Shown piece after piece: positions 1-64,000 of a stretch of DNA of 64,000 nucleotides. The translations under genes were made by a program, and so were the position numbers. The DNA lies in the IMG/VR virus record IMGVR_UViG_3300044641_009805, positions 214,436 to 278,435 of that record; one strand, 5' to 3'. The notes under the pieces are model-generated. The model saw only the letters and a program-made list of their open reading frames with translations, searched no databases and was not told where the DNA came from. Each line of letters starts with the position of its first letter. Position 1 is the first letter of the stretch.

Positions 1-1091
1 ACGGTCGTCGCAACATTGCGTTGACAACGACTGCTCCGGCAGGGTCTGTTTCATGCCTCACGCAAACGACAAGCGGTATTGAACCAGCTTACCTTCTTTC
101 CTACACACGCCGTAAGAAGATTAACCCTAATGACACCGCATCACGAGTTGATTTTATCGATCAGCTTGGTGATAAGTGGCAGGAGTATAAGGTCTACCAC
201 CACGGTTTCAAGAAGTGGATGGATGCCACAGGAAAGGTAGATGAGCAAATTGCAGAGTCACCCTACTGGAAGGCAACAAGCAATGATGTTGACTGGCCTA
301 TGTCCGTCAAGCTTCAGGCTGCTGCTCAAAAGTGGGTCTGCCATGCAATCTCTAAGACCTGTAACCTTCCTAATGATGTGACAAGAGAAGTTGTTGCTGA
401 CGTTTATATGGCTGCCTGGGAGGCCGGATGCAAGGGTTTCACTGTCTATAGAGATGGATGCCGTACAGGCGTTCTAGTTCAGGATACTCCCAAGGAGACA
501 AAGAAGGTTGATGACAGCCAGCCAGAAACCATGATAGAAAATCATGCTCCAAAGCGACCGAAGGAATTACCATGCGATATTCATCGAATTAACGTAAAGG
601 GTTCTGAAGGTCAGGAATCATATCTTGTCCTGGTCGGCAGGCTTGAAGGAAAGCCATACGAGATCTTCTGTGGCCTATCACATCACGTTGAAGTTCCGAA
701 GAAGGCGAAGGTAGGAAATCTTATCAAGAATGGTAAGAAGGATGGAGTTGCAACATACAATCTTCAGATTCCTGTTGGGGATGACGATAACCTTGTTTTC
801 AAGGACATTGTGGAGTTGTTCTCCAATCCAAATCACGGAGCTTTTACAAGATCCCTCTCGCTTGCTCTACGCCATGGGGTTCCTGTTCAATACGTTGTTG
901 AACAGCTACAAAAAGACAAATACAGTGATATGCAATCTTTCTCTAGAGTCTTGGCCCGCGTTCTAAAAGGATACATTCCTGACGGCGCAAAATCAACGTC
1001 TGACAAGACGTGTCCTGAGTGTGGATCTAACTCTCTAGTTTACAAAGAAGGATGCGTCACATGTAACAGCTGCTCTTGGAGCAAGTGTTGA
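1..1091 (+). CDS. nrdJ: Class II (B12-dependent) ribonucleotide reductase, 5'-truncated by window edge
   Basis: In-frame GRRNIALTTTAPAGSVS..SGIEP, ISKTCN and KGFTVYRDGCR RNR motifs; C-terminal extension ending in CPECG..CNSC zinc ribbon typical of NrdJ. Confidence 0.88.
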   Translation, partial: GRRNIALTTTAPAGSVSCLTQTTSGIEPAYLLSYTRRKKINPNDTASRVDFIDQLGDKWQEYKVYHHGFKKWMDATGKVDEQIAESPYWKATSNDVDWPMSVKLQAAAQKWVCHAISKTCNLPNDVTREVVADVYMAAWEAGCKGFTVYRDGCRTGVLVQDTPKETKKVDDSQPETMIENHAPKRPKELPCDIHRINVKGSEGQESYLVLVGRLEGKPYEIFCGLSHHVEVPKKAKVGNLIKNGKKDGVATYNLQIPVGDDDNLVFKDIVELFSNPNHGAFTRSLSLALRHGVPVQYVVEQLQKDKYSDMQSFSRVLARVLKGYIPDGAKSTSDKTCPECGSNSLVYKEGCVTCNSCSWSKC

Positions 1092-1099
1092 GTAGTAAT

Positions 1100-1363
1100 A
1101 TGAAATTAAAAGCCAAAGATCTTCGTAGGATAATAAAAGAAGAATTTTCTAGCACAATTCCTGACTTTATGTTACGTCAAATGGCGGAAAAGTGCTCTGA
1201 GGATCTTAAACGATTGATGATAAATCACATTAAAGTAAAATCACCAGCTGATCGTACTTATATGATTGCTTTAGCTAACAAAGTATCTGAAGACTTGGAA
1301 GAAGAAGTAAAAAAGTTACTCGACGAAAAACTATCGGAGTTTTTGAATAGATCTTCTCATTGA
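1100..1363 (+). CDS. Hypothetical protein with N-terminal MKLKAKDLRRIIKEE motif
   Basis: ORF; ATG at 1100 avoids overlap with nrdJ; motif shared with many ORFs here. Confidence 0.7.
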   Translation: MKLKAKDLRRIIKEEFSSTIPDFMLRQMAEKCSEDLKRLMINHIKVKSPADRTYMIALANKVSEDLEEEVKKLLDEKLSEFLNRSSH

Positions 1364-1370
1364 GAAAAAT

Positions 1371-2030
1371 ATGCCTGCACAAAATAATAAAGTAGAGCTG
1401 ATCGGGTATTACGGATCTGATGAAACCCATGCGCTTTCAGCGTGGACATCAACATCAAGAGATCTGACTGAAGAAAAAAAGAATAGAATACCTTCCTTGT
1501 TGAAGATGTTAGCTGAGAATGAACACCATTCTGTTTTTGAAAAATCTTCAATTCATTTTCTAGTTACCAGCGATGTTGCTTCACACATACACTTAATCAA
1601 GCATAGAATCGGCGTATCAATCAATGCTGAATCAGCTAGGTACAAGGAATTGAAAGATGATAAGTACTATGTTCCTGTTGATTGGGATAATGAAGAAGCG
1701 ATTGCATACGTGATGCATATGGATCATTCTTTACAAAAATATCATGAAACTCTTGAGAGACTTGTGCGAAAAGGTATGTCACGCAAGCGTGCTAAAGAAT
1801 CTGCAAGATTGTATTTGCCTTATGGTAATCAGATCACTGCTGATGTTATGTTCAATTTTAGAAGCTTTTATCATTTTTTGAAGCTTCGGTATTCTGAGCA
1901 TGCTCAATTAGAGATAAGGAATATCGCACAACAGATGTTGGAACTTGTCGTAGCATCCAAAGCATTTCCTGCTACTCTTGAAGCTTTTGGGTTAGTCGTT
2001 AACGGTGAGATCAGAGAACCTTTTTCTTGA
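1371..2030 (+). CDS. thyX: Flavin-dependent thymidylate synthase ThyX
   Basis: HHSVFE, KHRIGVSINAESARY (ThyX motif), ESARLYLP, NFRSFYHFLKLRYSEHAQLEIR. Confidence 0.93.
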   Translation: MPAQNNKVELIGYYGSDETHALSAWTSTSRDLTEEKKNRIPSLLKMLAENEHHSVFEKSSIHFLVTSDVASHIHLIKHRIGVSINAESARYKELKDDKYYVPVDWDNEEAIAYVMHMDHSLQKYHETLERLVRKGMSRKRAKESARLYLPYGNQITADVMFNFRSFYHFLKLRYSEHAQLEIRNIAQQMLELVVASKAFPATLEAFGLVVNGEIREPFS

Positions 2031-2043
2031 AAGATTAAATCTT

Positions 2044-2625
2044 ATGTCCAAGCTAATAGTAATCGAGGGTCCTGATAGAGTTGGTAAAGCAACTCAAACA
2101 AATTTTCTTTCTAATTTTTTATCATGGAGAGGTTACAAGGTCTTAACGATTGAGGTTCCTATTCGTTCTAATTTTGTTTATCACATCATCTATTGGATGC
2201 TAAGGAATGGGCTAGCAAAAAAGTTTCCAAAATGTTTTCAGTGGTTACAGTATTTTAATAGACAGATTTTTCAATGGTTCAGCTTGAGAAAGCTGGAGAA
2301 AAATTACGATTATATCATAATGGATAGATGGAGTCTATCCACGGTCGTTTATGGTAAAGCAACAGGAGTTCCATCTGAGTTCACTGAAAAATTACATGCT
2401 AGGTTAAGAAGACCTGAGTTCACCTTTTTATTGTTGGGTCCTGCCCACAAACACTCTGCTGAAGACGTGTATGAATCTGATGCTGAGTTGCAAGAGAACG
2501 TGAGAAGAATTTACCTAGAATGGTCAAAAGAGCATCCGGCTTCTTGTAAGGTGATTGACTGCACTCAACCTCGTGAAGTCATTGCAGAAGAGATTAGAAC
2601 CAAATTGAGCGAATTAAATTTTTAA
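2044..2625 (+). CDS. tmk: Thymidylate kinase
   Basis: IEGPDRVGKAT P-loop, IMDRW motif; directly after thyX. Confidence 0.85.
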   Translation: MSKLIVIEGPDRVGKATQTNFLSNFLSWRGYKVLTIEVPIRSNFVYHIIYWMLRNGLAKKFPKCFQWLQYFNRQIFQWFSLRKLEKNYDYIIMDRWSLSTVVYGKATGVPSEFTEKLHARLRRPEFTFLLLGPAHKHSAEDVYESDAELQENVRRIYLEWSKEHPASCKVIDCTQPREVIAEEIRTKLSELNF

Positions 2626-2680
2626 TAGTGATTGTACTATCAAAGATAGATGATTTAAATTTCCATGAAGGACAAAAAAC

Positions 2681-2932
2681 ATGAGCTATAAAATTTCTGA
2701 TGCAGTTGCAATGAGAATGATTCAAATCTTTCAAGAGGCTCTTTTGCTGGGAGTTGATGGTGCTGACCTGATGAGGCAAGTCCGTCTTGTTGTAGATGAG
2801 TCAAATCCTGACACTGTCACTCTAGATCCAAAGTATGAGTTGCAAGTCTCTGAAATGCATAAGAAGTATTTGGCAGAAGCAGAAAGCCTTAAAGACAAGA
2901 AAGATTCTCAAGGTGTGTTAGTCTTTGAATGA
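2681..2932 (+). CDS. Hypothetical protein
   Basis: 83 aa ORF with upstream AAGGA, co-directional. Confidence 0.7.
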   Translation: MSYKISDAVAMRMIQIFQEALLLGVDGADLMRQVRLVVDESNPDTVTLDPKYELQVSEMHKKYLAEAESLKDKKDSQGVLVFE

Positions 2933-2933
2933 T

Positions 2934-3014
2934 ATGATGTTTTGGATTTCTATCAATTTAGCTTTGTTCGTGATTTGTTTCAAGTTTTATATTTCTGGTG
3001 AAAGAGACGAATAA
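2934..3014 (+). CDS. Possible 26 aa hydrophobic peptide
   Basis: MMFWISINLALFVICFKFYISGERDE; TAA overlaps next ATG (TAATG); fills the gap. Confidence 0.3.
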   Translation: MMFWISINLALFVICFKFYISGERDE

Positions 3015-3382
3015 TGTCAGATAAACTTGATGAGATGTGGAAACAGCAAAAGCAATTCATGGATTTACTCAGAGAAAAAAGAGAATTTCCAAGCTTTCCA
3101 GTCGACACTTCGACAAAAGGTGGACAAAAGATATTGAAGTCTATTACTCATGAATGTATGCATGAGTTGTTTGAAGCAAATCTTCTGTTAAAAAATTCGA
3201 AGGATCATCGTGCGACAGATCTACGAGATTTTGATCGCGATAGTTACGTTGAAGAGTTATGTGATGCTCTTCACTACTTTTTTGAAATCGCCATACTTAG
3301 CGGAGTCTCTATTGAAGAGTTATATCAAGCTTACATGAAAAAGGGAGAGATAAACTTCAATAGAGTAGAAAAAGGTTACTAA
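3014..3382 (+). CDS. All-alpha NTP pyrophosphatase (dimeric dUTPase / dCTPase / MazG-like)
   Basis: ECMHELFE...VEELCDALHYF acidic metal-binding helices, YMKKGEINFNRVEKGY C-terminus. Confidence 0.75.
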   Translation: MSDKLDEMWKQQKQFMDLLREKREFPSFPVDTSTKGGQKILKSITHECMHELFEANLLLKNSKDHRATDLRDFDRDSYVEELCDALHYFFEIAILSGVSIEELYQAYMKKGEINFNRVEKGY

Positions 3383-3478
3383 TTTTTTAGTTTGGTCCTT
3401 TTCAGTTTTTTTTTAATGTTTATCAATATCTCAACGACGGCGCCCAACGTATAAGCCGTTTTAACAAGGAGAATTGAT

Positions 3479-3832
3479 ATGTTGACTTGGTATTACGATT
3501 TACACCGTTCAAACGACATACTAGACGTTTTTAAGACTTTTGAAGATCTTGGGAGACCATTAGAAAAAAAAGTTCAAGATTCTGTAGATGAAACTAGCAT
3601 TAAATTAGAAATGCCAGGTGTGAAGCAATCTGAATTAGACATCACCGTCGAAGGAAGACGTTTAAAAGTAAAAGCTAAATCTAGTAAAACGAACAAAGAA
3701 TATTCTTATTCATACTCTTTAAATTCTGCTGTAGATGAATCTTCGATAACAGCAAAATTAGAAGATGGCTTATTAGAAATAAATCTTCCAAAAAAGCCTG
3801 AATCTGTGCCTAGAAAGATTAAAGTCCACTAA
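3479..3832 (+). CDS. Small heat-shock protein (Hsp20/alpha-crystallin)
   Basis: LEMPGV..LDITVEG, ITAKLEDGLLEINLPK; strong AAGGAG SD. Confidence 0.9.
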   Translation: MLTWYYDLHRSNDILDVFKTFEDLGRPLEKKVQDSVDETSIKLEMPGVKQSELDITVEGRRLKVKAKSSKTNKEYSYSYSLNSAVDESSITAKLEDGLLEINLPKKPESVPRKIKVH

Positions 3833-3851
3833 AATCAGCAAACTTAGAGAG

Positions 3852-3886
3852 AAAAAGGATCGAACTGGTTTCGATCCTTTTTTATT
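3852..3886 (+). terminator. Rho-independent terminator after hsp20
   Basis: AAAAAGGATCGAA-ctggt-TTCGATCCTTTTT perfect 13 bp stem with T tract. Confidence 0.85.
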
Positions 3887-3932
3887 TTTGTAAGATTTTG
3901 ATATATATAACGAAGAGTGGAGCCAGCAGAAA

Positions 3933-4454
3933 ATGAAAATAACTCATAATCAGCTTAGAAGAATCATTAAAGAAGAGTATGAAAGAGCAACACCAGTTCA
4001 ACCTGGACAGATAATGTCAGAAGCTAGAGCCATGTATCTGGCTGAAGAGGTCATGAACGAGGGATTTTTTAAGAATGTTTGGGCGGGTCTCACAGGCGCG
4101 GGAAAAGAAGCTGGTAAAAAAGCTGGAGCTGCTAAAGATGTGGTAGTTAAAAAAGCCACAGCTGCAGGACAAGAAATTTCAGCTGCTGCTAAAAGATTTG
4201 CGGAACCAATCGCCGCTGCTGGAAGAACTGCAGTAAAAGCAATAGAAGACATTAAAGACGCAGGCACTCGTGCTGCCGCTGAAAGTGCAGCAGCTGAATT
4301 GAAAGCCGCCTTGGAACCTATGATTAAGAAGCAAGTTGCAGAGCTAATCAAAAATGAAGTCAAGTCAGGAAAAGACGAAGCAGCTGCTAAAGTAGAAGCA
4401 GAAGCAATAGTCATGAATGCTTTAGCAGCTGCTCTGATGGGTATAGGAACTTGA
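3933..4454 (+). CDS. Ala/Lys-rich helical protein with MKITHNQLRRIIKEE motif
   Basis: ORF with GGAG SD; shared N-terminal motif. Confidence 0.8.
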   Translation: MKITHNQLRRIIKEEYERATPVQPGQIMSEARAMYLAEEVMNEGFFKNVWAGLTGAGKEAGKKAGAAKDVVVKKATAAGQEISAAAKRFAEPIAAAGRTAVKAIEDIKDAGTRAAAESAAAELKAALEPMIKKQVAELIKNEVKSGKDEAAAKVEAEAIVMNALAAALMGIGT

Positions 4455-4470
4455 GTATTCATTAAGGACA

Positions 4471-5091
4471 ATGAAATCTCTACAAGAAAAATCTAAAGTA
4501 AATCCAGGTTACATAAAAGGGTTATCAGGATCCGAGGCCGCCAAGCGTAAGAAAGAAATTGAGCGCGGTTCTAAAACGGACTCAGATGATCCTTCTGCAT
4601 ATGATGATGACAGATTTCAGACAGATTTTACTTCTAGTGGAGAAAGAAAAAAGACAAAACCATCGAAACACACCAAAGCCTTTAAACGTATGTTTGGTGA
4701 GATGGTTGACGAGTTTGATGATGTTTTAGAAGAAGACTTTGGGTCTGATGGCTTGCTTGAAGAAGACATTGATTTTTTGATCGATCTATCTCTACTTAGA
4801 GAGTTCATAGGCGAGATTTTGAATGAGAAGAAAAAAGGATCAAACGTCACGACAGCCTTAAAAAATAAGGCTGAAAAGTCAGGCGCTCCTATGGGCGCTC
4901 TTCGTGCGATCTATAATAAAGGATTGGCTGCGTGGAGAACTGGCCATCGCCCTGGTGCTTCGCCACATCAGTGGGCGATGGCAAGAGTCAACAGCGTTCT
5001 TGCAGGAGGTCCAGCAAGAAAAGTTGATGCAGCGCAATGGGAAAAGATAAAAAAACATCGCGGTAAAAAAAGAAAGAAAAAGAAAGATTGA
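4471..5091 (+). CDS. Hypothetical viral protein (C-terminus recalls DUF5824-type viral family)
   Basis: LRAIYNKGLAAWRTGHRPGASPHQWAMARVNS; internal LLREFIGEILNE motif; family label from memory only. Confidence 0.7.
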   Translation: MKSLQEKSKVNPGYIKGLSGSEAAKRKKEIERGSKTDSDDPSAYDDDRFQTDFTSSGERKKTKPSKHTKAFKRMFGEMVDEFDDVLEEDFGSDGLLEEDIDFLIDLSLLREFIGEILNEKKKGSNVTTALKNKAEKSGAPMGALRAIYNKGLAAWRTGHRPGASPHQWAMARVNSVLAGGPARKVDAAQWEKIKKHRGKKRKKKKD

Positions 5092-5117
5092 AATTTCTCA
5101 AAGCGGCAATGTATAAT
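5088..5117 (+). promoter_or_regulatory. Sigma70-like promoter, leaderless architecture
   Basis: TTGAAA-N18-TATAAT-N7-ATG(5125). Confidence 0.7.
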
Positions 5118-5124
5118 CAATTAC

Positions 5125-5550
5125 ATGTCGCCTGAAAAAGATCGTTTGCTTCGACAAAGATATCCAAAGATTTTTAAAACGTCTGAACACAGCGATGAAC
5201 CCCTGGACATGTGGGGAATTGAATGTGAAGATGGCTGGTTTGAACTGATTGATACACTTTGTAACAGGATTCAATCTCATATCGAATGGCGCTCGAAGAA
5301 CGCACAAGACGAAGAAGAACTTGAAGATCTCCAAGTAGTAGCACAGCAAGTAAAAGAAAAGTTCGGCGGACTTCGTTTTTACGTTGCAGGTGGAGACGAT
5401 ATTACAGAAGCTTTTATTTCTTTTGCCGAAACGATGTCCTACAAGATTTGTGAGACGTGTGGTCAACCCGGAAGGCAACAAGACGACAGAGGCTGGATAC
5501 ATACTGTCTGTGATCCATGCTTTGAGAAGAGAGCGCGGAGAACAGCATGA
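5125..5550 (+). CDS. Conserved phage hypothetical protein
   Basis: DGWFELID, QVKEKFGGLRFY, CETCG..CDPC. Confidence 0.8.
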   Translation: MSPEKDRLLRQRYPKIFKTSEHSDEPLDMWGIECEDGWFELIDTLCNRIQSHIEWRSKNAQDEEELEDLQVVAQQVKEKFGGLRFYVAGGDDITEAFISFAETMSYKICETCGQPGRQQDDRGWIHTVCDPCFEKRARRTA

Positions 5551-6314
5551 AGAAAGTTGAGTTTAAAGATGGACTTGCTATTAATGGCGATTCTTCTTCA
5601 AGAGATACAATTGAAGAAGTTAAAACGTGGCTAGGCGAAGCAGGAGGTGTACCTCTGATCGCAACCGATCCTCCTTATGGTAACATAGTCATGCAGGAAT
5701 GGGATCGAGTAAAAATGACTGACGACCAATACGCCGACCACATGATCCAATGGACACGATTGTGGTCGGAGATTCTACTTCAAGGAGGAGCATTCTATGT
5801 CTGGGGAGGTATTGGACTTCCTGATTTCCGTCCTTTCATCAAGTATCTCACGAGAGTTGAAGATGATAACTTTAAGATGGCCAATCTCATTACCTGGTCA
5901 AAGAAGCGGGCATATGGAGTCCAAAACAACTATCTCTTTACGCGTGAAGAACTCGCATACTTCATCAAGGGAAATCCAAAGAAACCCCTGAAGTTTAATA
6001 TTCCCCTCCTCGAAACGAAGCGCGGATACGCTGGATATAATGAAAAGTATCCAGCCAAGAGTGAGTTCTTTCGTCGAACCAACGTTTGGATGGACATTAA
6101 CGAGATTTTTAAGGGAAAACTTCACCCAACTCAAAAAGCTGCTCGTGTGGTAGAGATTCCTATAGAGGTCCATACAGATCCAGGAGATGTCGTCATTGAC
6201 CCATTCGCGGGTAGTGGTGCTACTGCATTTGCCGCTCGCAAACTTGGTAGAAAATTTATTGTTATCGAAAAAGATGAAGAGATCTTCGGTAAGATGATAG
6301 AGAGGTTACAATGA
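5547..6314 (+). CDS. DNA N6-adenine/N4-cytosine methyltransferase (beta class)
   Basis: DPPY catalytic motif precedes DPFAGSG SAM-binding motif; HPTQK. Confidence 0.9.
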   Translation: MKKVEFKDGLAINGDSSSRDTIEEVKTWLGEAGGVPLIATDPPYGNIVMQEWDRVKMTDDQYADHMIQWTRLWSEILLQGGAFYVWGGIGLPDFRPFIKYLTRVEDDNFKMANLITWSKKRAYGVQNNYLFTREELAYFIKGNPKKPLKFNIPLLETKRGYAGYNEKYPAKSEFFRRTNVWMDINEIFKGKLHPTQKAARVVEIPIEVHTDPGDVVIDPFAGSGATAFAARKLGRKFIVIEKDEEIFGKMIERLQ

Positions 6315-6559
6315 AAAAACAGTTTAACTCGCAAAAAGAATATTGGGAATCTTTACTTAAAGAATATTCTAAGATCTATTTGAACGCCCAGGACAAGATT
6401 GCTAGATATGAGTCTGTAATGTCTAGAAAATCTTCTAAAAATTGGTCTGATGATAAAAAGAAAAAGTTTCTTAATAGGCTCACGACAGCAAACAAAGAAC
6501 TTAATGAATCTTTTGACATCATTAATCAACTACAAATGAGATTAAATCAATCAGAATAA
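6311..6559 (+). CDS. Hypothetical coiled-coil protein
   Basis: 82 aa ORF coupled to previous gene. Confidence 0.65.
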   Translation: MKKQFNSQKEYWESLLKEYSKIYLNAQDKIARYESVMSRKSSKNWSDDKKKKFLNRLTTANKELNESFDIINQLQMRLNQSE

Positions 6560-6585
6560 CACCATCTTAATAAAAGAATTAAATT

Positions 6586-7419
6586 ATGAGATTGGCATGG
6601 GCGACTGATATACATTTAGATTGCGTTGATGATGTTGTTTCAAAGGTGCAAGATCTTGCTGTTCGAGGTGCTGAATGTGAGTCTTTCATATTGTCTGGTG
6701 ATATCACCATAGCACCTCACTTGTTACAACACCTTAGAATCATAGAAAGCATCATACAAAAACCTTTTTATTTCGTACTTGGCAATCACGATTACTATTT
6801 TTCAGATATTCTTTCGGTTAGAAAGAGTGTGGCTGATGCATGTCGATCAATGTCATTCGCCAGATACTTGGCCATGACGCCTTACGTTAGATTGACTCCT
6901 CACGTCGCTTTAGTCGGTCATGATGGATGGTATGACGCGATGAATGGTAACTTCAGAGACAGTGATGTTATCATGAATGATTGGATACGGATTGCAGATT
7001 TTTCTCCTGCAATCCTTCCTTCGTTGGGAGGTAAATCGATAAACAAAGATGTGATAATAAAAATTTCAAGAGCGATATGCAGCGCGTCTGTAAACCATAT
7101 AGCAAATGGAATAAAGGCTGCCATTCGTGACAAAAATGAACACGTCATCGTTGTCTCGCACGTTCCTCCCTTTAAAGAATCCTACAATAGTACGAAGTAC
7201 GGACCAACAAATTCTGCTTCAATTTTGCCGTGGTATACATCTAAAACCTTAGGTGATACGTTGCTATCTGCAGCAAGAGCTTATCCACGTGTTAAGTTCA
7301 CGATTTTATCGGGACACTCTCACAGTCATTATGATGAGTATTTGCTCAACAACTTGAACGTTCGCGTCGGAAATTCTCAATATGGTTCACCACAAATTGC
7401 AGGGATCATCGATATTTAA
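6586..7419 (+). CDS. Calcineurin-like metallophosphoesterase
   Basis: DIH, GDI, GNHD, SH, GHSH motifs. Confidence 0.9.
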   Translation: MRLAWATDIHLDCVDDVVSKVQDLAVRGAECESFILSGDITIAPHLLQHLRIIESIIQKPFYFVLGNHDYYFSDILSVRKSVADACRSMSFARYLAMTPYVRLTPHVALVGHDGWYDAMNGNFRDSDVIMNDWIRIADFSPAILPSLGGKSINKDVIIKISRAICSASVNHIANGIKAAIRDKNEHVIVVSHVPPFKESYNSTKYGPTNSASILPWYTSKTLGDTLLSAARAYPRVKFTILSGHSHSHYDEYLLNNLNVRVGNSQYGSPQIAGIIDI

Positions 7420-7438
7420 AGTTAAAGGAGTTTCCTCC

Positions 7439-7969
7439 ATGAAAAGAGCGCTTCTCTTAAACTTTAATGGAGAACCTTTACAATTCATCGATGGTTCTAG
7501 GGCTATTAAGTTGATGTTAAAAGGTAGAGCTGAAGTTGCTTCTGGTATGACAGGAGAGCCTTGCTTTTGGGATGAGATTGTTAACTCTCCGACTCGAGGA
7601 ATTCAACTGCCTGCAGTTTTAAGATTAAAGTATTACGTGAATAAGAGGCAGTATATTAAGCCACCTAGATTTCAAAAGAAAGTTTTATTCAATCGTGATG
7701 CTTGGAAATGTCAATACTGCGGCATTGAGCTCAACTATTCTGGCATAACGGTAGATCACATCTACCCTGCGTCTCGAGGTGGCGCTACTACGTGGAAAAA
7801 TTGCGTTGCAGCATGTCGTTACTGTAACAATAATAAAGGGAATAAGACGCCTGAAGAAGCTGGCATGAAATTATTGAAAGTTCCCGTTGAACCAAACGCG
7901 CTTCATTATTGGGATCTTTCTAAGTCTACTTCATGGCATGATGACTGGTTTTTGTTCGTTGGCGCATAA
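7439..7969 (+). CDS. HNH endonuclease
   Basis: RDAWKCQYCG, TVDHIYPASRGG, NCVAACRYCNNNKG; SD AAGGAG before ATG 7439. Confidence 0.9.
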   Translation: MKRALLLNFNGEPLQFIDGSRAIKLMLKGRAEVASGMTGEPCFWDEIVNSPTRGIQLPAVLRLKYYVNKRQYIKPPRFQKKVLFNRDAWKCQYCGIELNYSGITVDHIYPASRGGATTWKNCVAACRYCNNNKGNKTPEEAGMKLLKVPVEPNALHYWDLSKSTSWHDDWFLFVGA

Positions 7970-8043
7970 ATCTTTATATTCTATTTTCAACAATGATGTA
8001 ATATCTTCTGTTGGATAATAGTTATGACAGGAGTTTTGCATTC

Positions 8044-9108
8044 ATGCGTTTGAAGATAACTGACTTACAACGTATCGTAGAAGAAACGGTACAAGAGAAA
8101 AAAGCAGTGGCAGAATTTTGTTCAGAGATAAAAAGAGTCTTTGGACCGACTGTGATTGTTGCAAATGATGTGGTGGCTTTGTCTGAACAAGCCAACGATC
8201 GTTTGGATGTGCTAGAAAGAACTGGTAGAAGAAACTACATAAAGTTCTCTGCAAACGCAGCTCTCAAAGTAGCTCATCACAAGAATCCAGAAATCAGGAG
8301 ATTGGCTATTAGATTGTTGCCAGAACATCTAGCATGCAAATTTATTAATGATAAGGTTCCTTTTGTTCGAGCCGCCGCCGCGCAAAACTCTCCCGTCAAG
8401 TTAATTGAAGAGACGATCAAAAAATATCCGACAGATGACACCCTACGTGATATCTTAAAACAAAAGCGTCTTACTGAGAGTAAGCCTGCTCTTAAGTCTG
8501 CTGCGTCAAGTCCTGAAGGAGAATCTTTCCTTAGCGACGCATGGTATGATTCAAAAGCCCGTAAATTGATACAAGACTATGGTAGAACCCTGGACACAGG
8601 GTGGGTTTCTGCAGCGGTAAATCAATATTGTTCAGCCGCTAGATCCGTCAATCGCTACAACATAGACTCTTATAAGCTCATGAAAAAAGTTGTAGAGATA
8701 ATGGCTGACAACGAAGAAGAACGCAGAGACAAATTAGAGCTTAATGAATCGTTTAAACATGACGTTCAAGAATCAGATGAGCAGAATGATCAGGTAGAAA
8801 GCTTGTTAGAAACAGCTTCATTACCTAATGAATACATCACAAAAGCTCATGATGTTTTTTCTATGAAAATTACGAAGTTGGTTAAAGATGATGATCTCAA
8901 TGAAGGTATAGCGGAATTTATTTCTGTTCCCTTATCAGGAATGTTACCTCATCAATCTTCTCCCAGATTTACGGATGAAATTGCTTTAGACACGTATGTG
9001 AAGCATTGGAACAATAAGCAAGCGCTTCAAGGAAGCAACTATAGACTTTCTTGGTCGCCACATCCAGAGATTCAAAATAAAGTCAAATTTTATCTGGGGT
9101 CAAAATGA
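8044..9108 (+). CDS. Hypothetical protein with MRLKITDLQRIVEE motif and HEAT-like segment
   Basis: SD AGGAG before ATG 8044; IRRLAIRLLP/VRAAAAQ helical repeats. Confidence 0.75.
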   Translation: MRLKITDLQRIVEETVQEKKAVAEFCSEIKRVFGPTVIVANDVVALSEQANDRLDVLERTGRRNYIKFSANAALKVAHHKNPEIRRLAIRLLPEHLACKFINDKVPFVRAAAAQNSPVKLIEETIKKYPTDDTLRDILKQKRLTESKPALKSAASSPEGESFLSDAWYDSKARKLIQDYGRTLDTGWVSAAVNQYCSAARSVNRYNIDSYKLMKKVVEIMADNEEERRDKLELNESFKHDVQESDEQNDQVESLLETASLPNEYITKAHDVFSMKITKLVKDDDLNEGIAEFISVPLSGMLPHQSSPRFTDEIALDTYVKHWNNKQALQGSNYRLSWSPHPEIQNKVKFYLGSK

Positions 9109-9665
9109 GCAAGAAAAAAATTACCGAATCTTTACACATGATGTTGACGATCGAACCAAACTTAAACATCATTACAGAAAATATGATGGCTGAGTGGGGA
9201 AATGTTCCTTATTGCCAGCTTTCTGTTGTTTTAGTTCATCTAAAATTTTTGGCAGAACTACACCAGAATCATCACTGGACTTGCATGGGAGATCCATTCT
9301 ACGGCGATCATCTTCTTTTTCAACGATTGTATGAAGGCGTTTCTGCAGAAGTAGATTCAGTTGCTGAAAAAGCTATAGGTCTTGGATCAACTTCCAACGT
9401 CAATATTCAGCTGATTCATTCTCAAATGTTAAAGCTCATTTCTAACGTTGGATCAGGTATGACGATTCCGCAATCGACTGATTTAGCAAAACGCTCAATG
9501 ATTGCAGAGTTGAACTTTTTGAAAGTAATTGATCACGCGATGTCTTCTTTGAATGAGTGTGGAATGTTGTCAAACGGTATCGATAATTTGTTACAAGGCA
9601 TTGCAGACAAACATGAAGGACATGTTTATCTCTTAAAACAACGTTGTTCCAAACAGGCCGTTTAA
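9105..9665 (+). CDS. Dps/ferritin-like four-helix bundle protein
   Basis: HQNHHW..GDPFYGDHLLFQRLYE..EVDSVAEK and DKHEGHVYLL ferroxidase-type residues. Confidence 0.78.
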   Translation: MSKKKITESLHMMLTIEPNLNIITENMMAEWGNVPYCQLSVVLVHLKFLAELHQNHHWTCMGDPFYGDHLLFQRLYEGVSAEVDSVAEKAIGLGSTSNVNIQLIHSQMLKLISNVGSGMTIPQSTDLAKRSMIAELNFLKVIDHAMSSLNECGMLSNGIDNLLQGIADKHEGHVYLLKQRCSKQAV

Positions 9666-9667
9666 AC

Positions 9668-10228
9668 ATGAAAATTAAATTTGAACAGTTAAGAAGAATC
9701 ATAAAAGAAGAAATTACTCTTGCAAAATCAGGCGAAAATCAAAGATTTTTACATGGACCTGACGATGAAGGTGCAATGGTAAAATCTAGTTTGTCAGCCA
9801 TGATGAATATGGCTTCTGATATTCAAGATGTCATGGCAGACGATGATCAACTCCCGGGTTGGGTTCAAGATCATCTTTCTGTTGCTCATGAAAATCTGCA
9901 ACAGGTTCATGGTTATTTGATGGGAACATTGAAGCAAGAATCTAGATCTAGTAATCAGAAAAAAAATATTTCAGAGTCTATTTCTAAGATTACGACAAGA
10001 GAAATTAAAGAATGGTCGAAAGGCAATTGGGGATTCATTTCTGAGACATCTCAATCTGTTGACCCCGATCGAATTAGAGAAGTTTGGGAAGACCTAGGCG
10101 GGTACAATGGCTCTAAAGTTACAGTTGAAGATATAGCTTTAGAATTGAGAGTTCTTCCAACGGATGTTAACATGAATGGAACAGGCCTTGTGGTTCTTGA
10201 TGGTGTTGTACAAAGAGAGTCATTCTAA
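9668..10228 (+). CDS. Hypothetical protein with MKIKFEQLRRIIKEE motif
   Basis: ORF; DDEGAMVK..LPGWVQDHL block. Confidence 0.75.
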   Translation: MKIKFEQLRRIIKEEITLAKSGENQRFLHGPDDEGAMVKSSLSAMMNMASDIQDVMADDDQLPGWVQDHLSVAHENLQQVHGYLMGTLKQESRSSNQKKNISESISKITTREIKEWSKGNWGFISETSQSVDPDRIREVWEDLGGYNGSKVTVEDIALELRVLPTDVNMNGTGLVVLDGVVQRESF

Positions 10229-10245
10229 CATTCTGGAATCGACGT

Positions 10246-11499
10246 ATGGGTGGTAATACTAAGGCTATAGATCGTGAGACTGGAGAAGTTGTAAACTTCT
10301 TTGGTCGTCCTGGGTATGCAGACAAAATAGATCTTAAAAAATTAGATCGCTCTTCTCTAAAAAGATCTATCATTACTGCTTTAAAAAATTTGGATTCGTC
10401 GTATGAGAATGAATTTGGCGTTCCTATTTGGGATCGTTCGCAACGAAATTCATTACTCTCATCCGGTGAGGCGTTTAACGGATCTTCTGAACATCTATTC
10501 AACGATAAAATAACGGATAAAGAATTCACAAAATTTAAGCCTTCGGTAGGCGATATTGACTTGACAGTTCCTGCTGAAAAAATAGAAACTATATTTGATC
10601 TACTAGCTTCTCTTGAAGGAAAAGAAGTGGTACCTGGGAAAATTTGGTATGTAGGACAAAATAGAAAAAAGTACGGAGGAGATCAAATAAATGCTTTGTT
10701 TGCGTACAGGCAAACAAAAGACGCAGACCCAGTATTCGTTCAAGTTGATTTTGAATCAGTAGACTATGCTGGGGGGCGTCCGGATTCATTTGCGAAATTT
10801 GGACATTCTTCGGCTTGGGAAGACGTAAAAGAGGGCGTAAAAGGCGTGTTCCACAAATATTTGTTGAGATCTCTAACGACAAAATCAACTCTAAATGATG
10901 CAGTCATTCTTGCCAAGAATAGCCCAGTATACCCACCAGAAAAAATAAAGATTAAGAAGAAATCTGATCCAATTAAGCTGCTCTCGTTTTCTGTTTCGCA
11001 AGGGTTGAGAACCACTGTGGAGTTGCAGAAATACCCTGACGATCCTAATATTCCGAAAGAACTAATCGGTCAACCTGTTAAATTAGGAGATTCTTTCGTT
11101 TATAGAGAACTATCAACAGCAGAATCAAGCTACGTAAAAAATATAGACGAAATATTTACGTTGTTGTTTGGTAAGGTTCCTTCGTCGTCAGATGACATGA
11201 CAAAATTGCAATCTTTTTCTGGTATACTTTCGTTAATGAAAATGTATATGTCAGATGATGACATAGAAAATATCTACGAAGATTTTGTTAATGAAAAGCT
11301 ATTTTCTCCTGAAGCTCAAGGATTAGATTTGACAAGTGCAGAAGTAGATAAATCTTCGAAGCTCGCCGCCGTAGGAAGATTTAGAAAAGAGTTTCCGTTT
11401 TTGGCAGAACCAGATGCGACCATGGTGCAATCTTATTATTCTTCGTATAAGATAAGAGAATCTATATCCAGGTATATACGCATCTTATTCGGTCGATAA
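10246..11499 (+). CDS. DNA polymerase beta-superfamily nucleotidyltransferase
   Basis: NGSSEHLF...VGDIDLTV (GS..DxD) plus third Asp in VQVDF. Confidence 0.7.
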   Translation: MGGNTKAIDRETGEVVNFFGRPGYADKIDLKKLDRSSLKRSIITALKNLDSSYENEFGVPIWDRSQRNSLLSSGEAFNGSSEHLFNDKITDKEFTKFKPSVGDIDLTVPAEKIETIFDLLASLEGKEVVPGKIWYVGQNRKKYGGDQINALFAYRQTKDADPVFVQVDFESVDYAGGRPDSFAKFGHSSAWEDVKEGVKGVFHKYLLRSLTTKSTLNDAVILAKNSPVYPPEKIKIKKKSDPIKLLSFSVSQGLRTTVELQKYPDDPNIPKELIGQPVKLGDSFVYRELSTAESSYVKNIDEIFTLLFGKVPSSSDDMTKLQSFSGILSLMKMYMSDDDIENIYEDFVNEKLFSPEAQGLDLTSAEVDKSSKLAAVGRFRKEFPFLAEPDATMVQSYYSSYKIRESISRYIRILFGR

Positions 11500-13185
11500 A
11501 TGTTAGATATTTCAATTCTAGAACTAAAAAAAGCAGTCAAGACTCCGAAGGCTGCCTCTAATTTTATCAGAAAGCATATCAAGGTTGTCGAGAAAATCGA
11601 CGGAACGAAACTTACCTTGATACGCAATGATGCGCAATTTGACCCAAATGACTATACAAAAAACTGGATTATTTCGTATAAGGGAAACATCATTTATTCT
11701 ACGGAATTTTCTGGATTGGAAAAGAGAGATAAAGACATTAAAACGTCTGGGCTAGGTACGTCTCAATATAAATTTGTGTATGATCATTTGAAAAGAGTCC
11801 ATGAAGGAACTGCTTCAATTCCTCTCAATACAGAATTTTTTATAGAATTTGTTCAAAATAAACCTACTGTAACTAGAGATTATGCGAAGAAACACGGCAT
11901 GTTCTTGGTCGGATTTGGGCCGGCAGTGTATGCATCATCTAAAGGGCAAATCTATTCTTCATCCACATTTGTTGATGATCCTGCTAAGTTAGAAGAGTAC
12001 AGAGAAATATTACAGTTAAATTCTTTTCCATTACTCTACGAAGGTAATTTGTCTTCTAGGACGGAGATATTCGATAATAGCGAATATCTTGATCCAAGGC
12101 TTAGAGAATTATTCTCACAGAATCTAGAGACAGTGGATTTTTCAAATCCGCAAGAGATTCTTGACGGAGTTGTTAGTTCTTTTCAAGCTTTGGAGTCCTC
12201 GTTAGGAGGACAATCAGAAGGAGTTGTCATCACCGTCGAAGGTGATGACATGTCTGAGAAGCAGCTATATAAAGTTTTAGCAGCCGATCAACACAACAAA
12301 GAAGTAAGAGAGAAAAAGAAATCTAGGTATAAGGGCACCCCGCAAGAAGAAGCAGCGTATTGGGAAGACATCAACGCTACTACTGATCTAATTCTGGACG
12401 AATTGCAGATTGATGCTAGGGATTCTCGACCTGAAGAAGCGTTGAAAGACTTGTCGGCAAGAGTTTATGAGATGTCTGAAGAAGACATAGGAGCATATCA
12501 TCCTGTTAAAACTCTTTTAAATAAGCAAGAAGATTTAATGCTGACTGCTAAAACCAGATTGTTCGTTTTAGGTCATAGACTCAAAAAGATAGCTGTCATT
12601 CCTATGGCTGCAAAACCTTTTCACAGAGGTCATCAAGCGTTATTGGATGCAGCAGAAGCAGACGGAAATGAATTAATTCTAGTGTATGTATCTACGGGGG
12701 GAAGAGACGAAATAAGTTCTTCTGACATGGTCCCGTTGTGGAAAAACTACTACTTGCCAGCCATACAAGAGACGTATGGAGATAAGGTCGCCATCAGGTT
12801 CACAAAAGGAATTTCTCCCATGTATGAACTGAGATCTGCAATCTCCAACCTAGTCAGACAATCAGAAGAAACAGTAGTGACTCTTTATGGAGATCCAGAA
12901 GATGCTGCCCGCCGCGTCGACGATATAATCAATAACGAAAAAAACGTGGTTGATCTAACGAGAAAAGTCGTGGCAGGATCGGTACCCAGAGAATCTTCCG
13001 GCGGAATTTCTGGCACAAAAATGAGAGAATTTTTGTCGACTGGACAAAGAGAACAGTTCATGAAGAATTTGCCTGATTTTTTGAACGAAGATTCAAAACT
13101 AGCAATTTGGAATTCTTTGTCAAAAAGTAAAGTTTCGCAAAGTGAAAATCTATTGAAATCATATGTAAGATTAATTCTTGCATAA
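11500..13185 (+). CDS. Fusion: ligase-type adenylyltransferase domain + HxGH (cytidylyltransferase/NMNAT-like) domain
   Basis: EKIDGT (motif I), FFIEF (III), SEGVVI (IV), LYK (V); C-terminal KPFHRGH and ISGTKMR. Confidence 0.75.
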   Translation: MLDISILELKKAVKTPKAASNFIRKHIKVVEKIDGTKLTLIRNDAQFDPNDYTKNWIISYKGNIIYSTEFSGLEKRDKDIKTSGLGTSQYKFVYDHLKRVHEGTASIPLNTEFFIEFVQNKPTVTRDYAKKHGMFLVGFGPAVYASSKGQIYSSSTFVDDPAKLEEYREILQLNSFPLLYEGNLSSRTEIFDNSEYLDPRLRELFSQNLETVDFSNPQEILDGVVSSFQALESSLGGQSEGVVITVEGDDMSEKQLYKVLAADQHNKEVREKKKSRYKGTPQEEAAYWEDINATTDLILDELQIDARDSRPEEALKDLSARVYEMSEEDIGAYHPVKTLLNKQEDLMLTAKTRLFVLGHRLKKIAVIPMAAKPFHRGHQALLDAAEADGNELILVYVSTGGRDEISSSDMVPLWKNYYLPAIQETYGDKVAIRFTKGISPMYELRSAISNLVRQSEETVVTLYGDPEDAARRVDDIINNEKNVVDLTRKVVAGSVPRESSGGISGTKMREFLSTGQREQFMKNLPDFLNEDSKLAIWNSLSKSKVSQSENLLKSYVRLILA

Positions 13186-13742
13186 TGAGAATTTTTTTTA
13201 GTTCTGACACTCACTACTTTCATGCGAACATCATAAAATATTGTGATAGACCTTTTAAAACTGTCGATGAAATGAATGAATTCATGATAGACGCGTGGAA
13301 TTCATTCGTAGATGAAGATGATTTAACTTTTCATCTTGGCGATTTTTCGTTGTTGCGTCCCGTGGACTCCGATCAACTAAGAGATGTAATAACCAGATTA
13401 AAAGGTAAGAAAATTCTCGTTAAAGGTAACCATGACAAAGATAGTGACTCGTTTTTTTTAGATGCAGGGTTTAAAAAAGTATACGATTCTATCAACGTAG
13501 CAGGCGTTTTGCTTGTCCATTATCCGTTGCACGAAGCTTTTTCTAGAAAAGTAAAAGATTCTCATTGGGGTGAAGTGTCTCACGTAATACATGGACATTC
13601 ACACGATAAAAAAAATCCTAATCTAGAAAATCATTACAATGTAGCCGTAGACAGGCATGAATTTTGTCCTGTTTCTTTGCAACAAGCAGTTCCTGAAAAT
13701 TTGCAAAAGAATTTCTTTTTAGAAGCAGTTAAGCTTTTTTGA
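13185..13742 (+). CDS. Calcineurin-like metallophosphoesterase
   Basis: SDTHYFH, LGDF, GNHD, HYP, HGHSH. Confidence 0.9.
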   Translation: MRIFFSSDTHYFHANIIKYCDRPFKTVDEMNEFMIDAWNSFVDEDDLTFHLGDFSLLRPVDSDQLRDVITRLKGKKILVKGNHDKDSDSFFLDAGFKKVYDSINVAGVLLVHYPLHEAFSRKVKDSHWGEVSHVIHGHSHDKKNPNLENHYNVAVDRHEFCPVSLQQAVPENLQKNFFLEAVKLF

Positions 13743-13783
13743 ACAAAGTAAAAAAGTTTTCATAATATATCGTATGAAATAAT

Positions 13784-14851
13784 ATGCAACGTTCATTGTG
13801 CTTCGATGATGTACTGCTCGTCCCTCAACTTTCAGACATAGAGTCTAGATCGCATGTAGATCTTTCAGTGCCGGGATTTGACTCCGCTTTTGCTAGCTTA
13901 ACCGACAAACACGAACAATTAAAGTGTCCCATTGTCGGTTCTCCTATGGACACAGTAATAAGTCCTCAGTCGGCGGCTGTCATTGCAAAGCTTGGAGGCT
14001 TCGGAGTTTTGCATCGATACTGTTCAATCGATGATTCTAAAAAGATGTTTCTTGAAACGGCTAAACTATTGCTTGATGATTGTGACAATAGTTCTTCAGC
14101 TTTTATCCCGAACTTGATGGTGGCTGTTGGTGCGACGGGTGATTATCTTGAAAGAGCAGGTGAACTATACGACGTGGGTTGTAGGGCTTTCTGCGTTGAT
14201 GTTGCGCATGGTCACCACACAAATGTTAAAAATGCTCTAAATAAGCTAAGAGTAAAATTTGGTAAAAAAATTCACATAATGACTGGCAACGTTGCAACTT
14301 TGGAAGCCTTCAATGATCTTGCTGACTGGGGTGCTGATTCCATACGTACCGGTGTCGGAGGAGGATCCATGTGTACAACGAGAATTCGCACGGGACATGG
14401 AGTTCCAACGCTGCAATCAATCATCGATTGTGCAAAATCCGACAGGGACGTTTACATTGTAGCAGATGGTGGAATTAGGAACAGCGGCGATGCAGTGAAA
14501 GCTCTAGCTGCTGGAGCGGACATGGTGATGCTAGGATCAGTTCTTGCTGGACATGATGAATCCCCAGGAGCAATCATTACAAAAGACAACCAACGTTACA
14601 AGAAGTTTCGCGGAATGGCTTCAAGAGAAGCGCAATTGGAATGGAGAGGTAAGGTGTCCGTTGCTGAAGGAGAGTCAACGTTGATCCCTTACAGAGGTTC
14701 TCTTCAAGATACTTTGACAGACCTGCTTGAAGGCATTAAATCAGGTCTGTCATATTCAGGCGCTAAAAGTATTAGAGAGTTTAGAAGCAAAGCTAAATTT
14801 TTAGGTATCACTTCAAATGCTGTCAAAGAAAATGGTCCTCACGGAAAGTGA
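13784..14851 (+). CDS. IMP dehydrogenase / GMP reductase family (no CBS domains)
   Basis: [28 protein letters not shown] catalytic Cys loop, ADGGIR, FRGMAS. Confidence 0.9.
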
Positions 14852-14853
14852 TT

Positions 14854-15324
14854 TCACTTTTTCTTTTTCTTCTTTTTTCCGTGAAATGGAACGCCTGCTT
14901 GCTTTGACATCCAATTTGCTGCGGCCCAAGGATTCGTAGCCCAACTATCAACTTTTTTTGCTTTTTCTGTTGCGGTTACTGCGCCTTTCAATATTTTTTT
15001 TGCTGTTGATTTAGAAGGTCCTTTTTTTGCTTCTGTCATTGCACATGTGCATGGCCCTTCTAACTCTAAAGGCATCATACCGCACATAGGGCAAACTGAA
15101 GCTTGTTCGCATGAACATTGATCGGCAGGCATTCCACACATTCCACACATTTCAGATTCCATTCCACCGCAACCACAATCTGACTCGACTGATTGCGACA
15201 TCATGCCACACTCTTCGCATGGCATTCCTGCTTCTCTTGTGTCCATCACACCCGTTGGTGCGTTACCTGCGTAACTTCCTATGGGTTCTCCAAATGTTTC
15301 TGCTAGATAGTCTTTTGCTCTCAT
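14854..15324 (-). CDS. Cys-rich protein with three CxxCGM..CxC units and basic tail
   Basis: CEECGM..CGC, CGMCGM..CSC, CPMCGM..CTC; start 15324 chosen from upstream TATATTTA-N5-ATG (15384 possible). Confidence 0.7.
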   Translation of the reverse strand: MRAKDYLAETFGEPIGSYAGNAPTGVMDTREAGMPCEECGMMSQSVESDCGCGGMESEMCGMCGMPADQCSCEQASVCPMCGMMPLELEGPCTCAMTEAKKGPSKSTAKKILKGAVTATEKAKKVDSWATNPWAAANWMSKQAGVPFHGKKKKKKK

Positions 15325-15329
15325 GTCGA

Positions 15330-15337
15330 TAAATATA
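15330..15337 (-). promoter_or_regulatory. TATANTTA box (putative late promoter)
   Basis: TATATTTA-N5-ATG(15324). Confidence 0.5.
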
Positions 15338-15359
15338 CCTTCTTCCAAGAAATATTGAA

Positions 15360-15389
15360 GTGCAAATTTAAACTTCTTTAACATACAAT
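15360..15389 (+). promoter_or_regulatory. GTGNAA-N18-TANNNT promoter, leaderless
   Basis: GTGCAA-N18-TACAAT-N7-ATG(15397). Confidence 0.75.
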
Positions 15390-15396
15390 AGTTCTG

Positions 15397-18300
15397 ATGA
15401 CGAGAGACAATAAAACAGCTTCACCTACCAGATTCGTGGGTCTTCATGCGCATTCTACATTTTCGCAGTACGATGGTCTCGATTATCCTCAAGAGCACAT
15501 TGATTACGTGCTAGAAAATGGCATGGACGCTTGGTCGTTGACTGACCATGGTAACATGAATGGATTCTGTCACGCTTTTCTTCATGCCGAAAAGATGAAA
15601 AAGTCAGGAAAGAACTTTAAGTTTATCCCTGGCTGCGAGATGTACGTTCATCCTGATCTTACCCAGTGGAAAAAAGATCTGGAAGCGTCCAAGGTAAAAC
15701 CTGCAAAGGACGAGTCCATCATTACTCCTATCACCGCGGTCGTTGATGGCGATGACGAGACGACAGACGTTGGTACGGATGAAGCAGCTTTGACTGTTGA
15801 GAACGAGGACGAGACGAAGTCAGGTAAATACAATGATCCCGTCAAGCGTCGTCATCATCTAGTCGTTCTACCAAAAACCTCAGTAGGCCTTCAACGTCTG
15901 TTCCACCTGGTATCCAGGGGATACATGGAAGGATTTTATCGATTCCCTCGAATCGATTATTCGATGCTAAAAGAAGCAGCAAAAGGTGATCATCTCATGA
16001 TCAGCACAGCTTGTTTAGGTGGTCCTTTGGCTTTCGACGCTTTCGAACAGCTTCAAAAAGTTCCGTTCGAAGAATTGAAACACCAATTGCTTAACGACAG
16101 ATCACTTTTGGATCGTATCATTGCTACGATGAGTAACACTTACGACAAGTTAGTTGATGCCGTCGGTCGCGATAACGTATGTCTTGAACTACAATTCAAC
16201 AAGCTCCCTGCTCAGCATCTTGTTAATCGAGCTCTCATTGAGTTTTCCAAACGAAATTCCCTGCGCGATAGAGTGGTGGTTACTTGCGACTCGCACTATT
16301 CACGACCAGAAAACTGGAAAGAACGAGAGATTTATAAGAAGCTAGGTTGGCTTAACTATCAAAACTTTGATCCAAGCTTGTTGCCTAAGTCTAAGGACGA
16401 TTTAAAATGCGAATTGTATCCCAAAAATGCCAAGCAGGTGTGGGAATCTTATTTGTCTACGACGGAAGGCATGGATTTCTATGACGATGAATTTGTTAAG
16501 GACGCGATTGAAAGAACCCATGATATCGTTCATAACGAATTAGGTGACATTCAGCCTGACAAGACAATGAAGCTTCCTTCTTACGTGATCCCTGAGGGAA
16601 CCACGGAAGATAAGGCACTCGTGGTTGCGTGTAAAAATGGATTGAAGTGGAGAGGTCTAGACTCAAGACAAGACTACATCGACAGAATCAAATATGAGCT
16701 AGGCATCATCAAAGGTAAGAAGTTCTCTAGGTACTTCTTGACGATGAAGGCTATCATGGATATTGCTCGTGAGCATATGTTGATCGGACCAGGTCGTGGA
16801 TCAGCTGCTGGTTCACTTGTAGCCTATGTTCTTGGAATTACGAATTTGGATCCAATTGAATATGATCTTTCTTTTGAAAGATTTTTGAATCCTTCTAGAA
16901 CAGGTGCCCCTGATATTGACTCTGACATCTCTGATCGAGATTTATTGATTGAACTTCTTAGAAAGAATCTTGGCGAAAGGAACGTCATTCCTATCTCCAA
17001 CTACAACACCTTCAGGTTAAAGAGCCTCATTAAAGATATTGCTCGATTCTACAGTATCCCTTTTGAGGAAGTCAACGCTGCTCTTGCTCCTGTCGAGGAT
17101 GATGTCAAGAAGGAGGTCTTTAAACCAGGAACAGACAAGAACTTGTTCGTTCTTACATACGAAGACGCCATCAAATATTCAAAGTCTCTACAAGACTTCA
17201 TTGCTGCACACCCCGAGGTGGCCGAACCAATTGAGATTTTATTCAAGCAAAACCGTTCTTTGGGCCGCCACGCCGGTGGCGTCATCGTATCAGAAGATGT
17301 CGCCGAAAGAATGCCTCTAATCCTTGCTCGCGGTGAGGCCCAGACACCTTGGGTCGAAGGCATGAACTATAAACATCTCGAAGAATTTGGGTGGATCAAG
17401 TTCGATCTGCTAGGTCTTGAAACCTTGCGTATCATCGAACGATGCATCGGCCTAATCCTCGAGCGCCGGGAAGGTGTAAAAAATCCTGATTTTAAGCAAA
17501 TTCGAGCGTGGTTTGATAAGCATATGGATCCGAAGAACATTGATCTGAACGATCAAAAAGTCTACGAATATGTTTACCACGAAGGTAGGTTCGCAGGTAT
17601 CTTCCAGCTAACACAAACAGGTGCTCAGCGGCTGTTTACGAAGGCTAAACCACGTAGCATCATCGACATTGCCACTCTTACTTCGATCTATCGTCCTGGT
17701 CCTCTTGCGGCTAACGTGGATAAACTTTATATTGATGCAAAGAATAATCCTGACAAGATTGATTATCAACATCCGTTGATCAAAAAAGTCCTCGAGTCTA
17801 CATACGGTTGTATCATCTTTCAAGAGCAGACCATGAGGTTATGTTCTGTGGTGGCGGGATTCCCTGAGGCTGAGACTGACACCATCCGTCGTAACATTAT
17901 GAAGCGCAGCGCGTCTAAGAAAGACGATGCTGCAGCGGATGCGAGGAAAGCAAAAGAAGAGTTCGTGTTAGGTGCTGTGAAGAATGGCGTAAACGAGAAG
18001 GTCGCATCTGAACTATACGATAAGATTCTATTCTTCTCTGGATACGGCTTTAATGCCTCGCATGCCGTGTCTTATGCAATTGATTCTTACTATTGCGCTT
18101 GGCTCTTGACTTATTATGAAGAGGAATGGCTATGCGCATATCTCGAATCGATGTCAGGAAACGACGAGAAACGAGCCAAAGCTTTTTCAGAAGTAAAAGC
18201 GCTAGGATATAAGATCGTTCCAATTGACGTAAACTACGCGACAAAGAGCTGGACAATCTTGGAAGGTAAACGATTCATGCCAAGCTTCTTGTCTTGCAAG

Positions 18301-18981
18301 GGAATTGGAGAGGCTGCTATCGATGAAATCGTCGAGAACAGACCTTACAAGAGTGTCGAAGAGATGTTGTGGAATGATGATGGTTCATGGAAACATTCCA
18401 AATTTAACAAGCGAGCTTTTGAAGGTCTCATCTCCATCAGAGCGTTTGACTCTCTTGACTGCGTAGGTGAAGGAAAAACATTTAACAGCTACAAACAGAT
18501 GCATCACATCTTGATTGATAAAGGTGCCGATATCAAGAAAACTTCAAAGAAAAATCCTACTCTCGGTATGGAAAACTTTCGAAATCTTTTGATAGAAACA
18601 AATGACATGGATGAGTGGACTCGTGGGGAGTTGGTTGACAACAGCGTGAAATATCTTGGATCATTCAACTCTAACATTTTAGTTTCTCAAGAACTGATTG
18701 CAAAGCTAGAATCTAAAGGTGTCAAATCCATCGACCTCATCGAGCAAACTGACGTTTATTGGTTCATTATTTCTGACGTAAAAGAAAAAAAGACGAAGAA
18801 CGGAAAGCCATACTTGCTTCTGACGGCAATAGGCCTTGAAGGCCAAACCCGTCGGATCTTTTGTTGGGGATGGGATGGCCGAACTGAGTTGCCGAAGTAC
18901 TCCACATGCATAGCAGAAATTACTGTCGATAATTACGGTAATAAAACTTTTATGAGCAAGGTTAAGGTAATCGATGAATAA
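15397..18981 (+). CDS. dnaE: DNA polymerase III alpha subunit (family C)
   Basis: PHP motifs LHAHS, TDHG, GCE; GRGSAAGS, PDIDSD, KFDLLGL, GYGFNASH; C-terminal OB fold. Confidence 0.96.
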   Translation: MTRDNKTASPTRFVGLHAHSTFSQYDGLDYPQEHIDYVLENGMDAWSLTDHGNMNGFCHAFLHAEKMKKSGKNFKFIPGCEMYVHPDLTQWKKDLEASKVKPAKDESIITPITAVVDGDDETTDVGTDEAALTVENEDETKSGKYNDPVKRRHHLVVLPKTSVGLQRLFHLVSRGYMEGFYRFPRIDYSMLKEAAKGDHLMISTACLGGPLAFDAFEQLQKVPFEELKHQLLNDRSLLDRIIATMSNTYDKLVDAVGRDNVCLELQFNKLPAQHLVNRALIEFSKRNSLRDRVVVTCDSHYSRPENWKEREIYKKLGWLNYQNFDPSLLPKSKDDLKCELYPKNAKQVWESYLSTTEGMDFYDDEFVKDAIERTHDIVHNELGDIQPDKTMKLPSYVIPEGTTEDKALVVACKNGLKWRGLDSRQDYIDRIKYELGIIKGKKFSRYFLTMKAIMDIAREHMLIGPGRGSAAGSLVAYVLGITNLDPIEYDLSFERFLNPSRTGAPDIDSDISDRDLLIELLRKNLGERNVIPISNYNTFRLKSLIKDIARFYSIPFEEVNAALAPVEDDVKKEVFKPGTDKNLFVLTYEDAIKYSKSLQDFIAAHPEVAEPIEILFKQNRSLGRHAGGVIVSEDVAERMPLILARGEAQTPWVEGMNYKHLEEFGWIKFDLLGLETLRIIERCIGLILERREGVKNPDFKQIRAWFDKHMDPKNIDLNDQKVYEYVYHEGRFAGIFQLTQTGAQRLFTKAKPRSIIDIATLTSIYRPGPLAANVDKLYIDAKNNPDKIDYQHPLIKKVLESTYGCIIFQEQTMRLCSVVAGFPEAETDTIRRNIMKRSASKKDDAAADARKAKEEFVLGAVKNGVNEKVASELYDKILFFSGYGFNASHAVSYAIDSYYCAWLLTYYEEEWLCAYLESMSGNDEKRAKAFSEVKALGYKIVPIDVNYATKSWTILEGKRFMPSFLSCKGIGEAAIDEIVENRPYKSVEEMLWNDDGSWKHSKFNKRAFEGLISIRAFDSLDCVGEGKTFNSYKQMHHILIDKGADIKKTSKKNPTLGMENFRNLLIETNDMDEWTRGELVDNSVKYLGSFNSNILVSQELIAKLESKGVKSIDLIEQTDVYWFIISDVKEKKTKNGKPYLLLTAIGLEGQTRRIFCWGWDGRTELPKYSTCIAEITVDNYGNKTFMSKVKVIDE

Positions 18982-19507
18982 CATGCATACTGTCGTAATT
19001 TTTGAAGGATGTGATAAAGTTGGTAAGACTGAAATGGCTCGTGAGCTTTCGCGACGAATGGAGATTCCATATTTCAAGAATAAATCAGAATGGAAAGCGT
19101 TTAGCTCAGATCCAGATTATTTCGTGAAGGCTCTTCGATACGGAGACCCTTACTTCTACACTTTTCTTCGAGACACCAAGACGTCTGTTATTCTTGATCG
19201 ATCGTACCCTTCAGAGTGGGTGTATTCAAGAGTTTACGATAGAAAGACCGATCATGATGCTCTGTCTCATATTGATTTTCTTGCAGCTTCTTTTGGCGTT
19301 AAGATAGTCATTCCGTATAGGACTTCTTATTCTGGTCTAAAAGACGATATTCATAACATAGGCGAATATCATCTACAAAAATTGTCAGACATGTATGAAG
19401 AATTTGCAAAGTGGACCAAATGTGACGTACTACGCTTTTGCATTGATTCTGAAAACCTAGAATGGGAAATGGAGACCATTCGTAAATTCTTGAAAAAGGA
19501 GGCATGA
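18974..19507 (+). CDS. Second dNMP kinase (thymidylate kinase-like), probably for a modified nucleotide
   Basis: FEGCDKVGKT P-loop, ILDRSYPSEWVY; coupled between dnaE and glycosyltransferase. Confidence 0.75.
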   Translation: MNNMHTVVIFEGCDKVGKTEMARELSRRMEIPYFKNKSEWKAFSSDPDYFVKALRYGDPYFYTFLRDTKTSVILDRSYPSEWVYSRVYDRKTDHDALSHIDFLAASFGVKIVIPYRTSYSGLKDDIHNIGEYHLQKLSDMYEEFAKWTKCDVLRFCIDSENLEWEMETIRKFLKKEA

Positions 19508-20532
19508 TGCGCATCGGAATTAGTTATTGGGGTTTTTGTGAGCCTTTTGGAGCATCAGGAGAAGCAAAAACGCCTGATGGTCATCGGTATGGTCGTCCTA
19601 TTTTTGTGAACGCAGCTGTCGCATCAGGACATCAGATTTATGCGTTACAAAAGCGTAGAGAAGTTGTGCCATATAAAAACATCAATTATGATGAGGGATT
19701 TCCTGACATAGATGTTTTATTTGTTGAGTGGCGATGGCCAACTTATAAAAATTCAGGAGAAAATCCTGCCGAACCTGATCTGCTCAGGCAAAATGAGCTT
19801 CTTCGGCACTATCACGGAAAGATTCCTGTCGTTATTTGGGATTGTGATTATAAGGTGACACCAGAAGATGAGCTAGCATGGCCTAAAGCTATAATTGCAG
19901 ATCCCGCATTTGAACCAAGATATTTGACCAGAAAAAGAGAAAGATTGATGTTTTGGACAGATTGGCAATTTTTGCTGCAACCGTCCAACGTGTCTTTTGA
20001 ATATGGCTATGTGGGAAACAATTATGAAAGACCAGAAGCATTTTATCAGTACTATTCCTCACCATCAAGAGAGCTAAGAAATCTGGGAATACAGACGACG
20101 GTTCATGGTAATTGGTTAGAAGTTTCTCCTGAGAGAGAACATCCTACATCATTGATAAAACAGCATCCCTTCGTTTCATTCGCTCAACGCTTGAATTTTC
20201 ATGATTCAATGAAAAGGTTGAATTCTTTTATCTGCGCAACACACATAACCAAGCCAGAATACGCCAAACGTGGGTTTGCGTCTCCTCGTTACTTAGAAAA
20301 TATGGCTGTGGGCACGCCTGCTTTGGTCCCATCAGAGTTTTTGATCCCAAACTTATTAGGAAGTGAGTGGACAGTATCGACGTCAGAACAAGTAATTGCT
20401 CAAGTTAAATACATCAGCAAACTTTCTTATGAATTCAGGGTTTCTTTAGTCAAAGAACAAATGACGATTTTGAAAAATAAGAATGTATTTTCTGTAAGCG
20501 ACGTAATAGATTTCTTGGAGACACTCGTATGA
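19504..20532 (+). CDS. GT-B glycosyltransferase resembling T4 DNA beta-glucosyltransferase
   Basis: GYVGN, VHGNW, ICATHITKPEYAKRGFASPRYLENMAVGTPALVPSEF parallels the recalled BGT C-terminal domain. Confidence 0.65.
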   Translation: MMRIGISYWGFCEPFGASGEAKTPDGHRYGRPIFVNAAVASGHQIYALQKRREVVPYKNINYDEGFPDIDVLFVEWRWPTYKNSGENPAEPDLLRQNELLRHYHGKIPVVIWDCDYKVTPEDELAWPKAIIADPAFEPRYLTRKRERLMFWTDWQFLLQPSNVSFEYGYVGNNYERPEAFYQYYSSPSRELRNLGIQTTVHGNWLEVSPEREHPTSLIKQHPFVSFAQRLNFHDSMKRLNSFICATHITKPEYAKRGFASPRYLENMAVGTPALVPSEFLIPNLLGSEWTVSTSEQVIAQVKYISKLSYEFRVSLVKEQMTILKNKNVFSVSDVIDFLETLV

Positions 20533-21530
20533 TGAAAAAAGATAAGGTTCTAATCACAGGCGTAGCTGGACTTCTTGGGGCAAATTTTTCTAGATATCTG
20601 TTGTCCAGAGGTTATGATGTCGTTGGGATTGATGATTTAAGCGGCGGATATCTAGATTCTGTTCCAAAAGAAATGACATTCTACGACGTAGACTTGGTAG
20701 ATCGTCATAAAACAGAAGAGGTATTTGCAAAAGAAAAACCTGATTATGTTTTCCATTTTGCTGCGTACGCAGCAGAAGGATTGAGTCCTTTCATTAGAAA
20801 TTACAACTACACAAACAACGTGTTAGCTTCCGCTAATGTAATTAATGCTTGTGTAAATCATGATATCAAAAAGATTGTTTTTACCTCATCGATGGCGGTA
20901 TATGGAGTAGGCAATCCACCCTTTACAGAAGATCAGCTACCAACCCCAGAGGATCCTTACGGTATTGCGAAATATGCAGTAGAGATGGATCTCAAACTTG
21001 CACATGAAATGTTTGGACTAAGATACAGCATTGTTCGCCCGCACAACGTTGTTGGCATTTATCAAAATATTTGGGATAGGTATCGAAACGTTATAGGCAT
21101 TTGGATTCGTAAAGCTCTTGTTGGAGAACCGCTGACTATCTTTGGAGACGGTACACAAAAACGTGCTTTTTCAGACATCAAGTTCTATATGGCTCCTTTT
21201 GAAAAGCTTATGACGTCTTTTGACGGTGAAACTTTCAACATAGGAGCTGATAAAGATTTCACAATTAACGAAGCTTGCGATCTCGTGATGGACGTTGCAG
21301 CTGAGCTTGGAGTTAAAGCGACCAAGGTTCATTTAGAAAAACGCAATGAAGTGCACACTGCATACTGCGATCACAGTAAAGCTCATAAGCTGTTAGGGTT
21401 TAAAGATGAAACTAATCTTAGAGATATGATTAAAGAAATGTTTGTCTGGGCTATGAAGCAGCCTGATAGACAAATAAAGAACATGGATTATGAGATTGAA
21501 AAGAACATGTACTCTTTTTGGAAGAAATGA
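20529..21530 (+). CDS. NAD-dependent NDP-sugar epimerase/dehydratase (extended SDR)
   Basis: ITGVAGLLG, HFAA, TSSMAVYG, PYGIAK (YxxxK), RPHNVVG, GDGTQKRAF. Confidence 0.92.
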   Translation: MMKKDKVLITGVAGLLGANFSRYLLSRGYDVVGIDDLSGGYLDSVPKEMTFYDVDLVDRHKTEEVFAKEKPDYVFHFAAYAAEGLSPFIRNYNYTNNVLASANVINACVNHDIKKIVFTSSMAVYGVGNPPFTEDQLPTPEDPYGIAKYAVEMDLKLAHEMFGLRYSIVRPHNVVGIYQNIWDRYRNVIGIWIRKALVGEPLTIFGDGTQKRAFSDIKFYMAPFEKLMTSFDGETFNIGADKDFTINEACDLVMDVAAELGVKATKVHLEKRNEVHTAYCDHSKAHKLLGFKDETNLRDMIKEMFVWAMKQPDRQIKNMDYEIEKNMYSFWKK

Positions 21531-22315
21531 TTATGACTTTTCCTGAAAAATTAGCTGATAGAGAAAAATACATTTTTGATCAAGTTTTAGCTGGCAATTT
21601 TGATGCAGAATGGGTTCCTCTCGAATTTTCTTCAGGAGGAAGAACCATTAAATTCAATGTGATGAATGATGCATTGAAAATTGACGGCATAAGAGTTAAT
21701 GTATCTGCAGAACTTCAGCAAAAGTTAGCAGATGTATTTAATGCGTCTTTATTGACAACACATATCGCTGACTTAATGTTTATCAATGCCACGCACCGAG
21801 TAGAGCCCTGTCCTATGACGATATCTTCGACAGTCGATTCTATGATTAAACACAGCAAAATGGTCGATGGAAAAGTTGGGTTTAATGTGACAGGATTAGT
21901 AGCTTCTCCTGGAAAGCATTGGATTTTAGATAAGAAACTAGACTTAAATCCTAGAAGAGCTTGTAACTATGGGTGGCATTTCGTTGGTACGAACTACAAG
22001 GGTATAAAAGGTCACCCAACTGGATCTAAGCAGAACAAGCTAAATGGATCGACGATGTCAGTGATCCAGCCGAATGCAACTGCCCATGATATGAAACATT
22101 CTGATTATTCTCAAATTTGTCAGCTTGTTTCTCAAGCTTGTTGGATCGACGGTGTCATACACCGTTTATCTGACGTTCTGCAAGATCCAACGAATTGTGA
22201 TCTTGCTACCGCTAATGGTCCTTTAAGTTTTGTTAGACAACCTGGTACGTCTCCTTTTGTCGGAACTTCTGTTATGTTTCCTGTAAAAATTACTTCGCAA
22301 GGAGGAATTGTATGA
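21527..22315 (+). CDS. Hypothetical protein
   Basis: Long ORF coupled by ATGA overlap; NYGWH, HSDYSQ conserved-looking blocks. Confidence 0.75.
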   Translation: MIMTFPEKLADREKYIFDQVLAGNFDAEWVPLEFSSGGRTIKFNVMNDALKIDGIRVNVSAELQQKLADVFNASLLTTHIADLMFINATHRVEPCPMTISSTVDSMIKHSKMVDGKVGFNVTGLVASPGKHWILDKKLDLNPRRACNYGWHFVGTNYKGIKGHPTGSKQNKLNGSTMSVIQPNATAHDMKHSDYSQICQLVSQACWIDGVIHRLSDVLQDPTNCDLATANGPLSFVRQPGTSPFVGTSVMFPVKITSQGGIV

Positions 22316-22500
22316 CGTATGAATACGAATGCAAAGCTTGCAATCATCAGTTTGAAGCGGAACAATCAATCAAAGATCCACCATTAACAAACTGCCCTCG
22401 TTGTAAGACTGACTTTTTAAGAAGGCTTATAAGCAAATCAACATTTGTTTTGAAGGGCTCTGGGTGGGCTGCTGATAACTATTCTTCAAAATCTTCTTAG
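22312..22500 (+). CDS. FmdB-family zinc-ribbon protein
   Basis: YEYECKACNHQFE..CPRC..RLIS..FVLKGSGW. Confidence 0.85.
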   Translation: MTYEYECKACNHQFEAEQSIKDPPLTNCPRCKTDFLRRLISKSTFVLKGSGWAADNYSSKSS

Positions 22501-23225
22501 TAAGTAGGTAGCGTGTGTTGTCTCAGCGGACAATCACTTTTGTTGCGAGATGATCTAGAAGCAGGATGCCCAGGTTTCAAGAGGTTGTGTAAGTCTTCTC
22601 CTTCTTTGCTAGCAAAGACTGATTTGACTTCGCCTGTTTCACTATTAAAGATAATAGTATACCCGCCTCTGGACATATCTAGAGGCTTTTTTATAGTGTT
22701 CATATAATCGAACCTACCTGCTTTACTCATCTCCCTATCAAACCAAGCTTCAAGCACAAAGTTAGAGACAGAAACGGGCGTGCCATTGACATCAATCTCA
22801 TACGAGTCTCCTTGAACGGGGTCGCACAATTCCAATGCTACGAAAGTATGATCTCCTCTATTCGACCAAAGATTGACGTAGGGATTGTAGAATGTTTCAA
22901 GTATTTCGTGAGATAGGACGACCGAAACAGCGTGAGTTCCCTTCAACGTAGTTCCGCCATGCTTCAATAACGGGTCCGTAAAAACTCTACACCAAACTCT
23001 TCCGTCAGGATCTTGCGTATGGTATCCAAGAGCACCAGCAACATCTGGAGAGTTAATAAGAACAACGGGGAATCCATCATTACCACCTACCTTTATCTCC
23101 CATGGCATCCTTTCCAGGAGCGGGGCTGCTTGTTGCGTTAACTGTATTTTGCAGGCTTCAACCATGAGGTTCAAATCTGCTTCGGAAACGTTGGTCGATT
23201 TATTGATGACATTAAACGTTCTCAT
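22497..23225 (-). CDS. Hypothetical protein, possible zincin-like peptidase
   Basis: GYHT, LSHEILE, ELCDPVQ..VSNFV. Confidence 0.7.
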   Translation of the reverse strand: MRTFNVINKSTNVSEADLNLMVEACKIQLTQQAAPLLERMPWEIKVGGNDGFPVVLINSPDVAGALGYHTQDPDGRVWCRVFTDPLLKHGGTTLKGTHAVSVVLSHEILETFYNPYVNLWSNRGDHTFVALELCDPVQGDSYEIDVNGTPVSVSNFVLEAWFDREMSKAGRFDYMNTIKKPLDMSRGGYTIIFNSETGEVKSVFASKEGEDLHNLLKPGHPASRSSRNKSDCPLRQHTLPTY

Positions 23226-23230
23226 AATTG

Positions 23231-23238
23231 TAAATATG
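23231..23238 (-). promoter_or_regulatory. TATANTTA-like box
   Basis: CATATTTA-N5-ATG(23225). Confidence 0.45.
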
Positions 23239-23277
23239 AAACAAGCTTGTTTATAATTTAAAAAGGTGTATAATCAT

Positions 23278-24246
23278 ATGAGAATTTTATTGACGGGTGG
23301 TGCGGGCTTCATAGGCAGTAACGTCGCAAAAAGGTTGTTGGCAGAAAATATAGAGTTTGACATCGTTGACGATCTATCGAACGGTCACATGTCGTTTGTT
23401 GATCCTTCGCTGCTGGATCGTAACATTACGATTGCCAGCTTCGACTCCGAAACAATCTTAGCAAAGATAAGGTCTGGATTGTACGATGTTGTTATACACT
23501 TGGCGGCCGTCCCGCGTGTGAGTTATTCCGTCGATTTTCCCCTTGAGTCTCACAACGCAAACGTGACAGCAACAATGAAATTGATTGATGCTTGTCGAGG
23601 AAAGATTAAACGTTTTGTCTTTGCATCCTCGTCCTCTGTTTATGGAGGTGCTGACCAGCTACCAACTCCTCCTGATACCGCAAAGAATCCTAAATCACCT
23701 TACGCTTTGCAAAAATCTATAATTGAAGATTATTTGAAGATGTATTACGATCTTTATGGGTTCGATTCAGTCAGCCTAAGGTTCTTTAACGTCTTTGGTC
23801 CAAATCAATTAGGAAATTCTCCTTATTCCACAGCGGTTTCTGCGTGGGTTAATGCAATTATGAAGGGGACTTCGATGCGTTCTGACGGAGACGGAACGCA
23901 ATCTCGCGACATGTGTTATGTTGATAATGTTGCCGATGCATGCGTAAGAGCAGCAAAGGCAAATTTCCCATTAAAGTCTGAAACTTTAAATGTGGCTTGT
24001 GGCGACAGGACAACAAATAGAGAAATTTTGCAATTTTTGTTGAAAAAATTTCCTGATGCGAAATACCATGATGCTCCTTGGAGACCTGGCGATGTCATGC
24101 ACACTCAAGCTGATATTTCTAGGACAAAAGAAGTTTTAGGTTACACTCCCCTGGTGTATTTTTGGGAAGGATTGGAAAAAACAATCCAGTGGTATCAGGA
24201 CAATTGGGAACTAATTAAAACGTTGAGTGATAAAGAGAATATATGA
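23278..24246 (+). CDS. NAD-dependent NDP-sugar 4-epimerase (WbpP/GalE-like extended SDR)
   Basis: LTGGAGFIGS, HLAA, ASSSSVYG, SPYALQK, LRFFNVFGP, GDGTQSRD. Confidence 0.92.
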   Translation: MRILLTGGAGFIGSNVAKRLLAENIEFDIVDDLSNGHMSFVDPSLLDRNITIASFDSETILAKIRSGLYDVVIHLAAVPRVSYSVDFPLESHNANVTATMKLIDACRGKIKRFVFASSSSVYGGADQLPTPPDTAKNPKSPYALQKSIIEDYLKMYYDLYGFDSVSLRFFNVFGPNQLGNSPYSTAVSAWVNAIMKGTSMRSDGDGTQSRDMCYVDNVADACVRAAKANFPLKSETLNVACGDRTTNREILQFLLKKFPDAKYHDAPWRPGDVMHTQADISRTKEVLGYTPLVYFWEGLEKTIQWYQDNWELIKTLSDKENI

Positions 24247-25241
24247 AAGTTTTTTCTAGCTTCACTGAAGCCTACTATGATCTGCTTCTAGACGTCTACA
24301 AGCATCCTGACTTTGTTTCTTCTCCTCGAGGGCAGAAGATCAGAGAAAAGTTGGGCGTATCATTCAGGATTTCTAATCCTCTTGATAGATTACCGTATGT
24401 AGAGCAAAGAGACTTTAGCTTATCATATTTTGTTGCAGAGTCTTTGTGGTATCTTTCTGGAAACGATTCCACTGAATGGATATCGAATTATTCTTCTTTT
24501 TGGAAGAACATTTCTGATGATGGCACTACAGCTAACAGCGCTTACGGCGCCAGGATTTTTAATCCTCATTCAAGAATTGCTGGTCAAATCGATCCTTCTT
24601 GGACACAATGGGATTACATCTTGAATGAACTGACGACAGATCCAGATTCTCGCCGAGCCGTCGTTCATATTAGATCTCCTCAGGATTCTATCCTAGCCTC
24701 AAAGGACGTTCCTTGCACTTTGTCTTTGCAGTTTTTTTTGCGTAACGATCAGGTTCACATGATAGTCTCTATGAGATCATCTGATCTCATCTTAGGAATT
24801 GCGTATGATGTTCCTGCATTCACGTTGTTTCAAGAGTTGTTGGCTAATCAATTATCGGATAGGCTGAACAGGTCTATAAGCGTTGGTGAGTATACTCACG
24901 TAAGCAATTCTTTGCATATTTATGAAAAGCATTTTGGAATGGTAGAAGAAATTCTAAAAAAACGAGAGTTTTTTAGTTTAGAAATGCCGAAGCTACCAAA
25001 GGGTAAACTACCTTTAGAATATATTTTGGAGCAAGAATCCAAGTGCAGAAATTGTCAGACTATTGATGAATTAAAACAGTTGGCTTCTAATCTCAATGCT
25101 GGTTCTGAATATTGGAATGATTGGTGCAAGATTTTAATTTCGCATAGAGCAAATAAGTTAAAAGGTGTTGATTCTGAAAACTTTAAGTTAGTCCTCTTGA
25201 AATCAACGGAATTTAACGGCTATAAATTTTTTAACAAATAA
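24243..25241 (+). CDS. Thymidylate synthase homolog of dCMP-modifying type (dCMP hydroxymethylase-like)
   Basis: SRRAV, DVPC (catalytic Cys), MRSSDLILGIAYD with Asp at the Asn177-equivalent site, SLHIYE; ThyX already present. Confidence 0.8.
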   Translation: MKVFSSFTEAYYDLLLDVYKHPDFVSSPRGQKIREKLGVSFRISNPLDRLPYVEQRDFSLSYFVAESLWYLSGNDSTEWISNYSSFWKNISDDGTTANSAYGARIFNPHSRIAGQIDPSWTQWDYILNELTTDPDSRRAVVHIRSPQDSILASKDVPCTLSLQFFLRNDQVHMIVSMRSSDLILGIAYDVPAFTLFQELLANQLSDRLNRSISVGEYTHVSNSLHIYEKHFGMVEEILKKREFFSLEMPKLPKGKLPLEYILEQESKCRNCQTIDELKQLASNLNAGSEYWNDWCKILISHRANKLKGVDSENFKLVLLKSTEFNGYKFFNK

Positions 25242-25247
25242 GGTGTT

Positions 25248-25811
25248 ATGTCAAATCCTCAATTCATACTCTATACGGGTCCAATGTTTTCTAGCAAAAC
25301 AACCGGACTGCTGTCTTCAATAGATCGTTTTAAATACCAAAACAAACGAGTAGCTGTGTTTAAGCCGCGCTTAGATGATAGATACAGTGAAGAGTATATT
25401 TGTACTCATAGCGGGTGGAAAGTACCTGCCATTTGCATAAAAGAAGGAACCGACATACTTGAAAAATTGTCAGAGATGAATGAAAATCCTCATGTCGTGG
25501 CTGTTGATGAAGCATTCATGATACCAGGTATTTCGAAAGTTTTAGTCTGGCTTTATAGAAGTGGATATTCGATAGTGGTATCGTCATTAGATCTATCAGC
25601 CAGCGGAAAACCGTTCAATGAAATTGAAAAAATGCTGCCTTGGGCAACCCAGGTGGAAAAACGGACGGCGGTCTGTACAGTCTGCAGCAAAGATGCTCAT
25701 TACACATACAAAAAGCAGATTGGAGGAAATGAAATAGAGGTCGGCGGAGCTGAACTTTATGAACCAAGATGTTTAAAGTGTCATCCAGTAATATTTGATC
25801 CGGCTAGCTGA
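25248..25811 (+). CDS. tdk: Thymidine kinase (type II)
   Basis: GPMFSSKT, FKPRLDDRY, VDEAF, CTVC..YEPRCLKC. Confidence 0.92.
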   Translation: MSNPQFILYTGPMFSSKTTGLLSSIDRFKYQNKRVAVFKPRLDDRYSEEYICTHSGWKVPAICIKEGTDILEKLSEMNENPHVVAVDEAFMIPGISKVLVWLYRSGYSIVVSSLDLSASGKPFNEIEKMLPWATQVEKRTAVCTVCSKDAHYTYKKQIGGNEIEVGGAELYEPRCLKCHPVIFDPAS

Positions 25812-25812
25812 A

Positions 25813-26253
25813 ATGATTGATAGGAAAAAATTAAAGCTTTCTGTTTTCATGCAAATGTGCAGGGACCTGTCTGTTCTTTCATATGATCCGAAATACAAGG
25901 TAGCTTCAATTATTATCACTCCAGACTTTAGAGAAGTTTGTGCTATCGGGTATAACGGAGGATACAAAGGCGGGCCTAACGAGAGAAGTTCTTTAGACCA
26001 CGGTAACTCAGGATTTCTCCATGCCGAAGAAAATGCTCTTTTTCATCTTTGCAAGCCTTATGAACTTCGATCTGGACTAATCATGCTATGTACTCATAAG
26101 CCTTGCTCAATGTGTGCCCGTCGCATCGTGAATAGTGGAATTCAAAATGTTGTCTATGAAGTCGATTATTTAGATAAAGAGTCTGCTACAGATGAGATAT
26201 TCAAGAATAGCAATACTTCTTGTAAAAAGTATGAAGATATAATTTCTTTATAA
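25813..26253 (+). CDS. dCMP deaminase
   Basis: GYNG, HAEENA, PCSMC zinc-deaminase motifs. Confidence 0.9.
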   Translation: MIDRKKLKLSVFMQMCRDLSVLSYDPKYKVASIIITPDFREVCAIGYNGGYKGGPNERSSLDHGNSGFLHAEENALFHLCKPYELRSGLIMLCTHKPCSMCARRIVNSGIQNVVYEVDYLDKESATDEIFKNSNTSCKKYEDIISL

Positions 26254-26307
26254 ATTCCGAACGTGGACTAAACGGCATGATAATTACTATGTAGTTTGGG
26301 TAGATTC

Positions 26308-26652
26308 ATGAAAAAATTAACAGAAAAAGAAGTAGTAAGACTTTTACGAGAAGAGTGGAATAAAAAAATAGAGTCTTTCCTCCCTGAAAAAGACAAATTA
26401 GAAAAGAAAGACAAGAAAAAAGCTGACACTGATTTGTCTGTAGAATTTCCACTCAAAGGAGAAAAAGAGATTGTTATATCTCCTGAATTCAAGGTGAAAA
26501 GTAAAAAAGGAACGGGGCAGGGTCTTTTGTACACTGTTTCAAACGTGAATCCAACCAGCAAAACCATCACTTTAACTCACCAAAAAGAAGATGGCGTGGC
26601 AGAAACAACGGTAACTTTTGATGAATTTGTAAAAGAATTCGAGAGGCAGTAA
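26308..26652 (+). CDS. Hypothetical protein with EVVRLLREE motif
   Basis: ORF; motif variant near N-terminus. Confidence 0.7.
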   Translation: MKKLTEKEVVRLLREEWNKKIESFLPEKDKLEKKDKKKADTDLSVEFPLKGEKEIVISPEFKVKSKKGTGQGLLYTVSNVNPTSKTITLTHQKEDGVAETTVTFDEFVKEFERQ

Positions 26653-26656
26653 TCAA

Positions 26657-27385
26657 ATGAACAAGCTTATAGATCCTCAAAAAATAGACTCGTTATTAAA
26701 AAAAGCTGTTAAGGACAGCATCTCCAAAAAAGCGCCATCTATTGGTTTAACGCCTCAAGCAGATCAGATAAATGAATCTTACGTTGCTGAGCCCAAGGTT
26801 TTTAAACAAGTAACTGAGTTTGTTACTCAAAAAACCAAAGATGCTCATTATGATCTCTACAAGGGCTACGTCGAATCATTCAACAAAGTATCTGCTGAAC
26901 TCGACACTTCAAAACGTGGAGATGCTAACCCTCGTCACTCATCGTATAAATCTCTGAAAAAAGATGAGGTTTATAACCTAAACGCGATTTGGCTTCACGA
27001 GTTATACTTCTCGAATTGTTTCGACCCACATTCTGAGATCACGATGGACTCTTTGTCTTATTTACGATTGGAACGAGATTTCGGCACATTTGAAGACTGG
27101 CAAAGAGATTTCATAGCGTGTTCAAACTCAGCAGGAGTTGGTTGGGCTGTTTGCGGATATCACATGTTTTTGCAGCGATATGTGAATACTTTCGTCGGAA
27201 GTCATGATGCGAATGTCATGTTGGGTATATACCCAGTGATCGTTCTAGACGTTTGGGAACATGCTTATCGTGATTACTTGAACGACAAACAGAGCTATAT
27301 AGTTTCTCAAATGAGAGAAATTAATTGGAATGTGGTTGAAGAAAGAGTTAAGAAAGCCGAGCAAATTGCGCAGGTATTAAAATGA
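26657..27385 (+). CDS. Fe/Mn superoxide dismutase family protein with N-terminal extension
   Basis: AHYDLYKGY, LHELYF, FGTFEDW, GWA, LDVWEHAY, INWNVV. Confidence 0.88.
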   Translation: MNKLIDPQKIDSLLKKAVKDSISKKAPSIGLTPQADQINESYVAEPKVFKQVTEFVTQKTKDAHYDLYKGYVESFNKVSAELDTSKRGDANPRHSSYKSLKKDEVYNLNAIWLHELYFSNCFDPHSEITMDSLSYLRLERDFGTFEDWQRDFIACSNSAGVGWAVCGYHMFLQRYVNTFVGSHDANVMLGIYPVIVLDVWEHAYRDYLNDKQSYIVSQMREINWNVVEERVKKAEQIAQVLK

Positions 27386-27924
27386 AAATTCATTTAAAAG
27401 AGTTGAAAAAGATTATTAAAGATAGCGTATCTCATTTGCTCGAGGAGAAAAGCAAATCTTCTAAAGTAGAATCGGAAGACTCTTTAGACTCGCAAATAGA
27501 CTCTTACTTCGCCAAATATGAAAAAGAAGCGACCTCTGTTAAAAAAGAAGGATTTGATTTCAAAATCATGACGAGAAATTTTCTGTTAGAAGCAGAAGAT
27601 GACAAAGCAGGCAAAGATGATAAAGCTCAAGAAGCTCCATCTGATCTTACGATCGATGATATAGATCTAGAATCCTTTACAAACAGCGTAGTTCGTTTAA
27701 TTGATAACTACGATTCTCTTTTAGAGGTAAGAGACACTGTGGTTCGTAGAGCCGTAAATTTCTTATCAAAGAGTTATGATTCGAGCGTCATACAATCATT
27801 TAAAGAAATATTAGAAGAACAGTATGATATAGAAGTTGGCAAGAATCAATCAGAAGAAAAATTTTCGAAATTCCCAGCACCACCAGCCGATAGAGCTATG
27901 GGACCATCTGGAGGTGGTGCTTGA
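27382..27924 (+). CDS. Hypothetical protein with MKIHLKELKKIIKD motif
   Basis: ORF; motif variant. Confidence 0.75.
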   Translation: MKIHLKELKKIIKDSVSHLLEEKSKSSKVESEDSLDSQIDSYFAKYEKEATSVKKEGFDFKIMTRNFLLEAEDDKAGKDDKAQEAPSDLTIDDIDLESFTNSVVRLIDNYDSLLEVRDTVVRRAVNFLSKSYDSSVIQSFKEILEEQYDIEVGKNQSEEKFSKFPAPPADRAMGPSGGGA

Positions 27925-28259
27925 TCAGAACTGACATTTTGCATGATAGAAAATGCATTCATGTTAAATTGAAGAAAGATGTTCATCTACGTCTAAGAGA
28001 AAAATTATTCGCTTACCAGTTGTCTATACAATCTGTTTTTGATGAATTTGCGATGTTGATTGTTACGGAGGATCGAAAAGCAATAAAAATGCTGGAAGAT
28101 CTTGCGCTAAAAAGAGCTCAGGCTGAATTAGAAAAACCAATTAGGAAATTTACAGGAAGTCGTGAACGTATTGATGAACTAGATCATAACACGCTGTATA
28201 ATATGATCAATGCAGAAGACAAAAGAGGAAAGCGAAAAAAAGAAGATGAGTCTGCTTGA
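27921..28259 (+). CDS. Hypothetical protein
   Basis: ORF coupled to neighbours. Confidence 0.65.
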   Translation: MIRTDILHDRKCIHVKLKKDVHLRLREKLFAYQLSIQSVFDEFAMLIVTEDRKAIKMLEDLALKRAQAELEKPIRKFTGSRERIDELDHNTLYNMINAEDKRGKRKKEDESA

Positions 28260-28500
28260 AGAGATTATCGATGTCGCAATAGGGTCTTCTCGAGTCATGT
28301 CAACCGTCGTCAATAACATGTTGGTGTTGACCAATGAGATAAAAAGCATCAAAGAATCTTTGTCGACTCTTACTAAAGCGTTACACGTTCATCAAATTGC
28401 TATCTCTGAACTGATGGAAAACTTAACGCAAGATTCTATTAGAGAAAATTTTGAAGACGTAGGTCAAATAAAAAATGCGAGAAAAGACAAACCAAATTGA
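28246..28500 (+). CDS. Hypothetical coiled-coil protein
   Basis: ORF, start 28246 minimises overlap. Confidence 0.6.
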   Translation: MSLLEEIIDVAIGSSRVMSTVVNNMLVLTNEIKSIKESLSTLTKALHVHQIAISELMENLTQDSIRENFEDVGQIKNARKDKPN

Positions 28501-28501
28501 T

Positions 28502-28885
28502 ATGAGCAAGTTATTACCTTTTTTGAAAAAAAATTGGAGATATTTTGCGATTGCGATTTTTACTATTTTAGTGTTGTTATTCTTGCAAAAAGATAGAATC
28601 TCTTTAACGCAACAACTTCAATCTACTCGAACAGCGTACGAAGAAAGAATCAGTCAGATTGAAAATGCAAGAAAAGAAGAACGCAGACAAAATGATGAAG
28701 CGTTGTCACAACTAAAGAAAAAGCTTGTTGATGTCCAAAAACAGTATGACGATGCAAAAGTAGAATTAGAAAAAAAGAAAAAAGAAGAAATAAAAGATCT
28801 TGTCGAAAAGTACTCAGACGACCCAGAAGAGCTAGCAAAGAAGCTTTCTGAAGTTACGGGATTTAAGATAATTCTTCCGGAGTAA
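28502..28885 (+). CDS. N-terminal TM + coiled coil protein (i-spanin-like topology)
   Basis: WRYFAIAIFTILVLLFLQ followed by charged heptad region. Confidence 0.65.
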   Translation: MSKLLPFLKKNWRYFAIAIFTILVLLFLQKDRISLTQQLQSTRTAYEERISQIENARKEERRQNDEALSQLKKKLVDVQKQYDDAKVELEKKKKEEIKDLVEKYSDDPEELAKKLSEVTGFKIILPE

Positions 28886-28887
28886 AT

Positions 28888-29418
28888 ATGAAAAAAATTA
28901 TACCGTTGTTCTTATCTGCATTTATATTCACGATTTCTTCTTGGGCTGTTTCTGATGAAAAGAAAGGTCCTAATGTTGAACTGTCTAAAGTTGTCAAAGA
29001 CGTTGTTCCTGAGATGCCTAGTTCTGAAAAAGACTTGACAGCAATTTCTCCTATGCGAAAATCTCAGTTTGCTCCTTTTACTGGTGTCTTGCTGTCTCCG
29101 ATGGCTATTGCGACGATCATCTCTGAAATAAAGTTTCAACAAGAAAAGATTGATATTGAAGTAAAGAAAGCAGTAGAAACAACGACGGCAGAATTTGCAT
29201 ACAAACAGCAAATCTTTGAAAATAGATGTACAGCAGATAAAAAATTGTTAGAAGTCAGCGTAGAAGAAAAGAAAAAGCAAATTGAATTGTTAGACTCTAC
29301 CATCAAAGCAGAAATAGAATCAAGACCAAATCCAGTCATGTGGTCTTTATTGGGCCTTGCTGCAGGCGTTGTCGTAACAACAACAACAGCTTCTATAATA
29401 ACAGCCGTTTCTAATTGA
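28888..29418 (+). CDS. Secreted coiled-coil protein with C-terminal hydrophobic anchor
   Basis: Signal peptide MKKIIPLFLSAFIFTISSWA; C-terminal WSLLGLAAGVVVTTTTASIITA. Confidence 0.7.
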   Translation: MKKIIPLFLSAFIFTISSWAVSDEKKGPNVELSKVVKDVVPEMPSSEKDLTAISPMRKSQFAPFTGVLLSPMAIATIISEIKFQQEKIDIEVKKAVETTTAEFAYKQQIFENRCTADKKLLEVSVEEKKKQIELLDSTIKAEIESRPNPVMWSLLGLAAGVVVTTTTASIITAVSN

Positions 29419-29777
29419 GGAAAATTACAATGAGAAGAAATAACAGCATCCCGCCTCCTACTCTTGAACCGTTTATGGCAAAACCAGTAAAAATTGTTGA
29501 GAATGAAGAAAAGAAATCTTCCGCTATCCCGTGGTGGTGGATGAGGAACGACAAAGGTCGTAAATCAGTGAGCGTGACATTCGCGTCAATTTCATTTTTA
29601 GTGACAACTTTAGTCTATCTTGTTGCAGCTTTTGAAAAATTAGGACCGGTATCCTTTAGACCTTTTGACGTAGGGGCGTGCATGGCTTATTTCTTGCCAG
29701 CTTTAAGCTTGTATTTTGGTAGAAGGTTAACTGAGGCAAAGTATTCTTCCACGCCTGAAACAAAATCTGATCAGTAA
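29415..29777 (+). CDS. Small two-TM membrane protein (holin-like)
   Basis: Two hydrophobic segments VTFASISFLVTTLVYLVAA and ACMAYFLPALSLYFG. Confidence 0.6.
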   Translation: MRKITMRRNNSIPPPTLEPFMAKPVKIVENEEKKSSAIPWWWMRNDKGRKSVSVTFASISFLVTTLVYLVAAFEKLGPVSFRPFDVGACMAYFLPALSLYFGRRLTEAKYSSTPETKSDQ

Positions 29778-29792
29778 ATTAGGAAATAACGT

Positions 29793-29800
29793 TATAGTTA
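29793..29800 (+). promoter_or_regulatory. TATANTTA box
   Basis: TATAGTTA 12 nt before ATG 29813. Confidence 0.45.
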
Positions 29801-29812
29801 TCGAAGTATATT

Positions 29813-30763
29813 ATGAACTCGATTGTCATAACAGAATCTGCTTTGAGAGAGTTTTTGAGAGAGATGTTAGATTCTCCGTCGACGAATAGTCATTTAGATG
29901 GAAATATGCCTGTTAGAATAAGTCCCGTTGTAGCTCCTGATGCTGCCGAGGTCAATTCTGCTAATTCTAATTTCACACCTCAAAATAAAGTCGAGTTGTT
30001 ATCTGCTTTGCGCACAATATGCAACGTAGAAGACGATCAAGTTCCCGCTGTTTACATAGCTGTAAAAGATGCGCTAGAGAAGCAAGGTGAAGAGATGAAG
30101 AATACCCAAGTTGAATCAACTATTCGTGCTACGGTTAGAAAACTATTATCTGAAATTTCAGCATCAGAAAAACGCCAAATGGCTGCCGACAAGTTGTGGA
30201 GTGAACTACCCAAAGTAGATCCTTCTACTTATCCACAAGTAACGAAGGTAGATCCAGGGGTTTCTAGTAAATCAGGAACTCCAGCAGAACAAAAAGCAAA
30301 ATTTGAAAAGAATAAATCGCAGCTTCAAAAAACATTTTCAACTATGAAAATGTCAGACTTAGAAGATGAAGCAGAATCAGAACCGACAGGACGTAAGAAT
30401 GTCATGATGACAGACGTTGGTGGTTCCTCATTTAAAGAGATTGCAAAAGAGCTAGGATTTGCTGCAGAATCTGGTGCAAAACAAGCCGTTGAGAAAGCTT
30501 TAGAAAAAGCTAAACTTGTGACTAAGATGGATTTATTCGATCCTGACACTTTAGAGATTTTAGTTCTACAATCAATGTCAGATTATATCGACGTTTTATC
30601 TTCGACTGGGGAACTTACACCTCAAGAAGTAAAGATGCTGAAAGATAATCCAGCTATAGTTAGAACGCTCGACGGATTTAGAGAATTTTTAGATAAAGAT
30701 TTAAGAAAAGCTAAAAAGACGCTTGAGACAGCAAAAAACGAATCTAGATTGCGTGGACGTTGA
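29813..30763 (+). CDS. Hypothetical protein with ALREFLREML motif
   Basis: Long ORF; second copy IRATVRKLLSE internally. Confidence 0.78.
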   Translation: MNSIVITESALREFLREMLDSPSTNSHLDGNMPVRISPVVAPDAAEVNSANSNFTPQNKVELLSALRTICNVEDDQVPAVYIAVKDALEKQGEEMKNTQVESTIRATVRKLLSEISASEKRQMAADKLWSELPKVDPSTYPQVTKVDPGVSSKSGTPAEQKAKFEKNKSQLQKTFSTMKMSDLEDEAESEPTGRKNVMMTDVGGSSFKEIAKELGFAAESGAKQAVEKALEKAKLVTKMDLFDPDTLEILVLQSMSDYIDVLSSTGELTPQEVKMLKDNPAIVRTLDGFREFLDKDLRKAKKTLETAKNESRLRGR

Positions 30764-31521
30764 AAATGTTTAATGCTACCATAGCCGCTGCAGTACAATT
30801 CGAACCGAAGATTCTTGACGTACAAAAGAATCTTTCTACTGCTCGTTATCTTGCTCATGAAGCCGCAGCAAAAGGAGCGAGCGTAGTGGTACTACCAGAA
30901 TTGTGCATCAGCGGTTATGTATTGCGCAATAAACAAGAAGCTTCTCAATGTGCGCAAACTAGAGATGGTTACCAAACTGAAGCATTTCTGCCAATAGCTA
31001 AACAGTACAATTGTCACATCGTGGTCGGATACGTAGAATTGAATGAAGGAAAGCTGTATAATTCAGCTGTAGTCGTAGGTCCAAATGGCGTTAGCGCTAA
31101 TTTTCAAAAACACAATCTTTGGGCTAACGATTATTTGTGGGCAGAGTCTTCAGAAGCATTTAATCCCGTTGTTATAACAAGAGCTGGTCGACTTGGCGCT
31201 TTGATCTGTAGAGATGCTATGAATGTCTATAGAGAAAGTTACAAGTTTTACAAAGAAGATCAAAAATTCTATAGAAAAGGGTCGGTTGATACTATAGCAT
31301 TATTGACAAACTGGGGTGGGAATGTAGGTCATCCGGATCATACATGGGTAGAACTTGCCGAACAAACGAATGCAAATATCATCGTTTCTAATCGTGTTGG
31401 AAAAGAAAGAGATTTGACATTCAAAGGCGGTTCTTGTATAGTTACTCGCAACAAACAAGTCTACACACATGGTTCCAGCTTTTTGAACGAAGCCGTCGTT
31501 GGTGGTATAATTGAACTATGA
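30760..31521 (+). CDS. Carbon-nitrogen hydrolase (nitrilase superfamily)
   Basis: Glu-Lys-Cys triad: LPEL, FQKHNL, LICRD; YNSAVV, SNRVG. Confidence 0.9.
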   Translation: MKMFNATIAAAVQFEPKILDVQKNLSTARYLAHEAAAKGASVVVLPELCISGYVLRNKQEASQCAQTRDGYQTEAFLPIAKQYNCHIVVGYVELNEGKLYNSAVVVGPNGVSANFQKHNLWANDYLWAESSEAFNPVVITRAGRLGALICRDAMNVYRESYKFYKEDQKFYRKGSVDTIALLTNWGGNVGHPDHTWVELAEQTNANIIVSNRVGKERDLTFKGGSCIVTRNKQVYTHGSSFLNEAVVGGIIEL

Positions 31522-31898
31522 AGCTTGTAGAAATCAACCGAAATTTTATACGCGATTCTTTCAGATCGATCGTCGATGCCCCGGTTAAGGTTGTAAAGAA
31601 TGTTGATAAACCAATCATAGCGATTGAAAAATGGTCCTTTCTTGATGACGGAAATTCTTATGTAAAGAAGTTTTTCTTTGAAAGCCTACAAGATAGAAAC
31701 AGATTTGTAACATCTCTATTAAGTTACGAGTCAGAGTCTGGTCATCATGCTAGATTAAGAATAGACAAAAAAATAGTTTTTGTAGAACTAGAAACTCTAG
31801 AAAAGAACAAAACGACAGAGCTAGACAAAGCTTACAGCAGATATGCGGATTTAATTTGTAAAGACATAGCGTATAATCCGCTGTATGAAAGAGAATGA
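31518..31898 (+). CDS. Pterin-4a-carbinolamine dehydratase-like protein
   Basis: KKFFFES..FV..ESGHH..ELET..TELD pattern. Confidence 0.65.
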   Translation: MKLVEINRNFIRDSFRSIVDAPVKVVKNVDKPIIAIEKWSFLDDGNSYVKKFFFESLQDRNRFVTSLLSYESESGHHARLRIDKKIVFVELETLEKNKTTELDKAYSRYADLICKDIAYNPLYERE

Positions 31899-32265
31899 TT
31901 CTAGAATTTTAGTCAGCAAAGAACTTGAAGGTCAGATACCTGACATAGAAGGATCTTTGTCTGATTATTTGTTTTCAGCTGTTTGCATTTATCTTAAAGA
32001 TTCTAATGCTTCATTGGAGCTAGATGGCCCCATTACATCATTTTCTATTTCCAATGAAGTTAGTATTAACATGAAAATGCAAATTGATAAAGCTTTTCAT
32101 ATAATGAAGTTGAAAAGCTTTTTAAAGTTTGATGATGTCAACTTTGTTTTAAAAGACAACTTAATAAAATTGAACGGTCATTATGCAGTTCAACAAGTGA
32201 AAATGTTAGACATCAACGTTGAAGATCAAGAGTGCAATCTAGAATTAAGCATTAAATCTGTTTAA
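31885..32265 (+). CDS. Hypothetical protein
   Basis: 126 aa ORF in operon. Confidence 0.65.
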   Translation: MKENDSRILVSKELEGQIPDIEGSLSDYLFSAVCIYLKDSNASLELDGPITSFSISNEVSINMKMQIDKAFHIMKLKSFLKFDDVNFVLKDNLIKLNGHYAVQQVKMLDINVEDQECNLELSIKSV

Positions 32266-32287
32266 TGATTGATTCAAGCGTCTAATA

Positions 32288-32295
32288 TATAGTTA
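32288..32295 (+). promoter_or_regulatory. TATANTTA box
   Basis: TATAGTTA-N19(contains GGAG)-ATG(32315). Confidence 0.5.
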
Positions 32296-32314
32296 TACCA
32301 GGAGTCACGTCACA

Positions 32315-32482
32315 ATGGAACGAGATGAACAAGATATAAATTTTGACAAATTTATGGATGATATTCTCATTAAAGAGTCAAAGAAAAAGCAGGAATTAGT
32401 TGAAGAAACTCCGCAACGTAAATATGTAAAAAAGTATACAGAGCGTGCTTCAAATCGCATTAGATTTTCTAAGGTGTTATGA
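32315..32482 (+). CDS. 55 aa hypothetical protein (below ORF-track cutoff)
   Basis: MERDEQDINFDKFMDDILIKES...; SD; stop overlaps next ATG. Confidence 0.65.
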   Translation: MERDEQDINFDKFMDDILIKESKKKQELVEETPQRKYVKKYTERASNRIRFSKVL

Positions 32483-32979
32483 TGTCTAATCGTCCTACTA
32501 TAAAATCTGGAGAAACGCTTAGCAGTTTTTTATCTGAGATTATTAAAGAATCTTATTCTGAAAAGATAAGACTGTCTGAGAAAAAAGATGCGGAAGCTTT
32601 ATCAACAGGAGATATTTCTGTCGAGGACGTGGTCGATAAGTTGAACGTAATTCGATCAGGAAAATCTTTTAAGGATGAAGAAGTTCTAGCAAATATGCAA
32701 AAATACTTAGAAGATCTTGACAAGCCAGAAAAAACAGCGCTTCTTGCATTTTTAAAGGGCATATCTGAAATAGTTACTGCAGGTGTATCAGGAGCCAAAG
32801 CGTTTGAACCAACAGACACTCCTTCTAAAGTGAAGATGAAAAAGAAGTCATCTGAAAAGCAAAAGGTTTCTGTCACGCCGAATGTGATAAAAAAGCCAGA
32901 GTCTGAAGAGACTACAAAGTCTTCTAGTCCTTCAGAAGATACTTCTCCTCCTGCCCCGATTGAACCCAAGAAGAAATAG
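32479..32979 (+). CDS. Hypothetical protein with FLSEIIKES motif
   Basis: ORF; Lys/Ser/Pro-rich tail. Confidence 0.75.
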   Translation: MMSNRPTIKSGETLSSFLSEIIKESYSEKIRLSEKKDAEALSTGDISVEDVVDKLNVIRSGKSFKDEEVLANMQKYLEDLDKPEKTALLAFLKGISEIVTAGVSGAKAFEPTDTPSKVKMKKKSSEKQKVSVTPNVIKKPESEETTKSSSPSEDTSPPAPIEPKKK

Positions 32980-32988
32980 TATTATAAT
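32960..32988 (+). promoter_or_regulatory. Sigma70-like promoter (TTGAAC-17 class)
   Basis: TTGAAC-N17-TATAAT-N9-ATG(32998). Confidence 0.6.
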
Positions 32989-32997
32989 TCAATCATT

Positions 32998-33207
32998 ATG
33001 GAAGAAGTTAGGCGAATACATTTACATGATGGTGAAGTGCTTGAAGTCTCTATGAGACCAGGATTTCTTGAAAGAATCTCTTCACATTTTCAGCTAGCTA
33101 AAGCTGAAAACGTAACAGATGATCACATACGTATGTACATATTTGATGTATTTAAAAATGCGATAGACAAGGCTGAAAATGAAGGATTCAGAGAAAATTC
33201 TGCTTGA
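32998..33207 (+). CDS. Hypothetical protein
   Basis: 69 aa ORF behind promoter. Confidence 0.65.
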   Translation: MEEVRRIHLHDGEVLEVSMRPGFLERISSHFQLAKAENVTDDHIRMYIFDVFKNAIDKAENEGFRENSA

Positions 33208-33451
33208 ATATGTTACTTTAATACTTGAAAAAAAGATTAGAGAAGCCGACATATCTGACGGTCAAAAGGCCAAATGGGGATCAAGAAAACACATCTCAGA
33301 TCTCAAGCGCCGTTTGAAAGAAGCTGAGTACTGGCGTGACAAGCAAAAGAAGGGCTCTGAAAAAAGAGCCCATTATAGAAATGTTGTTAATGACATCAAA
33401 CGTCAGTTAAAAGCTGCTATAAAAAAAGAAAAAGTTGAAGACGAAAAGTAA
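33179..33451 (+). CDS. Hypothetical protein with ILLEYVTLILE motif
   Basis: ORF; motif variant. Confidence 0.7.
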   Translation: MKDSEKILLEYVTLILEKKIREADISDGQKAKWGSRKHISDLKRRLKEAEYWRDKQKKGSEKRAHYRNVVNDIKRQLKAAIKKEKVEDEK

Positions 33452-33454
33452 TTT

Positions 33455-34480
33455 TTACTTTTCGTCTTTTACAATTTCGTCTTTCTTAACTTTGCCGCTT
33501 TCAGGCTGCTGAGAGTTGATTAAACTTAGAATTTTTTCTTTTCCTGCGACGGAAACCACGATTCTTCCACCTTGCGTCGTCGCAACTATCGAGATAATAT
33601 CTTTTGTAGCAAAAAACAACGAATTATTCTCATACCACACAATGCCTACTGCATCTCCCACTGCGGCTTTGATAGCTTCAGCATTGATTATTTTGTAGAT
33701 GTTTTCCGGCGTGTAATCTTGCAAGTCGTTTTTCTTGAATTCATCCGACCATTTCTTTAGAAGATTTGCGAATTGTTTTTGACCAAATTCTGTCAAATCG
33801 CTGATGTCTGAAATACCCATTCTTACGAGTTTTAGTACGAATGGAGTGCTAGTAAGCAACTTTCCTTTTGCTGAACCCATCTTGATTCCAGCGGTTTTAG
33901 ACCCAGCTTTAACGTGCCAAGGTTCATTATTGATTGTTACATCATATAAAGAATTGCTTTTTTCACCAGTACTTGTGTTTTCAAACATCAGACGAATCAC
34001 AATTTCGCCTGCTCCAATTTGCATACCACCAGCTTTAGGATTAGTCGACAATCTTGCTACATCACGCAAAACTTCAGGCACATTTATTGACGTATTAGCA
34101 GGCGCCGCAGCCAGCTTAAATAAAGAAGCCTCTAGCTTCGCTGGATCTTTTTTTGAAAGTAGAATCTTAAGCTCGTCTCTTAGTACGTTTGTGCTTTCTA
34201 CAATTCCCTTTAGTTTTTCAGAAACTGCTGGGTCGATACGATCTATGCCTTGTAACAAATTTTCATAATCTTGGGATTCTTTCGCGGAAGGCTTTGACCC
34301 TTGCTCTACTGGAGATGTCCGATCTTTAGTTGTCGCCTTTAAAATAGAAGTTTTAATTTTCTTTGCGACTTTATCAGGAACTTCGAATTCTTCGTCATTA
34401 ATAGTGACTTTTACTTCAAGCAATTGTTTTACGTACTCTCTAAGCAATGTTACGCTGCTTTTTCTATTGTTATATGGCAT
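33455..34480 (-). CDS. Hypothetical protein with LLREYVKQLLE motif; possible restriction-endonuclease-like fold
   Basis: GAGEI...YDVTINNEPWHVKA resembles a PD-(D/E)xK core with His for Glu. Confidence 0.7.
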   Translation of the reverse strand: MPYNNRKSSVTLLREYVKQLLEVKVTINDEEFEVPDKVAKKIKTSILKATTKDRTSPVEQGSKPSAKESQDYENLLQGIDRIDPAVSEKLKGIVESTNVLRDELKILLSKKDPAKLEASLFKLAAAPANTSINVPEVLRDVARLSTNPKAGGMQIGAGEIVIRLMFENTSTGEKSNSLYDVTINNEPWHVKAGSKTAGIKMGSAKGKLLTSTPFVLKLVRMGISDISDLTEFGQKQFANLLKKWSDEFKKNDLQDYTPENIYKIINAEAIKAAVGDAVGIVWYENNSLFFATKDIISIVATTQGGRIVVSVAGKEKILSLINSQQPESGKVKKDEIVKDEK

Positions 34481-34498
34481 ATCTAGATCTAATAATCC

Positions 34499-34506
34499 TA
34501 TATTTA
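34499..34506 (+). promoter_or_regulatory. TATANTTA box
   Basis: TATATTTA 28 nt before ATG 34535. Confidence 0.4.
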
Positions 34507-34534
34507 TCTACTTAACAGGATAAATTTAGAATTT

Positions 34535-34954
34535 ATGGTACCAACAAGATTTTCATGCGGAGCTGTAGTTTATAGAAAGCAACCTACTTGCACGCAAATC
34601 TTATTGGTGAAGCAGTCTACAAATGATGAAGCTTGGGGAATTCCGAAAGGCCACATGGAGTATGGCGAAACATACGTAGAGACAGCTGTTAGAGAAACCT
34701 TTGAAGAGGCTGGAATTGACATAAAAATAATCACGCAATTACCCCACGTGTTCATAACAAGAAAAAAATATAAAAAAATTGTGATACCTTTCCTAGCAAT
34801 ACAAACATGTGATCGTGAGCCGAGCAGCGGTCATGAAGCTTCAGAAGTCGTAGAAGCAAGATGGTTCGATATAAAAAAGTTGCCTCCGTTGTGCTCGTAT
34901 CAGCGTCCTATCTTCGATGCAGCTCTTTTGATGTTGGAGATGGGAAATGGATGA
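34535..34954 (+). CDS. Nudix hydrolase
   Basis: WGIPKGHMEYGETYVETAVRETFEEAG Nudix box. Confidence 0.92.
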   Translation: MVPTRFSCGAVVYRKQPTCTQILLVKQSTNDEAWGIPKGHMEYGETYVETAVRETFEEAGIDIKIITQLPHVFITRKKYKKIVIPFLAIQTCDREPSSGHEASEVVEARWFDIKKLPPLCSYQRPIFDAALLMLEMGNG

Positions 34955-35195
34955 AAAGAAGCTAGAGCAAATTTTGTTAGAAATACGTAGTTATGCTATG
35001 AACGTGAAAGATTGGCAGACTATAAAAAAGGAAATTTTAAAATCCTTGCCTCCATCTGACAGGAAGTTTTTTTCTACAAGAGATCCATACACCAAACAGC
35101 AGACGTTAAATGAATTTGAACGTACGGTTGTAGAAAAATGGGAGAAATTAACGAGCGTTAAACTGATAATTAAGAGTCGTGATGCAAGAAAATAA
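34947..35195 (+). CDS. Hypothetical protein
   Basis: 82 aa coupled ORF. Confidence 0.65.
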   Translation: MDEKKLEQILLEIRSYAMNVKDWQTIKKEILKSLPPSDRKFFSTRDPYTKQQTLNEFERTVVEKWEKLTSVKLIIKSRDARK

Positions 35196-36072
35196 ATTAT
35201 TAAGAGAGTACGTTCGACGAATTCTAACAGAAGAGATGTCAGGCGACTATTCGGCGTCCTACATGTCAGGTGGTAGTACCTTTGGTGGCACAGCCATAAA
35301 GACAGCATTCGTAGATCCCGTTACTGATATTTTCAAGATATTGAAAGGTAGAGCAAAAGAATTATTCTCAGGAGTAAAAAGACTCGCCCGCGTGTCTCTT
35401 AGCGGAGGGTTGGGTCTCTTGACAGCTGGCGCTTGGGAACCGAATTATCAAGCCGCCAAAGACGCGTACAACAATGAAATATCGAAGATAAGAAGTGAGT
35501 ATGAAGGTGCAAGATCGGCCGGTATAAAAGCTTTGTTGGCTAGCGATTTAGTCGCAATCGGTTTTTTATATAACCCAGCGGCCGTGATGACGGCAAAAGC
35601 CGCATTAGAAAATATAAGAAAAAGTAACTCTGTCTTGTTAGAGCGTGAGGAAGACGCAGGAAAAAAGCAAAAATTACCGCAGGTTCCTGCTGAGCTGGTC
35701 GAAAAAGCTCATGCAGCCGTCGATAGATATTTCGGTAAGATCAAAAATGATCTTTCAAAAGTTAAATCTGCAAAGAACTTGCAACAGCTGAATGCACCGA
35801 AAGAGACAATAGACAAGATGTCAGCTGAGCTGTCGGAAAAACCTGAAGCAGAGAAAAAGCAAGCGGAAGAAAAGATTTTAGAAGCTGGCAAACATCAAAT
35901 TTTCATGACTTCAATCAAAACTTTGAAGCAAGAAAGAGATAAGATAGTTGGTCAGATGAAGGAAAAAGGGATTTCAACTTCTGATATAATGTCTAAAGAA
36001 GGATTGCCTGCCAGGTACTCTGAAGAAATAAAGAAAATTGCTGCGATGATCGGCATCAACGCCAAAGAATAA
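35182..36072 (+). CDS. Hypothetical helical protein with LLREYVRRILTEE motif
   Basis: Long ORF; motif at N-terminus. Confidence 0.78.
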   Translation: MQENKLLREYVRRILTEEMSGDYSASYMSGGSTFGGTAIKTAFVDPVTDIFKILKGRAKELFSGVKRLARVSLSGGLGLLTAGAWEPNYQAAKDAYNNEISKIRSEYEGARSAGIKALLASDLVAIGFLYNPAAVMTAKAALENIRKSNSVLLEREEDAGKKQKLPQVPAELVEKAHAAVDRYFGKIKNDLSKVKSAKNLQQLNAPKETIDKMSAELSEKPEAEKKQAEEKILEAGKHQIFMTSIKTLKQERDKIVGQMKEKGISTSDIMSKEGLPARYSEEIKKIAAMIGINAKE

Positions 36073-36076
36073 TTGA

Positions 36077-36105
36077 TTGAACAAGGATTTTTTTTAGATT
36101 ATAAT
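36077..36105 (+). promoter_or_regulatory. Sigma70-like promoter (TTGAAC-17 class), leaderless
   Basis: TTGAAC-N17-TATAAT-N6-ATG(36112). Confidence 0.7.
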
Positions 36106-36111
36106 CATTGT

Positions 36112-36408
36112 ATGTCTAAAAAAAATGCTTCTCAAAAAAATTACAACGTAGAAACGATGCAGCCAGATGAGATTAACTCTCTGCGCACTCTAGTTAAAGA
36201 GTTTATCCACAAGATCGAATCTATTGATAATGAGATAGAGCTCTTAAAAGGAGATCGAAAAGAGATCATTGAAGAGTACTCTGAAAAGCTAGATATGAAA
36301 ACTTTGCAATCTGCTCTTAAGGTCGTCAAGATCCAACAAGCAGTTGCGCATAAAGATACGTTTGATCTATTTCTTGAGGCATTGACGGGCGTAGAAAAAT
36401 CAACTTGA
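36112..36408 (+). CDS. GapR/DUF2312/T4 DsbA-like dsDNA-binding protein
   Basis: LRTLVKEFIHKIESIDNEIELLKGDRKEII..LDMKTLQSALK pattern. Confidence 0.6.
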   Translation: MSKKNASQKNYNVETMQPDEINSLRTLVKEFIHKIESIDNEIELLKGDRKEIIEEYSEKLDMKTLQSALKVVKIQQAVAHKDTFDLFLEALTGVEKST

Positions 36409-36776
36409 AGGAAACAACAATGGATAACTCTAGAGAAGCTTTGCTGAAACCAAAAAAGACTTTTACCTTAAAATTATCGCTTGCTGAGCTGATCCATCTA
36501 AGGGATCTTTTTAGTATTTCTTTGCCTGTTGATTTAAAAACAACAGTGAGCCAATCTCTTGCGATTGGGCAAGGAAGGCAAATCGTAGAAACGAAGCTGT
36601 GGAATAAAATTGTGAATCTTTGTAAAGAAGGCAGTGTTCCGTTGGAAGAAGAATCTCCAGACTTTATAATCACCGTGACAGCTCCTCCTGAGTTAGGAGT
36701 CTTTGAAGTTGCTTCTGATTATGATCAATCCTCTGAACCAGCACCTGATTCAGAAGACGATGCAGATGATGAGTAG
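36405..36776 (+). CDS. Hypothetical protein
   Basis: Coupled ORF, acidic tail. Confidence 0.7.
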   Translation: MKETTMDNSREALLKPKKTFTLKLSLAELIHLRDLFSISLPVDLKTTVSQSLAIGQGRQIVETKLWNKIVNLCKEGSVPLEEESPDFIITVTAPPELGVFEVASDYDQSSEPAPDSEDDADDE

Positions 36777-36786
36777 CTAAGAGGGA

Positions 36787-37206
36787 ATGATGACATCACG
36801 TTCTTATAGAGTTGGGCAGATTCTTTACGTCTTAACCAACAAAGAAACGAAAATTTATCCTCTACAAATTGTAGAAGAGATAATAAAAAGAACAGTCTCA
36901 GGAGAATCCATTTCGTATATTGCGAAGGTTGGGAAAAACGCAAGAACAATTTCTTTATCTGATGTTGACGGAGAGCTCTATGAAGACATAGAAGACTTAC
37001 GTAGAGATCTCACTCATCGTGTGATGAATACCGTGAATAACATCATAGATTCTTCTGCTTTAAAGGCCGAAGAGTGGTATCCACGTTCTGAAGTTCATTC
37101 TCCTATAATTGATCCGTTGCAGCAGCGAGAAGAAAAAGCTGTGGTGGTTCTTCCTGATGGAAAAGTTGCAAATTTGAAATTATCCAACAACGTAAACGAA
37201 GAATAA
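36787..37206 (+). CDS. Hypothetical protein
   Basis: 139 aa ORF with SD. Confidence 0.7.
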
Positions 37207-37211
37207 AGGAA

Positions 37212-38456
37212 ATGATAATGGAAGCAAGATTCGATGGAATCGTTCGTAACTATTCAGAAAAAGATGTTGATAGATTAACAGGCACGGTTACGTTACAACA
37301 CACGTTAGCTACGATAGGTGCTAATAAGCTTCGAAAATTAATATGCGAGCAACCTTATGTCTCTGCATTAGGAGCTCTTACAGGTAATCAAGCCGTTCAA
37401 CAGGTAAAAGCAGGGCTCAAAGCCATTTATTTGTCAGGTTGGCAGGTTGCAGCAGATGCCAATCTAGCAGGTGAAATGTATCCGGATCAGAGTCTTTATC
37501 CCGTTAATAGTGTTCCTTCAGTCGTTAGAAGAATTAATAATGCTCTTCAACGTGCCGATCAAATTGATCATGCCGAAGGCAAATCTGGTACAGATTGGTT
37601 CGCTCCAATTGTGGCCGATGCCGAGGCCGGATTTGGCGGTCCTCTTAACGTCTTTGAACTCACGAAAGCAATGATTGAAGCCGGCGCTGCCGGTGTACAT
37701 TTCGAGGATCAGTTAGCATCAGAAAAGAAGTGTGGCCACATGGGTGGTAAGGTTCTGGTTCCTACATCACATTTCATTCGTACGTTAACAGCAGCCCGCC
37801 TCGCTGCAGACGTTATGGGTGTTCCCACGGTGATCATTGCCAGGACAGACGCTGATTCTGCAAATCTTATCACCAGCGATGTTGATCCTTACGATCACGA
37901 TTACATCGAAGCGACGAAAGAAAGAACTCCAGAGGGTTTTCATTATCTGTGTAGAACAGGACTTGAGAGGTCAGTCGCCCGTGGACTAGCGTATGCTCCA
38001 TATGCCGATTTACTTTGGATGGAAACATCGACTCCTGATCTTGATCAAGCAAAACAATTTGCCGAAGCTATTCACGAGAAGTTTCCAGGAAAACCTCTCG
38101 CTTACAACTGTTCACCTTCTTTTAACTGGAAGAAGAATCTGGACGACTCGACTATCGCCAAGTTTCAAAGAGAGCTAGGAGCCATGGGCTATAAGTTTCA
38201 GTTTGTTACCTTGGCAGGATTTCATACCCTCAACCATTCTATGTATCAATTAGCCCATGGATATAAAGATCATGGCATGGCGGCTTATTCAAAACTACAA
38301 CAGGCGGAATTTGATGCAGAAAAAATCGGCTACACGGCCACGAAGCACCAACGAGAGGTTGGGACGGGTTATTTCGATGCTGTGTCTCAGGTTATCTCCG
38401 CCGGCAATTCTTCAACTTTGGCGTTGCATGGTTCTACCGAAGAAGAACAATTTTAA
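37212..38456 (+). CDS. aceA: Isocitrate lyase
   Basis: [40 protein letters not shown] catalytic motif, [24 protein letters not shown]. Confidence 0.96.
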
Positions 38457-38501
38457 AAAAAATCTCAGTTGAATTTTTATTTATTGTCAGGAGGCGTAGT
38501 T

Positions 38502-38735
38502 ATGCGCGACCTGACACCGAACGAACTAGGTGTTATGTTATTTAATATCAAGGGCGACCTTGAGATTATTGCTGGCACCTTATCTAATTGGAGAATGAAG
38601 GGATTAGGTCAAAATGGCATGGTCCCTCTTTCTGTTATTGCTGCTGAGACAAAAATAAATGCCACGATAACAGAAGTTGAAGATTTAATTCAAATATTAG
38701 CAAAGGTATCTAATAATTTGATTGATAGATATTAG
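38502..38735 (+). CDS. Hypothetical protein
   Basis: AGGAGG SD before ATG 38502. Confidence 0.7.
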   Translation: MRDLTPNELGVMLFNIKGDLEIIAGTLSNWRMKGLGQNGMVPLSVIAAETKINATITEVEDLIQILAKVSNNLIDRY

Positions 38736-38744
38736 TCAAAACTT

Positions 38745-39008
38745 ATGACAAAGAATAAGCTGAAGCGGTTAATTTTCGATTTTATTATGGAATCAAGAGT
38801 AGCCGCTTCGGCTTCTTATATGAAAAAGGAAGAAGTGAGACAGTCTCTTCAAGATTTGATCTCTCAAAAAGTCGCCGCAGGAGAAATATCCGATCAAGAA
38901 TCTCTTGACGAATGGTTTGCAACGGCTGAGATGTCTCTTAAAGCTTTAAAAATGGTTCCGTTGATTGTTTACCAGACGACGTCTACAAAAAAGGTCAAGC
39001 GTCGATGA
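38745..39008 (+). CDS. Hypothetical protein with KLKRLIFDFIME motif
   Basis: ORF; motif variant. Confidence 0.7.
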   Translation: MTKNKLKRLIFDFIMESRVAASASYMKKEEVRQSLQDLISQKVAAGEISDQESLDEWFATAEMSLKALKMVPLIVYQTTSTKKVKRR

Positions 39009-39193
39009 AGATGAGCCTTGTTGAAGGTGTAGATTACACGATAGAAAACAACAAGATGGTTTTTACAAAAGATTTTCTTTTGAGGCGTGGGTATTGTTGC
39101 AATTCTCGTTGTCGAAATTGTCCATACTCTAAAGAGATTCGTTCAGGAGATTCACGAGATGAATCTTCTGTGCAAATCGTCAAAAGTTCATGA
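39005..39193 (+). CDS. Small Cys-rich protein (DUF5522-like)
   Basis: DY.IEN..MVFT..FLLRRGYCCNSRCRNCPY. Confidence 0.7.
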   Translation: MKMSLVEGVDYTIENNKMVFTKDFLLRRGYCCNSRCRNCPYSKEIRSGDSRDESSVQIVKSS

Positions 39194-39199
39194 TACCAT
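39170..39199 (+). promoter_or_regulatory. GTGNAA-N18-TANNNT promoter, leaderless
   Basis: GTGCAA-N18-TACCAT-N6-ATG(39206). Confidence 0.8.
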
Positions 39200-39205
39200 G
39201 TTGGT

Positions 39206-39787
39206 ATGGGTATCGGTAAGATTGAGCTGTCTAAAGCAAATTCCATTGCAAACGCTGTTCTTAGTCACATCATGCCGTCAATCGACCGCGGTGAAATTGC
39301 TGGATCTATTCGCAGGCAAAAAGACGTCGTCGGCGACATTGAGATCGTAGCCATCTCAACGCAACGAGACCGTTTGTTGTCGTTGCTGTCGGATGTCGGC
39401 CAACACATCAAACCTGGAGTTCCTGGTGCGGTTCCTTGGTCTCCAAAAGCCTCCGCAAAGTATCTTCGGGTTCGCTTACAGGAAGGCATGAATCTAGATC
39501 TTTTCATGGCATCACCAGAGAACTGGGGTGGTCTTTTTCTCATGCGAACTGGCTCAGGCGCGGGTCTTGATGGCAATTCCTTCAATGGCTTCACTCCTGG
39601 AATCTTTTCAAGATGGAAGAAGCTCTCTGGTGGTGGCCGCATGACCGACTGCATGCCGACGATGCCGACAGGCGAACAACTATGGATTCCTGAGGAAAAA
39701 GATTTCTTTGATTTGCTTGAAATGAACTTTGTGCCACCGGCAGAAAGAACCGGTCGCCAAGTCATCAAGAAATACATTCGCGGTTGA
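39206..39787 (+). CDS. Minimal DNA polymerase X (catalytic and C-terminal domains only)
   Basis: IAGSIRRQK..VGDIEIV, LDLF, GGLFLMRTGS. Confidence 0.85.
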   Translation: MGIGKIELSKANSIANAVLSHIMPSIDRGEIAGSIRRQKDVVGDIEIVAISTQRDRLLSLLSDVGQHIKPGVPGAVPWSPKASAKYLRVRLQEGMNLDLFMASPENWGGLFLMRTGSGAGLDGNSFNGFTPGIFSRWKKLSGGGRMTDCMPTMPTGEQLWIPEEKDFFDLLEMNFVPPAERTGRQVIKKYIRG

Positions 39788-39819
39788 TTTTGAAGAATTC
39801 TCGAATATTTACTACCGTC

Positions 39820-40563
39820 ATGAAAATAATCATTTTTGATTTAGACGGTACGTTGGCAGAAAGCAAATCACGAATAACATCAGGTATGGCTGATGCCTTT
39901 CGGCGTTTGCTCGCTTCTTACGATGTTGCTGTCATTTCAGGCGGCGCGTGGCCACAATTTGAATCGCAATTAGTTAATCAGCTTGGGTTGACGCCTGAAT
40001 TGTCACATCGTTTGCATTTGTTCCCAACATCGGGTACAAGTTTCTACAATAATCATGACGGAAAAAAGTGGATGCAGGTTTACTGCGAAGACCTTACAGA
40101 CAAAGAAGTAAAAAAGATCATGTCTGCCTTCAAGAAGATCCTGTCAAACCCAGGAGTAAGCATGCCCAAACGATTTTGGGGCGATCAGATCGAAAATCGT
40201 GGAACGCAAATCACATTCTCTGCCATGGGCCAGTTGGCTCCTGTAGCCGAGAAAAAGAAATGGGATCCGAATTTCTTCAAACGTCTCATTCTCATCGATC
40301 AGCTTCGGCAACTCTTGCCAGAATTTGACCTTAGAGCAGGTGGTTCCACTTCCATCGACGTGACAAGAAAAGGAATCGACAAGGCATACGGAATTTCTCA
40401 AATCGAGAAACATCTAGGGTTTTCCAAAGAAGACATGTTGTTCATTGGAGATGCGCTATTCCCGGGAGGAAATGACTATGCGGTGAAAACCACAGGAGTT
40501 CAGTGCATAGAAACCACCGGACCTGAACTCACGGCACAAATTATTGAACAATTGCTTGCATGA
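39820..40563 (+). CDS. Phosphomannomutase-like HAD-IIB phosphatase/mutase
   Basis: FDLDGTL, ISGG, IENRGTQITFS, GGSTSIDV, IDKAY, FIGD..FPGGND. Confidence 0.85.
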   Translation: MKIIIFDLDGTLAESKSRITSGMADAFRRLLASYDVAVISGGAWPQFESQLVNQLGLTPELSHRLHLFPTSGTSFYNNHDGKKWMQVYCEDLTDKEVKKIMSAFKKILSNPGVSMPKRFWGDQIENRGTQITFSAMGQLAPVAEKKKWDPNFFKRLILIDQLRQLLPEFDLRAGGSTSIDVTRKGIDKAYGISQIEKHLGFSKEDMLFIGDALFPGGNDYAVKTTGVQCIETTGPELTAQIIEQLLA

Positions 40564-40564
40564 T

Positions 40565-40572
40565 TATAATTA
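40565..40572 (+). promoter_or_regulatory. TATANTTA box
   Basis: TATAATTA-N19(contains GAGG)-ATG(40592). Confidence 0.5.
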
Positions 40573-40591
40573 ACTACATTCAAGAGGCAAC

Positions 40592-41083
40592 ATGAAGATA
40601 CGTTTGGGCGATCTAAAGAGGATTATTCGTGAAACAGTCGAAAGCGTTGCGACAGCCGGTTCGAACGATTCCAAAACAGCATATAAAGAATTTTTGGCTT
40701 TAGAAAAATCGTTAAGAGGCCCATCTGCTGCACCTCTTGTCGTGCTTTTTTTCAAATTTTTTGGAGGCACTCCTGAAGATCTTCAAGAGATCTATGGTTT
40801 TTCGGGCGGCAACTATGGCAAATTCTTTGCTGCTGTTGAAAAAGACCCTAGCAATCGAAACACAGCACAGCAAATAAGCTCAGTTTTTGAACTTCTTAAA
40901 TTAGGAATGACTGCCGAGCAACTTTCAGCCGACGCTAAAAAGTATGATGAAGGCCGTAAACGTTTTCAGGAAAAATATGAACGTGACCCAATGTACGCCA
41001 GCTCGACGAAGGTAGTTGTAGATCAGATGACAGGTATGCCCGTTTCAAGCGAAGAAGTAGATCAAGGTAGACTAGGTACCTGA
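40592..41083 (+). CDS. Hypothetical protein with MKIRLGDLKRIIRE motif
   Basis: ORF with SD; shared motif. Confidence 0.8.
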   Translation: MKIRLGDLKRIIRETVESVATAGSNDSKTAYKEFLALEKSLRGPSAAPLVVLFFKFFGGTPEDLQEIYGFSGGNYGKFFAAVEKDPSNRNTAQQISSVFELLKLGMTAEQLSADAKKYDEGRKRFQEKYERDPMYASSTKVVVDQMTGMPVSSEEVDQGRLGT

Positions 41084-41089
41084 TCTTTT

Positions 41090-41119
41090 GTGCAATGTTG
41101 TAAAGACTCATGATATGAT
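41090..41119 (+). promoter_or_regulatory. GTGNAA-N18-TANNNT promoter, leaderless
   Basis: GTGCAA-N18-TATGAT-N6-ATG(41126). Confidence 0.8.
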
Positions 41120-41125
41120 GGTCTC

Positions 41126-41953
41126 ATGACCATCCTCTGCATCGACTTTATGAACGTCGCCCATCGTGCTCGCAGCGGATTTACCTCCGGCGAGCACGCT
41201 GTCATTTACAACTTCTTTCGTCAGTTCAGGGCACTCGTCGATCAATTCAAGCCCAACCGCGTTTACCTCGCCCTCGAAGGCAGGCCTGTGCATCGCCATG
41301 AGGCGATGACGGAGTACAAGGCCAATCGAATCGTGGAGGAAAACGACCCACGCCATGAGGACCTCATGAAGTTCTTTCGACAAAAAGACCGCATTGTGGA
41401 ACTCCTCTCCACATACTTCCCTGTCTCTCTCGTTCGACATCCAACTTCGGAGGCCGACGACACGATCTACAACCTGATCCGTACATCATCCACAGCCGTT
41501 CCTTGGATCGTAGTATCGTCGGACACTGACTTCATCCAAGCCCTACAAGAATTCCCGCATATTTCTTTGTATAATCCGGTCAAAAAGATTTTCGTGAATT
41601 CTCCTGACCATCCTTATGTCACCTGGAAGGCTTTGCGAGGCGATTCATCCGACAACATCCCCGGCATCCCTGGCGTCGGTGATAAGACTGCTGAGAAACT
41701 AGCTTGCGATCCTGAACTCTTGTCGGAGTTCTTGTCAGACAAGACGAAGGCGGAGATTTTCCAACGAAATTACAACCTTATTTCTTTTCGAGAATGGAAT
41801 GACGAGGAAAAGATGAAGATGTCATCTTCATCTCCCATTCGAGATTGGGACATCGTAAAAACGACTTTTACTGATATGGGCTTCCATTCTATCACTAAGG
41901 AAGGATCTTGGCAAAAATTCTTAAATACCTTTGAAAGCCTGTGGGGTAGTTGA
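41126..41953 (+). CDS. 5'-3' exonuclease / flap endonuclease
   Basis: IDFMN, YKANR, EADD, SSDTDF, ALRGDSSDNIPGIPGVGDKTA. Confidence 0.93.
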   Translation: MTILCIDFMNVAHRARSGFTSGEHAVIYNFFRQFRALVDQFKPNRVYLALEGRPVHRHEAMTEYKANRIVEENDPRHEDLMKFFRQKDRIVELLSTYFPVSLVRHPTSEADDTIYNLIRTSSTAVPWIVVSSDTDFIQALQEFPHISLYNPVKKIFVNSPDHPYVTWKALRGDSSDNIPGIPGVGDKTAEKLACDPELLSEFLSDKTKAEIFQRNYNLISFREWNDEEKMKMSSSSPIRDWDIVKTTFTDMGFHSITKEGSWQKFLNTFESLWGS

Positions 41954-41966
41954 TACGTATGACTTG

Positions 41967-42254
41967 ATGAAACAATCTCTTGTGATTATTTCTTTTTTCT
42001 TACAGGGCTGTTATTCTCTCGGGTTAATCGAGTTGGATAACAGCCCAACTCGTGTTCATCCTTTGCCTGTCAAAGCTGCCATAAAAGATAGCTCTGTGAG
42101 TGTGTCTATACCTTTGAAGGTACAGAAAAAACCCACTGGCGGATTTAGATCAATAGTAGATTTAAATTTTGATGTTAGGCTCAGCGAGCTGGATGGATTC
42201 GATGTCCCGGTTGTTCCGAACGGAGTGGTTGTCGGTCCAAAAATTCGTTGGTAA
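41967..42254 (+). CDS. Putative lipoprotein
   Basis: MKQSLVIISFFLQGC lipobox-like. Confidence 0.55.
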   Translation: MKQSLVIISFFLQGCYSLGLIELDNSPTRVHPLPVKAAIKDSSVSVSIPLKVQKKPTGGFRSIVDLNFDVRLSELDGFDVPVVPNGVVVGPKIRW

Positions 42255-42507
42255 TTTTTGTGATCCACCCAGTTCCAGTCCATCCAATTTCGCCTTGGGG
42301 ACCTAGTAGCAAGCAAGAGCTATGTTCCCATTCTGGTTGCAATTTTTGTTTGTTTGAGTCATCGAATCGTTGTACTTCGATGATCATTAATATTGATTCT
42401 GGACCTACTTCTGCAACGACAGTAATAGGCGTTTTACCATCCGACCACAGTAACAGTTTCCTTTCTTCTTGAAGATTCGGAACGACCATGTCTCCTACGG
42501 ATAGCAT
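42181..42507 (-). CDS. Outlying member of the xGDxV small beta-barrel family
   Basis: Reads on the minus strand (CAT at 42505-42507): MLSVGDMVV...LLGPQGEIGW. Confidence 0.6.
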   Translation of the reverse strand: MLSVGDMVVPNLQEERKLLLWSDGKTPITVVAEVGPESILMIIEVQRFDDSNKQKLQPEWEHSSCLLLGPQGEIGWTGTGWITKITNEFLDRQPLRSEQPGHRIHPAR

Positions 42508-42579
42508 GTTGATAAAATATTCTTATTTTCTTTTTAGTTCAATTTAATTATGTAAAGTTATTAACGTTGGGAGTCAATT

Positions 42580-43122
42580 ATGCTTTCTACTGAAGGATAC
42601 GATAAATTACTTGAGGAAATAAATGAAGAATTTCCGGACTTTAAGATCTTAAAAAAGTCAGAGTCTACGTTGATGAAAACAATAGGAAAGTTATTGAAGA
42701 TTATATCTTTTGGTAAGATGACAACTTTCATGGATTCTTTTATCACGACGATCGGTACAACAGTGTACGTTCCTGATTCTTGGGATGCTAGATCTGTTTC
42801 ATCAAAAGCTATAACTATGCGTCATGAAAGAGTACACATGCGTCAAGCTCGTGATTTTGGAAGGATCGCATTTTCTTTGCTCTATCTGTTTTTACCTGTA
42901 CCTTTGATCTTTGCATACTTCAGGATGAAGTTTGAAAAAGAGGCATATGAAGAAAGCCTAAAAGCAGCGTATGAATATTATGGGACCAAACTTTTTACTC
43001 AAGCGCTGAAGGATGACATAGTTCAACACTTTACTTCTGCCGAGTACATGTGGATGTGGCCTTGGAAAAAGTCGATAGAAGAATGGTATGACAGCGTGGT
43101 CGAAGGTATTACAAAAAAGTAA
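42580..43122 (+). CDS. HExxH zinc-metallopeptidase-like protein
   Basis: MRHERVHMRQ, FEKEAYE; hydrophobic segment; SD GGGAG. Confidence 0.7.
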   Translation: MLSTEGYDKLLEEINEEFPDFKILKKSESTLMKTIGKLLKIISFGKMTTFMDSFITTIGTTVYVPDSWDARSVSSKAITMRHERVHMRQARDFGRIAFSLLYLFLPVPLIFAYFRMKFEKEAYEESLKAAYEYYGTKLFTQALKDDIVQHFTSAEYMWMWPWKKSIEEWYDSVVEGITKK

Positions 43123-43221
43123 TATCAACAAAAATTCTTTTATGAATTTTTAAATCGACGAGGGGCAAGCGAATAGCTATTAATAAGGCTGGAGCTCAGC
43201 CCCTCCGGCCAGGAGGTCCTG

Positions 43222-43959
43222 ATGAAAACTTTCAGGAACCTATTGCAATTTAGTTTGCTATCATTTGTGGTCGGGTGTTGCGCTGGGGGATCGATACCAT
43301 TAAAACCAGAGCCTGAGCCGCAAGAATTGCCTAAAAATGTCGTAGCAAACGACAGGCAAAAAACCGTGGAATACTTGCTGCATTCCACGGTGGCCTTTGT
43401 CGATAACGCAGGTCCATTCATTATACCAACCTGCGCAGGCGTTTGGATATCAAAAACGTTGATTTTGACTGCAAATCATTGTGTGGACGAAAAACCACCG
43501 AATTTTCAGTACATAGTTCAAGGAGACTTGGCTGACAAAAAGTTGAGAGAAGCTCTCTTGTTAGCCACTGACAAAAAAACTGATCTTGCTCTTCTGATCT
43601 CAAACCCAGAAGATTTGCCTGATCACAGCGTTGCCAAACTGAGTGAAGATCCGATTATGGTAGGCGATCCTATGCATATTGTCGGTCACACCTCTGGTTA
43701 CCCCTGGACTTATTCAAACGGATTCGTGTCTGCTATAAGAGACAGCATGTTCGGTCCGTCGGCATTCGATGTTAAGGTTATCCAAATATCAGCTCCGGTG
43801 TGGATGGGGAACAGCGGCGGCGGAGCCTTTGATTCCAATGGTCAATTAATCGGAATCTGCTCATGGATTTCCAAGAACGGTCCGCAATTGACATTTTTTA
43901 TACACAGAGATGTCGTAAAATCATTCTTACGTCAAGAGTCTTTTAAGAAGATGCCTTAA
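43222..43959 (+). CDS. Trypsin-like serine protease, probable lipoprotein
   Basis: LTANHC, DLALL, GNSGG catalytic triad; FVVGC lipobox. Confidence 0.9.
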   Translation: MKTFRNLLQFSLLSFVVGCCAGGSIPLKPEPEPQELPKNVVANDRQKTVEYLLHSTVAFVDNAGPFIIPTCAGVWISKTLILTANHCVDEKPPNFQYIVQGDLADKKLREALLLATDKKTDLALLISNPEDLPDHSVAKLSEDPIMVGDPMHIVGHTSGYPWTYSNGFVSAIRDSMFGPSAFDVKVIQISAPVWMGNSGGGAFDSNGQLIGICSWISKNGPQLTFFIHRDVVKSFLRQESFKKMP

Positions 43960-44242
43960 TGTTTGGCAACTTTTGATGTAGGCTAAAGCTATAAAATTGT
44001 TCCACGGTGTCGTCGAATAGATCGACGACACCATTTTCATTAATTTTCACCACAGTTCCTTCGTGGACTTTGGTCGTCCCGCTCAAGGTTCTCTCAAAGA
44101 ACACCTTTCCCTTGATGGGAACGACGAACTTGCCGTCGACGATTGCGTCAGGCAGCTTTGACAGATCGACTTTCACCTTCTTCTGCCGCGGCGCTCTTTT
44201 CTCTGTCTTCTCTGGTTGCTCCATCATTTTTCTTTTTATCAT
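43943..44242 (-). CDS. Hypothetical protein
   Basis: 99 aa ORF following glycosylase. Confidence 0.6.
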   Translation of the reverse strand: MIKRKMMEQPEKTEKRAPRQKKVKVDLSKLPDAIVDGKFVVPIKGKVFFERTLSGTTKVHEGTVVKINENGVVDLFDDTVEQFYSFSLHQKLPNIKASS

Positions 44243-44648
44243 GTTTTATTCTCCAATGCCAATATTTTGTCAGAGCGTGGTCCTTTGGTGCCACGTCGCC
44301 CATGTCGTTCTTGCAGAAGATCTCCCAGGCTCTTGACCCATACTCTCCTATGCCTGGAAGACTTCGCACATCTTGCCATTCTTCAAGGTAACTAGAAGCT
44401 AGTTTCTTTAGCAAAGAAGACCTTCTATTTTTAAATCCCAAAGGATAGATCACTGACTGTAGATCTGCCTCGGTTGCAGCCACAATTGAAGCAGCATCCG
44501 GCCACCTCATGAAAAATTCTGGCAAAATTTTTTCTACTTGCTTCCTAGACGTACAATTCAACATGACACAAGAAACCAATATTTTCCATTTATCTGGCCA
44601 TAGATCTTCTTGTATTAAGCCGAAAGGACTCCTCGGCGGCAAAAACAT
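44148..44648 (-). CDS. MBD4-like HhH-GPD DNA glycosylase
   Basis: LIQE..W..LVSCVMLNCTS, PLG..RR, LPGIGEYG, PKDHALTKY. Confidence 0.85.
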   Translation of the reverse strand: MFLPPRSPFGLIQEDLWPDKWKILVSCVMLNCTSRKQVEKILPEFFMRWPDAASIVAATEADLQSVIYPLGFKNRRSSLLKKLASSYLEEWQDVRSLPGIGEYGSRAWEIFCKNDMGDVAPKDHALTKYWHWRIKHDKKKNDGATREDREKSAAAEEGESRSVKAA

Positions 44649-44687
44649 AAGATTTATGTATCTTCATTGCCACCAAGTGTTCAATGT

Positions 44688-44716
44688 TTGAACAATCAAA
44701 GTTTTTACAATAAATT
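44688..44716 (+). promoter_or_regulatory. Sigma70-like promoter (TTGAAC-17 class), leaderless
   Basis: TTGAAC-N17-TAAATT-N6-ATG(44723). Confidence 0.6.
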
Positions 44717-44722
44717 ATTAGT

Positions 44723-45145
44723 ATGCGTTTTCCAAAAACAATTTCTTTAGTAGTCATTTCAGCTTTTTTCGTAACATCTTGCGTTGATGTTGCGCCTTCT
44801 CCTTCTTCGAGCAGTAAGTGTGCCGATGACAAATGTCTGTCTCCACAAGAGGAACCTCCACCTTCGTCTACAGATGACAGCACATCAATTGCAGCTGAAG
44901 AATGTTTGTGGTGCCTCGGGGCGGCTTCAGAAGTATGCCTCGATGAGAATGAAGATTGCCTCTCGTCAATGAGTTGTAAAGCCTGGAAAGATTGCACGGA
45001 ATCTTGCGTGGTCAGCGATGCCGGAGAAAATTGTTACAATACTTGTGATGAGTCTATCCAAACGCTTTTCACGCCGAGCAAAGTAAAAACTTGCAATTGT
45101 GACATTTGTTACGCACAATGTTTTAACATGTGTCCTCAGCAGTAG
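44723..45145 (+). CDS. Cys-rich lipoprotein
   Basis: FFVTSC lipobox; dense CxxC/CxxxC repeats. Confidence 0.8.
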   Translation: MRFPKTISLVVISAFFVTSCVDVAPSPSSSSKCADDKCLSPQEEPPPSSTDDSTSIAAEECLWCLGAASEVCLDENEDCLSSMSCKAWKDCTESCVVSDAGENCYNTCDESIQTLFTPSKVKTCNCDICYAQCFNMCPQQ

Positions 45146-45153
45146 TATACTTA
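45146..45153 (+). promoter_or_regulatory. TATANTTA box
   Basis: TATACTTA-N5-ATG(45159). Confidence 0.5.
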
Positions 45154-45158
45154 GTAAT

Positions 45159-46031
45159 ATGCTATTAGCCATAGCATATCTCCTTTCTGGAGAGATGTTG
45201 TCGAACCGCCAGTCGACAAATGTCTCTCCAGGTTTTTTTAGTGGAATTTGGTGGTCGTATGAGGCAATTTCATACGACTTGGTTCCATTGCTCGTCTCTG
45301 ATTCAGGATGCCCTGAAGACATGCTTCCTGTTTCAGGAGCCATGTTGGATGATGGTGGATTAGGAAGTTGGAACAACAACTCTATCGAGTCTCTACAGAA
45401 GACCACATGCACGAAGTGGATAGAGAGGAAGTACCCCGAACGTTGCGCGTCTTTTGATCGTGATAAATGGCTTGAAGTATCGAACCGCTTTCCTCGCAAA
45501 CCGATGTCGTTCTGCATTGATAAGTACGAATGGCCCAACAAGAAGGGTGCATACCCATGGGTCATGATCACGTGGGGCGAATCTCAAAAGTTATGTGAAT
45601 CCGTCGGTAAACGTCTATGTGCCGAGGATGAATGGACCTTTGCCTGCGAAGGTGAGGAGGCCACTCCTTTCCCTTACGGTTATACACGTAATTCTCAAGA
45701 ATGTAACTTGGACAATCCATGGAAGAGATATTCACAAAAATTCCTGTCCCGGCGTGGGTCACAAGAATGTTCACGAGAGTTGAAGCGATTGTGGCAGGGA
45801 CGTCGCAGCGGGTCTGCACCTCAATGTGCCTCTTCTTTCGGCATCGAGGACATGAATGGGTCTGTAGATGAATGGACTGTCGGAACGATAAAGAGTCAGT
45901 ATCCTTACTCTTCAGTTCTCAAAGGAGGGTATTGGGGGACTGTTAGAACTAGATGTCGTCCCGCCACTCGCAATCATGGTCCCGGTCACACCTTTTATCA
46001 ACAAGGATTCAGGTGTTGCAAAGATTTGTGA
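45159..46031 (+). CDS. FGE/SUMF1 (formylglycine-generating enzyme family) domain protein
   Basis: CPEDM, FCIDKYE, KRLCAEDEWTFACEG, FPYG, DMNGSVDEW, KGGYW, GFRCC. Confidence 0.88.
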   Translation: MLLAIAYLLSGEMLSNRQSTNVSPGFFSGIWWSYEAISYDLVPLLVSDSGCPEDMLPVSGAMLDDGGLGSWNNNSIESLQKTTCTKWIERKYPERCASFDRDKWLEVSNRFPRKPMSFCIDKYEWPNKKGAYPWVMITWGESQKLCESVGKRLCAEDEWTFACEGEEATPFPYGYTRNSQECNLDNPWKRYSQKFLSRRGSQECSRELKRLWQGRRSGSAPQCASSFGIEDMNGSVDEWTVGTIKSQYPYSSVLKGGYWGTVRTRCRPATRNHGPGHTFYQQGFRCCKDL

Positions 46032-46043
46032 TATATAGATCAC

Positions 46044-46232
46044 GTGAAGTTAGTTGCGTCTATAAAAGAAGTAATTGCTCTCGATGAAGAGTTATCCGTA
46101 GGATGTCTTGTCAAATCTTCTGCAGACGAAAACGCAACCGGAATGGTTATTGAGTTTTTATCTGCAGAAGAAATTTTGATTCTTTGGAGCATTCCTCCAA
46201 AAAGAAACTACACGAGTAGAGAGATTTGGTAG
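46044..46232 (+). CDS. Small hypothetical protein (xGxLV-like)
   Basis: LSVGCLVK; GTG start. Confidence 0.45.
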   Translation: MKLVASIKEVIALDEELSVGCLVKSSADENATGMVIEFLSAEEILILWSIPPKRNYTSREIW

Positions 46233-46233
46233 C

Positions 46234-46842
46234 TTATTTATTGGCTTTTTTTCTGCGAGATTCTTTAAGCCTGTTCACAGTTTCTGAAACGTGAGCTGCT
46301 TCGTCAGGTCTTCTTTTCTTTCTGCCCACTGCTTTCTTTGGGACCTCACTAATTTCTTCAAAGCGAACTTGTTGAGATTGTTCTTCTCTTTGCTTTTCAA
46401 GAAGCTCATTTTCTGCTTTCTTTGCTTCCAACTCTGCTTTTTTTGCCTCTTCTATCATACGCTTGTTGCTGTTCAGCACGTCATGAGTGGTCTTTAACAA
46501 CTTCACGCTAGATTCTAGAGCATTGGCCTCGCCTCTCTTCACATTGTATTGCGCAGTCTTATCGGTTAAAAATTTTTTGATAACATCGTGTGACTTGGAT
46601 GAGATGCTCATTGATGCCTTGACGAACTCTGACGCCAACTTGCCTTCTTTCACGCTTGCTTCAAGTTCTTGTTTGTTCTTTTCCATGAATTCGCTATGAA
46701 CCTTGACAAGTTCAGTCATTGCGGCTACTCCACCGATGGAGATCTTTATCTCTTCCCTTTTTTTCTCAAGGGCATCATCTGTCTTTACTCCTAGGTCCTG
46801 AATGATCGTTAGAGAATGATCCAAATTTTCTGTTTTGCTCAT
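46234..46842 (-). CDS. Coiled-coil hypothetical protein
   Basis: 202 aa charged helical ORF. Confidence 0.75.
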   Translation of the reverse strand: MSKTENLDHSLTIIQDLGVKTDDALEKKREEIKISIGGVAAMTELVKVHSEFMEKNKQELEASVKEGKLASEFVKASMSISSKSHDVIKKFLTDKTAQYNVKRGEANALESSVKLLKTTHDVLNSNKRMIEEAKKAELEAKKAENELLEKQREEQSQQVRFEEISEVPKKAVGRKKRRPDEAAHVSETVNRLKESRRKKANK

Positions 46843-46847
46843 ACCAC

Positions 46848-46855
46848 TAAATATA
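46848..46855 (-). promoter_or_regulatory. TATANTTA box
   Basis: TATATTTA-N5-ATG(46842). Confidence 0.5.
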
Positions 46856-46856
46856 T

Positions 46857-46891
46857 CAAAAAAAATTGGGGACCCCTTTCGAGGTCCCCAA
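46857..46891 (-). terminator. Rho-independent terminator for the 48938-46929 gene
   Basis: Minus strand TTGGGGACC-tcgaaagg-GGTCCCCAA followed by T run. Confidence 0.85.
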
Positions 46892-46928
46892 CGCTCACCT
46901 TATTTTAAATTCAGGGAGCTTGCCGATT

Positions 46929-48938
46929 TCAGGCTGCGCTGCGGATCACGACTGTGATTACGTCGTCAGCCATGAGGCCGCTGGCGATATTGGAGTCGAG
47001 GTCGACAGTTGTCGTTGTGAGACCAGAGAGATCGCGGCTTGGAGAGAGAAGGACGCCGTTGAGGTAAACGTCGACCAACTTGTGTTCTGCTGCCGTGAGT
47101 GTGCCGATCGAGCTGAAGGTGAGTGTGTTACCTGCGACGTTTGCCACGCTGAGGTCACCCTTAGCTGCAGAACCACCACCGATCATGTCGAAGAGTTCGA
47201 CGAGGGCTCCAACAACTGATGTTGCTGTGAACTTGGCGTCGAAGTCGCCCTTCTCGGCGGATGACATGAGGTCGATTTCTTCGGCATTTGCGCCGAGGGT
47301 CAAGGAATCTGCTGCTGCGACCGTGAGTGCTGCTGTTGAGCTGAGTTCTGCACCAGCTGCTGTTGCCACGAATGAACCGCTGAGCGATCCTTCGATGCCA
47401 CCGAGCTTGATCTCAGACATCCACATTGCTGCGAGCTTCGCATTAGCGAATACGTCGCTGTTTCCTGCGTCGACGTCTGCGTCAGAGACTTCCTTTGCGA
47501 GGACGAAGTCACCAGAAGCAGGCTTTGCGCCGAAGGCGAGATCGTCATATGCCTGGTCGCCATGGAGCACAAGGCCACGTGGAGAGAGGTTAGAGTTTCC
47601 GCCTGTGTTGAGGTGGATGAGTGCATCCTTCACCTTGAGGTTCTCGGTGTCGATGTATGTCATCGAGCCCTGGATCGTGAGATCACCTTGGACTGTGACG
47701 TCGCCTGAGAAAGAAGCGCTGACGGCATAGAACATGTCGCCCTTGACTTCCATGTTGTTTGCAACTTCGACGCTGGAGGCGACGCTGTTGATCGACTTGA
47801 ATGTGATCACTGTTGCGTCGGCACCGTCGATGATGTCGTTTCCACCGACCTTGAGGTCTTGTGAGATCTCAAGAGCGCCGGTCACGTAGAGCTTGGATCC
47901 ATCGAACCAGAGGTCTGCCTCGTCCTGGATCTCTCCGCCTGCGCCGACGAGATAGAGGTGCATTGGCTCGTCGCCATCGATCTTGATCTCGTTTGCTGTG
48001 ATGCCTGCGTTGAAGTCAGCAGCTGCATTGTCGACCGTGAGGCCATTAGAGAGCGTTGCTGCCTGTGCAACCGTGAGCGAACCAGAAACGCCGAGGTCAG
48101 AAGCCATGTAGACTGCTGATGCGAAGTCTGCGACGCCTGCTACTTCAAGTGCACCGTTGAGGTCAGAGAGACCTGCAACTTCGAGTGAACCTGCGTCGAG
48201 TGCTCCTGCTACAGATGCAGAACCTGAGACGCCGAGAGCAGCTGCCATATAGACGTCTGCCTTGAAGTCTGCAACGCCGTCGACGTTGAGCGTGCTGTCG
48301 AAGTCGACTGCACCGGTGATGCCCATAGAGCCTGTGACTTCGAGACGATCGCCTGACACCGTGAGGCCATCATTCATTGTTGCAGGTCCTGCAACCGTGA
48401 GTGAACCAGAAACGCCGAGGTCAGAAGCCGCGTAGACTGCTGAAGCGAAGTCTGCCACGCCAGCAACCTCGAGGGCGCCGTTGAGGTCAGAGAGACCTGC
48501 CACTGTGAGCGAGCCGCTGACGCCAAGATCCGAAGCCATGTAGGCTGCAGAAGCGAAGTCAGCTACTCCGGCTACTTCAAGTGCGCCGTTGAGGTCTGCA
48601 AGACCTGCTACAACGAGCGAACCAGAAACGCCGAGATCAGAAGCCATGAAGACTGCTGAATCGAAGTCTGCCACGCCAGCGACGTCCATTGCACCCTGGA
48701 AGCTTGCGCCTGTTCCAGTTACGTGCAATGCAGCGTAGATGTCAGCGAGGTCTTGCGAACCGCTGAGTGCATCGTACCAACGCTCACCACCGATGATCTT
48801 GTTGATCTGCGAGCGGAGTGCGTCGAGGTCGCCTACGAGTGTCTGCTTGTTTGCGAGTTCCCCAGCGCCTGTTCCCATCGTATCGTTAAATGCTAATGAA
48901 CCACTGATCTGTGATTGCTGAACGAATGTTCTTGCCAT
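46929..48938 (-). CDS. Repeat-rich beta-structured virion protein (tail fibre/beta-helix-like)
   Basis: Gly/Ala/Val/Asp-rich with 36 aa repeats; markedly GC-richer than flanks. Confidence 0.75.
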   Translation of the reverse strand: MARTFVQQSQISGSLAFNDTMGTGAGELANKQTLVGDLDALRSQINKIIGGERWYDALSGSQDLADIYAALHVTGTGASFQGAMDVAGVADFDSAVFMASDLGVSGSLVVAGLADLNGALEVAGVADFASAAYMASDLGVSGSLTVAGLSDLNGALEVAGVADFASAVYAASDLGVSGSLTVAGPATMNDGLTVSGDRLEVTGSMGITGAVDFDSTLNVDGVADFKADVYMAAALGVSGSASVAGALDAGSLEVAGLSDLNGALEVAGVADFASAVYMASDLGVSGSLTVAQAATLSNGLTVDNAAADFNAGITANEIKIDGDEPMHLYLVGAGGEIQDEADLWFDGSKLYVTGALEISQDLKVGGNDIIDGADATVITFKSINSVASSVEVANNMEVKGDMFYAVSASFSGDVTVQGDLTIQGSMTYIDTENLKVKDALIHLNTGGNSNLSPRGLVLHGDQAYDDLAFGAKPASGDFVLAKEVSDADVDAGNSDVFANAKLAAMWMSEIKLGGIEGSLSGSFVATAAGAELSSTAALTVAAADSLTLGANAEEIDLMSSAEKGDFDAKFTATSVVGALVELFDMIGGGSAAKGDLSVANVAGNTLTFSSIGTLTAAEHKLVDVYLNGVLLSPSRDLSGLTTTTVDLDSNIASGLMADDVITVVIRSAA
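48048..48695 (-). repeat. Intragenic 108 bp / 36 aa repeats (3 tandem + 1 displaced copy)
   Basis: GALEVAGVADFASAxYMASDLGVSGSLTVAGLSDLN consensus. Confidence 0.9.
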
Positions 48939-48960
48939 AACTTATATCATCCTTTGTTGC

Positions 48961-49022
48961 GGACCCAGCAGGGTCCTTAGTTGTACGTACTTGTCATATG
49001 GGAAGCTCATCTTCCCATATGA
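48961..49022 (-). other. Two hairpins between lysozyme and fibre gene
   Basis: GGACCC-agca-GGGTCC (48961-48976) and TCATATGGGAAG-ctcat-CTTCCCATATGA (48994-49022). Confidence 0.6.
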
Positions 49023-49107
49023 ATATTTATGTTCGCTACTGAATTTTTGCGAAAAATTGATTTTAATTTTTTACAAAATTCCTCATGAATTTTATATTGT
49101 TTGATTT

Positions 49108-49875
49108 TTATCCAACCACCTTTGCAAGCGCAGCTAGCCATGAAGGAGCAATTCCTATCTTTGGGTCCGCGCCTGTCGGTACGTTGTATTTTTTTGAGAA
49201 ATCTTCAATTCCTTTTCTTGTGGCTGGTCCCATAATCCCGTCGATTACTCCTGGATACAAGCCAAGCATTTTCAGCCTGGTTTGAGTATCCATGATTGTT
49301 TCTCTCGTCCACGACACGATTGTTGGTACTTCGTGCGGATCGACAGGAACAAACGGAATTTTGTTGAATAATTCTCCTTCAGCGGTTCGTCTTGCCAAAA
49401 GACCTTTATTCGTTCTCAGTTCGCCACCAATTCTTACTTTACTCCAATCTAATAATCTTTCTGCAACAGCATTGTAATTTCCTGCGTTCAACGCTCTACA
49501 CGCTCCTGAAGTTTTGAAAACGCCTGTACCGCAGTTAAATCCAAACGATACGAGCGCATCAAATTGATTCTGATTGAGAGGAACCCTGATATCTCGATTG
49601 AGCGCTGTTTCCACGTTGACTATGTCTCTTGCAAGGAACTCTAGCGCCTCCTCTCTAGATATCAAAAGTTCTGAATAAGGATGAGATCTATCTTTGGATT
49701 TTAACAACGCCTTAACTTTTTCGTTAGGTATCGTACTAAACGAATCGTGCGGAGTTATTAAATGCCCAATTCCGATAGTCCACAATCCTCCAACGTCCAT
49801 GTACGGTTGTAACACGACGCCTTCCCACCTAGAGATAAATTCCAGACCATTTTTTGAGGTTTTTAGGTTGTTCAT
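49108..49875 (-). CDS. Endolysin: GH24 lysozyme + C-terminal peptidoglycan-binding domain
   Basis: RWEG..PYMD..TIGIGH (E-D-T), NQNQFDALVSF..N, GLLARR; QTRLKMLG..IDGIMGPAT; SD GAGGAGG. Confidence 0.92.
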   Translation of the reverse strand: MNNLKTSKNGLEFISRWEGVVLQPYMDVGGLWTIGIGHLITPHDSFSTIPNEKVKALLKSKDRSHPYSELLISREEALEFLARDIVNVETALNRDIRVPLNQNQFDALVSFGFNCGTGVFKTSGACRALNAGNYNAVAERLLDWSKVRIGGELRTNKGLLARRTAEGELFNKIPFVPVDPHEVPTIVSWTRETIMDTQTRLKMLGLYPGVIDGIMGPATRKGIEDFSKKYNVPTGADPKIGIAPSWLAALAKVVG

Positions 49876-49893
49876 GACAAACCTCCTCAAAAA

Positions 49894-49901
49894 TAACTAT
49901 A
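49894..49901 (-). promoter_or_regulatory. TATANTTA box
   Basis: TATAGTTA-N18(contains GAGGAGG)-ATG(49875). Confidence 0.55.
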
Positions 49902-49928
49902 ATTCACTTGCGAATTTTTGCCGATTTC

Positions 49929-49936
49929 TATATTTA
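49929..49936 (+). promoter_or_regulatory. TATANTTA box
   Basis: TATATTTA-N4-ATG(49941). Confidence 0.4.
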
Positions 49937-49940
49937 TAAT

Positions 49941-50138
49941 ATGGAACTCGGTGACCTCGCCTGGGATTACACCGATGCGTACGAAAACGTAAGCGGTGCT
50001 TCTTCGCTTCTTAACAGGAGCATGGTGATAATTTTGTCTTATCCAAAACCTCCTACGACCTGTAAGTCCGCCAGGGTTCTTACGTTTGAAGGCGTAGTGA
50101 AGAATGTCCCTATTGAATTTCTTTTACCTTTGTGGTGA
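49941..50138 (+). CDS. xGDLV-family small protein
   Basis: MELGDLAW...ARVLTFEG. Confidence 0.65.
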   Translation: MELGDLAWDYTDAYENVSGASSLLNRSMVIILSYPKPPTTCKSARVLTFEGVVKNVPIEFLLPLW

Positions 50139-50146
50139 GATGATTT

Positions 50147-50494
50147 ATGACGCCCCGTAAAAAATGTTCCAACGTGGTTCCAAACACCTTCATAATTTGT
50201 GGAGAAAATGGAAATTATTGTTCTGAAGAGTGTTATAATGAACGACAGAAAAAAATCGATAAAAAAAAATCTAAGTTCAGGTCTGGAGACTTGGCTATCA
50301 TCGCGTATGATCTAGTTCCATATTGGTCTTCTGATACAGGTATAGGACATCCTACCGGTTACTTTTCTTTTGGTGACATAGTGACGACAGTTTTTCTTTC
50401 AAGAAAGTCGGGAGCTAATTATTGGTACGTCACCTCCGCGATTGGCAATGGGTTCGTTTACGAAATAAACATGCTGCACGTTCATGAAATTTGA
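50147..50494 (+). CDS. xGDLV-family protein with N-terminal Cys cluster
   Basis: C..ICGENGNYCSEEC then FRSGDLAII...IGNGF. Confidence 0.65.
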   Translation: MTPRKKCSNVVPNTFIICGENGNYCSEECYNERQKKIDKKKSKFRSGDLAIIAYDLVPYWSSDTGIGHPTGYFSFGDIVTTVFLSRKSGANYWYVTSAIGNGFVYEINMLHVHEI

Positions 50495-50751
50495 ATTGTC
50501 GTCGTGTTATAAATGATCGTGTGACACTATCTAAACGAAATCAAGAAATTGTTCGTCAGGCAGCGAGAGAAGCAGGAGACCACTTAAAAGGTCGTCTTCC
50601 TCCGTGCAAGTTCTTGAAGCAGCGTAATTCTTACGCTCATATTTGGGAAAGGTTAAAGGCGAGGCTTGGCAGATCTTACAAAGATTGCGATGACCTAGAG
50701 CTTGACAAGATTCTTTCCTTGATCGAATACTATCGAAACAACCCTTGTTGA
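50491..50751 (+). CDS. Hypothetical basic protein
   Basis: TTG start overlapping previous stop. Confidence 0.65.
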   Translation: MNCRRVINDRVTLSKRNQEIVRQAAREAGDHLKGRLPPCKFLKQRNSYAHIWERLKARLGRSYKDCDDLELDKILSLIEYYRNNPC

Positions 50752-50761
50752 AGAATAAACC

Positions 50762-51472
50762 ATGGACGCTTTGATCTCAAGAATCGAGAAAACTTTTTCT
50801 AACAAAAAAATTCGACCGACTGAAGAATTGTTGGCTTACGCAAAAGCCTGCGATGAATTTGCCATGCATAAATTAACGGATGATGAGCTTCAATCGGCGC
50901 TATGCGAATACTTGGATATGTCTGCGTTGCGTATCCGCGCATTGTCAGAAGTTCTTGATAGAGCAAAAGAACCTGCGTTGTCAGAGATTGTGACGGAATC
51001 AATCAACATGCTCGTGGATTCTTTCATTAGAAAAATGGGCCTTTGTGAAGAAGGGTTTTCTGTCTCTTCTGAAAAAAATGTAAGGCTTTCTTCAGGAATC
51101 TATCGAAAACCAGATGTCGGCATTTGGAAAAATGACAAACTGAAGTTGATTATCGAATGCAAGACCTCTCTAGGACGTCGAAGAAAAGAATGGCAGGACG
51201 ACTTTGAAAAAAGAGTTGTTGAGTTCTCTTCTGTCGGCTTGCCTGCAACTTCTGTCATGCTATTCGTGGGTACTGACACGACGTGGAAAGGATTTCCTTC
51301 TGGTGATAAAAGAATCAATGAAACGTGGTTCTCTCTTTGTCCTGTTGGCACCTGGTATGGAGGAGGAAAAGCAGGTGAGACCACCATGTCTTCTAAACAA
51401 CATTCAAACGTCGTAAAAAAGTTTAAAACTGCAATTTTTTCTTCCATCGTTGAAAAAAGTGAATTTATGTGA
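50762..51472 (+). CDS. PD-(D/E)xK nuclease-like protein
   Basis: RKPDVGIW...IIECKTSLG. Confidence 0.75.
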   Translation: MDALISRIEKTFSNKKIRPTEELLAYAKACDEFAMHKLTDDELQSALCEYLDMSALRIRALSEVLDRAKEPALSEIVTESINMLVDSFIRKMGLCEEGFSVSSEKNVRLSSGIYRKPDVGIWKNDKLKLIIECKTSLGRRRKEWQDDFEKRVVEFSSVGLPATSVMLFVGTDTTWKGFPSGDKRINETWFSLCPVGTWYGGGKAGETTMSSKQHSNVVKKFKTAIFSSIVEKSEFM

Positions 51473-51491
51473 ATAAATTCTATTTGCTAAA

Positions 51492-51692
51492 ATGAAAAAG
51501 CTCAATCAAGTTCTCGTCGAAAGAGATGAATTAAAAGCAAAGTTGAATAACTTAGTAAATCTGTTAAAAGAAGCGACTGAATCCGTGAATGTAGCTATCA
51601 ACGTGGAGTTAGAATATGCAGACTATGATTCAGTCGAAAAATTGAAGGTTTTGAAAAAAAAGATAGAGCTAGAGGTAAAAAATTGCGAGTAG
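51492..51692 (+). CDS. Hypothetical coiled-coil protein
   Basis: 66 aa ORF. Confidence 0.6.
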   Translation: MKKLNQVLVERDELKAKLNNLVNLLKEATESVNVAINVELEYADYDSVEKLKVLKKKIELEVKNCE

Positions 51693-51913
51693 CCACACCA
51701 GTTCCTTTTATTTTCATCGTAGACAAAGATGGAAATGCAGTCGATATTTTTGCTGCAGATTCAAAACTCGATTACATTCATGATATAGTAAGGATCCTTA
51801 ACAAAAATCAAACTGAAGACGCTCCTCATGTTCCTTGGTTGTATAATGGATCTACCATGGCGCCACTGATCTCTTCAGCACCTCTTACAATCATTAACGA
51901 AACGTTACATTAA
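51683..51913 (+). CDS. Hypothetical protein
   Basis: 76 aa ORF, TTG start. Confidence 0.5.
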   Translation: MRVATPVPFIFIVDKDGNAVDIFAADSKLDYIHDIVRILNKNQTEDAPHVPWLYNGSTMAPLISSAPLTIINETLH

Positions 51914-51968
51914 ATTTAAATAGAAAACAAATTCATGTGATTTATTCAGAGGCAAATAATTAAATTAT

Positions 51969-52217
51969 GTGAATCATGATCCGATTGATATCGGAGATAT
52001 AGTCGTATTCAAAAGCGACAATCCTGCTTTTAAAATGGGATATGTTTTATGGGCAGGTCCAGATTATGAAGAAACTTCGCTAGAAGTGAAATCTATCATG
52101 CGCCCAGGCGATATTATGTTAGTGTTGTACTTCAGCAAAGAACGTAATAACGTTTTTTTAATGTTACATGATGGGACCACCGGATGGTCAAAAACTACAG
52201 TATTAGAAAAGCTTTGA
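51969..52217 (+). CDS. xGDLV-family small protein
   Basis: IDIGDIVVF...HDGTTGW. Confidence 0.7.
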   Translation: MNHDPIDIGDIVVFKSDNPAFKMGYVLWAGPDYEETSLEVKSIMRPGDIMLVLYFSKERNNVFLMLHDGTTGWSKTTVLEKL

Positions 52218-52236
52218 GTAACAGGTGATTGCCGAA

Positions 52237-52476
52237 ATGAAACCTGGAGATCTTGTGATGATAGATCCAATGTGGTTTGGATATGATAATATCCTACCGC
52301 AATGGACAGATTCATTGTTCATCATAATAGACGTTTTCAAAGAAAAAAAGAGAATAGCTGATTACAAGCGAATGATCTGCAAAGTTCTCACACCAGAATG
52401 CACGCTTTGCGAATTTTACGATTATGAATTAGTGCTTGCAGAGACAGAAAATTATAGAAAAAACGTGTTATTATAA
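52237..52476 (+). CDS. xGDLV-family small protein
   Basis: MKPGDLVMI...CKVLTPE. Confidence 0.75.
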   Translation: MKPGDLVMIDPMWFGYDNILPQWTDSLFIIIDVFKEKKRIADYKRMICKVLTPECTLCEFYDYELVLAETENYRKNVLL

Positions 52477-52479
52477 TAC

Positions 52480-52890
52480 ATGAATCGAACACTGATCGTC
52501 ATGACGATTTTGGCTTTCGGATTTTCTGCTTTTTTTAGGAAGCTAGCTGTTGATAAATTGCATCCTTATTACATGCAGATCATTTCAGCAGGCGTTTATC
52601 TTACTATGGCTCCCGTATGGTACAATTTGGCTCCTAAAAATGCGACTATGGATGCTCAGGGAACTTTTTATGCAATAATCACTACATGCGTGCACGTCTG
52701 TGGCGCTGTCATGTTCGGAATGTTACTAAAATCTTCTAATTCAACAGGATCTCTATCGGTCATGGTGTCAGCGGCTCCCATAGTCACTGTCTTGTTGTCT
52801 ATCATCTTCCTTGAAGAAGAATTCCAACTGAAACATTTCGTTGCGACCTTGTTAACCTTGTCTGGTTTGACGCTTTTTAATATGAAGTAA
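52480..52890 (+). CDS. DMT/EamA-like small membrane transporter domain
   Basis: Five hydrophobic helices; SAAPIVTVLLSIIFLEE...LTLSG pattern. Confidence 0.78.
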   Translation: MNRTLIVMTILAFGFSAFFRKLAVDKLHPYYMQIISAGVYLTMAPVWYNLAPKNATMDAQGTFYAIITTCVHVCGAVMFGMLLKSSNSTGSLSVMVSAAPIVTVLLSIIFLEEEFQLKHFVATLLTLSGLTLFNMK

Positions 52891-52910
52891 ATTTGTTTGA
52901 GAATTTTTAC

Positions 52911-52940
52911 GTGCAATTCTCTCGTCGTGGATGATACCAT
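52911..52940 (+). promoter_or_regulatory. GTGNAA-N18-TANNNT promoter, leaderless
   Basis: GTGCAA-N18-TACCAT-N6-ATG(52947). Confidence 0.8.
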
Positions 52941-52946
52941 ACTGAT

Positions 52947-53195
52947 ATGAAGTTCCTCGATGCCTACATTGCAGACATTCCTATGGGTTCCTTGATGTAC
53001 CCAAGTGCGGATGCGCGTAACAATTGCAAGGGTGGAAACTACTACCTCGAGGATCTCATGCGGTTTGTTGGCGATTCAGAGATCTTTCCTGCTGTCGTCA
53101 TCCCAGGAAAGTATGAGACTTTCGTCCAGGTTCTCACACCGACCGGCATCCACACCATGAGCAAATTCTCCATGGTTTCTTACGAGAAAACATGA
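52947..53195 (+). CDS. xGDLV-family-like small protein
   Basis: PMGSLMY...VQVLTPTG. Confidence 0.7.
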   Translation: MKFLDAYIADIPMGSLMYPSADARNNCKGGNYYLEDLMRFVGDSEIFPAVVIPGKYETFVQVLTPTGIHTMSKFSMVSYEKT

Positions 53196-53404
53196 AGGTT
53201 CAAGTTGGAGATCTCGTCACCTACGAATGGGCGACCAACCTTTCATTTCATGGGCTGGTTCTCGGTGTCAAGGATTCGTCTGATTTACACGGCAAACATT
53301 CGATCCTATATTCTTTCGAACTGCTAGAAGAAAACGAAAAAAGATTTTGGTACGATGTATGGGAAGGAGTAGACGAGGGCAAGATCATAGTCCATAATCG
53401 ATAG
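53192..53404 (+). CDS. xGDLV-family small protein
   Basis: MKVQVGDLVTY; ATGA coupling. Confidence 0.75.
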   Translation: MKVQVGDLVTYEWATNLSFHGLVLGVKDSSDLHGKHSILYSFELLEENEKRFWYDVWEGVDEGKIIVHNR

Positions 53405-53408
53405 CGTC

Positions 53409-53603
53409 ATGAATTCTTTTGCGGTAGGTGATCTGGTCACACTCAACATCCACTCATCATGGATCAAGGGTGACTTGTGCCCTATTTTACTCGTCATAGG
53501 ATTCGGTAAGACTGTCAAACTCAGAAAGCCCACTTGCAAGTTGCTCTTACCAGACGGAACGGTAAAGACGTATTTTAGTCGCCACGTGAAAAAATTACTA
53601 TGA
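53409..53603 (+). CDS. xGDLV-family small protein
   Basis: FAVGDLVTL...CKLLLPDG. Confidence 0.75.
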   Translation: MNSFAVGDLVTLNIHSSWIKGDLCPILLVIGFGKTVKLRKPTCKLLLPDGTVKTYFSRHVKKLL

Positions 53604-53788
53604 AACCAGGTGATTTGGTCATAGGTCGTCAGGAGGGTAGAAAAGGAAAACCTCTCACTGGAATACTCCTATACGAATCTCCCCGAACCAACTGGTGGGG
53701 TGACCAACAACACCGATGGTGGTTCGTCCTGTGTCAGGATGGAATGATCGTGGAAGAGACCGAGAACTACATGGACGTCGTCGAATGA
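53600..53788 (+). CDS. xGDLV-family small protein
   Basis: MKPGDLVIG; ATGA coupling. Confidence 0.78.
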   Translation: MKPGDLVIGRQEGRKGKPLTGILLYESPRTNWWGDQQHRWWFVLCQDGMIVEETENYMDVVE

Positions 53789-53979
53789 AGCGATCACCCA
53801 CGACATGGAGGGAACCTCTCCTTCCCGGTGAACTCGTAAAGTTCTCTGATGAACCTCAGGTTTACGTGGTCATTCGAACCTTCTTCTCCGATCGATTCCT
53901 CGACAACATCGTAGAGGTCCTCACACCCGATGGAAAAACACACCAGTTCTACGAGGACTACATGGATCGAGTCAGGTGA
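53785..53979 (+). CDS. xGDLV-family small protein
   Basis: LLPGELVKF...VEVLTPDG; ATGA coupling. Confidence 0.75.
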   Translation: MKRSPTTWREPLLPGELVKFSDEPQVYVVIRTFFSDRFLDNIVEVLTPDGKTHQFYEDYMDRVR

Positions 53980-54065
53980 TCACGTTGTCAATCCAGTATC
54001 GATCTTCAAACATATTTATGATTGTCTGCGAATAATTTTGATTTGTTCGCACAGGAGATTTTTTT

Positions 54066-54869
54066 ATGGCCATTAAATTAACAGGATCCGGTGGGTCCAT
54101 CAAATTAACAGGTACAGGTGGAAGTCTAAAGGTTATTCCGTCAGTCGGCGGTGGAGGGACAATAGACCCAGGTTCTTTTCCCGACCTCGTCGCATGGTAT
54201 AAAGCTGGCTCGTTGGCTTTGAGCAATGGTGCAACTGTTACCAACTGGTCCGATGACTCTCCAAATAACAACGACTTGAACAGTTACGAGAGTGCTCCGA
54301 TATACAACTCATCCGACGCCTTATTGAATGGTATGCCTTCAGTGACCTACGATGGCAATGACTCAAATTATCGATCCAATCCCACAGGACTACCAGTTGG
54401 TTCTTCTGCATGCACAGCATACATTGTAGCATATTGGGATGGTGCATCGGGATGTCAGGGATTGTTCGGCTGGGGTGCAAATGCCTATACAGGAAGTAGA
54501 ATTTCTTTCGGGCAGTGCAATGGACTTTTGCAAGCAGAATCACAAGGCATGGGATCGGTCACACGTAGCATCTCAGCTAACACTCCTTTCATTTATTCTT
54601 TTCCGTATGTTGCGGGTGCAAACTATTCGGCATCCACAACATATCTAAACGGAGTTGGTCTCACAGGCGAAATACCAGGGTTCCCAGGGGTTCCAAATAT
54701 AATCAATCCCGTGTCGGAAATTGCGATTGGACGACCGCCTACGGTAGCTGTCGAACGATGGACCGGTGCTGTTGCAGAGGCTCTTATCTTCAACACGACA
54801 CACGATGCTTCTACTCGTCAAAGCATCGAAAATTATCTAGCGAACAAATATGGAATTACGCTAGCATAA
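54066..54869 (+). CDS. LamG/concanavalin-A-like lectin domain protein with Gly-rich N-terminus
   Basis: AWYKA, NWSDDS, GMPSVTYDG, WTGAVAEALIFN, IENYLANKYG; SD AGGAG. Confidence 0.8.
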   Translation: MAIKLTGSGGSIKLTGTGGSLKVIPSVGGGGTIDPGSFPDLVAWYKAGSLALSNGATVTNWSDDSPNNNDLNSYESAPIYNSSDALLNGMPSVTYDGNDSNYRSNPTGLPVGSSACTAYIVAYWDGASGCQGLFGWGANAYTGSRISFGQCNGLLQAESQGMGSVTRSISANTPFIYSFPYVAGANYSASTTYLNGVGLTGEIPGFPGVPNIINPVSEIAIGRPPTVAVERWTGAVAEALIFNTTHDASTRQSIENYLANKYGITLA

Positions 54870-54895
54870 TTTGCGTATGAATTAATTCAAATTTT

Positions 54896-54927
54896 CGACC
54901 AGGAATTAAACGCTCCCGGTCGTTTTT
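54896..54927 (+). terminator. Putative terminator after LamG gene
   Basis: CGACCAGGA...TCCCGGTCG imperfect stem followed by TTTTT. Confidence 0.5.
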
Positions 54928-54933
54928 CATCCC

Positions 54934-54963
54934 GTGAAATCCCCTCACATCCCATGATATACT
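54934..54963 (+). promoter_or_regulatory. GTGNAA-N18-TANNNT promoter, leaderless
   Basis: GTGAAA-N18-TATACT-N6-ATG(54970). Confidence 0.82.
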
Positions 54964-54969
54964 GATCCC

Positions 54970-55221
54970 ATGGACCTCAGGGTTGGCAACATGGTGACCA
55001 CACCAAGCTACGTGGATCTCTGCACCGATCCATCCCTCTATTATTCCTCCACGATCTTCAGCAGGTATCAGCTCGGAATCGTTGTGGAACTCCTGGAGAC
55101 TCCCGACGCCATCGGCCGAGAGCAGATCACCTATGCAAAGGTTCTCTCCTCCACCGGTCACATTGGTTGGTGTGTGGCCCGTTTCCTTATCCCTGCATCC
55201 CAATATCGTCGAGGATCATGA
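54970..55221 (+). CDS. xGDLV-family small protein
   Basis: LRVGNMV...AKVLSSTGHIGW. Confidence 0.78.
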   Translation: MDLRVGNMVTTPSYVDLCTDPSLYYSSTIFSRYQLGIVVELLETPDAIGREQITYAKVLSSTGHIGWCVARFLIPASQYRRGS

Positions 55222-55424
55222 AACCAGGATCTCTCATCGTAGTCCCTCCGCGTTCATACGTGAATTTCTACCCGGATCTTCGCTATGGAAACTCCACACG
55301 AATCACGGAAAACCAAGCCATGTTGGTACTTCCAGGTTATTCCGATGGTGGTTGGGTAAAGGTTCTCCTGGCGGATCAAAGAATCGGTTACATCTGTGCC
55401 ATCGGCATGAAGGAGGTTCAATAG
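55218..55424 (+). CDS. xGDLV-family small protein
   Basis: MKPGSLIVV...VKVLLADQRIGY. Confidence 0.78.
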   Translation: MKPGSLIVVPPRSYVNFYPDLRYGNSTRITENQAMLVLPGYSDGGWVKVLLADQRIGYICAIGMKEVQ

Positions 55425-55624
55425 TGAACCCACCATTCAACCCGGGTTCCATGGTGAAACTCACGAAGTACCGCACCTCACCCTACTACGATCAACCACT
55501 CCTCATCATCGATGTTGAATTCAAGTACACCATGTACTTCTGCCGGTGTCTCGTTCCAACAACAGCCATGGTTCACACCTTCGATTCCAAGGATCTCCAG
55601 GAAATTCACCCATGTATCCAGTAG
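55424..55624 (+). CDS. xGDLV-family small protein
   Basis: GTG overlapping TAG; FNPGSMVKL. Confidence 0.7.
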   Translation: MNPPFNPGSMVKLTKYRTSPYYDQPLLIIDVEFKYTMYFCRCLVPTTAMVHTFDSKDLQEIHPCIQ

Positions 55625-55821
55625 GAACCTTGATCAGGGTTTGTAACACCGGTGGTGCCATACCCTACATCGAAATCTTCAACAATCGAATCGATTCATC
55701 CCTGGTTATTCCCTATGGTTCACTCGGAATCATAACAGAACAACACTCATACCGTTCCCAGGTGGCATTTCCCAACGCCCACGGGTGGATCCCCAACGAA
55801 TTCCTTGAAATCATTCGGTGA
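55612..55821 (+). CDS. xGDLV-family small protein
   Basis: MYPVGTLIRV...AHGW. Confidence 0.75.
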   Translation: MYPVGTLIRVCNTGGAIPYIEIFNNRIDSSLVIPYGSLGIITEQHSYRSQVAFPNAHGWIPNEFLEIIR

Positions 55822-55846
55822 AAACCCACTAAAAATGTATTAGTAT
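55818..55846 (+). promoter_or_regulatory. Variant of the GTGNAA promoter
   Basis: GTGAAA-N17-TAGTAT-N8-ATG(55855). Confidence 0.6.
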
Positions 55847-55854
55847 ACAACACC

Positions 55855-56142
55855 ATGGCCATCTATCGAGTCTCATTCCTCACCGATCTCCTGGTGGAAT
55901 GTGAAAATGAAAAAGAAGCCGAGATGATCGGATTCAAACACCTCACCGATGAGGTTGATAACCGAGGATCCGAGGTTTTCTCAATCAAACTCCTAGAATC
56001 TCCGGATCAGGTTCGCAGGTGGGAAAGAGGTTCCTTACCATGGAGGGATACCCAACGAGATCTCCGCGGTGAACGTGAAAAACCTGTGGAACAAATCCTC
56101 AGAGAGGCACAAAATGGCAATCTACCAAAAACACCAGGTTGA
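55855..56142 (+). CDS. Hypothetical protein, paralog of 59600-59842
   Basis: YRVSF...ERGSLPWR. Confidence 0.78.
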   Translation: MAIYRVSFLTDLLVECENEKEAEMIGFKHLTDEVDNRGSEVFSIKLLESPDQVRRWERGSLPWRDTQRDLRGEREKPVEQILREAQNGNLPKTPG

Positions 56143-56398
56143 AACATGGATACCCCTGGATGAACACCTAAAAAATCCCGTTAATTTCCCTAGAGGAATT
56201 ACCTCAGGATTTTTGGTGGTATTTACTCCACCTCCCCAGGATGAAAGGTTGTACCCACTTCGCCCCGGAAATCCAATACTTTTCCTAGGTGAAATCCCAG
56301 GGATGAAGGGCCATGGGATCTTCGTGGGGAACGATGGATTGGTTCGATTCGGGTATCACACCCATGATTTTCGGGTTATTCCCATGGAGGAACTGTGA
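56114..56398 (+). CDS. Hypothetical protein, paralog of 59839-60117
   Basis: PLDEHLKNPVNFP.GITSGFLV, LFLGEIPGMKGHGIF. Confidence 0.8.
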   Translation: MAIYQKHQVETWIPLDEHLKNPVNFPRGITSGFLVVFTPPPQDERLYPLRPGNPILFLGEIPGMKGHGIFVGNDGLVRFGYHTHDFRVIPMEEL

Positions 56399-56631
56399 AA
56401 ATCGGTGATCTCTTTCGCAGGAATCGATACCAAACAACCGGTGTATCAATCTTCAGGGAAAACTCCACCCTGGACTTCGATTGGATCGCGTTGGTTCTCA
56501 AAATAACTCCACCGTCCTACTCCACAACCCACTACACCACCATCGAGGCCCTCGTTACACCCGATAACCTGGTGATGAGGGCACTCCTCTTGAATGATGA
56601 GATGGAAGAAATTCTCGAGGTTCTCAGGTGA
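56395..56631 (+). CDS. xGDLV-family small protein
   Basis: MKIGDLFRR; GTGA coupling. Confidence 0.75.
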   Translation: MKIGDLFRRNRYQTTGVSIFRENSTLDFDWIALVLKITPPSYSTTHYTTIEALVTPDNLVMRALLLNDEMEEILEVLR

Positions 56632-56867
56632 AAATCGGTTCTTTGATTCGAAACAAACCCACCTCTCCCGGTGAATATCAACACCAACTATTCGATAACG
56701 TTTGTGGTGATTGGTTCGGAATCGTAATCGATTTCATCCCCAAGCACCGTGGTTCCAAGTACAACCAACTCAAGGTTCTCTTCACCTCCCACGGTGGTGT
56801 GATTGGAAAATCCTGGTTGATGGATGGTGAAATCTCGGATGACATAGAGGTTCTCAGTGAAACCTGA
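56628..56867 (+). CDS. xGDLV-family small protein
   Basis: MKIGSLIRN...LKVLFTSHGG. Confidence 0.75.
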   Translation: MKIGSLIRNKPTSPGEYQHQLFDNVCGDWFGIVIDFIPKHRGSKYNQLKVLFTSHGGVIGKSWLMDGEISDDIEVLSET

Positions 56868-57063
56868 TCCACTTCCCATCGGAACACTTCTCCTACCCAA
56901 CGATTACCAGGTTCGCAACGGAAATCCAACATCAGGATTGATTCTCGAGGTTCTCATCGATGAGAGGTGGAACACGGTTAACTACCTCGTTCACCTATCC
57001 AATGGAATCACCCGTAGAATTGGTGATGATGTTATCCGCGATTTGTTCGAGGTGGTGTTGTGA
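56857..57063 (+). CDS. xGDLV-family small protein
   Basis: LPIGTLLL...SGLILEV. Confidence 0.72.
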   Translation: MKPDPLPIGTLLLPNDYQVRNGNPTSGLILEVLIDERWNTVNYLVHLSNGITRRIGDDVIRDLFEVVL

Positions 57064-57236
57064 AGAGGGGAGATCTGATACGATTTCACATCAATGGTGA
57101 GTTTCCCAACGAAACCCTCGCGGTTATCATCTCCCAGGAAACCAACGGGTGGTTCGATATCATGTGGGCCCACAACGGAACCACATCACGATTCTCTGTT
57201 GATTTCATCTCTCGGATGTTCGAGGTGGTTCATTGA
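57060..57236 (+). CDS. xGDLV-family small protein (58 aa, below ORF-track cutoff)
   Basis: MKRGDLIRF...MFEVVH; GTGA coupling. Confidence 0.72.
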   Translation: MKRGDLIRFHINGEFPNETLAVIISQETNGWFDIMWAHNGTTSRFSVDFISRMFEVVH

Positions 57237-57406
57237 GCCCCGGTGATCTCGTTATTTTCTACGAAGATCCCAACCTTGTTCTCGAGGTACACAAACACCT
57301 CAACATTGTTATCCTCTTCAACCCCAGGCTCCAAACCATGGATCGTTGGGGATACAATTGGATCAGTAAAAACTTCACCGTGGTGAAAAACCCACATTCC
57401 ACATGA
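57233..57406 (+). CDS. xGDLV-family small protein (57 aa, below cutoff)
   Basis: MSPGDLVIF; TTGA coupling. Confidence 0.7.
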   Translation: MSPGDLVIFYEDPNLVLEVHKHLNIVILFNPRLQTMDRWGYNWISKNFTVVKNPHST

Positions 57407-57412
57407 TACCAT
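57383..57412 (+). promoter_or_regulatory. GTGNAA-N18-TANNNT promoter, leaderless
   Basis: GTGAAA-N18-TACCAT-N6-ATG(57419). Confidence 0.8.
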
Positions 57413-57418
57413 ATAACC

Positions 57419-57592
57419 ATGGTTCCTGGTTCCCTTCTCATCTCAATCGAACCTCACCACCATGTTCCACCCGGTATCGCCCTTCTCCTCTCCGAATCCC
57501 CCACCGGAGCATGTGAAATCATGTGGAACAATGGAACCACCTCCATCTACTCCTACTTCTTCCTCAAAAGGAACTTCAAGGTTCTCCAATGA
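57419..57592 (+). CDS. xGDLV-family small protein (57 aa, below cutoff)
   Basis: MVPGSLLI...FKVLQ. Confidence 0.75.
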   Translation: MVPGSLLISIEPHHHVPPGIALLLSESPTGACEIMWNNGTTSIYSYFFLKRNFKVLQ

Positions 57593-57795
57593 AACCCGGT
57601 GATCTGGTTCAAACCAAATACAACATGCACTTCTTCTCCACCGCATCTCGGGTAAACGATCAACTCCCCGATGAACTACTTCACAAAGGAACCACCGGGA
57701 TCATCATCTCTCCTCCCAACGGAACCTGGATCAGGTGGATGGTTAATGGTAGGATTGGTTGGGGAAACTGGAACATGATGGAGGTTCTCCAATGA
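57589..57795 (+). CDS. xGDLV-family small protein
   Basis: MKPGDLVQT...NGRIGW. Confidence 0.8.
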   Translation: MKPGDLVQTKYNMHFFSTASRVNDQLPDELLHKGTTGIIISPPNGTWIRWMVNGRIGWGNWNMMEVLQ

Positions 57796-57980
57796 AACCC
57801 GGTGATCTTCTCTTCATCAAACCTGGTACCCAGGTTCCACCCAACGGCAGGTATTCCCGTGGAATCATTCTGGATTCTCCATCCTCCCACGGTCTCATCA
57901 CCGTTGGGTGGCACGATGGGAAGATCAACAGTGAGATCATCACCAACATCAACCAGTACTACACGGTGATTCCCCAATGA
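57792..57980 (+). CDS. xGDLV-family small protein
   Basis: MKPGDLLFI. Confidence 0.78.
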   Translation: MKPGDLLFIKPGTQVPPNGRYSRGIILDSPSSHGLITVGWHDGKINSEIITNINQYYTVIPQ

Positions 57981-58213
57981 AAAACCTCAACAAAGGTGAT
58001 CTCATAATCATCTGTGCTCCTAGCCACTCCTACCCCAACTCCTGGGTTCGAGGCCAGGATCCACACCGATACTCCGTGGATACTCCGGTGATCTACCTCT
58101 CCGAATTCAAGGAGAAGCACGGAGGTAATAACCCTCGGGTCTTCTTCAACGTTCTCACCCCGGATGGGGAACACAACATCTTCTCCGGGTACTGCAAGGA
58201 GGTTCCACAGTGA
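57977..58213 (+). CDS. xGDLV-family small protein
   Basis: LNKGDLII...FNVLTPDG. Confidence 0.78.
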   Translation: MKNLNKGDLIIICAPSHSYPNSWVRGQDPHRYSVDTPVIYLSEFKEKHGGNNPRVFFNVLTPDGEHNIFSGYCKEVPQ

Positions 58214-58302
58214 TCTTCGGTGTGTTTGGAACCCTTGGGCTCATCCTACTCGCATCGGTACTCATCACGGTGGTGGTATACGGATCCTCCAGGGATGATT
58301 AA
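58210..58302 (+). CDS. 30 aa single-TM peptide
   Basis: MIFGVFGTLGLILLASVLITVVVYGSSRDD; GTGA coupling fills the gap. Confidence 0.55.
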   Translation: MIFGVFGTLGLILLASVLITVVVYGSSRDD

Positions 58303-58304
58303 CG

Positions 58305-58493
58305 GTGAAACCCGGTTCACTCGTTGGTTGGAAATCCCGATTCCAAATGGATCTTCCCGGTGATGTTGGGATCATCCTCGAACACATCCCCTATGAATTC
58401 CGTGGAAATGATCCGTTCCCCCACTGGAAGGTATTGTTTCCAGAACGTGGAGTTCTTCACTGCCGAGAATCGGATCTCCAGGAGGTTGAGTGA
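58305..58493 (+). CDS. xGDLV-family small protein
   Basis: MKPGSLVGW...WKVLFPERG. Confidence 0.78.
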   Translation: MKPGSLVGWKSRFQMDLPGDVGIILEHIPYEFRGNDPFPHWKVLFPERGVLHCRESDLQEVE

Positions 58494-58696
58494 GAGTTGG
58501 TGATCTCGTTCTCTACTACAACTCCGATAGGATTCCCCTCCCCCTCCTCGGAATCATTCTCCAAGAAAAGTTCTTGGATCTCCAAGAACTCAACCTCATC
58601 ACGGTGGATCATCGTTTGTTCTCGGTTCTACTGAGCAACGGATCCGAGAAAATCATACCGGATTCCTACCTCAGGCACCTCAACGAAGTGGAGTGA
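58490..58696 (+). CDS. xGDLV-family small protein
   Basis: MRVGDLVLY...SVLLSNG. Confidence 0.78.
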   Translation: MRVGDLVLYYNSDRIPLPLLGIILQEKFLDLQELNLITVDHRLFSVLLSNGSEKIIPDSYLRHLNEVE

Positions 58697-58722
58697 AAAT
58701 CCCCACCTCGATAGGATAGGAT
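58693..58722 (+). promoter_or_regulatory. GTGNAA-N18-TANNNT promoter, leaderless
   Basis: GTGAAA-N18-TAGGAT-N6-ATG(58729). Confidence 0.82.
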
Positions 58723-58728
58723 AACATC

Positions 58729-59229
58729 ATGGCAACGAAGAAATCCTCCAGTTCCACCAAGAAATCCACCGAGAAAAAGAACTTCGTGTTGAAGTTCCAC
58801 ACATCCCTCGATGGAGAGAATAACTCCTGGGATTCACCTATGTTCTACAGTGAATCCGGGCAAGGTTGGGTGGCCGATATCGGAAGTGCAACTCGATATT
58901 CCGAGAGCGGTGCGGATGGGATCATCCTGGAACTTCTCAAGGTGGAAAAGATCGCATCCGAGTTGATCGATGTGAACGAGAAACCGGATAACCTCTTCTC
59001 ACTTCACACGGTGTTCCTCAATGTGAACAACATCCCGCAGATCATCAACAAGGTTCCCCAGTTCATCGGTGATACCTACCACCTCATTCCCTCCCACGAG
59101 AACTGGAGTGAGGAGGATCTGGTGGATATGTTGAAGGAGGATCGTTTCACGGTTCTATGGGATCCGGTTGGAAGTTTTGTTCCTGAGGATAACGAGAGTT
59201 GGTTGAATGGTTTGATGGGTAAATCATGA
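58729..59229 (+). CDS. Hypothetical protein
   Basis: 166 aa ORF behind promoter. Confidence 0.8.
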   Translation: MATKKSSSSTKKSTEKKNFVLKFHTSLDGENNSWDSPMFYSESGQGWVADIGSATRYSESGADGIILELLKVEKIASELIDVNEKPDNLFSLHTVFLNVNNIPQIINKVPQFIGDTYHLIPSHENWSEEDLVDMLKEDRFTVLWDPVGSFVPEDNESWLNGLMGKS

Positions 59230-59408
59230 AGAAATCAGGAATGAGGGATGAACTACTTCAGGTTTGCATGGATTTCATCCGTGAGAATGGTATCAGTTGT
59301 TCCGAGGTTATCTACCAATCGGATCGGATCATCCTAAACTCCCAGGATTTCATCAAGAGGATCTGTGATGTGGTAGGTTACTATGAAGTGGAGGAGGATG
59401 AGAAGTGA
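59226..59408 (+). CDS. Hypothetical protein
   Basis: 60 aa; ATGA coupling. Confidence 0.7.
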   Translation: MKKSGMRDELLQVCMDFIRENGISCSEVIYQSDRIILNSQDFIKRICDVVGYYEVEEDEK

Positions 59409-59590
59409 ACCTCCCTCGAATTCGAAGTGGATTTCGTTTGTTGTTGAGAAGTTCCACCGGGTTCTTCACCTCCTTCCCCAACTGGAACCTGATGGGTATC
59501 AGGGCCCGGCAGGTTGGAATATGTTTACGTGCCATTCGAAGTGGATTTTTTGATGAACCTCCGGTGAAAAACCCAACCGGTGGAGGATAG
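59405..59590 (+). CDS. Possible basic hypothetical protein
   Basis: GTGA coupling; IRSGF occurs twice. Confidence 0.45.
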   Translation: MNLPRIRSGFRLLLRSSTGFFTSFPNWNLMGIRARQVGICLRAIRSGFFDEPPVKNPTGGG

Positions 59591-59593
59591 TAT
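59564..59593 (+). promoter_or_regulatory. GTGNAA-N18-TANNNT promoter, leaderless
   Basis: GTGAAA-N18-TAGTAT-N6-ATG(59600). Confidence 0.82.
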
Positions 59594-59599
59594 TGAATC

Positions 59600-59842
59600 A
59601 TGTTGTACCGAGTAACATTTCACACCGAGATCCTTGTGGATTGTGTTGATCCTCACGAGGCCGAGAGTATCGGTTTCCGGAACCTATCCGAGGAGATTCG
59701 AGGTTCATCGGTGTACAAGGTTGAGAAGATCGATTCGGTGGATCAACTTCACCGGGAGGAACGTGGATCCTTACCATGGAGATCCACCGAGAGGCACCTT
59801 GAACCTGAACTTCGGGTAGAGGAAATCCTAGGAGGAAAGTGA
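59600..59842 (+). CDS. Hypothetical protein, paralog of 55855-56142
   Basis: YRVTF...ERGSLPWR. Confidence 0.78.
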   Translation: MLYRVTFHTEILVDCVDPHEAESIGFRNLSEEIRGSSVYKVEKIDSVDQLHREERGSLPWRSTERHLEPELRVEEILGGK

Positions 59843-60117
59843 ACATGACCTACCAACGTGAACAATTTGAAGGTTGGTTACCACTGGATGAACACCTAAA
59901 AAATCCTGTTAATTTCCCGGTTGGAATAACCTCCGGATTTCTTGTGATTTATTCTGCCCCACCTGGAAATGGGATGTGGAAAACAGGAGATCCGGTGTTA
60001 TTCCTTGGAGAAATTCCAGGTATGAAGGGCCATGGGATATTTTCCGGGATGGATGGTGTGGTTCGTTGGGGATCCCATACATTTGATTTTCGGGTGATTC
60101 CGGAGGAGGAACTATAG
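59839..60117 (+). CDS. Hypothetical protein, paralog of 56114-56398
   Basis: PLDEHLKNPVNFPVGITSGFLV, LFLGEIPGMKGHGIF. Confidence 0.8.
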   Translation: MNMTYQREQFEGWLPLDEHLKNPVNFPVGITSGFLVIYSAPPGNGMWKTGDPVLFLGEIPGMKGHGIFSGMDGVVRWGSHTFDFRVIPEEEL

Positions 60118-60119
60118 AG

Positions 60120-60500
60120 ATGGGTACAAATTATTACCTTAGAAAAGAATCACCTTCCAAATGTGTAACCTGTAAACACGATCCGGAGGAGGAGGTTCTT
60201 CACATCGGAAAATCCTCCTTCGGTTGGTGTTTCTCCCTACACATCATCCCCGAGATGGGTATCAATTCCCTGGAGGATTGGATCACCGAGTGGGGTAAAC
60301 CCAATACCAAAATCCTAAACGAATACGATGAGGAGGTTCTCCCCGAGGATATGATCAAAATCATCACCACTCGAGGCCCAGGGAGGTGGTGCCCGGAGGG
60401 AATGGAACTTCAACGCCATGCTCCATACCACAAGGAAAATCCAGGAACGGTTCGTGAGGGGCCAGGCTCCTATGATTTAATTCTCGGCGATTTTAGCTAG
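60120..60500 (+). CDS. Conserved phage hypothetical protein
   Basis: MGTNYYL...HIGKSSFGWCFSLH. Confidence 0.78.
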   Translation: MGTNYYLRKESPSKCVTCKHDPEEEVLHIGKSSFGWCFSLHIIPEMGINSLEDWITEWGKPNTKILNEYDEEVLPEDMIKIITTRGPGRWCPEGMELQRHAPYHKENPGTVREGPGSYDLILGDFS

Positions 60501-60501
60501 T

Positions 60502-61293
60502 TTAAACTTCCTGTTGGAGTTTTTTTAATTTTTTCTTTTCCCACCCTAATCTCTGCTTTTCTTTCATCATTGCCCTGAACTCAGGATCATCCCACCTTTT
60601 CTTTCTGGATTCAATAACCTTGAATCGATATTCAGGATCCTCCCACATCTTCTTGCTAGATTCACTCATCTTTTCTCTGTATTCAGGATCTTCCCATACT
60701 TTCTTCATGGTTTCAGAAATCTTTTCTTGGTATTCAGGATCTTCCTTAAATTTCTTTTGAGTTTCACGCATTTTTTCTTTGAACTCAGGATCCTCCCACA
60801 TCTTTTTTCTAGATTCACTAATTTTGGATTGATATTCAGGATCCTCCCACATCTTTTTACTATTCTCACTCATCTTTTCTCTATGCTCAGGATTCTCCCA
60901 CATTTTCTTACTTATTTCCTGAAGTTTTTTTCTTTCTTCAGGATCTTCACACCTTTTTTTATGTGATTCACTCATCTTTTCTTTATGTACATCCGCATGT
61001 TTGTAACCTGAGCTACCTTCCCCTCCAACGGTAAGATTTGCTCCACCATTTCCATGGTGAACATATGTTTGAAGTTCCTGAATGAGTTGTATCTCTTTAT
61101 CTAGAGATTCCTGTTCGTTATAGGTTTCAAACACAACTTCTCTAATGATCCCATGTTTCTTTTTAATGTTGGTGTGAAGAAGATTTCTTTCTAGATCTTT
61201 AATCCTCTTCGTTATTCCCTTCCCAACATAAAATGGTTTCCCATCATCCTTCCGATAATCAACATACACGAAGAATTTCTTCTCAGTTTCCAT
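60502..61293 (-). CDS. GIY-YIG endonuclease with NUMOD3-like repeat tail
   Basis: FVYVDY..FYVGKG...R..E..N; followed by helical repeats. Confidence 0.85.
   Translation of the reverse strand: METEKKFFVYVDYRKDDGKPFYVGKGITKRIKDLERNLLHTNIKKKHGIIREVVFETYNEQESLDKEIQLIQELQTYVHHGNGGANLTVGGEGSSGYKHADVHKEKMSESHKKRCEDPEERKKLQEISKKMWENPEHREKMSENSKKMWEDPEYQSKISESRKKMWEDPEFKEKMRETQKKFKEDPEYQEKISETMKKVWEDPEYREKMSESSKKMWEDPEYRFKVIESRKKRWDDPEFRAMMKEKQRLGWEKKKLKKLQQEV
60555..60985 (-). repeat. Eight 17 aa (51 bp) tandem repeats; coordinates approximate
   Basis: SExxKKMWEDPEYREKM consensus. Confidence 0.85.
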
Positions 61294-61298
61294 ACCAA

Positions 61299-61306
61299 TA
61301 AATATA
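61299..61306 (-). promoter_or_regulatory. TATANTTA box
   Basis: TATATTTA-N5-ATG(61293). Confidence 0.5.
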
Positions 61307-61328
61307 CTCTAAATACCTAAAAAGGTAA

Positions 61329-61346
61329 CAAAAACCATGGTTTTTG
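61329..61346. promoter_or_regulatory. 18 bp perfect palindrome between divergent promoters
   Basis: CAAAAACCATGGTTTTTG. Confidence 0.45.
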
Positions 61347-61355
61347 ATAGGTTTT

Positions 61356-61385
61356 GTGTAAATTTAAGGGATCATAGAGTAGGAT
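61356..61385 (+). promoter_or_regulatory. GTGNAA-N18-TANNNT promoter, leaderless
   Basis: GTGTAA-N18-TAGGAT-N7-ATG(61393). Confidence 0.75.
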
Positions 61386-61392
61386 AAAATTT

Positions 61393-61569
61393 ATGAAATT
61401 TAAGATTTTTGGCATGGTTCTATGGAAGGAAAAACCTGGAGTTATTTCTTCCGGTTCCTCATGGTGCCTTGTGTATGGTGGGTGTTACCTACACGTTTGT
61501 GATTCCCTCCCACAACTCCTACTGGAACTCATCACCGAGTTCAGGAGCGAAAAACACATGGTGGGGTAA
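61393..61569 (+). CDS. 58 aa hypothetical protein (preferred over the 61409 frame)
   Basis: MKFKIFGMVLWKEKPG...; starts exactly at the promoter-predicted ATG. Confidence 0.65.
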   Translation: MKFKIFGMVLWKEKPGVISSGSSWCLVYGGCYLHVCDSLPQLLLELITEFRSEKHMVG

Positions 61570-61571
61570 CC

Positions 61572-61601
61572 GTGAAATTCCCCACCGCGGGATGATATAC
61601 T
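61572..61601 (+). promoter_or_regulatory. GTGNAA-N18-TANNNT promoter, leaderless
   Basis: GTGAAA-N18-TATACT-N6-ATG(61608). Confidence 0.82.
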
Positions 61602-61607
61602 TGAAAC

Positions 61608-61826
61608 ATGCTTCCCGGTAATCTTGTCAAAAACCTGTGCTTCACCCACCTCTATTCCACGGTGAAACAGGTTCACAGAGGACTTCCGGAGGATGTGATT
61701 CCAATCGATTCTCTACTCACCATTCTCACCCCACCCAACGGAACACTGATCAAGGTACTGTACCGTGGGAAGATTGGATGGGTAAACACTAACTTCCTGG
61801 AGGCAATCTACAATGAAACCCGGTGA
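61608..61826 (+). CDS. xGDLV-family small protein
   Basis: MLPGNLVK...IKVLYRGKIGW. Confidence 0.8.
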   Translation: MLPGNLVKNLCFTHLYSTVKQVHRGLPEDVIPIDSLLTILTPPNGTLIKVLYRGKIGWVNTNFLEAIYNETR

Positions 61827-62007
61827 TTTGATTGAGTTCCGCAAATGGGGTTCCGGAACCTCCATGTGGCACACCTACATCGGAATGGTACTGGAAACTC
61901 CAATCATCTTCAACCACGAACACTGGTGTACCATTCTTCACAACGGTGAGGTTCGAAAGGAAATGGTAACACCCAACTGGTATGTTTTAAGCAATGATCC
62001 CCGGTAA
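61813..62007 (+). CDS. xGDLV-family small protein
   Basis: MKPGDLIEF. Confidence 0.78.
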   Translation: MKPGDLIEFRKWGSGTSMWHTYIGMVLETPIIFNHEHWCTILHNGEVRKEMVTPNWYVLSNDPR

Positions 62008-62212
62008 AATATACCTCTCCGATTCCTGCACCGTTTGGAACTCCCCTTCCACACAATCCCCTGAAATCATGGTGGATCACCTGGAATACAACGAAATAGT
62101 TCTTCTGCTCTCCCTCCACGGAGATGAACTCCAGGTTTTAACACCCCGAGAAAAAATAGGTTGGATTTCCCCCCGATCCGATGGAAAGGCCCGATTACGT
62201 GAGAATCGGTGA
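61994..62212 (+). CDS. xGDLV-family small protein
   Basis: MIPGKIY...LQVLTPREKIGW. Confidence 0.75.
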   Translation: MIPGKIYLSDSCTVWNSPSTQSPEIMVDHLEYNEIVLLLSLHGDELQVLTPREKIGWISPRSDGKARLRENR

Positions 62213-62414
62213 TATTGTAACCAACAATTCCCCAGGAAGTTCCTCCAAGTTATTCTCATCCCCACTCGGATCGGTTCCTCCTGGAACCAGGAAATACCAC
62301 GGGCTTCTAACCGGAATCGGTTTGGTTGTTGATGTTCATCGTTCCGATGTTAAGGTTATCTGTGGTGAAAATATTGGTTGGTGTTATGTAGGAAACGTGA
62401 AGGTGGTGGAATGA
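62199..62414 (+). CDS. xGDLV-family small protein
   Basis: RIGDIVT...VKVICGENIGW. Confidence 0.75.
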   Translation: MRIGDIVTNNSPGSSSKLFSSPLGSVPPGTRKYHGLLTGIGLVVDVHRSDVKVICGENIGWCYVGNVKVVE

Positions 62415-62620
62415 AGGATATTCAACTCGGAGATCTGGTTTTTATCATCGGTTCCCTATACATTCACCCTCAAACCCCGGTAATCATCTCCGATATTTTC
62501 CAACCTCCTTATTCCTCCACACCATGGTACGTGGTTCTCAATCCACTCACCGGTGAGAAACTGGAATATCAGGAACACAACATCTCAACCACACCACCCA
62601 TCGGAACACTTCCCAAATGA
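62411..62620 (+). CDS. xGDLV-family small protein
   Basis: IQLGDLVFI; ATGA coupling. Confidence 0.78.
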   Translation: MKDIQLGDLVFIIGSLYIHPQTPVIISDIFQPPYSSTPWYVVLNPLTGEKLEYQEHNISTTPPIGTLPK

Positions 62621-62841
62621 TCCCCGGTGATCTTCTCCGTGCCCGGAGTAAAATCAGGGTTGGATTGGTTCGGATCTACACCGATGATCAATGTGATTCA
62701 TGGGAAACACACGTGAAAAAGGGTGAAACCTTCGTTCTACTGGATGAACACCAGAACTCATGGAAACAGGATGTTTGTAAGGTTCTATTTCCCCGTGGAG
62801 TTCGTTGGGTTTACCGGCTGGATGTGGAGGTGGTGGAGTGA
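62617..62841 (+). CDS. xGDLV-family small protein
   Basis: MIPGDLLRA...CKVLFPRG. Confidence 0.78.
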   Translation: MIPGDLLRARSKIRVGLVRIYTDDQCDSWETHVKKGETFVLLDEHQNSWKQDVCKVLFPRGVRWVYRLDVEVVE

Positions 62842-63023
62842 GAAACGATGATATCCTCAGTGTGAATCAGGTGGTACCTGGATCCCTGGTTCTTCACCGT
62901 TACAACCCTGAGATCGGTGTGGTTCTCCGCGTTTCCTGGAACATGGTTGAGATTCTACTCGGAAACTCCACCGTGAGGTGGGAGATGAATGGATTCAGGA
63001 ATATCTTTAGGAATCTCCAGTGA
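62838..63023 (+). CDS. xGDLV-family small protein
   Basis: VVPGSLVLH; GTGA coupling. Confidence 0.72.
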   Translation: MRNDDILSVNQVVPGSLVLHRYNPEIGVVLRVSWNMVEILLGNSTVRWEMNGFRNIFRNLQ

Positions 63024-63211
63024 AACGAGGAACCCTGGTTAGATTCAACGTTTACCCCTATTCCTCATGGGGATTGGGGATTCTCCTCGGTGAGAAACCG
63101 TTTGTGGATAGAGAAGGTAGGAATCACCGTGGATTTTATGATGTTTTAACCCAGTGTGGGGTTAAACTCGTTTCCGATGAGTTCTTCGAGAGGTTGAGCT
63201 GGGATGTTTAA
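63020..63211 (+). CDS. xGDLV-family small protein
   Basis: MKRGTLVRF...YDVLTQCG. Confidence 0.78.
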   Translation: MKRGTLVRFNVYPYSSWGLGILLGEKPFVDREGRNHRGFYDVLTQCGVKLVSDEFFERLSWDV

Positions 63212-63410
63212 CACCGGTGATCTGGTTCTAATCACCGCGGATTTTCTGGAACCACATGAACCCCGTGTGGGGATATTCTGGAGCGATAAGGTTCCACTGG
63301 ATGAATGGGGAGATCAGGTTGCAGGTGAGTGTGATTGTATCGTTTTCTGGAACGAAGATTTCATTCCTTTCATATGGGAAAACCTAACACTCCTCTCGGA
63401 GGCACCATGA
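63204..63410 (+). CDS. xGDLV-family small protein
   Basis: MFNTGDLVLI. Confidence 0.78.
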   Translation: MFNTGDLVLITADFLEPHEPRVGIFWSDKVPLDEWGDQVAGECDCIVFWNEDFIPFIWENLTLLSEAP

Positions 63411-63655
63411 AACCCGGTGATTTGGTTGGTGTGAAGGATGGTGATAAAGGTAACACCTACTGGTTATACCATCCTGAATCCCCAATTACCATTAACCTCA
63501 TCCCCACCGATATTCGGTTTGGATTCTCGGATACCGGTTTGATATTGAAAACCCATATGAACAATGGGATGTACCCTTACGCAACCTTCCTCAAGATTCT
63601 CACCCCTCGGGGAATCGGTTGGGCAAATGAGAATTGGGTGGAGGTTCTCAAGTGA
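63407..63655 (+). CDS. xGDLV-family small protein
   Basis: MKPGDLVGV...LKILTPRGIGW. Confidence 0.8.
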   Translation: MKPGDLVGVKDGDKGNTYWLYHPESPITINLIPTDIRFGFSDTGLILKTHMNNGMYPYATFLKILTPRGIGWANENWVEVLK

Positions 63656-63918
63656 AACCCGGATCACAAGTTCGTTTAATTCCTGAGTTAGAAGGTAACG
63701 ATTGTTCTCTTCCCCTATGGGATGATCCACCTGATTTCACTTCAATCTATAGGAAGAACCACACCGGGAGGTTCCGTTACTCCGAGGTGGGAGTGATTCT
63801 TGAACAAAGATACATTCTCAATGATGTTCATGATTCTCTACCCACCAGTTTTTGGGTGAAGGTGTTGTGCCCCGGTGGGATTGGTTGGATAAAGAGATGT
63901 GATCTGGAGTTGGTGTGA
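63652..63918 (+). CDS. xGDLV-family small protein
   Basis: MKPGSQVRL...VKVLCPGGIGW. Confidence 0.78.
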   Translation: MKPGSQVRLIPELEGNDCSLPLWDDPPDFTSIYRKNHTGRFRYSEVGVILEQRYILNDVHDSLPTSFWVKVLCPGGIGWIKRCDLELV

Positions 63919-63944
63919 AAAGTTGAAACCTGGTGTGTTAGGAT
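63915..63944 (+). promoter_or_regulatory. GTGNAA-N18-TANNNT promoter, leaderless
   Basis: GTGAAA-N18-TAGGAT-N7-ATG(63952). Confidence 0.78.
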
Positions 63945-63951
63945 TGAATCT

Positions 63952-64000
63952 ATGAAACCCGGTAATCTGGTTCGAGTTACCAACACCCTAACCCCTCTCT
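63952..64000 (+). CDS. xGDLV-family protein, 3'-truncated by window edge
   Basis: MKPGNLVRV... Confidence 0.7.
   Translation, partial: MKPGNLVRVTNTLTPL

What the first reader, a model, noticed from the sequence alone, without database searches (positions are those of the whole stretch)
5088..63954. Thirteen copies of a rigid promoter with a fixed 6-8 nt gap to ATG: a leaderless regulon
Seen: (G/T)TG(A/C/T)AA-N18-TANNNT-N6/7-ATG at 5088, 15360 (dnaE), 39170 (PolX), 41090 (5'-3' exonuclease), 52911, 54934, 57383, 58693, 59564, 61356, 61572, 63915, plus an N17/N8 variant at 55818. None has an SD between -10 and ATG. Several -35 boxes overlap the upstream TGA stop (gTGAaa), and the spacer often ends in TGA (extended -10). 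A related TTGAAC-N17-TA(T/A)A(A/T)T class occurs at 32960, 36077, 44688. Established: sigma70 starts about 6-7 nt after the -10 hexamer, so these mRNAs would begin at or next to AUG. Inference: early and replication genes are translated as leaderless mRNAs, perhaps resisting host translation shut-off or a phage-imposed block on SD-led initiation.
Basis: partly seen in the sequence, partly recalled or inferred. Interest (0 to 1): 0.62.

Follow-up and report, generated by a model that had tools for sequence, protein, structure and literature searches.

The report
Leaderless early promoters of a lake phage
An uncultured 278-kb lake-water phage places one rigid promoter so that transcription should begin at the A of the ATG of about 50 early and replication genes, a large apparently leaderless gene set. 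This is a bigger and differently timed version of something already known in Thermus phages.

Summary
With an 18-nt spacer, ATG lies exactly 6 nt after the -10 in 46 cases; every other spacer/gap cell holds 0-5.

The consensus is cR-GTGCAAAGT-N13-GnTAnnnT-nnnnCC-ATG. The A of ATG is the 7th base after the -10, the position where sigma-70-type polymerases usually start.

The same box also precedes a tRNA array and a few genes with ordinary Shine-Dalgarno (SD) leaders, so it is a promoter and not a coding repeat. The 41 downstream proteins are unrelated to one another.

About 20-34 copies each occur in three close relatives and none in 12 more distant ones, whose equivalent genes are SD-led.

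Leaderless early genes are GC-rich (GC3 up to 0.93). Late genes are AT-rich, SD-led and matched by 14 phage tRNAs.

The idea of a phage block on SD-led initiation is not supported. No RNA data exist, so the start sites remain inferred. The host is unknown; the polymerase is most likely host RNA polymerase with its primary sigma.

It is a new variant of a known kind; the nearest precedent is Thermus phage phiYS40.

The parts
5088..5127 (+). TTGAAA-N18-TATAAT-N7-ATG; ORF 5125-5550 (141 aa, no Pfam match). The -35 box overlaps the TGA stop of ORF 4471-5091. Near-consensus class.
15360..15399 (+). GTGCAA-N18-TACAAT-N7-ATG before dnaE (15397-18981, 1194 aa). The closest relatives keep GTGCAAA with a 6-nt gap; more distant ones have TATAAT plus an SD leader.
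31483..31520 (+). TTGAAC-N17-TATAAT-N6-ATG; ORF 31518-31898 (126 aa).
32960..33000 (+). TTGAAC-N17-TATAAT-N9-ATG; ORF 32998-33207 (69 aa). Would have a leader of about 3 nt rather than none.
36077..36114 (+). TTGAAC-N17-TATAAT-N6-ATG; ATG at 36112, in frame with ORF 36073-36408.
39170..39208 (+). GTGCAA-N18-(TGA)TACCAT-N6-ATG; ORF 39206-39787 (193 aa, weak DNA polymerase beta palm/thumb matches below the Pfam cut-off).
41090..41128 (+). GTGCAA-N18-(TGA)TATGAT-N6-ATG; ORF 41126-41953 (275 aa, 5'-3' exonuclease, PF02739 and PF01367).
44688..44725 (+). TTGAAC-N17-TAAATT-N6-ATG; ORF 44723-45145 (140 aa).
52911..52949 (+). GTGCAA-N18-(TGA)TACCAT-N6-ATG; ORF 52947-53195 (82 aa, no Pfam match).
54934..54972 (+). 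GTGAAATCCCC...-(TGA)TATACT-N6-ATG; ORF 54970-55221 (83 aa). Belongs to the 'GTGAAA..CCC' subclass.
55818..55857 (+). Variant GTGAAA-N17-TAGTAT-N8-ATG; ORF 55855-56142 (95 aa). The -35 box overlaps the TGA stop of ORF 55546-55821. Would have a 1-3 nt leader.
57383..57421 (+). GTGAAAAACCC...-(TGA)TACCAT-N6-ATG; ORF 57419-57592 (57 aa).
58693..58731 (+). GTGAAAATCCCC...-GGATAGGAT-N6-ATG; ORF 58729-59229 (166 aa). Overlaps the upstream TGA stop. Variant lake contigs break or are replaced exactly at 58693.
59564..59602 (+). GTGAAAAACCC...-GGATAGTAT-N6-ATG; ORF 59600-59842 (80 aa). One lake variant joins 58712 to 59584, which removes the gene between this promoter and the previous copy.
61356..61395 (+). 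GTGTAA-N18-(G)AGTAGGAT-N7-ATG; ORF 61393-61569 (58 aa).
61572..61610 (+). GTGAAATTCCCC...-(TGA)TATACT-N6-ATG; ORF 61608-61826 (72 aa, starts MLPGNLV, a member of the MKPGDLV paralog family).
63915..63954 (+). GTGAAA-N18-(G)TGTTAGGAT-N7-ATG; ORF from 63952 (starts MKPGNLV), cut by the end of the contig. Overlaps the upstream TGA stop.
2998..3037 (+). Possible extra member: GTGAAA-N18-TAAACT-N7-ATG. The ATG at 3035 is in frame with ORF 3014-3382. Low confidence.

Best explanation
The motif is the early/middle promoter of an uncultured freshwater jumbo phage. The window is the last 64 kb of a 278-kb record that is 84% complete.

The promoter has a -35-like box (GTGCAAAGT in the main cluster, GTGAAA..CCC at the window's right end). 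A rigid 18-nt gap separates it from an extended -10 (GnTAnnnT), followed by 6 nt that usually end in CC.

RNA polymerase, most likely the host core enzyme with the host's primary sigma factor, should start at the 7th base after the -10. In about 80% of copies that base is the A of an ATG that opens a gene. The transcript would therefore begin with AUG, carry no Shine-Dalgarno sequence, and be translated as a leaderless mRNA by host ribosomes.

Each roughly 39-nt promoter-plus-ATG unit precedes an unrelated, mostly small, GC-rich gene with host-like codon usage. Downstream genes of the same operons, and all late genes inspected, use ordinary SD leaders.

Shown by sequence: the motif, its geometry, its enrichment, its link to real coding frames, its use before tRNAs and SD-led genes, and its restriction to one subclade.

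Inferred: the start site, which sigma factor reads the promoter, the early timing, and the identity of the host (probably GC-rich and proficient in leaderless translation).
For: 1. Geometry. Spacer 18/gap 6 holds 46 sites against 0-3 in neighbouring cells. In the logo, G at -14 occurs in 44/46, C at -1 in 39/46, and the A of ATG is the 7th base after the -10.

2. Enrichment. 52 hits against 0.85 expected in the genome. The weight matrix without the ATG finds 56 sites against 0 in the control.

3. Promoter function independent of coding.
- The same box stands 13 nt before tRNA-Leu, at the head of the 12-tRNA array at genome 52,059-53,806.
- It also stands 27-65 nt before four genes with AAGGAG-type SD sequences.
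- An A-tract resembling an UP element lies about 50 nt upstream of many copies.

4. The ATG is a true start.
- Coding periodicity is present in the ATG frame, and only 10 of 41 genes have any in-frame SD-plus-start within the first 150 nt.
- In relatives the frame stays open for 50 or more codons in 82% against 27% for the other frames.
- In-frame 3-nt and 15-nt indels occur just after two of the ATGs in lake variants.
- The first 40 nt of the predicted mRNAs fold less stably than random 40-mers from the same region (-5.3 against -7.9 kcal/mol).

5. Not a by-product of duplication. The 41 downstream proteins show no pairwise similarity, while the promoters average 59% identity.

6. Conservation.
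- Relatives hold 34, 26 and 20 copies, against 0 for the reversed pattern.
- 304 of 361 motif copies in related contigs have ATG at gap 6. This figure is biased upward, because those loci were fetched with an ATG-containing pattern.

7. Host polymerase rather than a phage one.
- No multisubunit or T7-type polymerase was found by Pfam.
- The phage sigma lacks region 4.2. Both it and a separate region-4 protein are conserved in distant relatives that have no copy of the motif.

8. Precedent. TANNNT directly before an ORF marks leaderless genes in Actinobacteria and Deinococcus-Thermus (PMC3160421, PMC4007540, PMC12340547).
Against: - No RNA evidence exists. All 20 runs that hold the phage are DNA, and the one run labelled RNA-Seq behaves as DNA.
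- The -35 box matches TTGACA at only 3 of 6 positions, and an E. coli-type consensus scan is not enriched. A different sigma factor or an accessory factor is therefore possible.
- No terminator hairpins separate the cassettes. Each ATG may also sit internally on read-through transcripts, where AGG-containing -10 boxes such as TAAGGT, 7 nt before the ATG, could act as weak SD sequences. Mean anti-SD pairing is -4.7 kcal/mol against -3.4 for random sequence from the same region.
- 'AT' at +1/+2 also appears in four non-coding cases that begin ATC, so part of the ATG conservation may be intrinsic to the promoter.
- The record is 84% complete, so a polymerase or translation factor could lie in the missing part.
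Confidence: 0.7

Rival explanations
1. The promoter and the leaderless geometry are as described, but the promoter is read by the phage's own two-part sigma. This is an RpoD-like protein lacking region 4.2 (genome about 78.9-79.7 kb) together with a separate 104-aa region-4 protein (about 119.4-119.7 kb). On this reading the set is a middle class, not an early one.
For: - The phage encodes a sigma that covers RpoD profile positions 360-585 of 631 and stops before the -35-reading helix-turn-helix.
- A separate small protein matches Sigma70_r4 positions 12-49.
- The -35-like box GTGCAAAGT is unlike TTGACA and is far more rigid than host -35 boxes usually are.
Against: - Both proteins are conserved in complete distant relatives (G006, G009, G010) that have no copy of the motif. 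The pair therefore does not co-vary with the promoter.
- The promoter drives small GC-rich genes with host-like codon usage, in a layout typical of early host-takeover regions.
- No other promoter class was found that could express an early sigma first.
- The sigma gene itself lies just downstream of the cluster.
Confidence: 0.15
2. The repeated 36-nt box is mainly a recombination or cassette boundary, or an operator. The genes are mostly translated from read-through polycistronic mRNAs, using the AGG-rich -10 region as a weak SD. Leaderless initiation would then be minor.
For: - No terminators lie between the cassettes.
- -10 variants such as TAAGGT and TAGGAT contain SD-like AGG, and anti-SD pairing is slightly above background.
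- Homology breakpoints between phages coincide with promoters: 13 of 45 HSP ends against 5.7 +/- 2.2 expected, and 12 of 20 within the 51-76 kb cluster.
- Lake variants break at 58693 and delete the segment between two promoter copies.
- 16 of 56 copies carry a GTG-N7-9-CAC dyad that could be an operator.
Against: - Only 2% of the upstream regions pair with the anti-SD at -8 kcal/mol or better.
- The exact one-base registration of ATG to the -10 (46 sites at gap 6) is not needed for an SD or for a recombination site, but is what a leaderless start requires.
- The CC|A junction fits a pyrimidine(-1)/purine(+1) start site.
- True SD-led genes in this phage have clear AAGGAG or GGAGG boxes.
- A cassette-boundary role is compatible with the main explanation and does not replace it.
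Confidence: 0.1
3. The pattern is a chance or compositional artefact, or only the trace of recent tandem gene duplication.
For: Two adjacent copies (genome 72140 and 72398) have identical 36-nt boxes and differ only in the 2 nt upstream of the box.
Against: - 52 hits observed against 0.85 expected, and 0 hits in the reversed control.
- The downstream proteins are unrelated to one another.
- The motif is conserved in relatives with 73-98% DnaE identity.
Confidence: 0.01

Closest known systems
Leaderless transcripts of Thermus phage phiYS40; extended -10 middle/late promoters of Thermus phage P23-45
   Same: - A large lytic phage (phiYS40) makes a whole temporal class of mRNAs without leaders from host-RNAP promoters (PMC3594737).
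[quoted passage not shown]
- From my own memory: phiYS40 is AT-rich while its host is GC-rich, as is inferred here.
   Different: - In phiYS40 the leaderless class is middle/late (PMC3594737). From my own memory, its promoters lack a -35 box.
- Here a strongly conserved -35-like box is present. The class covers early-type and replication genes, and the late genes are SD-led.
- No sequence relationship to these phages was found: the best DnaE hit among cultured phages is about 30% identical.
- Changes in IF2/IF3 levels, reported for phiYS40, cannot be tested here.
Cellular leaderless genes with TANNNT next to the ORF (Actinobacteria, Deinococcus-Thermus)
   Same: - A -10 box TAnnnT with an uninformative middle lies 6-7 nt before ATG, alongside SD-led genes in the same genome (PMC3160421, PMC4007540, PMC12340547).
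- I found the same signature in Limnocylindria genomes: gap 6 holds 42 and gap 7 holds 18, against a background of 3-12, with G at -14 in 30 of 42.
   Different: - Cellular leaderless promoters show little or no -35 consensus.
- The phage copies share a rigid 9-nt upstream box at a fixed distance and form one coherent set of about 50.
PeSL promoter-terminator cassettes of T4-type phages
   Same: A short conserved early-promoter module is repeated before unrelated small genes in variable regions, and indels and replacements between related phages end at the module (PMC2839356, PMC4122927; here).
   Different: - PeSLs include a stem-loop terminator, and their genes have leaders.
- Here there is no conserved hairpin, and the module ends in the start codon itself.
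Single leaderless phage genes such as lambda cI from PRM (own knowledge)
   Same: Transcription starts at the A of AUG, and translation needs no SD.
   Different: Those are isolated regulatory genes. Here it is the default for about 50 first-in-operon genes.

Membership tests
Sigma-70-type (-35/-10) bacterial promoter | A -10 hexamer TAnnnT, with or without an extended TG/G at -15/-14 | tested here: met
   T, A and the final T are invariant by construction of the seed pattern. G at -14 occurs in 44/46 and was not part of the pattern.
Sigma-70-type (-35/-10) bacterial promoter | A -35 hexamer resembling TTGACA, 17 +/- 1 nt upstream | tested here: inconclusive
   A box is present at a fixed 18-nt distance, but it reads GTGCAA or GTGAAA (3-4 of 6 matches). 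An E. coli-type scan is not enriched: 12 found against 18.4 expected.
Sigma-70-type (-35/-10) bacterial promoter | Drives transcription of whatever lies downstream, coding or not | tested here: met
   By position only. The same box precedes a tRNA array by 13 nt and four SD-led genes by 27-65 nt, always on the gene's strand.
Sigma-70-type (-35/-10) bacterial promoter | Recognised by host primary-sigma holoenzyme | not testable with these tools
   The host is unknown. Indirect evidence: no phage RNA polymerase was found, and the phage sigma does not co-vary with the motif.
Leaderless mRNA | Transcription start at the start codon or within about 5 nt of it | not testable with these tools
   No RNA run holds the phage. 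The geometry predicts +1 on the A of ATG at gap 6 (46 sites) and a 1-nt leader at gap 7.
Leaderless mRNA | No Shine-Dalgarno sequence available on the transcript | tested here: met
   Nothing lies upstream of the AUG on the predicted transcript. Only 10 of 41 genes have an in-frame SD-plus-start within 150 nt downstream.
Leaderless mRNA | The 5'-terminal AUG opens the real coding frame | tested here: met
   Codon periodicity is present. The frame is open in 82% against 27% for control frames across 210 copies in relatives. In-frame indels occur next to the ATG.
PeSL-type mobile regulatory cassette | Early promoter joined to a stem-loop terminator | tested here: not met
   The 52 nt upstream fold no better than random sequence (-13.2 against -12.4 kcal/mol), and no shared hairpin is present.
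PeSL-type mobile regulatory cassette | Indel and replacement breakpoints between related phages fall at the motif | tested here: met
   13 of 45 HSP ends lie within 25 nt of a promoter against 5.7 +/- 2.2 expected; 12 of 20 do so in the 51-76 kb cluster, but only 1 of 25 at the window's right end. Lake variants break at 58693 and join 58712 to 59584.
phiYS40/P23-45-type leaderless middle/late promoters | Extended -10 promoter without a -35 element, serving middle and late genes (the missing -35 in phiYS40 is from my own memory) | tested here: not met
   A -35-like box is strongly conserved. The sites are absent from the 80-206 kb structural region, and the late genes are SD-led.

The most novel reading that the evidence does not exclude
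One subclade of a widespread aquatic jumbo-phage lineage moved to a GC-rich host that translates leaderless mRNA well; one weakly supported candidate is freshwater Chloroflexota of the class Limnocylindria. It then rebuilt its entire early programme as about 39-nt promoter-plus-AUG cassettes with host-like codon usage. These cassettes can be exchanged by recombination at the promoter. The late genes stayed AT-rich, SD-led and dependent on phage tRNAs. This would be a deliberate two-tier translation strategy: early proteins are made on host terms with no ribosome-binding site, and late proteins on phage terms. Some -10 boxes (TAAGGT) might also double as SD sequences on read-through transcripts.
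Probability: 0.3. Interest if true: 0.75.

Novelty: new variant of a known kind. Interest (0 to 1): 0.6.

Why it matters
- Size and consistency. If the start sites are confirmed, this would be one of the largest and most uniform leaderless gene sets in any virus: about 50 per genome, and hundreds across relatives.
- An evolutionary contrast. Sister phages with the same core genes use ordinary SD leaders. That makes the gain of leaderless initiation datable, and it can be tested as an adaptation to the host.
- Annotation. Gene finders that expect ribosome-binding sites will miscall these starts.
- A synthetic part. The unit is a compact, portable 39-nt promoter-plus-start module.
- A clue to the host. 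The split in GC content and codon usage between early and late genes, with phage tRNAs matching only the late codons, points to a GC-rich host for an abundant lake phage that has none assigned.

Tried and rejected
- RNA evidence. The run search found 20 holders in 19 studies of lake and freshwater metagenomes, none of them RNA. Laying four runs on window 57301-63300 (6,000 letters) showed that the one 'RNA-Seq' run is probably DNA and covers only a few hundred bases. No 5' ends could be read from contigs.
- Host by marker gene. No WhiB was found.
- Host by homology. The MoxR-like ATPase from the early region is found on contigs binned into MAGs of six different phyla, which points to mis-binning. 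Cultured-phage hits are only 28-31% identical and come from phages of Gram-negative bacteria and cyanobacteria. The protein atlas search with the Sir2 gene gave no usable taxonomy.
- Host by codon usage. Correlation with the phage's early genes is highest for a 74%-GC Limnocylindria genome (r = 0.96), but all GC-rich bins score 0.76-0.90, and my ORF sets include spurious frames. This is suggestive only.
- Phage RNA polymerases (PF00562, PF00623, PF00940) and the translation factors IF3, S21 and S1: none found. The PF00940 search had no positive control.
- A second rigid 'late' motif. K-mer enrichment in intergenic DNA gave only generic TATAAT-like words.
- Rfam. Only tRNAs were found in the early region, and nothing matched the tRNA-like transcript at genome 66264.
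- Dyad symmetry. GTG-N7-9-CAC across the -35 box and spacer occurs in 16 of 56 copies, so it is not a defining feature.
- Not used. The large protein searches (search for homologous proteins, the search of protein representatives), structure prediction and complex prediction were not used, because the claim does not rest on them. No alternative genetic code was used.

Full report
CONTEXT

The window is the last 64 kb (214,436-278,435) of a 278,435-bp IMG/VR virus record, linear and 84% complete by CheckV. The record is a jumbo phage found in lake-water and freshwater metagenomes from 19 studies. Its DnaE is at most about 30% identical to that of any cultured phage. It has 262 uncultured relatives in IMG/VR, many of 200-300 kb.

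- In a table of spacer by gap, spacer 18/gap 6 holds 46 sites and gap 7 holds 5. All other cells hold 0-3.
- The logo extends the motif to c-R-GTGCAAAGT-(T/C)C...A-n-G-R-TA-nnn-T-R-G-A-A-C-C-ATG. G at -14 occurs in 44/46 and C at -1 in 39/46.
- A weight matrix that excludes the ATG finds 56 sites above 12 bits and none in reversed sequence. About 45 of the 56 are followed at once by ATG or GTG.
- A matrix built only from the two boxes finds 73 sites against 13 in the control. No strong site lies between 80 and 206 kb.
- The main cluster lies outside the window, at 51-76 kb: about 35 copies, divergent around a tRNA array.
Site 32960 has a 9-nt gap.

WHAT IS IT?

It is a promoter.

- The same box heads the 12-tRNA array at genome 52,059-53,806, with the predicted +1 lying 13 nt before tRNA-Leu. 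It also stands 27-65 nt before four genes with clear SD sequences, for example ACCAAGGAGAACGCC-ATG.
- Where no ATG follows, the predicted +1 is still a purine.
- An A-tract lies about 50 nt upstream of many copies.

The ATG is a real start.

- The ATG frame shows GC1>GC2<GC3 periodicity, and few in-frame SD-plus-start alternatives lie downstream.
- In 210 unique copies from related contigs, the frame stays open for 50 or more codons in 82%, against 27% for the other two frames.
- Lake variants carry 3-nt and 15-nt in-frame insertions just after two of the ATGs.
- The first 40 nt of the predicted mRNAs are less structured than random 40-mers from the same region.

The similarity is not a trace of gene duplication. 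The 41 proteins share no detectable similarity, while the promoters average 59% identity.

Gene products include DnaE, a 5'-3' exonuclease, a weak PolX-like protein, a Sir2-family protein, a collagen-repeat protein and a DUF2201 metallopeptidase/VWA protein. A MoxR-like ATPase and a KaiC/RecA-like ATPase sit behind the same promoter but have SD leaders. Many of the rest are small proteins with no family match.

HOW IT MOST LIKELY WORKS

The last T of the -10 is followed by six bases and then the A of ATG, so A is the 7th base after the -10, preceded by CC. Sigma-70-type enzymes usually start at that distance, on a purine after a pyrimidine (established knowledge). The transcript would then begin with AUG. 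TANNNT directly before an ORF is the accepted signature of leaderless genes in Actinobacteria and Deinococcus-Thermus (PMC3160421, PMC4007540, PMC12340547).

I infer that host polymerase with its primary sigma reads these promoters, for three reasons.

- No phage polymerase was detected.
- The phage's RpoD-like sigma stops before region 4.2.
- That sigma and a separate 104-aa region-4 protein are conserved in complete distant relatives that have no copy of the motif.

The unusual, rigid -35-like box leaves room for another factor, so this part of the explanation is the least certain.

EVOLUTION AND CONTEXT

- The motif-plus-ATG occurs 34, 26 and 20 times in three relatives with DnaE 73-98% identical, one of them a complete 297,894-bp genome with terminal repeats. 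It occurs once in one relative and not at all in the 12 others searched, including three that are 92-100% complete.
- At dnaE itself, only the closest relatives keep GTGCAAA with a 6-nt gap. More distant ones have TATAAT followed by a GGAG leader.
- A complete distant relative has no TANNNT gap-6 excess and no GC-rich island. Its MKVGDLV gene family is SD-led. In this phage, members of the same family are either SD-led or leaderless.
- The leaderless early genes have 55-67% GC and GC3 up to 0.93: CTC is 60% of Leu codons and AGA is 1% of Arg codons. Late genes have GC3 near 0.3, with AGA at 52% of Arg codons.
- The 14 phage tRNAs read the A- or T-ending codons that late genes prefer. Late genes carry AGGAG leaders.
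- These features point to a GC-rich host and to early genes tuned to it.

HOST CLUES

Host clues are weak.

- Related contigs are binned with MAGs of six phyla.
- Among those, only the Limnocylindria (Chloroflexota) show an excess of (G)nTANNNT-N6-ATG.
- Codon usage fits, but it does not discriminate between the candidates.

A phage-imposed block on SD-led initiation does not fit. The same operons and all late genes inspected depend on SD sequences, and no IF3, S1 or S21 gene was found. Resistance to a host shut-off of translation can be neither supported nor excluded.

CASSETTE BEHAVIOUR

- Variant lake contigs are replaced exactly at 58693. One variant joins 58712 to 59584, which removes the gene between two promoter copies.
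- Homology blocks between this phage and two relatives end at promoters more often than chance: 13 of 45 against 5.7 +/- 2.2 expected. This holds mainly in the 51-76 kb cluster.
- The behaviour resembles the PeSL cassettes of T4-type phages (PMC2839356, PMC4122927), but without their stem-loop.

WHAT IS KNOWN, AND HOW NOVEL THIS IS

- Thermus phage phiYS40 makes most of its middle and late mRNAs leaderless (PMC3594737). P23-45 uses extended -10 promoters read by host polymerase (PMC7403470).
- The jumbo phages phiKZ and AR9 have no leaderless transcripts.
- This case differs in four ways: the gene class is early and replication rather than middle and late; a strong -35-like box is present; the leaderless genes differ sharply in composition from the rest of the genome; and the trait is confined to one subclade of an SD-using lineage.
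- I file it as a new variant of a known kind.

LIMITS

- There are no RNA data, the host is unknown, and the record is 84% complete.
- My gene calls are longest-ORF approximations.
- The 304/361 figure is biased, because those loci were fetched with an ATG-containing pattern.

Noticed in passing
outside the window: genome about 78,902-79,735 (L001:1315-2148) and about 119,383-119,697 (L002:1333-1647): The phage may encode a sigma factor in two parts. An RpoD-like protein covers regions 1.2-4.1 and stops before the -35-reading helix (Sigma70_r4 profile positions 2-18 only). A separate 104-aa protein matches Sigma70_r4 positions 12-49. Both are conserved in four near-complete relatives with 34-53% identity. 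Whether the two proteins associate was not tested.
   Followed up: partly
outside the window: genome 50-80 kb compared with 80-215 kb: Composition differs sharply within one phage genome. An early island has 55-58% GC (gene GC3 up to 0.93), while the late regions have 32-40% GC. The 14 phage tRNAs match the codons that late genes prefer (AGA, AAA, GAA, CAA, GGA, ACA, GCA, TCT, TTG).
   Followed up: yes
window 52,237-63,999 (also genome 1,575 and 4,779): A family of at least 10 small paralogs (57-82 aa) starts with MKPGDLV or a close variant, several in tandem at the right end of the contig. Lake variants delete single units (joints 61980>62207 and 63026>63214). A distant relative has about 18 SD-led copies that start MKVGDLV.
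   Followed up: partly
window 58,495-58,693 and 58,712-59,584: Population variants in other lakes replace 197 nt with 166 other letters, ending exactly at the first base of the promoter at 58693. Another variant deletes the gene between two promoter copies. This looks like cassette exchange by recombination at the promoter.
   Followed up: partly
outside the window: genome about 66,264-66,330 (+): One copy of the promoter is followed by no ORF. Its transcript begins GGGTCCATAAATG... and contains a tRNA-like T-arm (GGTTCGAATCC). Neither ARAGORN nor Rfam calls it. It may be a small RNA or a degenerate tRNA.
   Followed up: partly
outside the window: genome 69,991-70,017 and 71,683-71,769: Two promoters are followed by very short leaderless ORFs (8 and 28 codons). 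The first is followed by an SD-led gene and the second by another promoter-like box. These may be upstream ORFs or small peptides.
   Followed up: no
outside the window: genome 56,734 (- strand): One SD-led transcript from this promoter would begin AUCACCUCCUAA, which resembles the 3' end of 16S rRNA (the anti-SD). It may be chance and was not examined further.
   Followed up: no
promoter copies genome-wide, including window 54934, 57383, 58693 and 61572: 16 of 56 promoter copies carry a GTG-N7-9-CAC inverted repeat that spans the -35 box and the start of the spacer (for example CGGTGCAAAGTTCCACCG). It could be an operator for a dimeric regulator of a subset of the promoters. It remains unexplained.
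   Followed up: partly
outside the window: genome 62,143-62,217 and 62,214: The 3' end of tRNA-Arg(CCT) overlaps the first four bases of the next promoter's -35 box.
   Followed up: no
outside the window: genome 73,175-73,702; relative G003 about 142.5 kb: A leaderless gene encodes a collagen-triple-helix repeat protein (PF01391). The complete relative has a long CCTTGGAAGCC-type repeat array of the same kind.
   Followed up: no
Limnocylindria genomes G019-G047 (class of the MAG that holds locus L183): Many genomes of this freshwater Chloroflexota class show a 2- to 8-fold excess of GNTANNNT-N6-ATG over the reversed pattern. In a 74%-GC member, TANNNT peaks at gap 6 and 7 before long ORFs. The class therefore appears rich in leaderless genes.
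   Followed up: partly

What the first reader, a model, noticed from the sequence alone, without database searches (positions are those of the whole stretch)
18974..25241. Candidate new cytosine hypermodification system with its own sugar-nucleotide pathway
Seen, in one co-directional block after dnaE: dNMP kinase, BGT-like glycosyltransferase, NDP-sugar epimerase/dehydratase, two unknowns and FmdB, a second NDP-sugar 4-epimerase, and a TS homolog with the dCMP-type Asp; Tdk and dCMP deaminase follow. ThyX+Tmk elsewhere cover dTMP. Established: T-even phages make hm-dCMP with a TS homolog, phosphorylate it with a dedicated kinase and glycosylate DNA with alpha/beta-GTs using host UDP-glucose; arabinosylating relatives add their own sugar enzymes. 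Inference: two SDR epimerases plus a PMM (39820) imply a sugar the host pool does not supply directly (for example Gal/GalNAc-type, deoxy or pentose sugar), i.e. a glycosylated cytosine not matching glucosyl-hmC, in a DnaE-using phage outside the T-even group.
Basis: partly seen in the sequence, partly recalled or inferred. Interest (0 to 1): 0.9.

Follow-up and report, generated by a model that had tools for sequence, protein, structure and literature searches.

The report
Phage sugar-modified cytosine DNA gene cluster
An uncultured marine giant phage carries, next to its DNA polymerase gene, a conserved gene set that most likely replaces cytosine with hydroxymethylcytosine and then attaches a non-glucose sugar made by its own epimerases; this is a new variant of a known anti-restriction strategy, and its chemistry is untested.

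Summary
One "unknown" (22497-23225) lies on the minus strand. Both SDRs look like 4-epimerases, not dehydratases. The kinase is RB69 gp45/Tmk-like, not T4 gp1-like. The "PMM" is alpha-phosphoglucomutase-like.

The core is kinase + GT-B glycosyltransferase + MilA-clade thymidylate-synthase homolog + at least one SDR epimerase, beside DnaE. GT and TS stay adjacent in 41 of 44 related IMG/VR loci; the other 3 are truncated. Gene order is shuffled between them.

The TS homolog has the same residue pattern as T4 dCMP hydroxymethylase (Asp143, Asp169, Asp177, Arg126, Ser167). It lacks the D169N mark of the RB69-type 5-hydroxy-dCMP synthases. One relative carries a true T4-type gp42 instead.

SDR2 is closest to UDP-GlcNAc/GalNAc 4-epimerases and SDR1 to a promiscuous GalE. 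Some relatives carry a UDP-xylose synthase instead. The GT models as a compact GT-B, with T4 beta-glucosyltransferase giving the best TM-scores.

The 265-aa unknown, FmdB and the minus-strand gene are probably passengers.

Best reading: pre-replicative 5hmC followed by glycosylation with Gal/GalNAc-type sugar. The concept is already published (Pyle 2024; Lee 2026), so this is a new variant, not a new kind.

The parts
15397..18981 (+). DnaE-type replicative polymerase. It anchors the module, and its stop overlaps the kinase start by 8 nt.
   Evidence: Pfam DNA_pol3_alpha, finger, PHP and HHH_6. It lies adjacent to the module in nearly all related loci.
18974..19507 (+). P-loop nucleotide kinase of the RB69 gp45 / Tmk-like type. 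Inferred to convert 5hm-dCMP to 5hm-dCDP.
   Evidence: PHROG 761, 3e-11. 27% identity to RB69 gp45. The family profile scores 35.6 bits against gp45 and 2 bits against T4 gp1. Present in 42 of 44 loci.
19504..20532 (+). Compact GT-B glycosyltransferase from an unannotated family found only in phage and metagenome sequences. Inferred to be a DNA (5hmC) glycosyltransferase.
   Evidence: AF2 pLDDT 94. Foldseek hits GT4 enzymes, T4 BGT (TM 0.63-0.65) and T4 AGT. More than 250 metagenomic homologs. No relative found in the cellular genome collection. Always next to the TS homolog.
20529..21530 (+). SDR1, a GalE-like NDP-hexose 4-epimerase. It is accessory: present in only a subset of relatives.
   Evidence: Pfam Epimerase, 4.5e-49. 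Best PDB hit is T. maritima GalE 4zrm, 1e-42. S/YxxxK present, no dehydratase D-E, and Ala at the GalE Y299 gatekeeper.
21518..22315 (+). 265-aa protein of unknown function and unmatched fold. Probably a passenger and not part of the pathway.
   Evidence: No family hit. More than 315 homologs. AF2 pLDDT 92 but no PDB fold match. Found with FmdB in an unrelated neighbourhood in L053.
22312..22500 (+). FmdB-family zinc-ribbon protein, paired with the 265-aa gene. Probably a passenger.
   Evidence: Pfam Zn_ribbon_8, 2.6e-14; TIGR02605, 2.5e-18. Same pairing in L053.
22497..23225 (-). Conserved minus-strand gene (242 aa) of unknown function that interrupts the block.
   Evidence: 172 homologs. 65-67% identity in relatives L006-L013. 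No family hit.
23228..23257 (+). Sigma-70-like promoter match (TTGTAA, 18 nt, TATAAT) in the only intergenic gap, upstream of SDR2.
   Evidence: This is a consensus match only, and the overall count in the region is at chance level.
23266..24246 (+). SDR2, the core NDP-sugar 4-epimerase of the module. It is closest to UDP-GlcNAc/GalNAc 4-epimerases.
   Evidence: PDB hits 6dnt 6e-55, WbgU 4e-51, WbpP 2e-47. 'GDVMHTQAD' aligns with WbgU 'GDVRHSQAD', and Thr sits at the GalE Y299 position. An SDR2-type gene is next to the GT in most loci.
24243..25241 (+). MilA-clade thymidylate-synthase homolog. Predicted dCMP hydroxymethylase (5hm-dCMP synthase).
   Evidence: MilA 5jnh, 3e-41. Cys146, Asp143, Asp169, Asp177, Arg126 and Ser167 are invariant in 20 family members and match the T4 gp42 pattern.
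25248..25811 (+). Thymidine kinase (pyrimidine salvage, context).
   Evidence: Pfam TK, 1.6e-39.
25795..26253 (+). dCMP deaminase, which diverts dCMP to dUMP for ThyX.
   Evidence: Pfam dCMP_cyt_deam_1, 8.7e-16; PHROG 174, 2e-29.
1371..2030 (+). ThyX flavin-dependent thymidylate synthase. It makes the ThyA-like homolog unnecessary for dTMP synthesis.
   Evidence: Pfam Thy1, 3.6e-36. TIGR02170 scores 105.6 bits, above its 87.9 cut-off.
2005..2625 (+). Canonical dTMP kinase.
   Evidence: Pfam Thymidylate_kin, 2.5e-15. TIGR00041 scores 66.9 bits, below its 83.25 cut-off.
39784..40563 (+). It could feed Glc-1-P to UDP-Glc, but a link to the module is unproven.
   Evidence: PDB 4bnd alpha-phosphoglucomutase 3e-40, against PMMs at 1e-13. 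Pfam PMM and Hydrolase_3.

Best explanation
This is a pre-replicative cytosine hypermodification module.

1. The MilA-clade TS homolog (24243-25241) converts dCMP to 5-hydroxymethyl-dCMP using methylene-tetrahydrofolate. This step is supported by diagnostic residues.
2. The gp45-type kinase (18974-19507) makes the diphosphate, and a host NDP kinase makes 5hm-dCTP. This step is inferred.
3. The adjacent DnaE replicase incorporates 5hmC. This step is inferred.
4. SDR2, together with SDR1 in this clade, 4-epimerises host UDP-sugars. The most likely conversions are UDP-GlcNAc to UDP-GalNAc by SDR2 and UDP-Glc to UDP-Gal by SDR1. This is inferred from nearest characterised relatives and gatekeeper residues.
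5. The BGT-like GT-B enzyme (19504-20532) transfers that sugar onto the hydroxymethyl group of 5hmC in DNA. The result is Gal/GalNAc-type glycosyl-5hmC that shields the genome from host nucleases. This is inferred from fold and synteny.

ThyX, Tmk, Tdk and dCMP deaminase cover dTTP supply separately. The 265-aa protein, FmdB and the minus-strand gene are passengers inserted into the module in this clade.
For: TS homolog:
- The best solved relative is the CMP hydroxymethylase MilA (3e-41). T4 gp42 scores 5e-14.
- In an alignment with experimentally characterised controls, the window protein and 19 relatives all show Cys146, Asp143, Asp169, Asp177, Arg126 and Ser167.
- That is the T4 gp42 pattern. 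The controls behave as published: RB69 gp48 is E143/N169/D177, SPO1 gp29 is D143/D169/N177 and E. coli ThyA is L143/D169/N177. The criteria come from PMC13326640 and PMC5175136.
- In relative L021 the same GT + kinase module carries a T4-type gp42 (54% identity to T4 gp42) in place of the MilA-type enzyme.
- ThyX is present, so the homolog is not needed for dTMP.

Synteny:
- The GT is adjacent to TS, kinase and at least one SDR in 41-42 of 44 loci, with permuted order.
- Gene starts overlap stops from DnaE through FmdB.

Kinase: it is homologous to RB69 gp45, which sits in the kinase-GT-TS trio of known glycosyl-cytosine clusters.

GT:
- It gives a confident GT-B model. T4 BGT has the top TM-scores and T4 AGT also hits.
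- Invariant R262/E265 align with BGT R269/E272.
- No relative of the family was found in the collection of 185,579 species-representative cellular genomes.

SDRs:
- Their nearest neighbours are epimerases, and both have small gatekeeper residues.
- Relatives swap the accessory SDR for a UXS (4e-94 to human UXS1) placed directly beside the GT. This fits SDRs setting the donor sugar.

Precedent: phage GTs whose activity on 5hmC depends on a paired epimerase are published.
Against: - No chemistry is available. The acceptor of the GT, the donor sugar and the product of the TS homolog are all inferred.
- The GT has no significant sequence match to any known DNA glycosyltransferase. There is no Pfam T4-Gluco-transf or AGT hit. 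hhalign against T4 BGT gives only 16% probability, there is no match to RB69 gp47, and no PDB sequence hit.
- By E-value the top fold hits are GT4 enzymes that act on small molecules and glycans.
- Neither SDR reaches any NCBIfam equivalog cut-off, so substrates are uncertain. The role of a second epimerase with only one GT found in the window is unexplained.
- No dCTPase or MazG was found in the 64-kb window, so full replacement of C is not shown.
- The D169N and L143D/E rules rest on a limited set of tested enzymes.
Confidence: 0.62

Rival explanations
1. The pathway resembles RB69, DLP3 and RL38J1. The MilA-like TS homolog is a flavin- and O2-dependent 5-hydroxy-dCMP synthase, and the GT attaches the sugar directly to the 5-hydroxyl, giving glycosyl-5hoC with an ether link and no methylene bridge.
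For: The kinase-GT-MilA-like-TS trio next to the polymerase gene is exactly the architecture of the published 5hoC clusters. The kinase is homologous to RB69 gp45. The TS homologs of those phages also hit MilA best (Table 1 of PMC13326640).
Against: All 20 family members keep Asp169. Every tested 5hodCMP synthase has Asn there, and RB69 gp48 shows N169 in the same alignment. Trp80 and Gly173 are also kept as in ThyA and gp42, unlike RB69 gp48. Relative L021 substitutes a T4-type dCMP hydroxymethylase.
Confidence: 0.12
2. The TS homolog and kinase make plain 5hmC (or 5mC) DNA. The GT and the SDR epimerases serve something else, such as glycosylation of virion proteins or of the host envelope, and sit nearby only for co-expression as early genes.
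For: The GT's best Foldseek E-values are to enzymes that act on small molecules or glycans. It has no sequence-level match to known DNA GTs. Phage GTs that modify capsids or O-antigen are known (discussed in PMC12619734).
Against: The GT stays immediately adjacent to the TS homolog and kinase in 41-42 of 44 loci, even though gene order and the accessory SDR change. No relative of the GT family was found in the cellular genome collection scanned. T4 BGT and AGT are among its fold hits, and BGT gives the best TM-scores. The module is translationally coupled to DnaE.
Confidence: 0.1
3. The final base is ordinary glucosyl-5hmC, as in T4. The epimerases only replenish UDP-glucose, for example from UDP-galactose pools, or they act in unrelated host-takeover metabolism.
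For: 4-epimerases are reversible. An alpha-phosphoglucomutase-like gene in the window points to glucose-1-phosphate/UDP-glucose supply. The GT resembles the T4 glucosyltransferases in fold.
Against: An SDR epimerase is a near-constant neighbour of the GT, and UDP-Glc is a common bacterial metabolite that needs no epimerase. SDR2's closest relatives prefer N-acetylated substrates. Relatives that replace the accessory SDR with a UXS imply non-glucose donors. Published epimerase-paired phage GTs were inactive without their epimerase.
Confidence: 0.1

Closest known systems
T-even phage glucosyl-5hmC pathway (T4 gp42 dCMP hydroxymethylase, gp1 dNMP kinase, alpha/beta-glucosyltransferases, gp56 dCTPase)
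   Same: Pre-replicative logic, with the TS homolog and GT clustered next to the polymerase gene (T4 map). The TS homolog has the same active-site pattern as gp42: D143, D169, D177, R126, S167. The GT is a compact GT-B of the same size as BGT, with the best TM-scores (0.63-0.65) to it.
   Different: The TS belongs to the MilA clade (3e-41 to MilA, 5e-14 to gp42). The kinase is not gp1-like. There is no sequence-level membership in the BGT or AGT families. The phage encodes sugar epimerases. The replicase is DnaE, not family B. No dCTPase was found in the window.
RB69 / DLP3 / RL38J1 glycosyl-5-hydroxycytosine clusters (PMC13326640)
   Same: A Tmk-like kinase, GT and MilA-like TS homolog form a trio beside the DNA polymerase, together with phage-encoded sugar-nucleotide genes. 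The kinase is homologous.
   Different: The window TS keeps Asp169 and so is predicted to be a hydroxymethylase rather than a hydroxylase. Sugar supply is through SDR 4-epimerases, not the arabinose-5-P isomerase/kinase-uridylyltransferase/phosphatase route or a UDP-Galp mutase. The GT is not detectably related to RB69 gp47.
Metavirome C5-MT/TET 'subclass II' clusters: GT plus paired sugar epimerase (PMC8256090; bioRxiv 10.1101/2023.12.21.572611, later Cell Rep 2024)
   Same: A GT acting on 5hmC is paired with an NAD-dependent epimerase that supplies the donor. Hex, HexNAc and HexA products have been demonstrated. That survey also reports GT-B hits next to ThyS and epimerases in IMG/VR.
   Different: In those clusters 5hmC is made post-replicatively by a methyltransferase and a TET dioxygenase, at specific sites. 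Here a TS homolog and a kinase imply pre-replicative, genome-wide incorporation. This window has two epimerases and one GT. I could not test sequence relatedness to those GTs and epimerases, because their sequences were not at hand.
MilA CMP 5-hydroxymethylase of mildiomycin biosynthesis (PDB 5jnh, 5b6d)
   Same: It is the closest solved relative of the TS homolog. The two align over about 240 residues (query 3-240) within chains of similar overall length (332 aa here, 325-342 aa for MilA). Both have Asp at the base-specificity position and at the water-access position.
   Different: MilA's ribose-selecting Ala176 and Lys133 are Ser and Arg here, as in enzymes that use deoxynucleotides. The genomic context here is DNA replication, not an antibiotic cluster.

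Membership tests
ThyA-fold pyrimidine C5 transferases (Pfam PF00303) | Significant match to the family model, plus the catalytic Cys146, Glu58, Arg166, His207 and Tyr209 equivalents | tested here: met
   PF00303, 2.6e-28 and 99.4 bits against a 24.3 cut-off. All listed residues are conserved.
dCMP hydroxymethylase (functional class, T4 gp42-like activity) | Asp at ThyA N177 (cytosine). Asp or Glu at L143 (water access, hydroxymethyl product). Asp169 retained. Arg126 and Ser167 (2'-deoxy substrate). | tested here: met
   D177, D143, D169, R126 and S167 are present in the window protein and 19 relatives. Control enzymes behave as published. Activity itself was not assayed.
T4 gp42 orthologous family | Closest relationship to gp42 by sequence | tested here: not met
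   gp42 scores 5e-14 against 3e-41 for MilA. The window protein is 332 aa against 246 aa for gp42. Only relative L021 has a true gp42 ortholog.
5-hydroxy-dCMP synthases (RB69 gp48 type) | D169N substitution together with N177D | tested here: not met
   Asp169 is kept in all 20 members, and RB69 gp48 shows N169 in the same alignment.
T4 beta-glucosyltransferase family (GT63, Pfam T4-Gluco-transf) | Sequence match to the family model | tested here: not met
   No Pfam hit other than a weak Glyco_trans_1_2. hhalign against T4 BGT gives 16% probability over 82 columns.
T4 beta-glucosyltransferase family (GT63) | Compact two-domain GT-B fold with UDP-sugar-binding Arg269/Glu272 equivalents | tested here: inconclusive
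   TM 0.63-0.65 to 1c3j, 1nzd and 1qkj, the highest among PDB hits, but E-values are similar to those of GT4 enzymes. Invariant R262/E265 align with R269/E272 only in a weak profile match. The role of those BGT residues is from my recollection of the BGT literature.
DNA (5hmC) glycosyltransferase, functional class | Transfers sugar from an NDP-sugar to 5hmC in duplex DNA | not testable with these tools
   Only context is available: adjacency to the TS homolog and kinase in 41-42 of 44 loci.
T4 gp1-type dNMP kinase | Sequence similarity to gp1 | tested here: not met
   The kinase family profile scores 2.1 bits against T4 gp1. There is no PDB sequence hit, although the gp1 structures 1del and 1dek are deposited.
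RB69 gp45-type (Tmk-like) nucleotide kinase | P-loop plus similarity to gp45 and thymidylate kinases | tested here: met
   'GCDKVGKT' P-loop. 27% identity over 150 aa to gp45. Profile score 35.6 bits. PHROG 761, 3e-11.
Extended SDR NDP-sugar 4-epimerases (GalE / WbpP / WbgU) | GxxGxxG NAD motif and the Ser/Thr-Tyr-x3-Lys triad, with no Asp-Glu dehydratase pair or Glu of decarboxylases | tested here: met
   Motifs are present in SDR1 and SDR2: 'SSMAVYG' or 'SSSSVYG' rather than 'TDEVYG' or 'TSEVYG'. The nearest solved relatives are all 4-epimerases. The dehydratase motif itself is from my own knowledge of the family.
GalE equivalog (TIGR01179) / TviC equivalog | Score above the curated NCBIfam cut-off | tested here: not met
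   SDR1 scores 139.8 and SDR2 152.2 against a cut-off of 262.3. SDR2 scores 159.6 against TviC, whose cut-off is 760.
UDP-GlcNAc/GalNAc-accepting 4-epimerases (groups 2 and 3) | Small residue at the position of E. coli GalE Tyr299 | tested here: met
   SDR2 has Thr and SDR1 has Ala at that column. The SDR2 motif aligns with WbgU 'RHSQAD'. The rule itself is from my own knowledge of the literature (Ishiyama et al. 2004, recalled from memory).
Phosphomannomutase | Closest to PMMs rather than other HAD-IIB enzymes | tested here: not met
   Alpha-phosphoglucomutase 4bnd scores 3e-40 and the best PMM 1e-13.

The most novel reading that the evidence does not exclude
A widespread, uncultured lineage of marine DnaE giant phages replaces cytosine genome-wide with a glycosyl-5hmC whose sugar differs between sublineages. 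The sugar would be GalNAc/Gal-type here and xylose or L-arabinose where a UXS is present. It is set by swappable SDR cassettes and installed by a GT family seen only in phage and metagenome sequences. In this clade two epimerases would imply a mixed or two-sugar modification. None of these bases has been chemically described in a natural virion.
Probability: 0.35. Interest if true: 0.65.

Novelty: new variant of a known kind. Interest (0 to 1): 0.5.

Why it matters
If this is confirmed, glycosylated 5hmC would extend well beyond T-even coliphages. It would then occur in an environmentally abundant marine giant-phage lineage that replicates with DnaE.

It would also show a modular way of diversifying the sugar. 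The core of hydroxymethylase, kinase and GT stays the same, while the SDR cassette changes: a GalE-like or WbgU-like epimerase, or a UXS.

Such DNA resists many restriction enzymes and may bias metagenomic library preparation and nanopore base-calling, which affects how these phages are counted.

The GT and the epimerases would be candidate reagents for labelling 5hmC with non-glucose sugars. The value is incremental, because the principle is already published.

Tried and rejected
- **UXS + UXE idea.** I first thought the two SDRs might be UDP-GlcA decarboxylase plus UDP-xylose 4-epimerase, giving UDP-Ara. I rejected this for the window: neither SDR has the 'TSEVYG'/'YDEGKR' signature, and UXS structures are only weak hits. 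It does apply to relatives L018, L019 and L034.
- **Near-identical or related isolated phage.** Megablast of the block and tblastn of the GT against 50,697 phage records found nothing. DnaE reaches at most about 30% identity. The kinase gives only marginal hits to T4-like phages.
- **Sequence link from the GT to known DNA GTs.** A PDB profile search returned only spurious hits. There was no match to RB69 gp47.
- **The 265-aa protein as a second GT or sugar enzyme.** It has no family, PDB sequence or fold match, and it occurs away from the module in L053. I treat it as a passenger.
- **A second GT or a dCTPase in the window.** Pfam, PHROG and NCBIfam scans of most of the larger ORFs found none.
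- **Host clue from cellular genomes.** The scan found no relative of the GT.
- **The 'moraphage' paper (PMC12619734).** I checked whether it describes this lineage. It does not mention these genes.
- **Promoter and terminator scan.** Counts were at chance level.

Full report
**1. What is in the sequence**

The region lies in a long run of plus-strand genes. The ORFs are as follows.

| Coordinates | Strand | Size | Identity |
|---|---|---|---|
| 15397-18981 | + | 1194 aa | DnaE |
| 18974-19507 | + | 177 aa | P-loop kinase |
| 19504-20532 | + | 342 aa | Glycosyltransferase (GT) |
| 20529-21530 | + | 333 aa | SDR1 |
| 21518-22315 | + | 265 aa | Unknown |
| 22312-22500 | + | 62 aa | FmdB zinc ribbon |
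| 22497-23225 | - | 242 aa | Unknown |
| 23266-24246 | + | 326 aa | SDR2 |
| 24243-25241 | + | 332 aa | TS homolog |
| 25248-25811 | + | 187 aa | Tdk |
| 25795-26253 | + | 152 aa | dCMP deaminase |

- Pfam, PHROG and NCBIfam confirm DnaE, both SDRs, FmdB, the TS homolog, Tdk and the deaminase.
- ThyX (1371-2030, above its NCBIfam cut-off) and Tmk (2005-2625) lie upstream.
- From DnaE to FmdB each start overlaps the previous stop by 4-13 nt. The only intergenic gap (40 nt) precedes SDR2 and holds a TTGTAA-18-TATAAT match.
That gene is real: it has 172 database homologs and is 65-67% identical in diverged relatives.

**2. Where it comes from**

- No isolated phage is close.
- The block is 100% identical to an IMG/VR viral contig of 278 kb and 99% identical to another of 213 kb.
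- The GT has more than 250 metagenomic homologs, several from Tara Oceans samples, on contigs of 190-290 kb.
- The window also encodes part of a ribonucleotide reductase, a GMP reductase/IMPDH-family enzyme, a phage lysozyme and other phage-typical genes.
- It is an uncultured aquatic, probably marine (Tara Oceans relatives), giant phage that uses a DnaE replicase.

**3. The conserved unit**

I fetched 44 IMG/VR loci encoding GT relatives (28-100% identity) and mapped window proteins onto their ORFs.

- The TS homolog is next to the GT in 41 loci. The three exceptions end before it could appear.
- The kinase is present in 42 loci and an SDR in 41. DnaE is almost always adjacent.
- Gene order is permuted: kinase-GT-SDR-TS-SDR, GT-kinase-TS-SDR, and TS...GT-kinase-SDR. 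Many loci are near-duplicates, so the number of independent lineages is nearer twenty.
- SDR2-type genes are near-universal. SDR1-type genes occur only in some lineages.
- The 265-aa gene, FmdB and the minus-strand gene accompany the module only in the closest clade (L004-L015).
- In a more distant phage the 265-aa/FmdB pair sits elsewhere, beside a lysozyme gene. I therefore treat these three genes as passengers.
- The core is kinase + GT + TS homolog + at least one SDR epimerase.

**4. The TS homolog**

- Its best solved relative is MilA, the CMP 5-hydroxymethylase (3e-41). T4 gp42 and ThyA score 1e-12 to 1e-15.
- Published diagnostic positions, in E. coli ThyA numbering, are these:
  - N177D selects cytosine.
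  - L143D/E correlates with a hydroxymethyl product.
  - D169N marks the flavin/O2-dependent 5-hydroxy-dCMP synthases of RB69, DLP3 and RL38J1 (PMC13326640).
  - MilA's Ala176 and Lys133, in place of Ser167 and Arg126, select ribo-CMP (PMC5175136).
- I aligned the window protein and 19 relatives with E. coli ThyA, T4 gp42, RB69 gp48 and SPO1 gp29, all taken from annotated records.
- The controls reproduce the published patterns.
- The window family is invariant: Cys146, Asp143, Asp169, Asp177, Arg126, Ser167, His207 and Tyr209. This is the T4 gp42 pattern.
- In relative L021 the module holds a gp42 ortholog (54% identity to T4 gp42) in place of the MilA-type enzyme. That is a natural substitution pointing to the same product.
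- With ThyX present, I conclude that the homolog is a dCMP hydroxymethylase.

**5. The kinase**

- It has a P-loop and matches the PHROG thymidylate-kinase family.
- It is 27% identical to RB69 gp45.
- A profile of 19 family members scores 35.6 bits on gp45, 16 bits on the window's own Tmk and 2 bits on T4 gp1.
- It is therefore the gp45-type kinase that sits in the kinase-GT-TS trio of the RB69, DLP3 and RL38J1 clusters, not a gp1-type dNMP kinase.
- Its substrate is inferred.

**6. The glycosyltransferase**

- Sequence methods say little. There is a weak Glyco_trans_1_2 hit, no PHROG or NCBIfam hit and no PDB sequence hit.
- With a 45-sequence alignment, AlphaFold2 gives a confident model (pLDDT 94, pTM 0.90) of a compact GT-B.
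- Foldseek against the PDB returns GT4-type enzymes (tll1591, BH4 glucosyltransferase, BshA, SenB) and T4 beta-glucosyltransferase at E of about 1e-10 to 1e-11.
- BGT has the highest TM-scores (0.63-0.65). T4 alpha-glucosyltransferase also hits (0.60).
- A weak profile match to BGT (16% probability) places the family's invariant Arg262 and Glu265 on BGT Arg269 and Glu272.
- BFVD hits include the Bacillus phage SP-15 GTs and a cyanophage 'DNA alpha-GT'.
- A scan of 185,579 species-representative cellular genomes found no relative.
- 'BGT-like' is fair as a description of the fold and unproven as family membership.

**7. The epimerases and the sugar**

- Both SDRs have the NAD motif and the Ser-Tyr-Lys triad. 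Both lack the acidic residues of 4,6-dehydratases and decarboxylases (the motif rule is from my own knowledge of the family).
- SDR1 is closest to the Thermotoga maritima GalE (1e-42).
- SDR2 is closest to a set of UDP-GlcNAc/GalNAc 4-epimerases: 6dnt, WbgU and WbpP, at 1e-47 to 1e-55. Its 'GDVMHTQAD' aligns with WbgU 'GDVRHSQAD'.
- At the E. coli GalE Tyr299 gatekeeper, SDR2 has Thr and SDR1 has Ala. Small residues there are associated with acceptance of N-acetylated substrates; this rule is recalled from the literature.
- Neither SDR passes an equivalog cut-off.
- My best guess is UDP-GlcNAc to UDP-GalNAc for SDR2 and UDP-Glc to UDP-Gal for SDR1. UDP-GlcNAc is available in any bacterium.
- Relatives L018, L019 and L034 carry a bona fide UDP-glucuronate decarboxylase instead of SDR1 (4e-94 to human UXS1). 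In L034 it sits directly upstream of the GT. This supports the view that the SDR cassette sets the donor sugar and that the lineage is glycodiverse.
- The distant 'PMM' is alpha-phosphoglucomutase-like. It could feed UDP-Glc, but nothing links it to the module.

**8. Comparison with what is known**

- The logic is that of T4: hydroxymethylase, kinase and GTs next to the polymerase gene.
- The kinase-GT-MilA-like-TS trio plus phage sugar-nucleotide genes is the published RB69, DLP3 and RL38J1 architecture.
- GTs that need a paired epimerase to put Hex, HexNAc or HexA on 5hmC are published for MT/TET clusters. That study's metagenome mining already noted GT-B hits beside ThyS and epimerases.
- Four things are new here:
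  - the combination of a pre-replicative MilA-clade hydroxymethylase with an epimerase-supplied sugar;
  - an unannotated GT family;
  - the DnaE giant-phage host lineage;
  - two epimerases with one GT.
- I rate it a new variant of a known kind.

**9. Open points**

- No dCTPase was found in the window, so the extent of cytosine replacement is unknown.
- The reason for two epimerases is unknown.
- The 265-aa protein has a confident model (pLDDT 92) with no structural match in the PDB, and it has invariant Cys, His and Asp residues. It is unexplained.

Noticed in passing
window 21518-22315 (+), with 22312-22500: The 265-aa protein gives a confident AlphaFold model (pLDDT 92, pTM 0.89) but has no Foldseek match in the PDB (best E 0.23) and no family hit. 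Invariant Cys149/His154/His190/His194/Asp196/Cys201 suggest an enzyme or a metal site. It travels as a pair with an FmdB zinc-ribbon gene in other phages (L053).
   Followed up: partly
L018:3109-4131, L019:7397-8389, L034:9018-10004: Relatives carry a bona fide UDP-glucuronate decarboxylase (UXS; 4e-94 to human UXS1) beside the same GT/kinase/TS module, where the window has the GalE-like SDR1. This implies a pentose (xylose or L-arabinose) donor in those lineages.
   Followed up: partly
L021:12818-13468: One relative has a T4-type gp42 dCMP hydroxymethylase (54% identity to T4 gp42) in the module, in place of the MilA-clade enzyme.
   Followed up: yes
L006-L013, e.g. L007:6334-7269: In several relatives DnaE is split into two ORFs by a roughly 0.9-kb insert. 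The insert encodes a 311-aa protein with a weak phage endonuclease I match (1.6e-05), so it looks like a homing-endonuclease or intron-type insertion. The window's DnaE is intact.
   Followed up: partly
window 37212-38456 (+): A full-length isocitrate lyase scores 749 bits, above the 562-bit cut-off of the NCBIfam equivalog. A glyoxylate-shunt gene is unusual in a phage.
   Followed up: no
window 5547-6314 (+) and 7382-7969 (+): A beta-class (CcrM/N6_N4-type) adenine DNA methyltransferase lies near an HNH endonuclease gene. This would be a second, independent DNA modification in the same genome.
   Followed up: no
window 13784-14851, 26657-27385, 30760-31521, 34535-34954, 44148-44648 (-), 45099-46031: There are further auxiliary genes: a GMP reductase/IMPDH-family enzyme, an Fe/Mn superoxide-dismutase-like protein, a nitrilase-family CN hydrolase, a NUDIX hydrolase, an HhH-GPD DNA glycosylase and an FGE-sulfatase-domain protein. 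The NUDIX enzyme is the only candidate seen for dCTP clearance.
   Followed up: no
window 22665-22695 (+): A strong hairpin followed by a T-run (9-bp stem with 5 GC pairs) lies 165 nt after the FmdB stop, inside the convergent minus-strand gene. It could terminate the DnaE-to-FmdB transcript.
   Followed up: no
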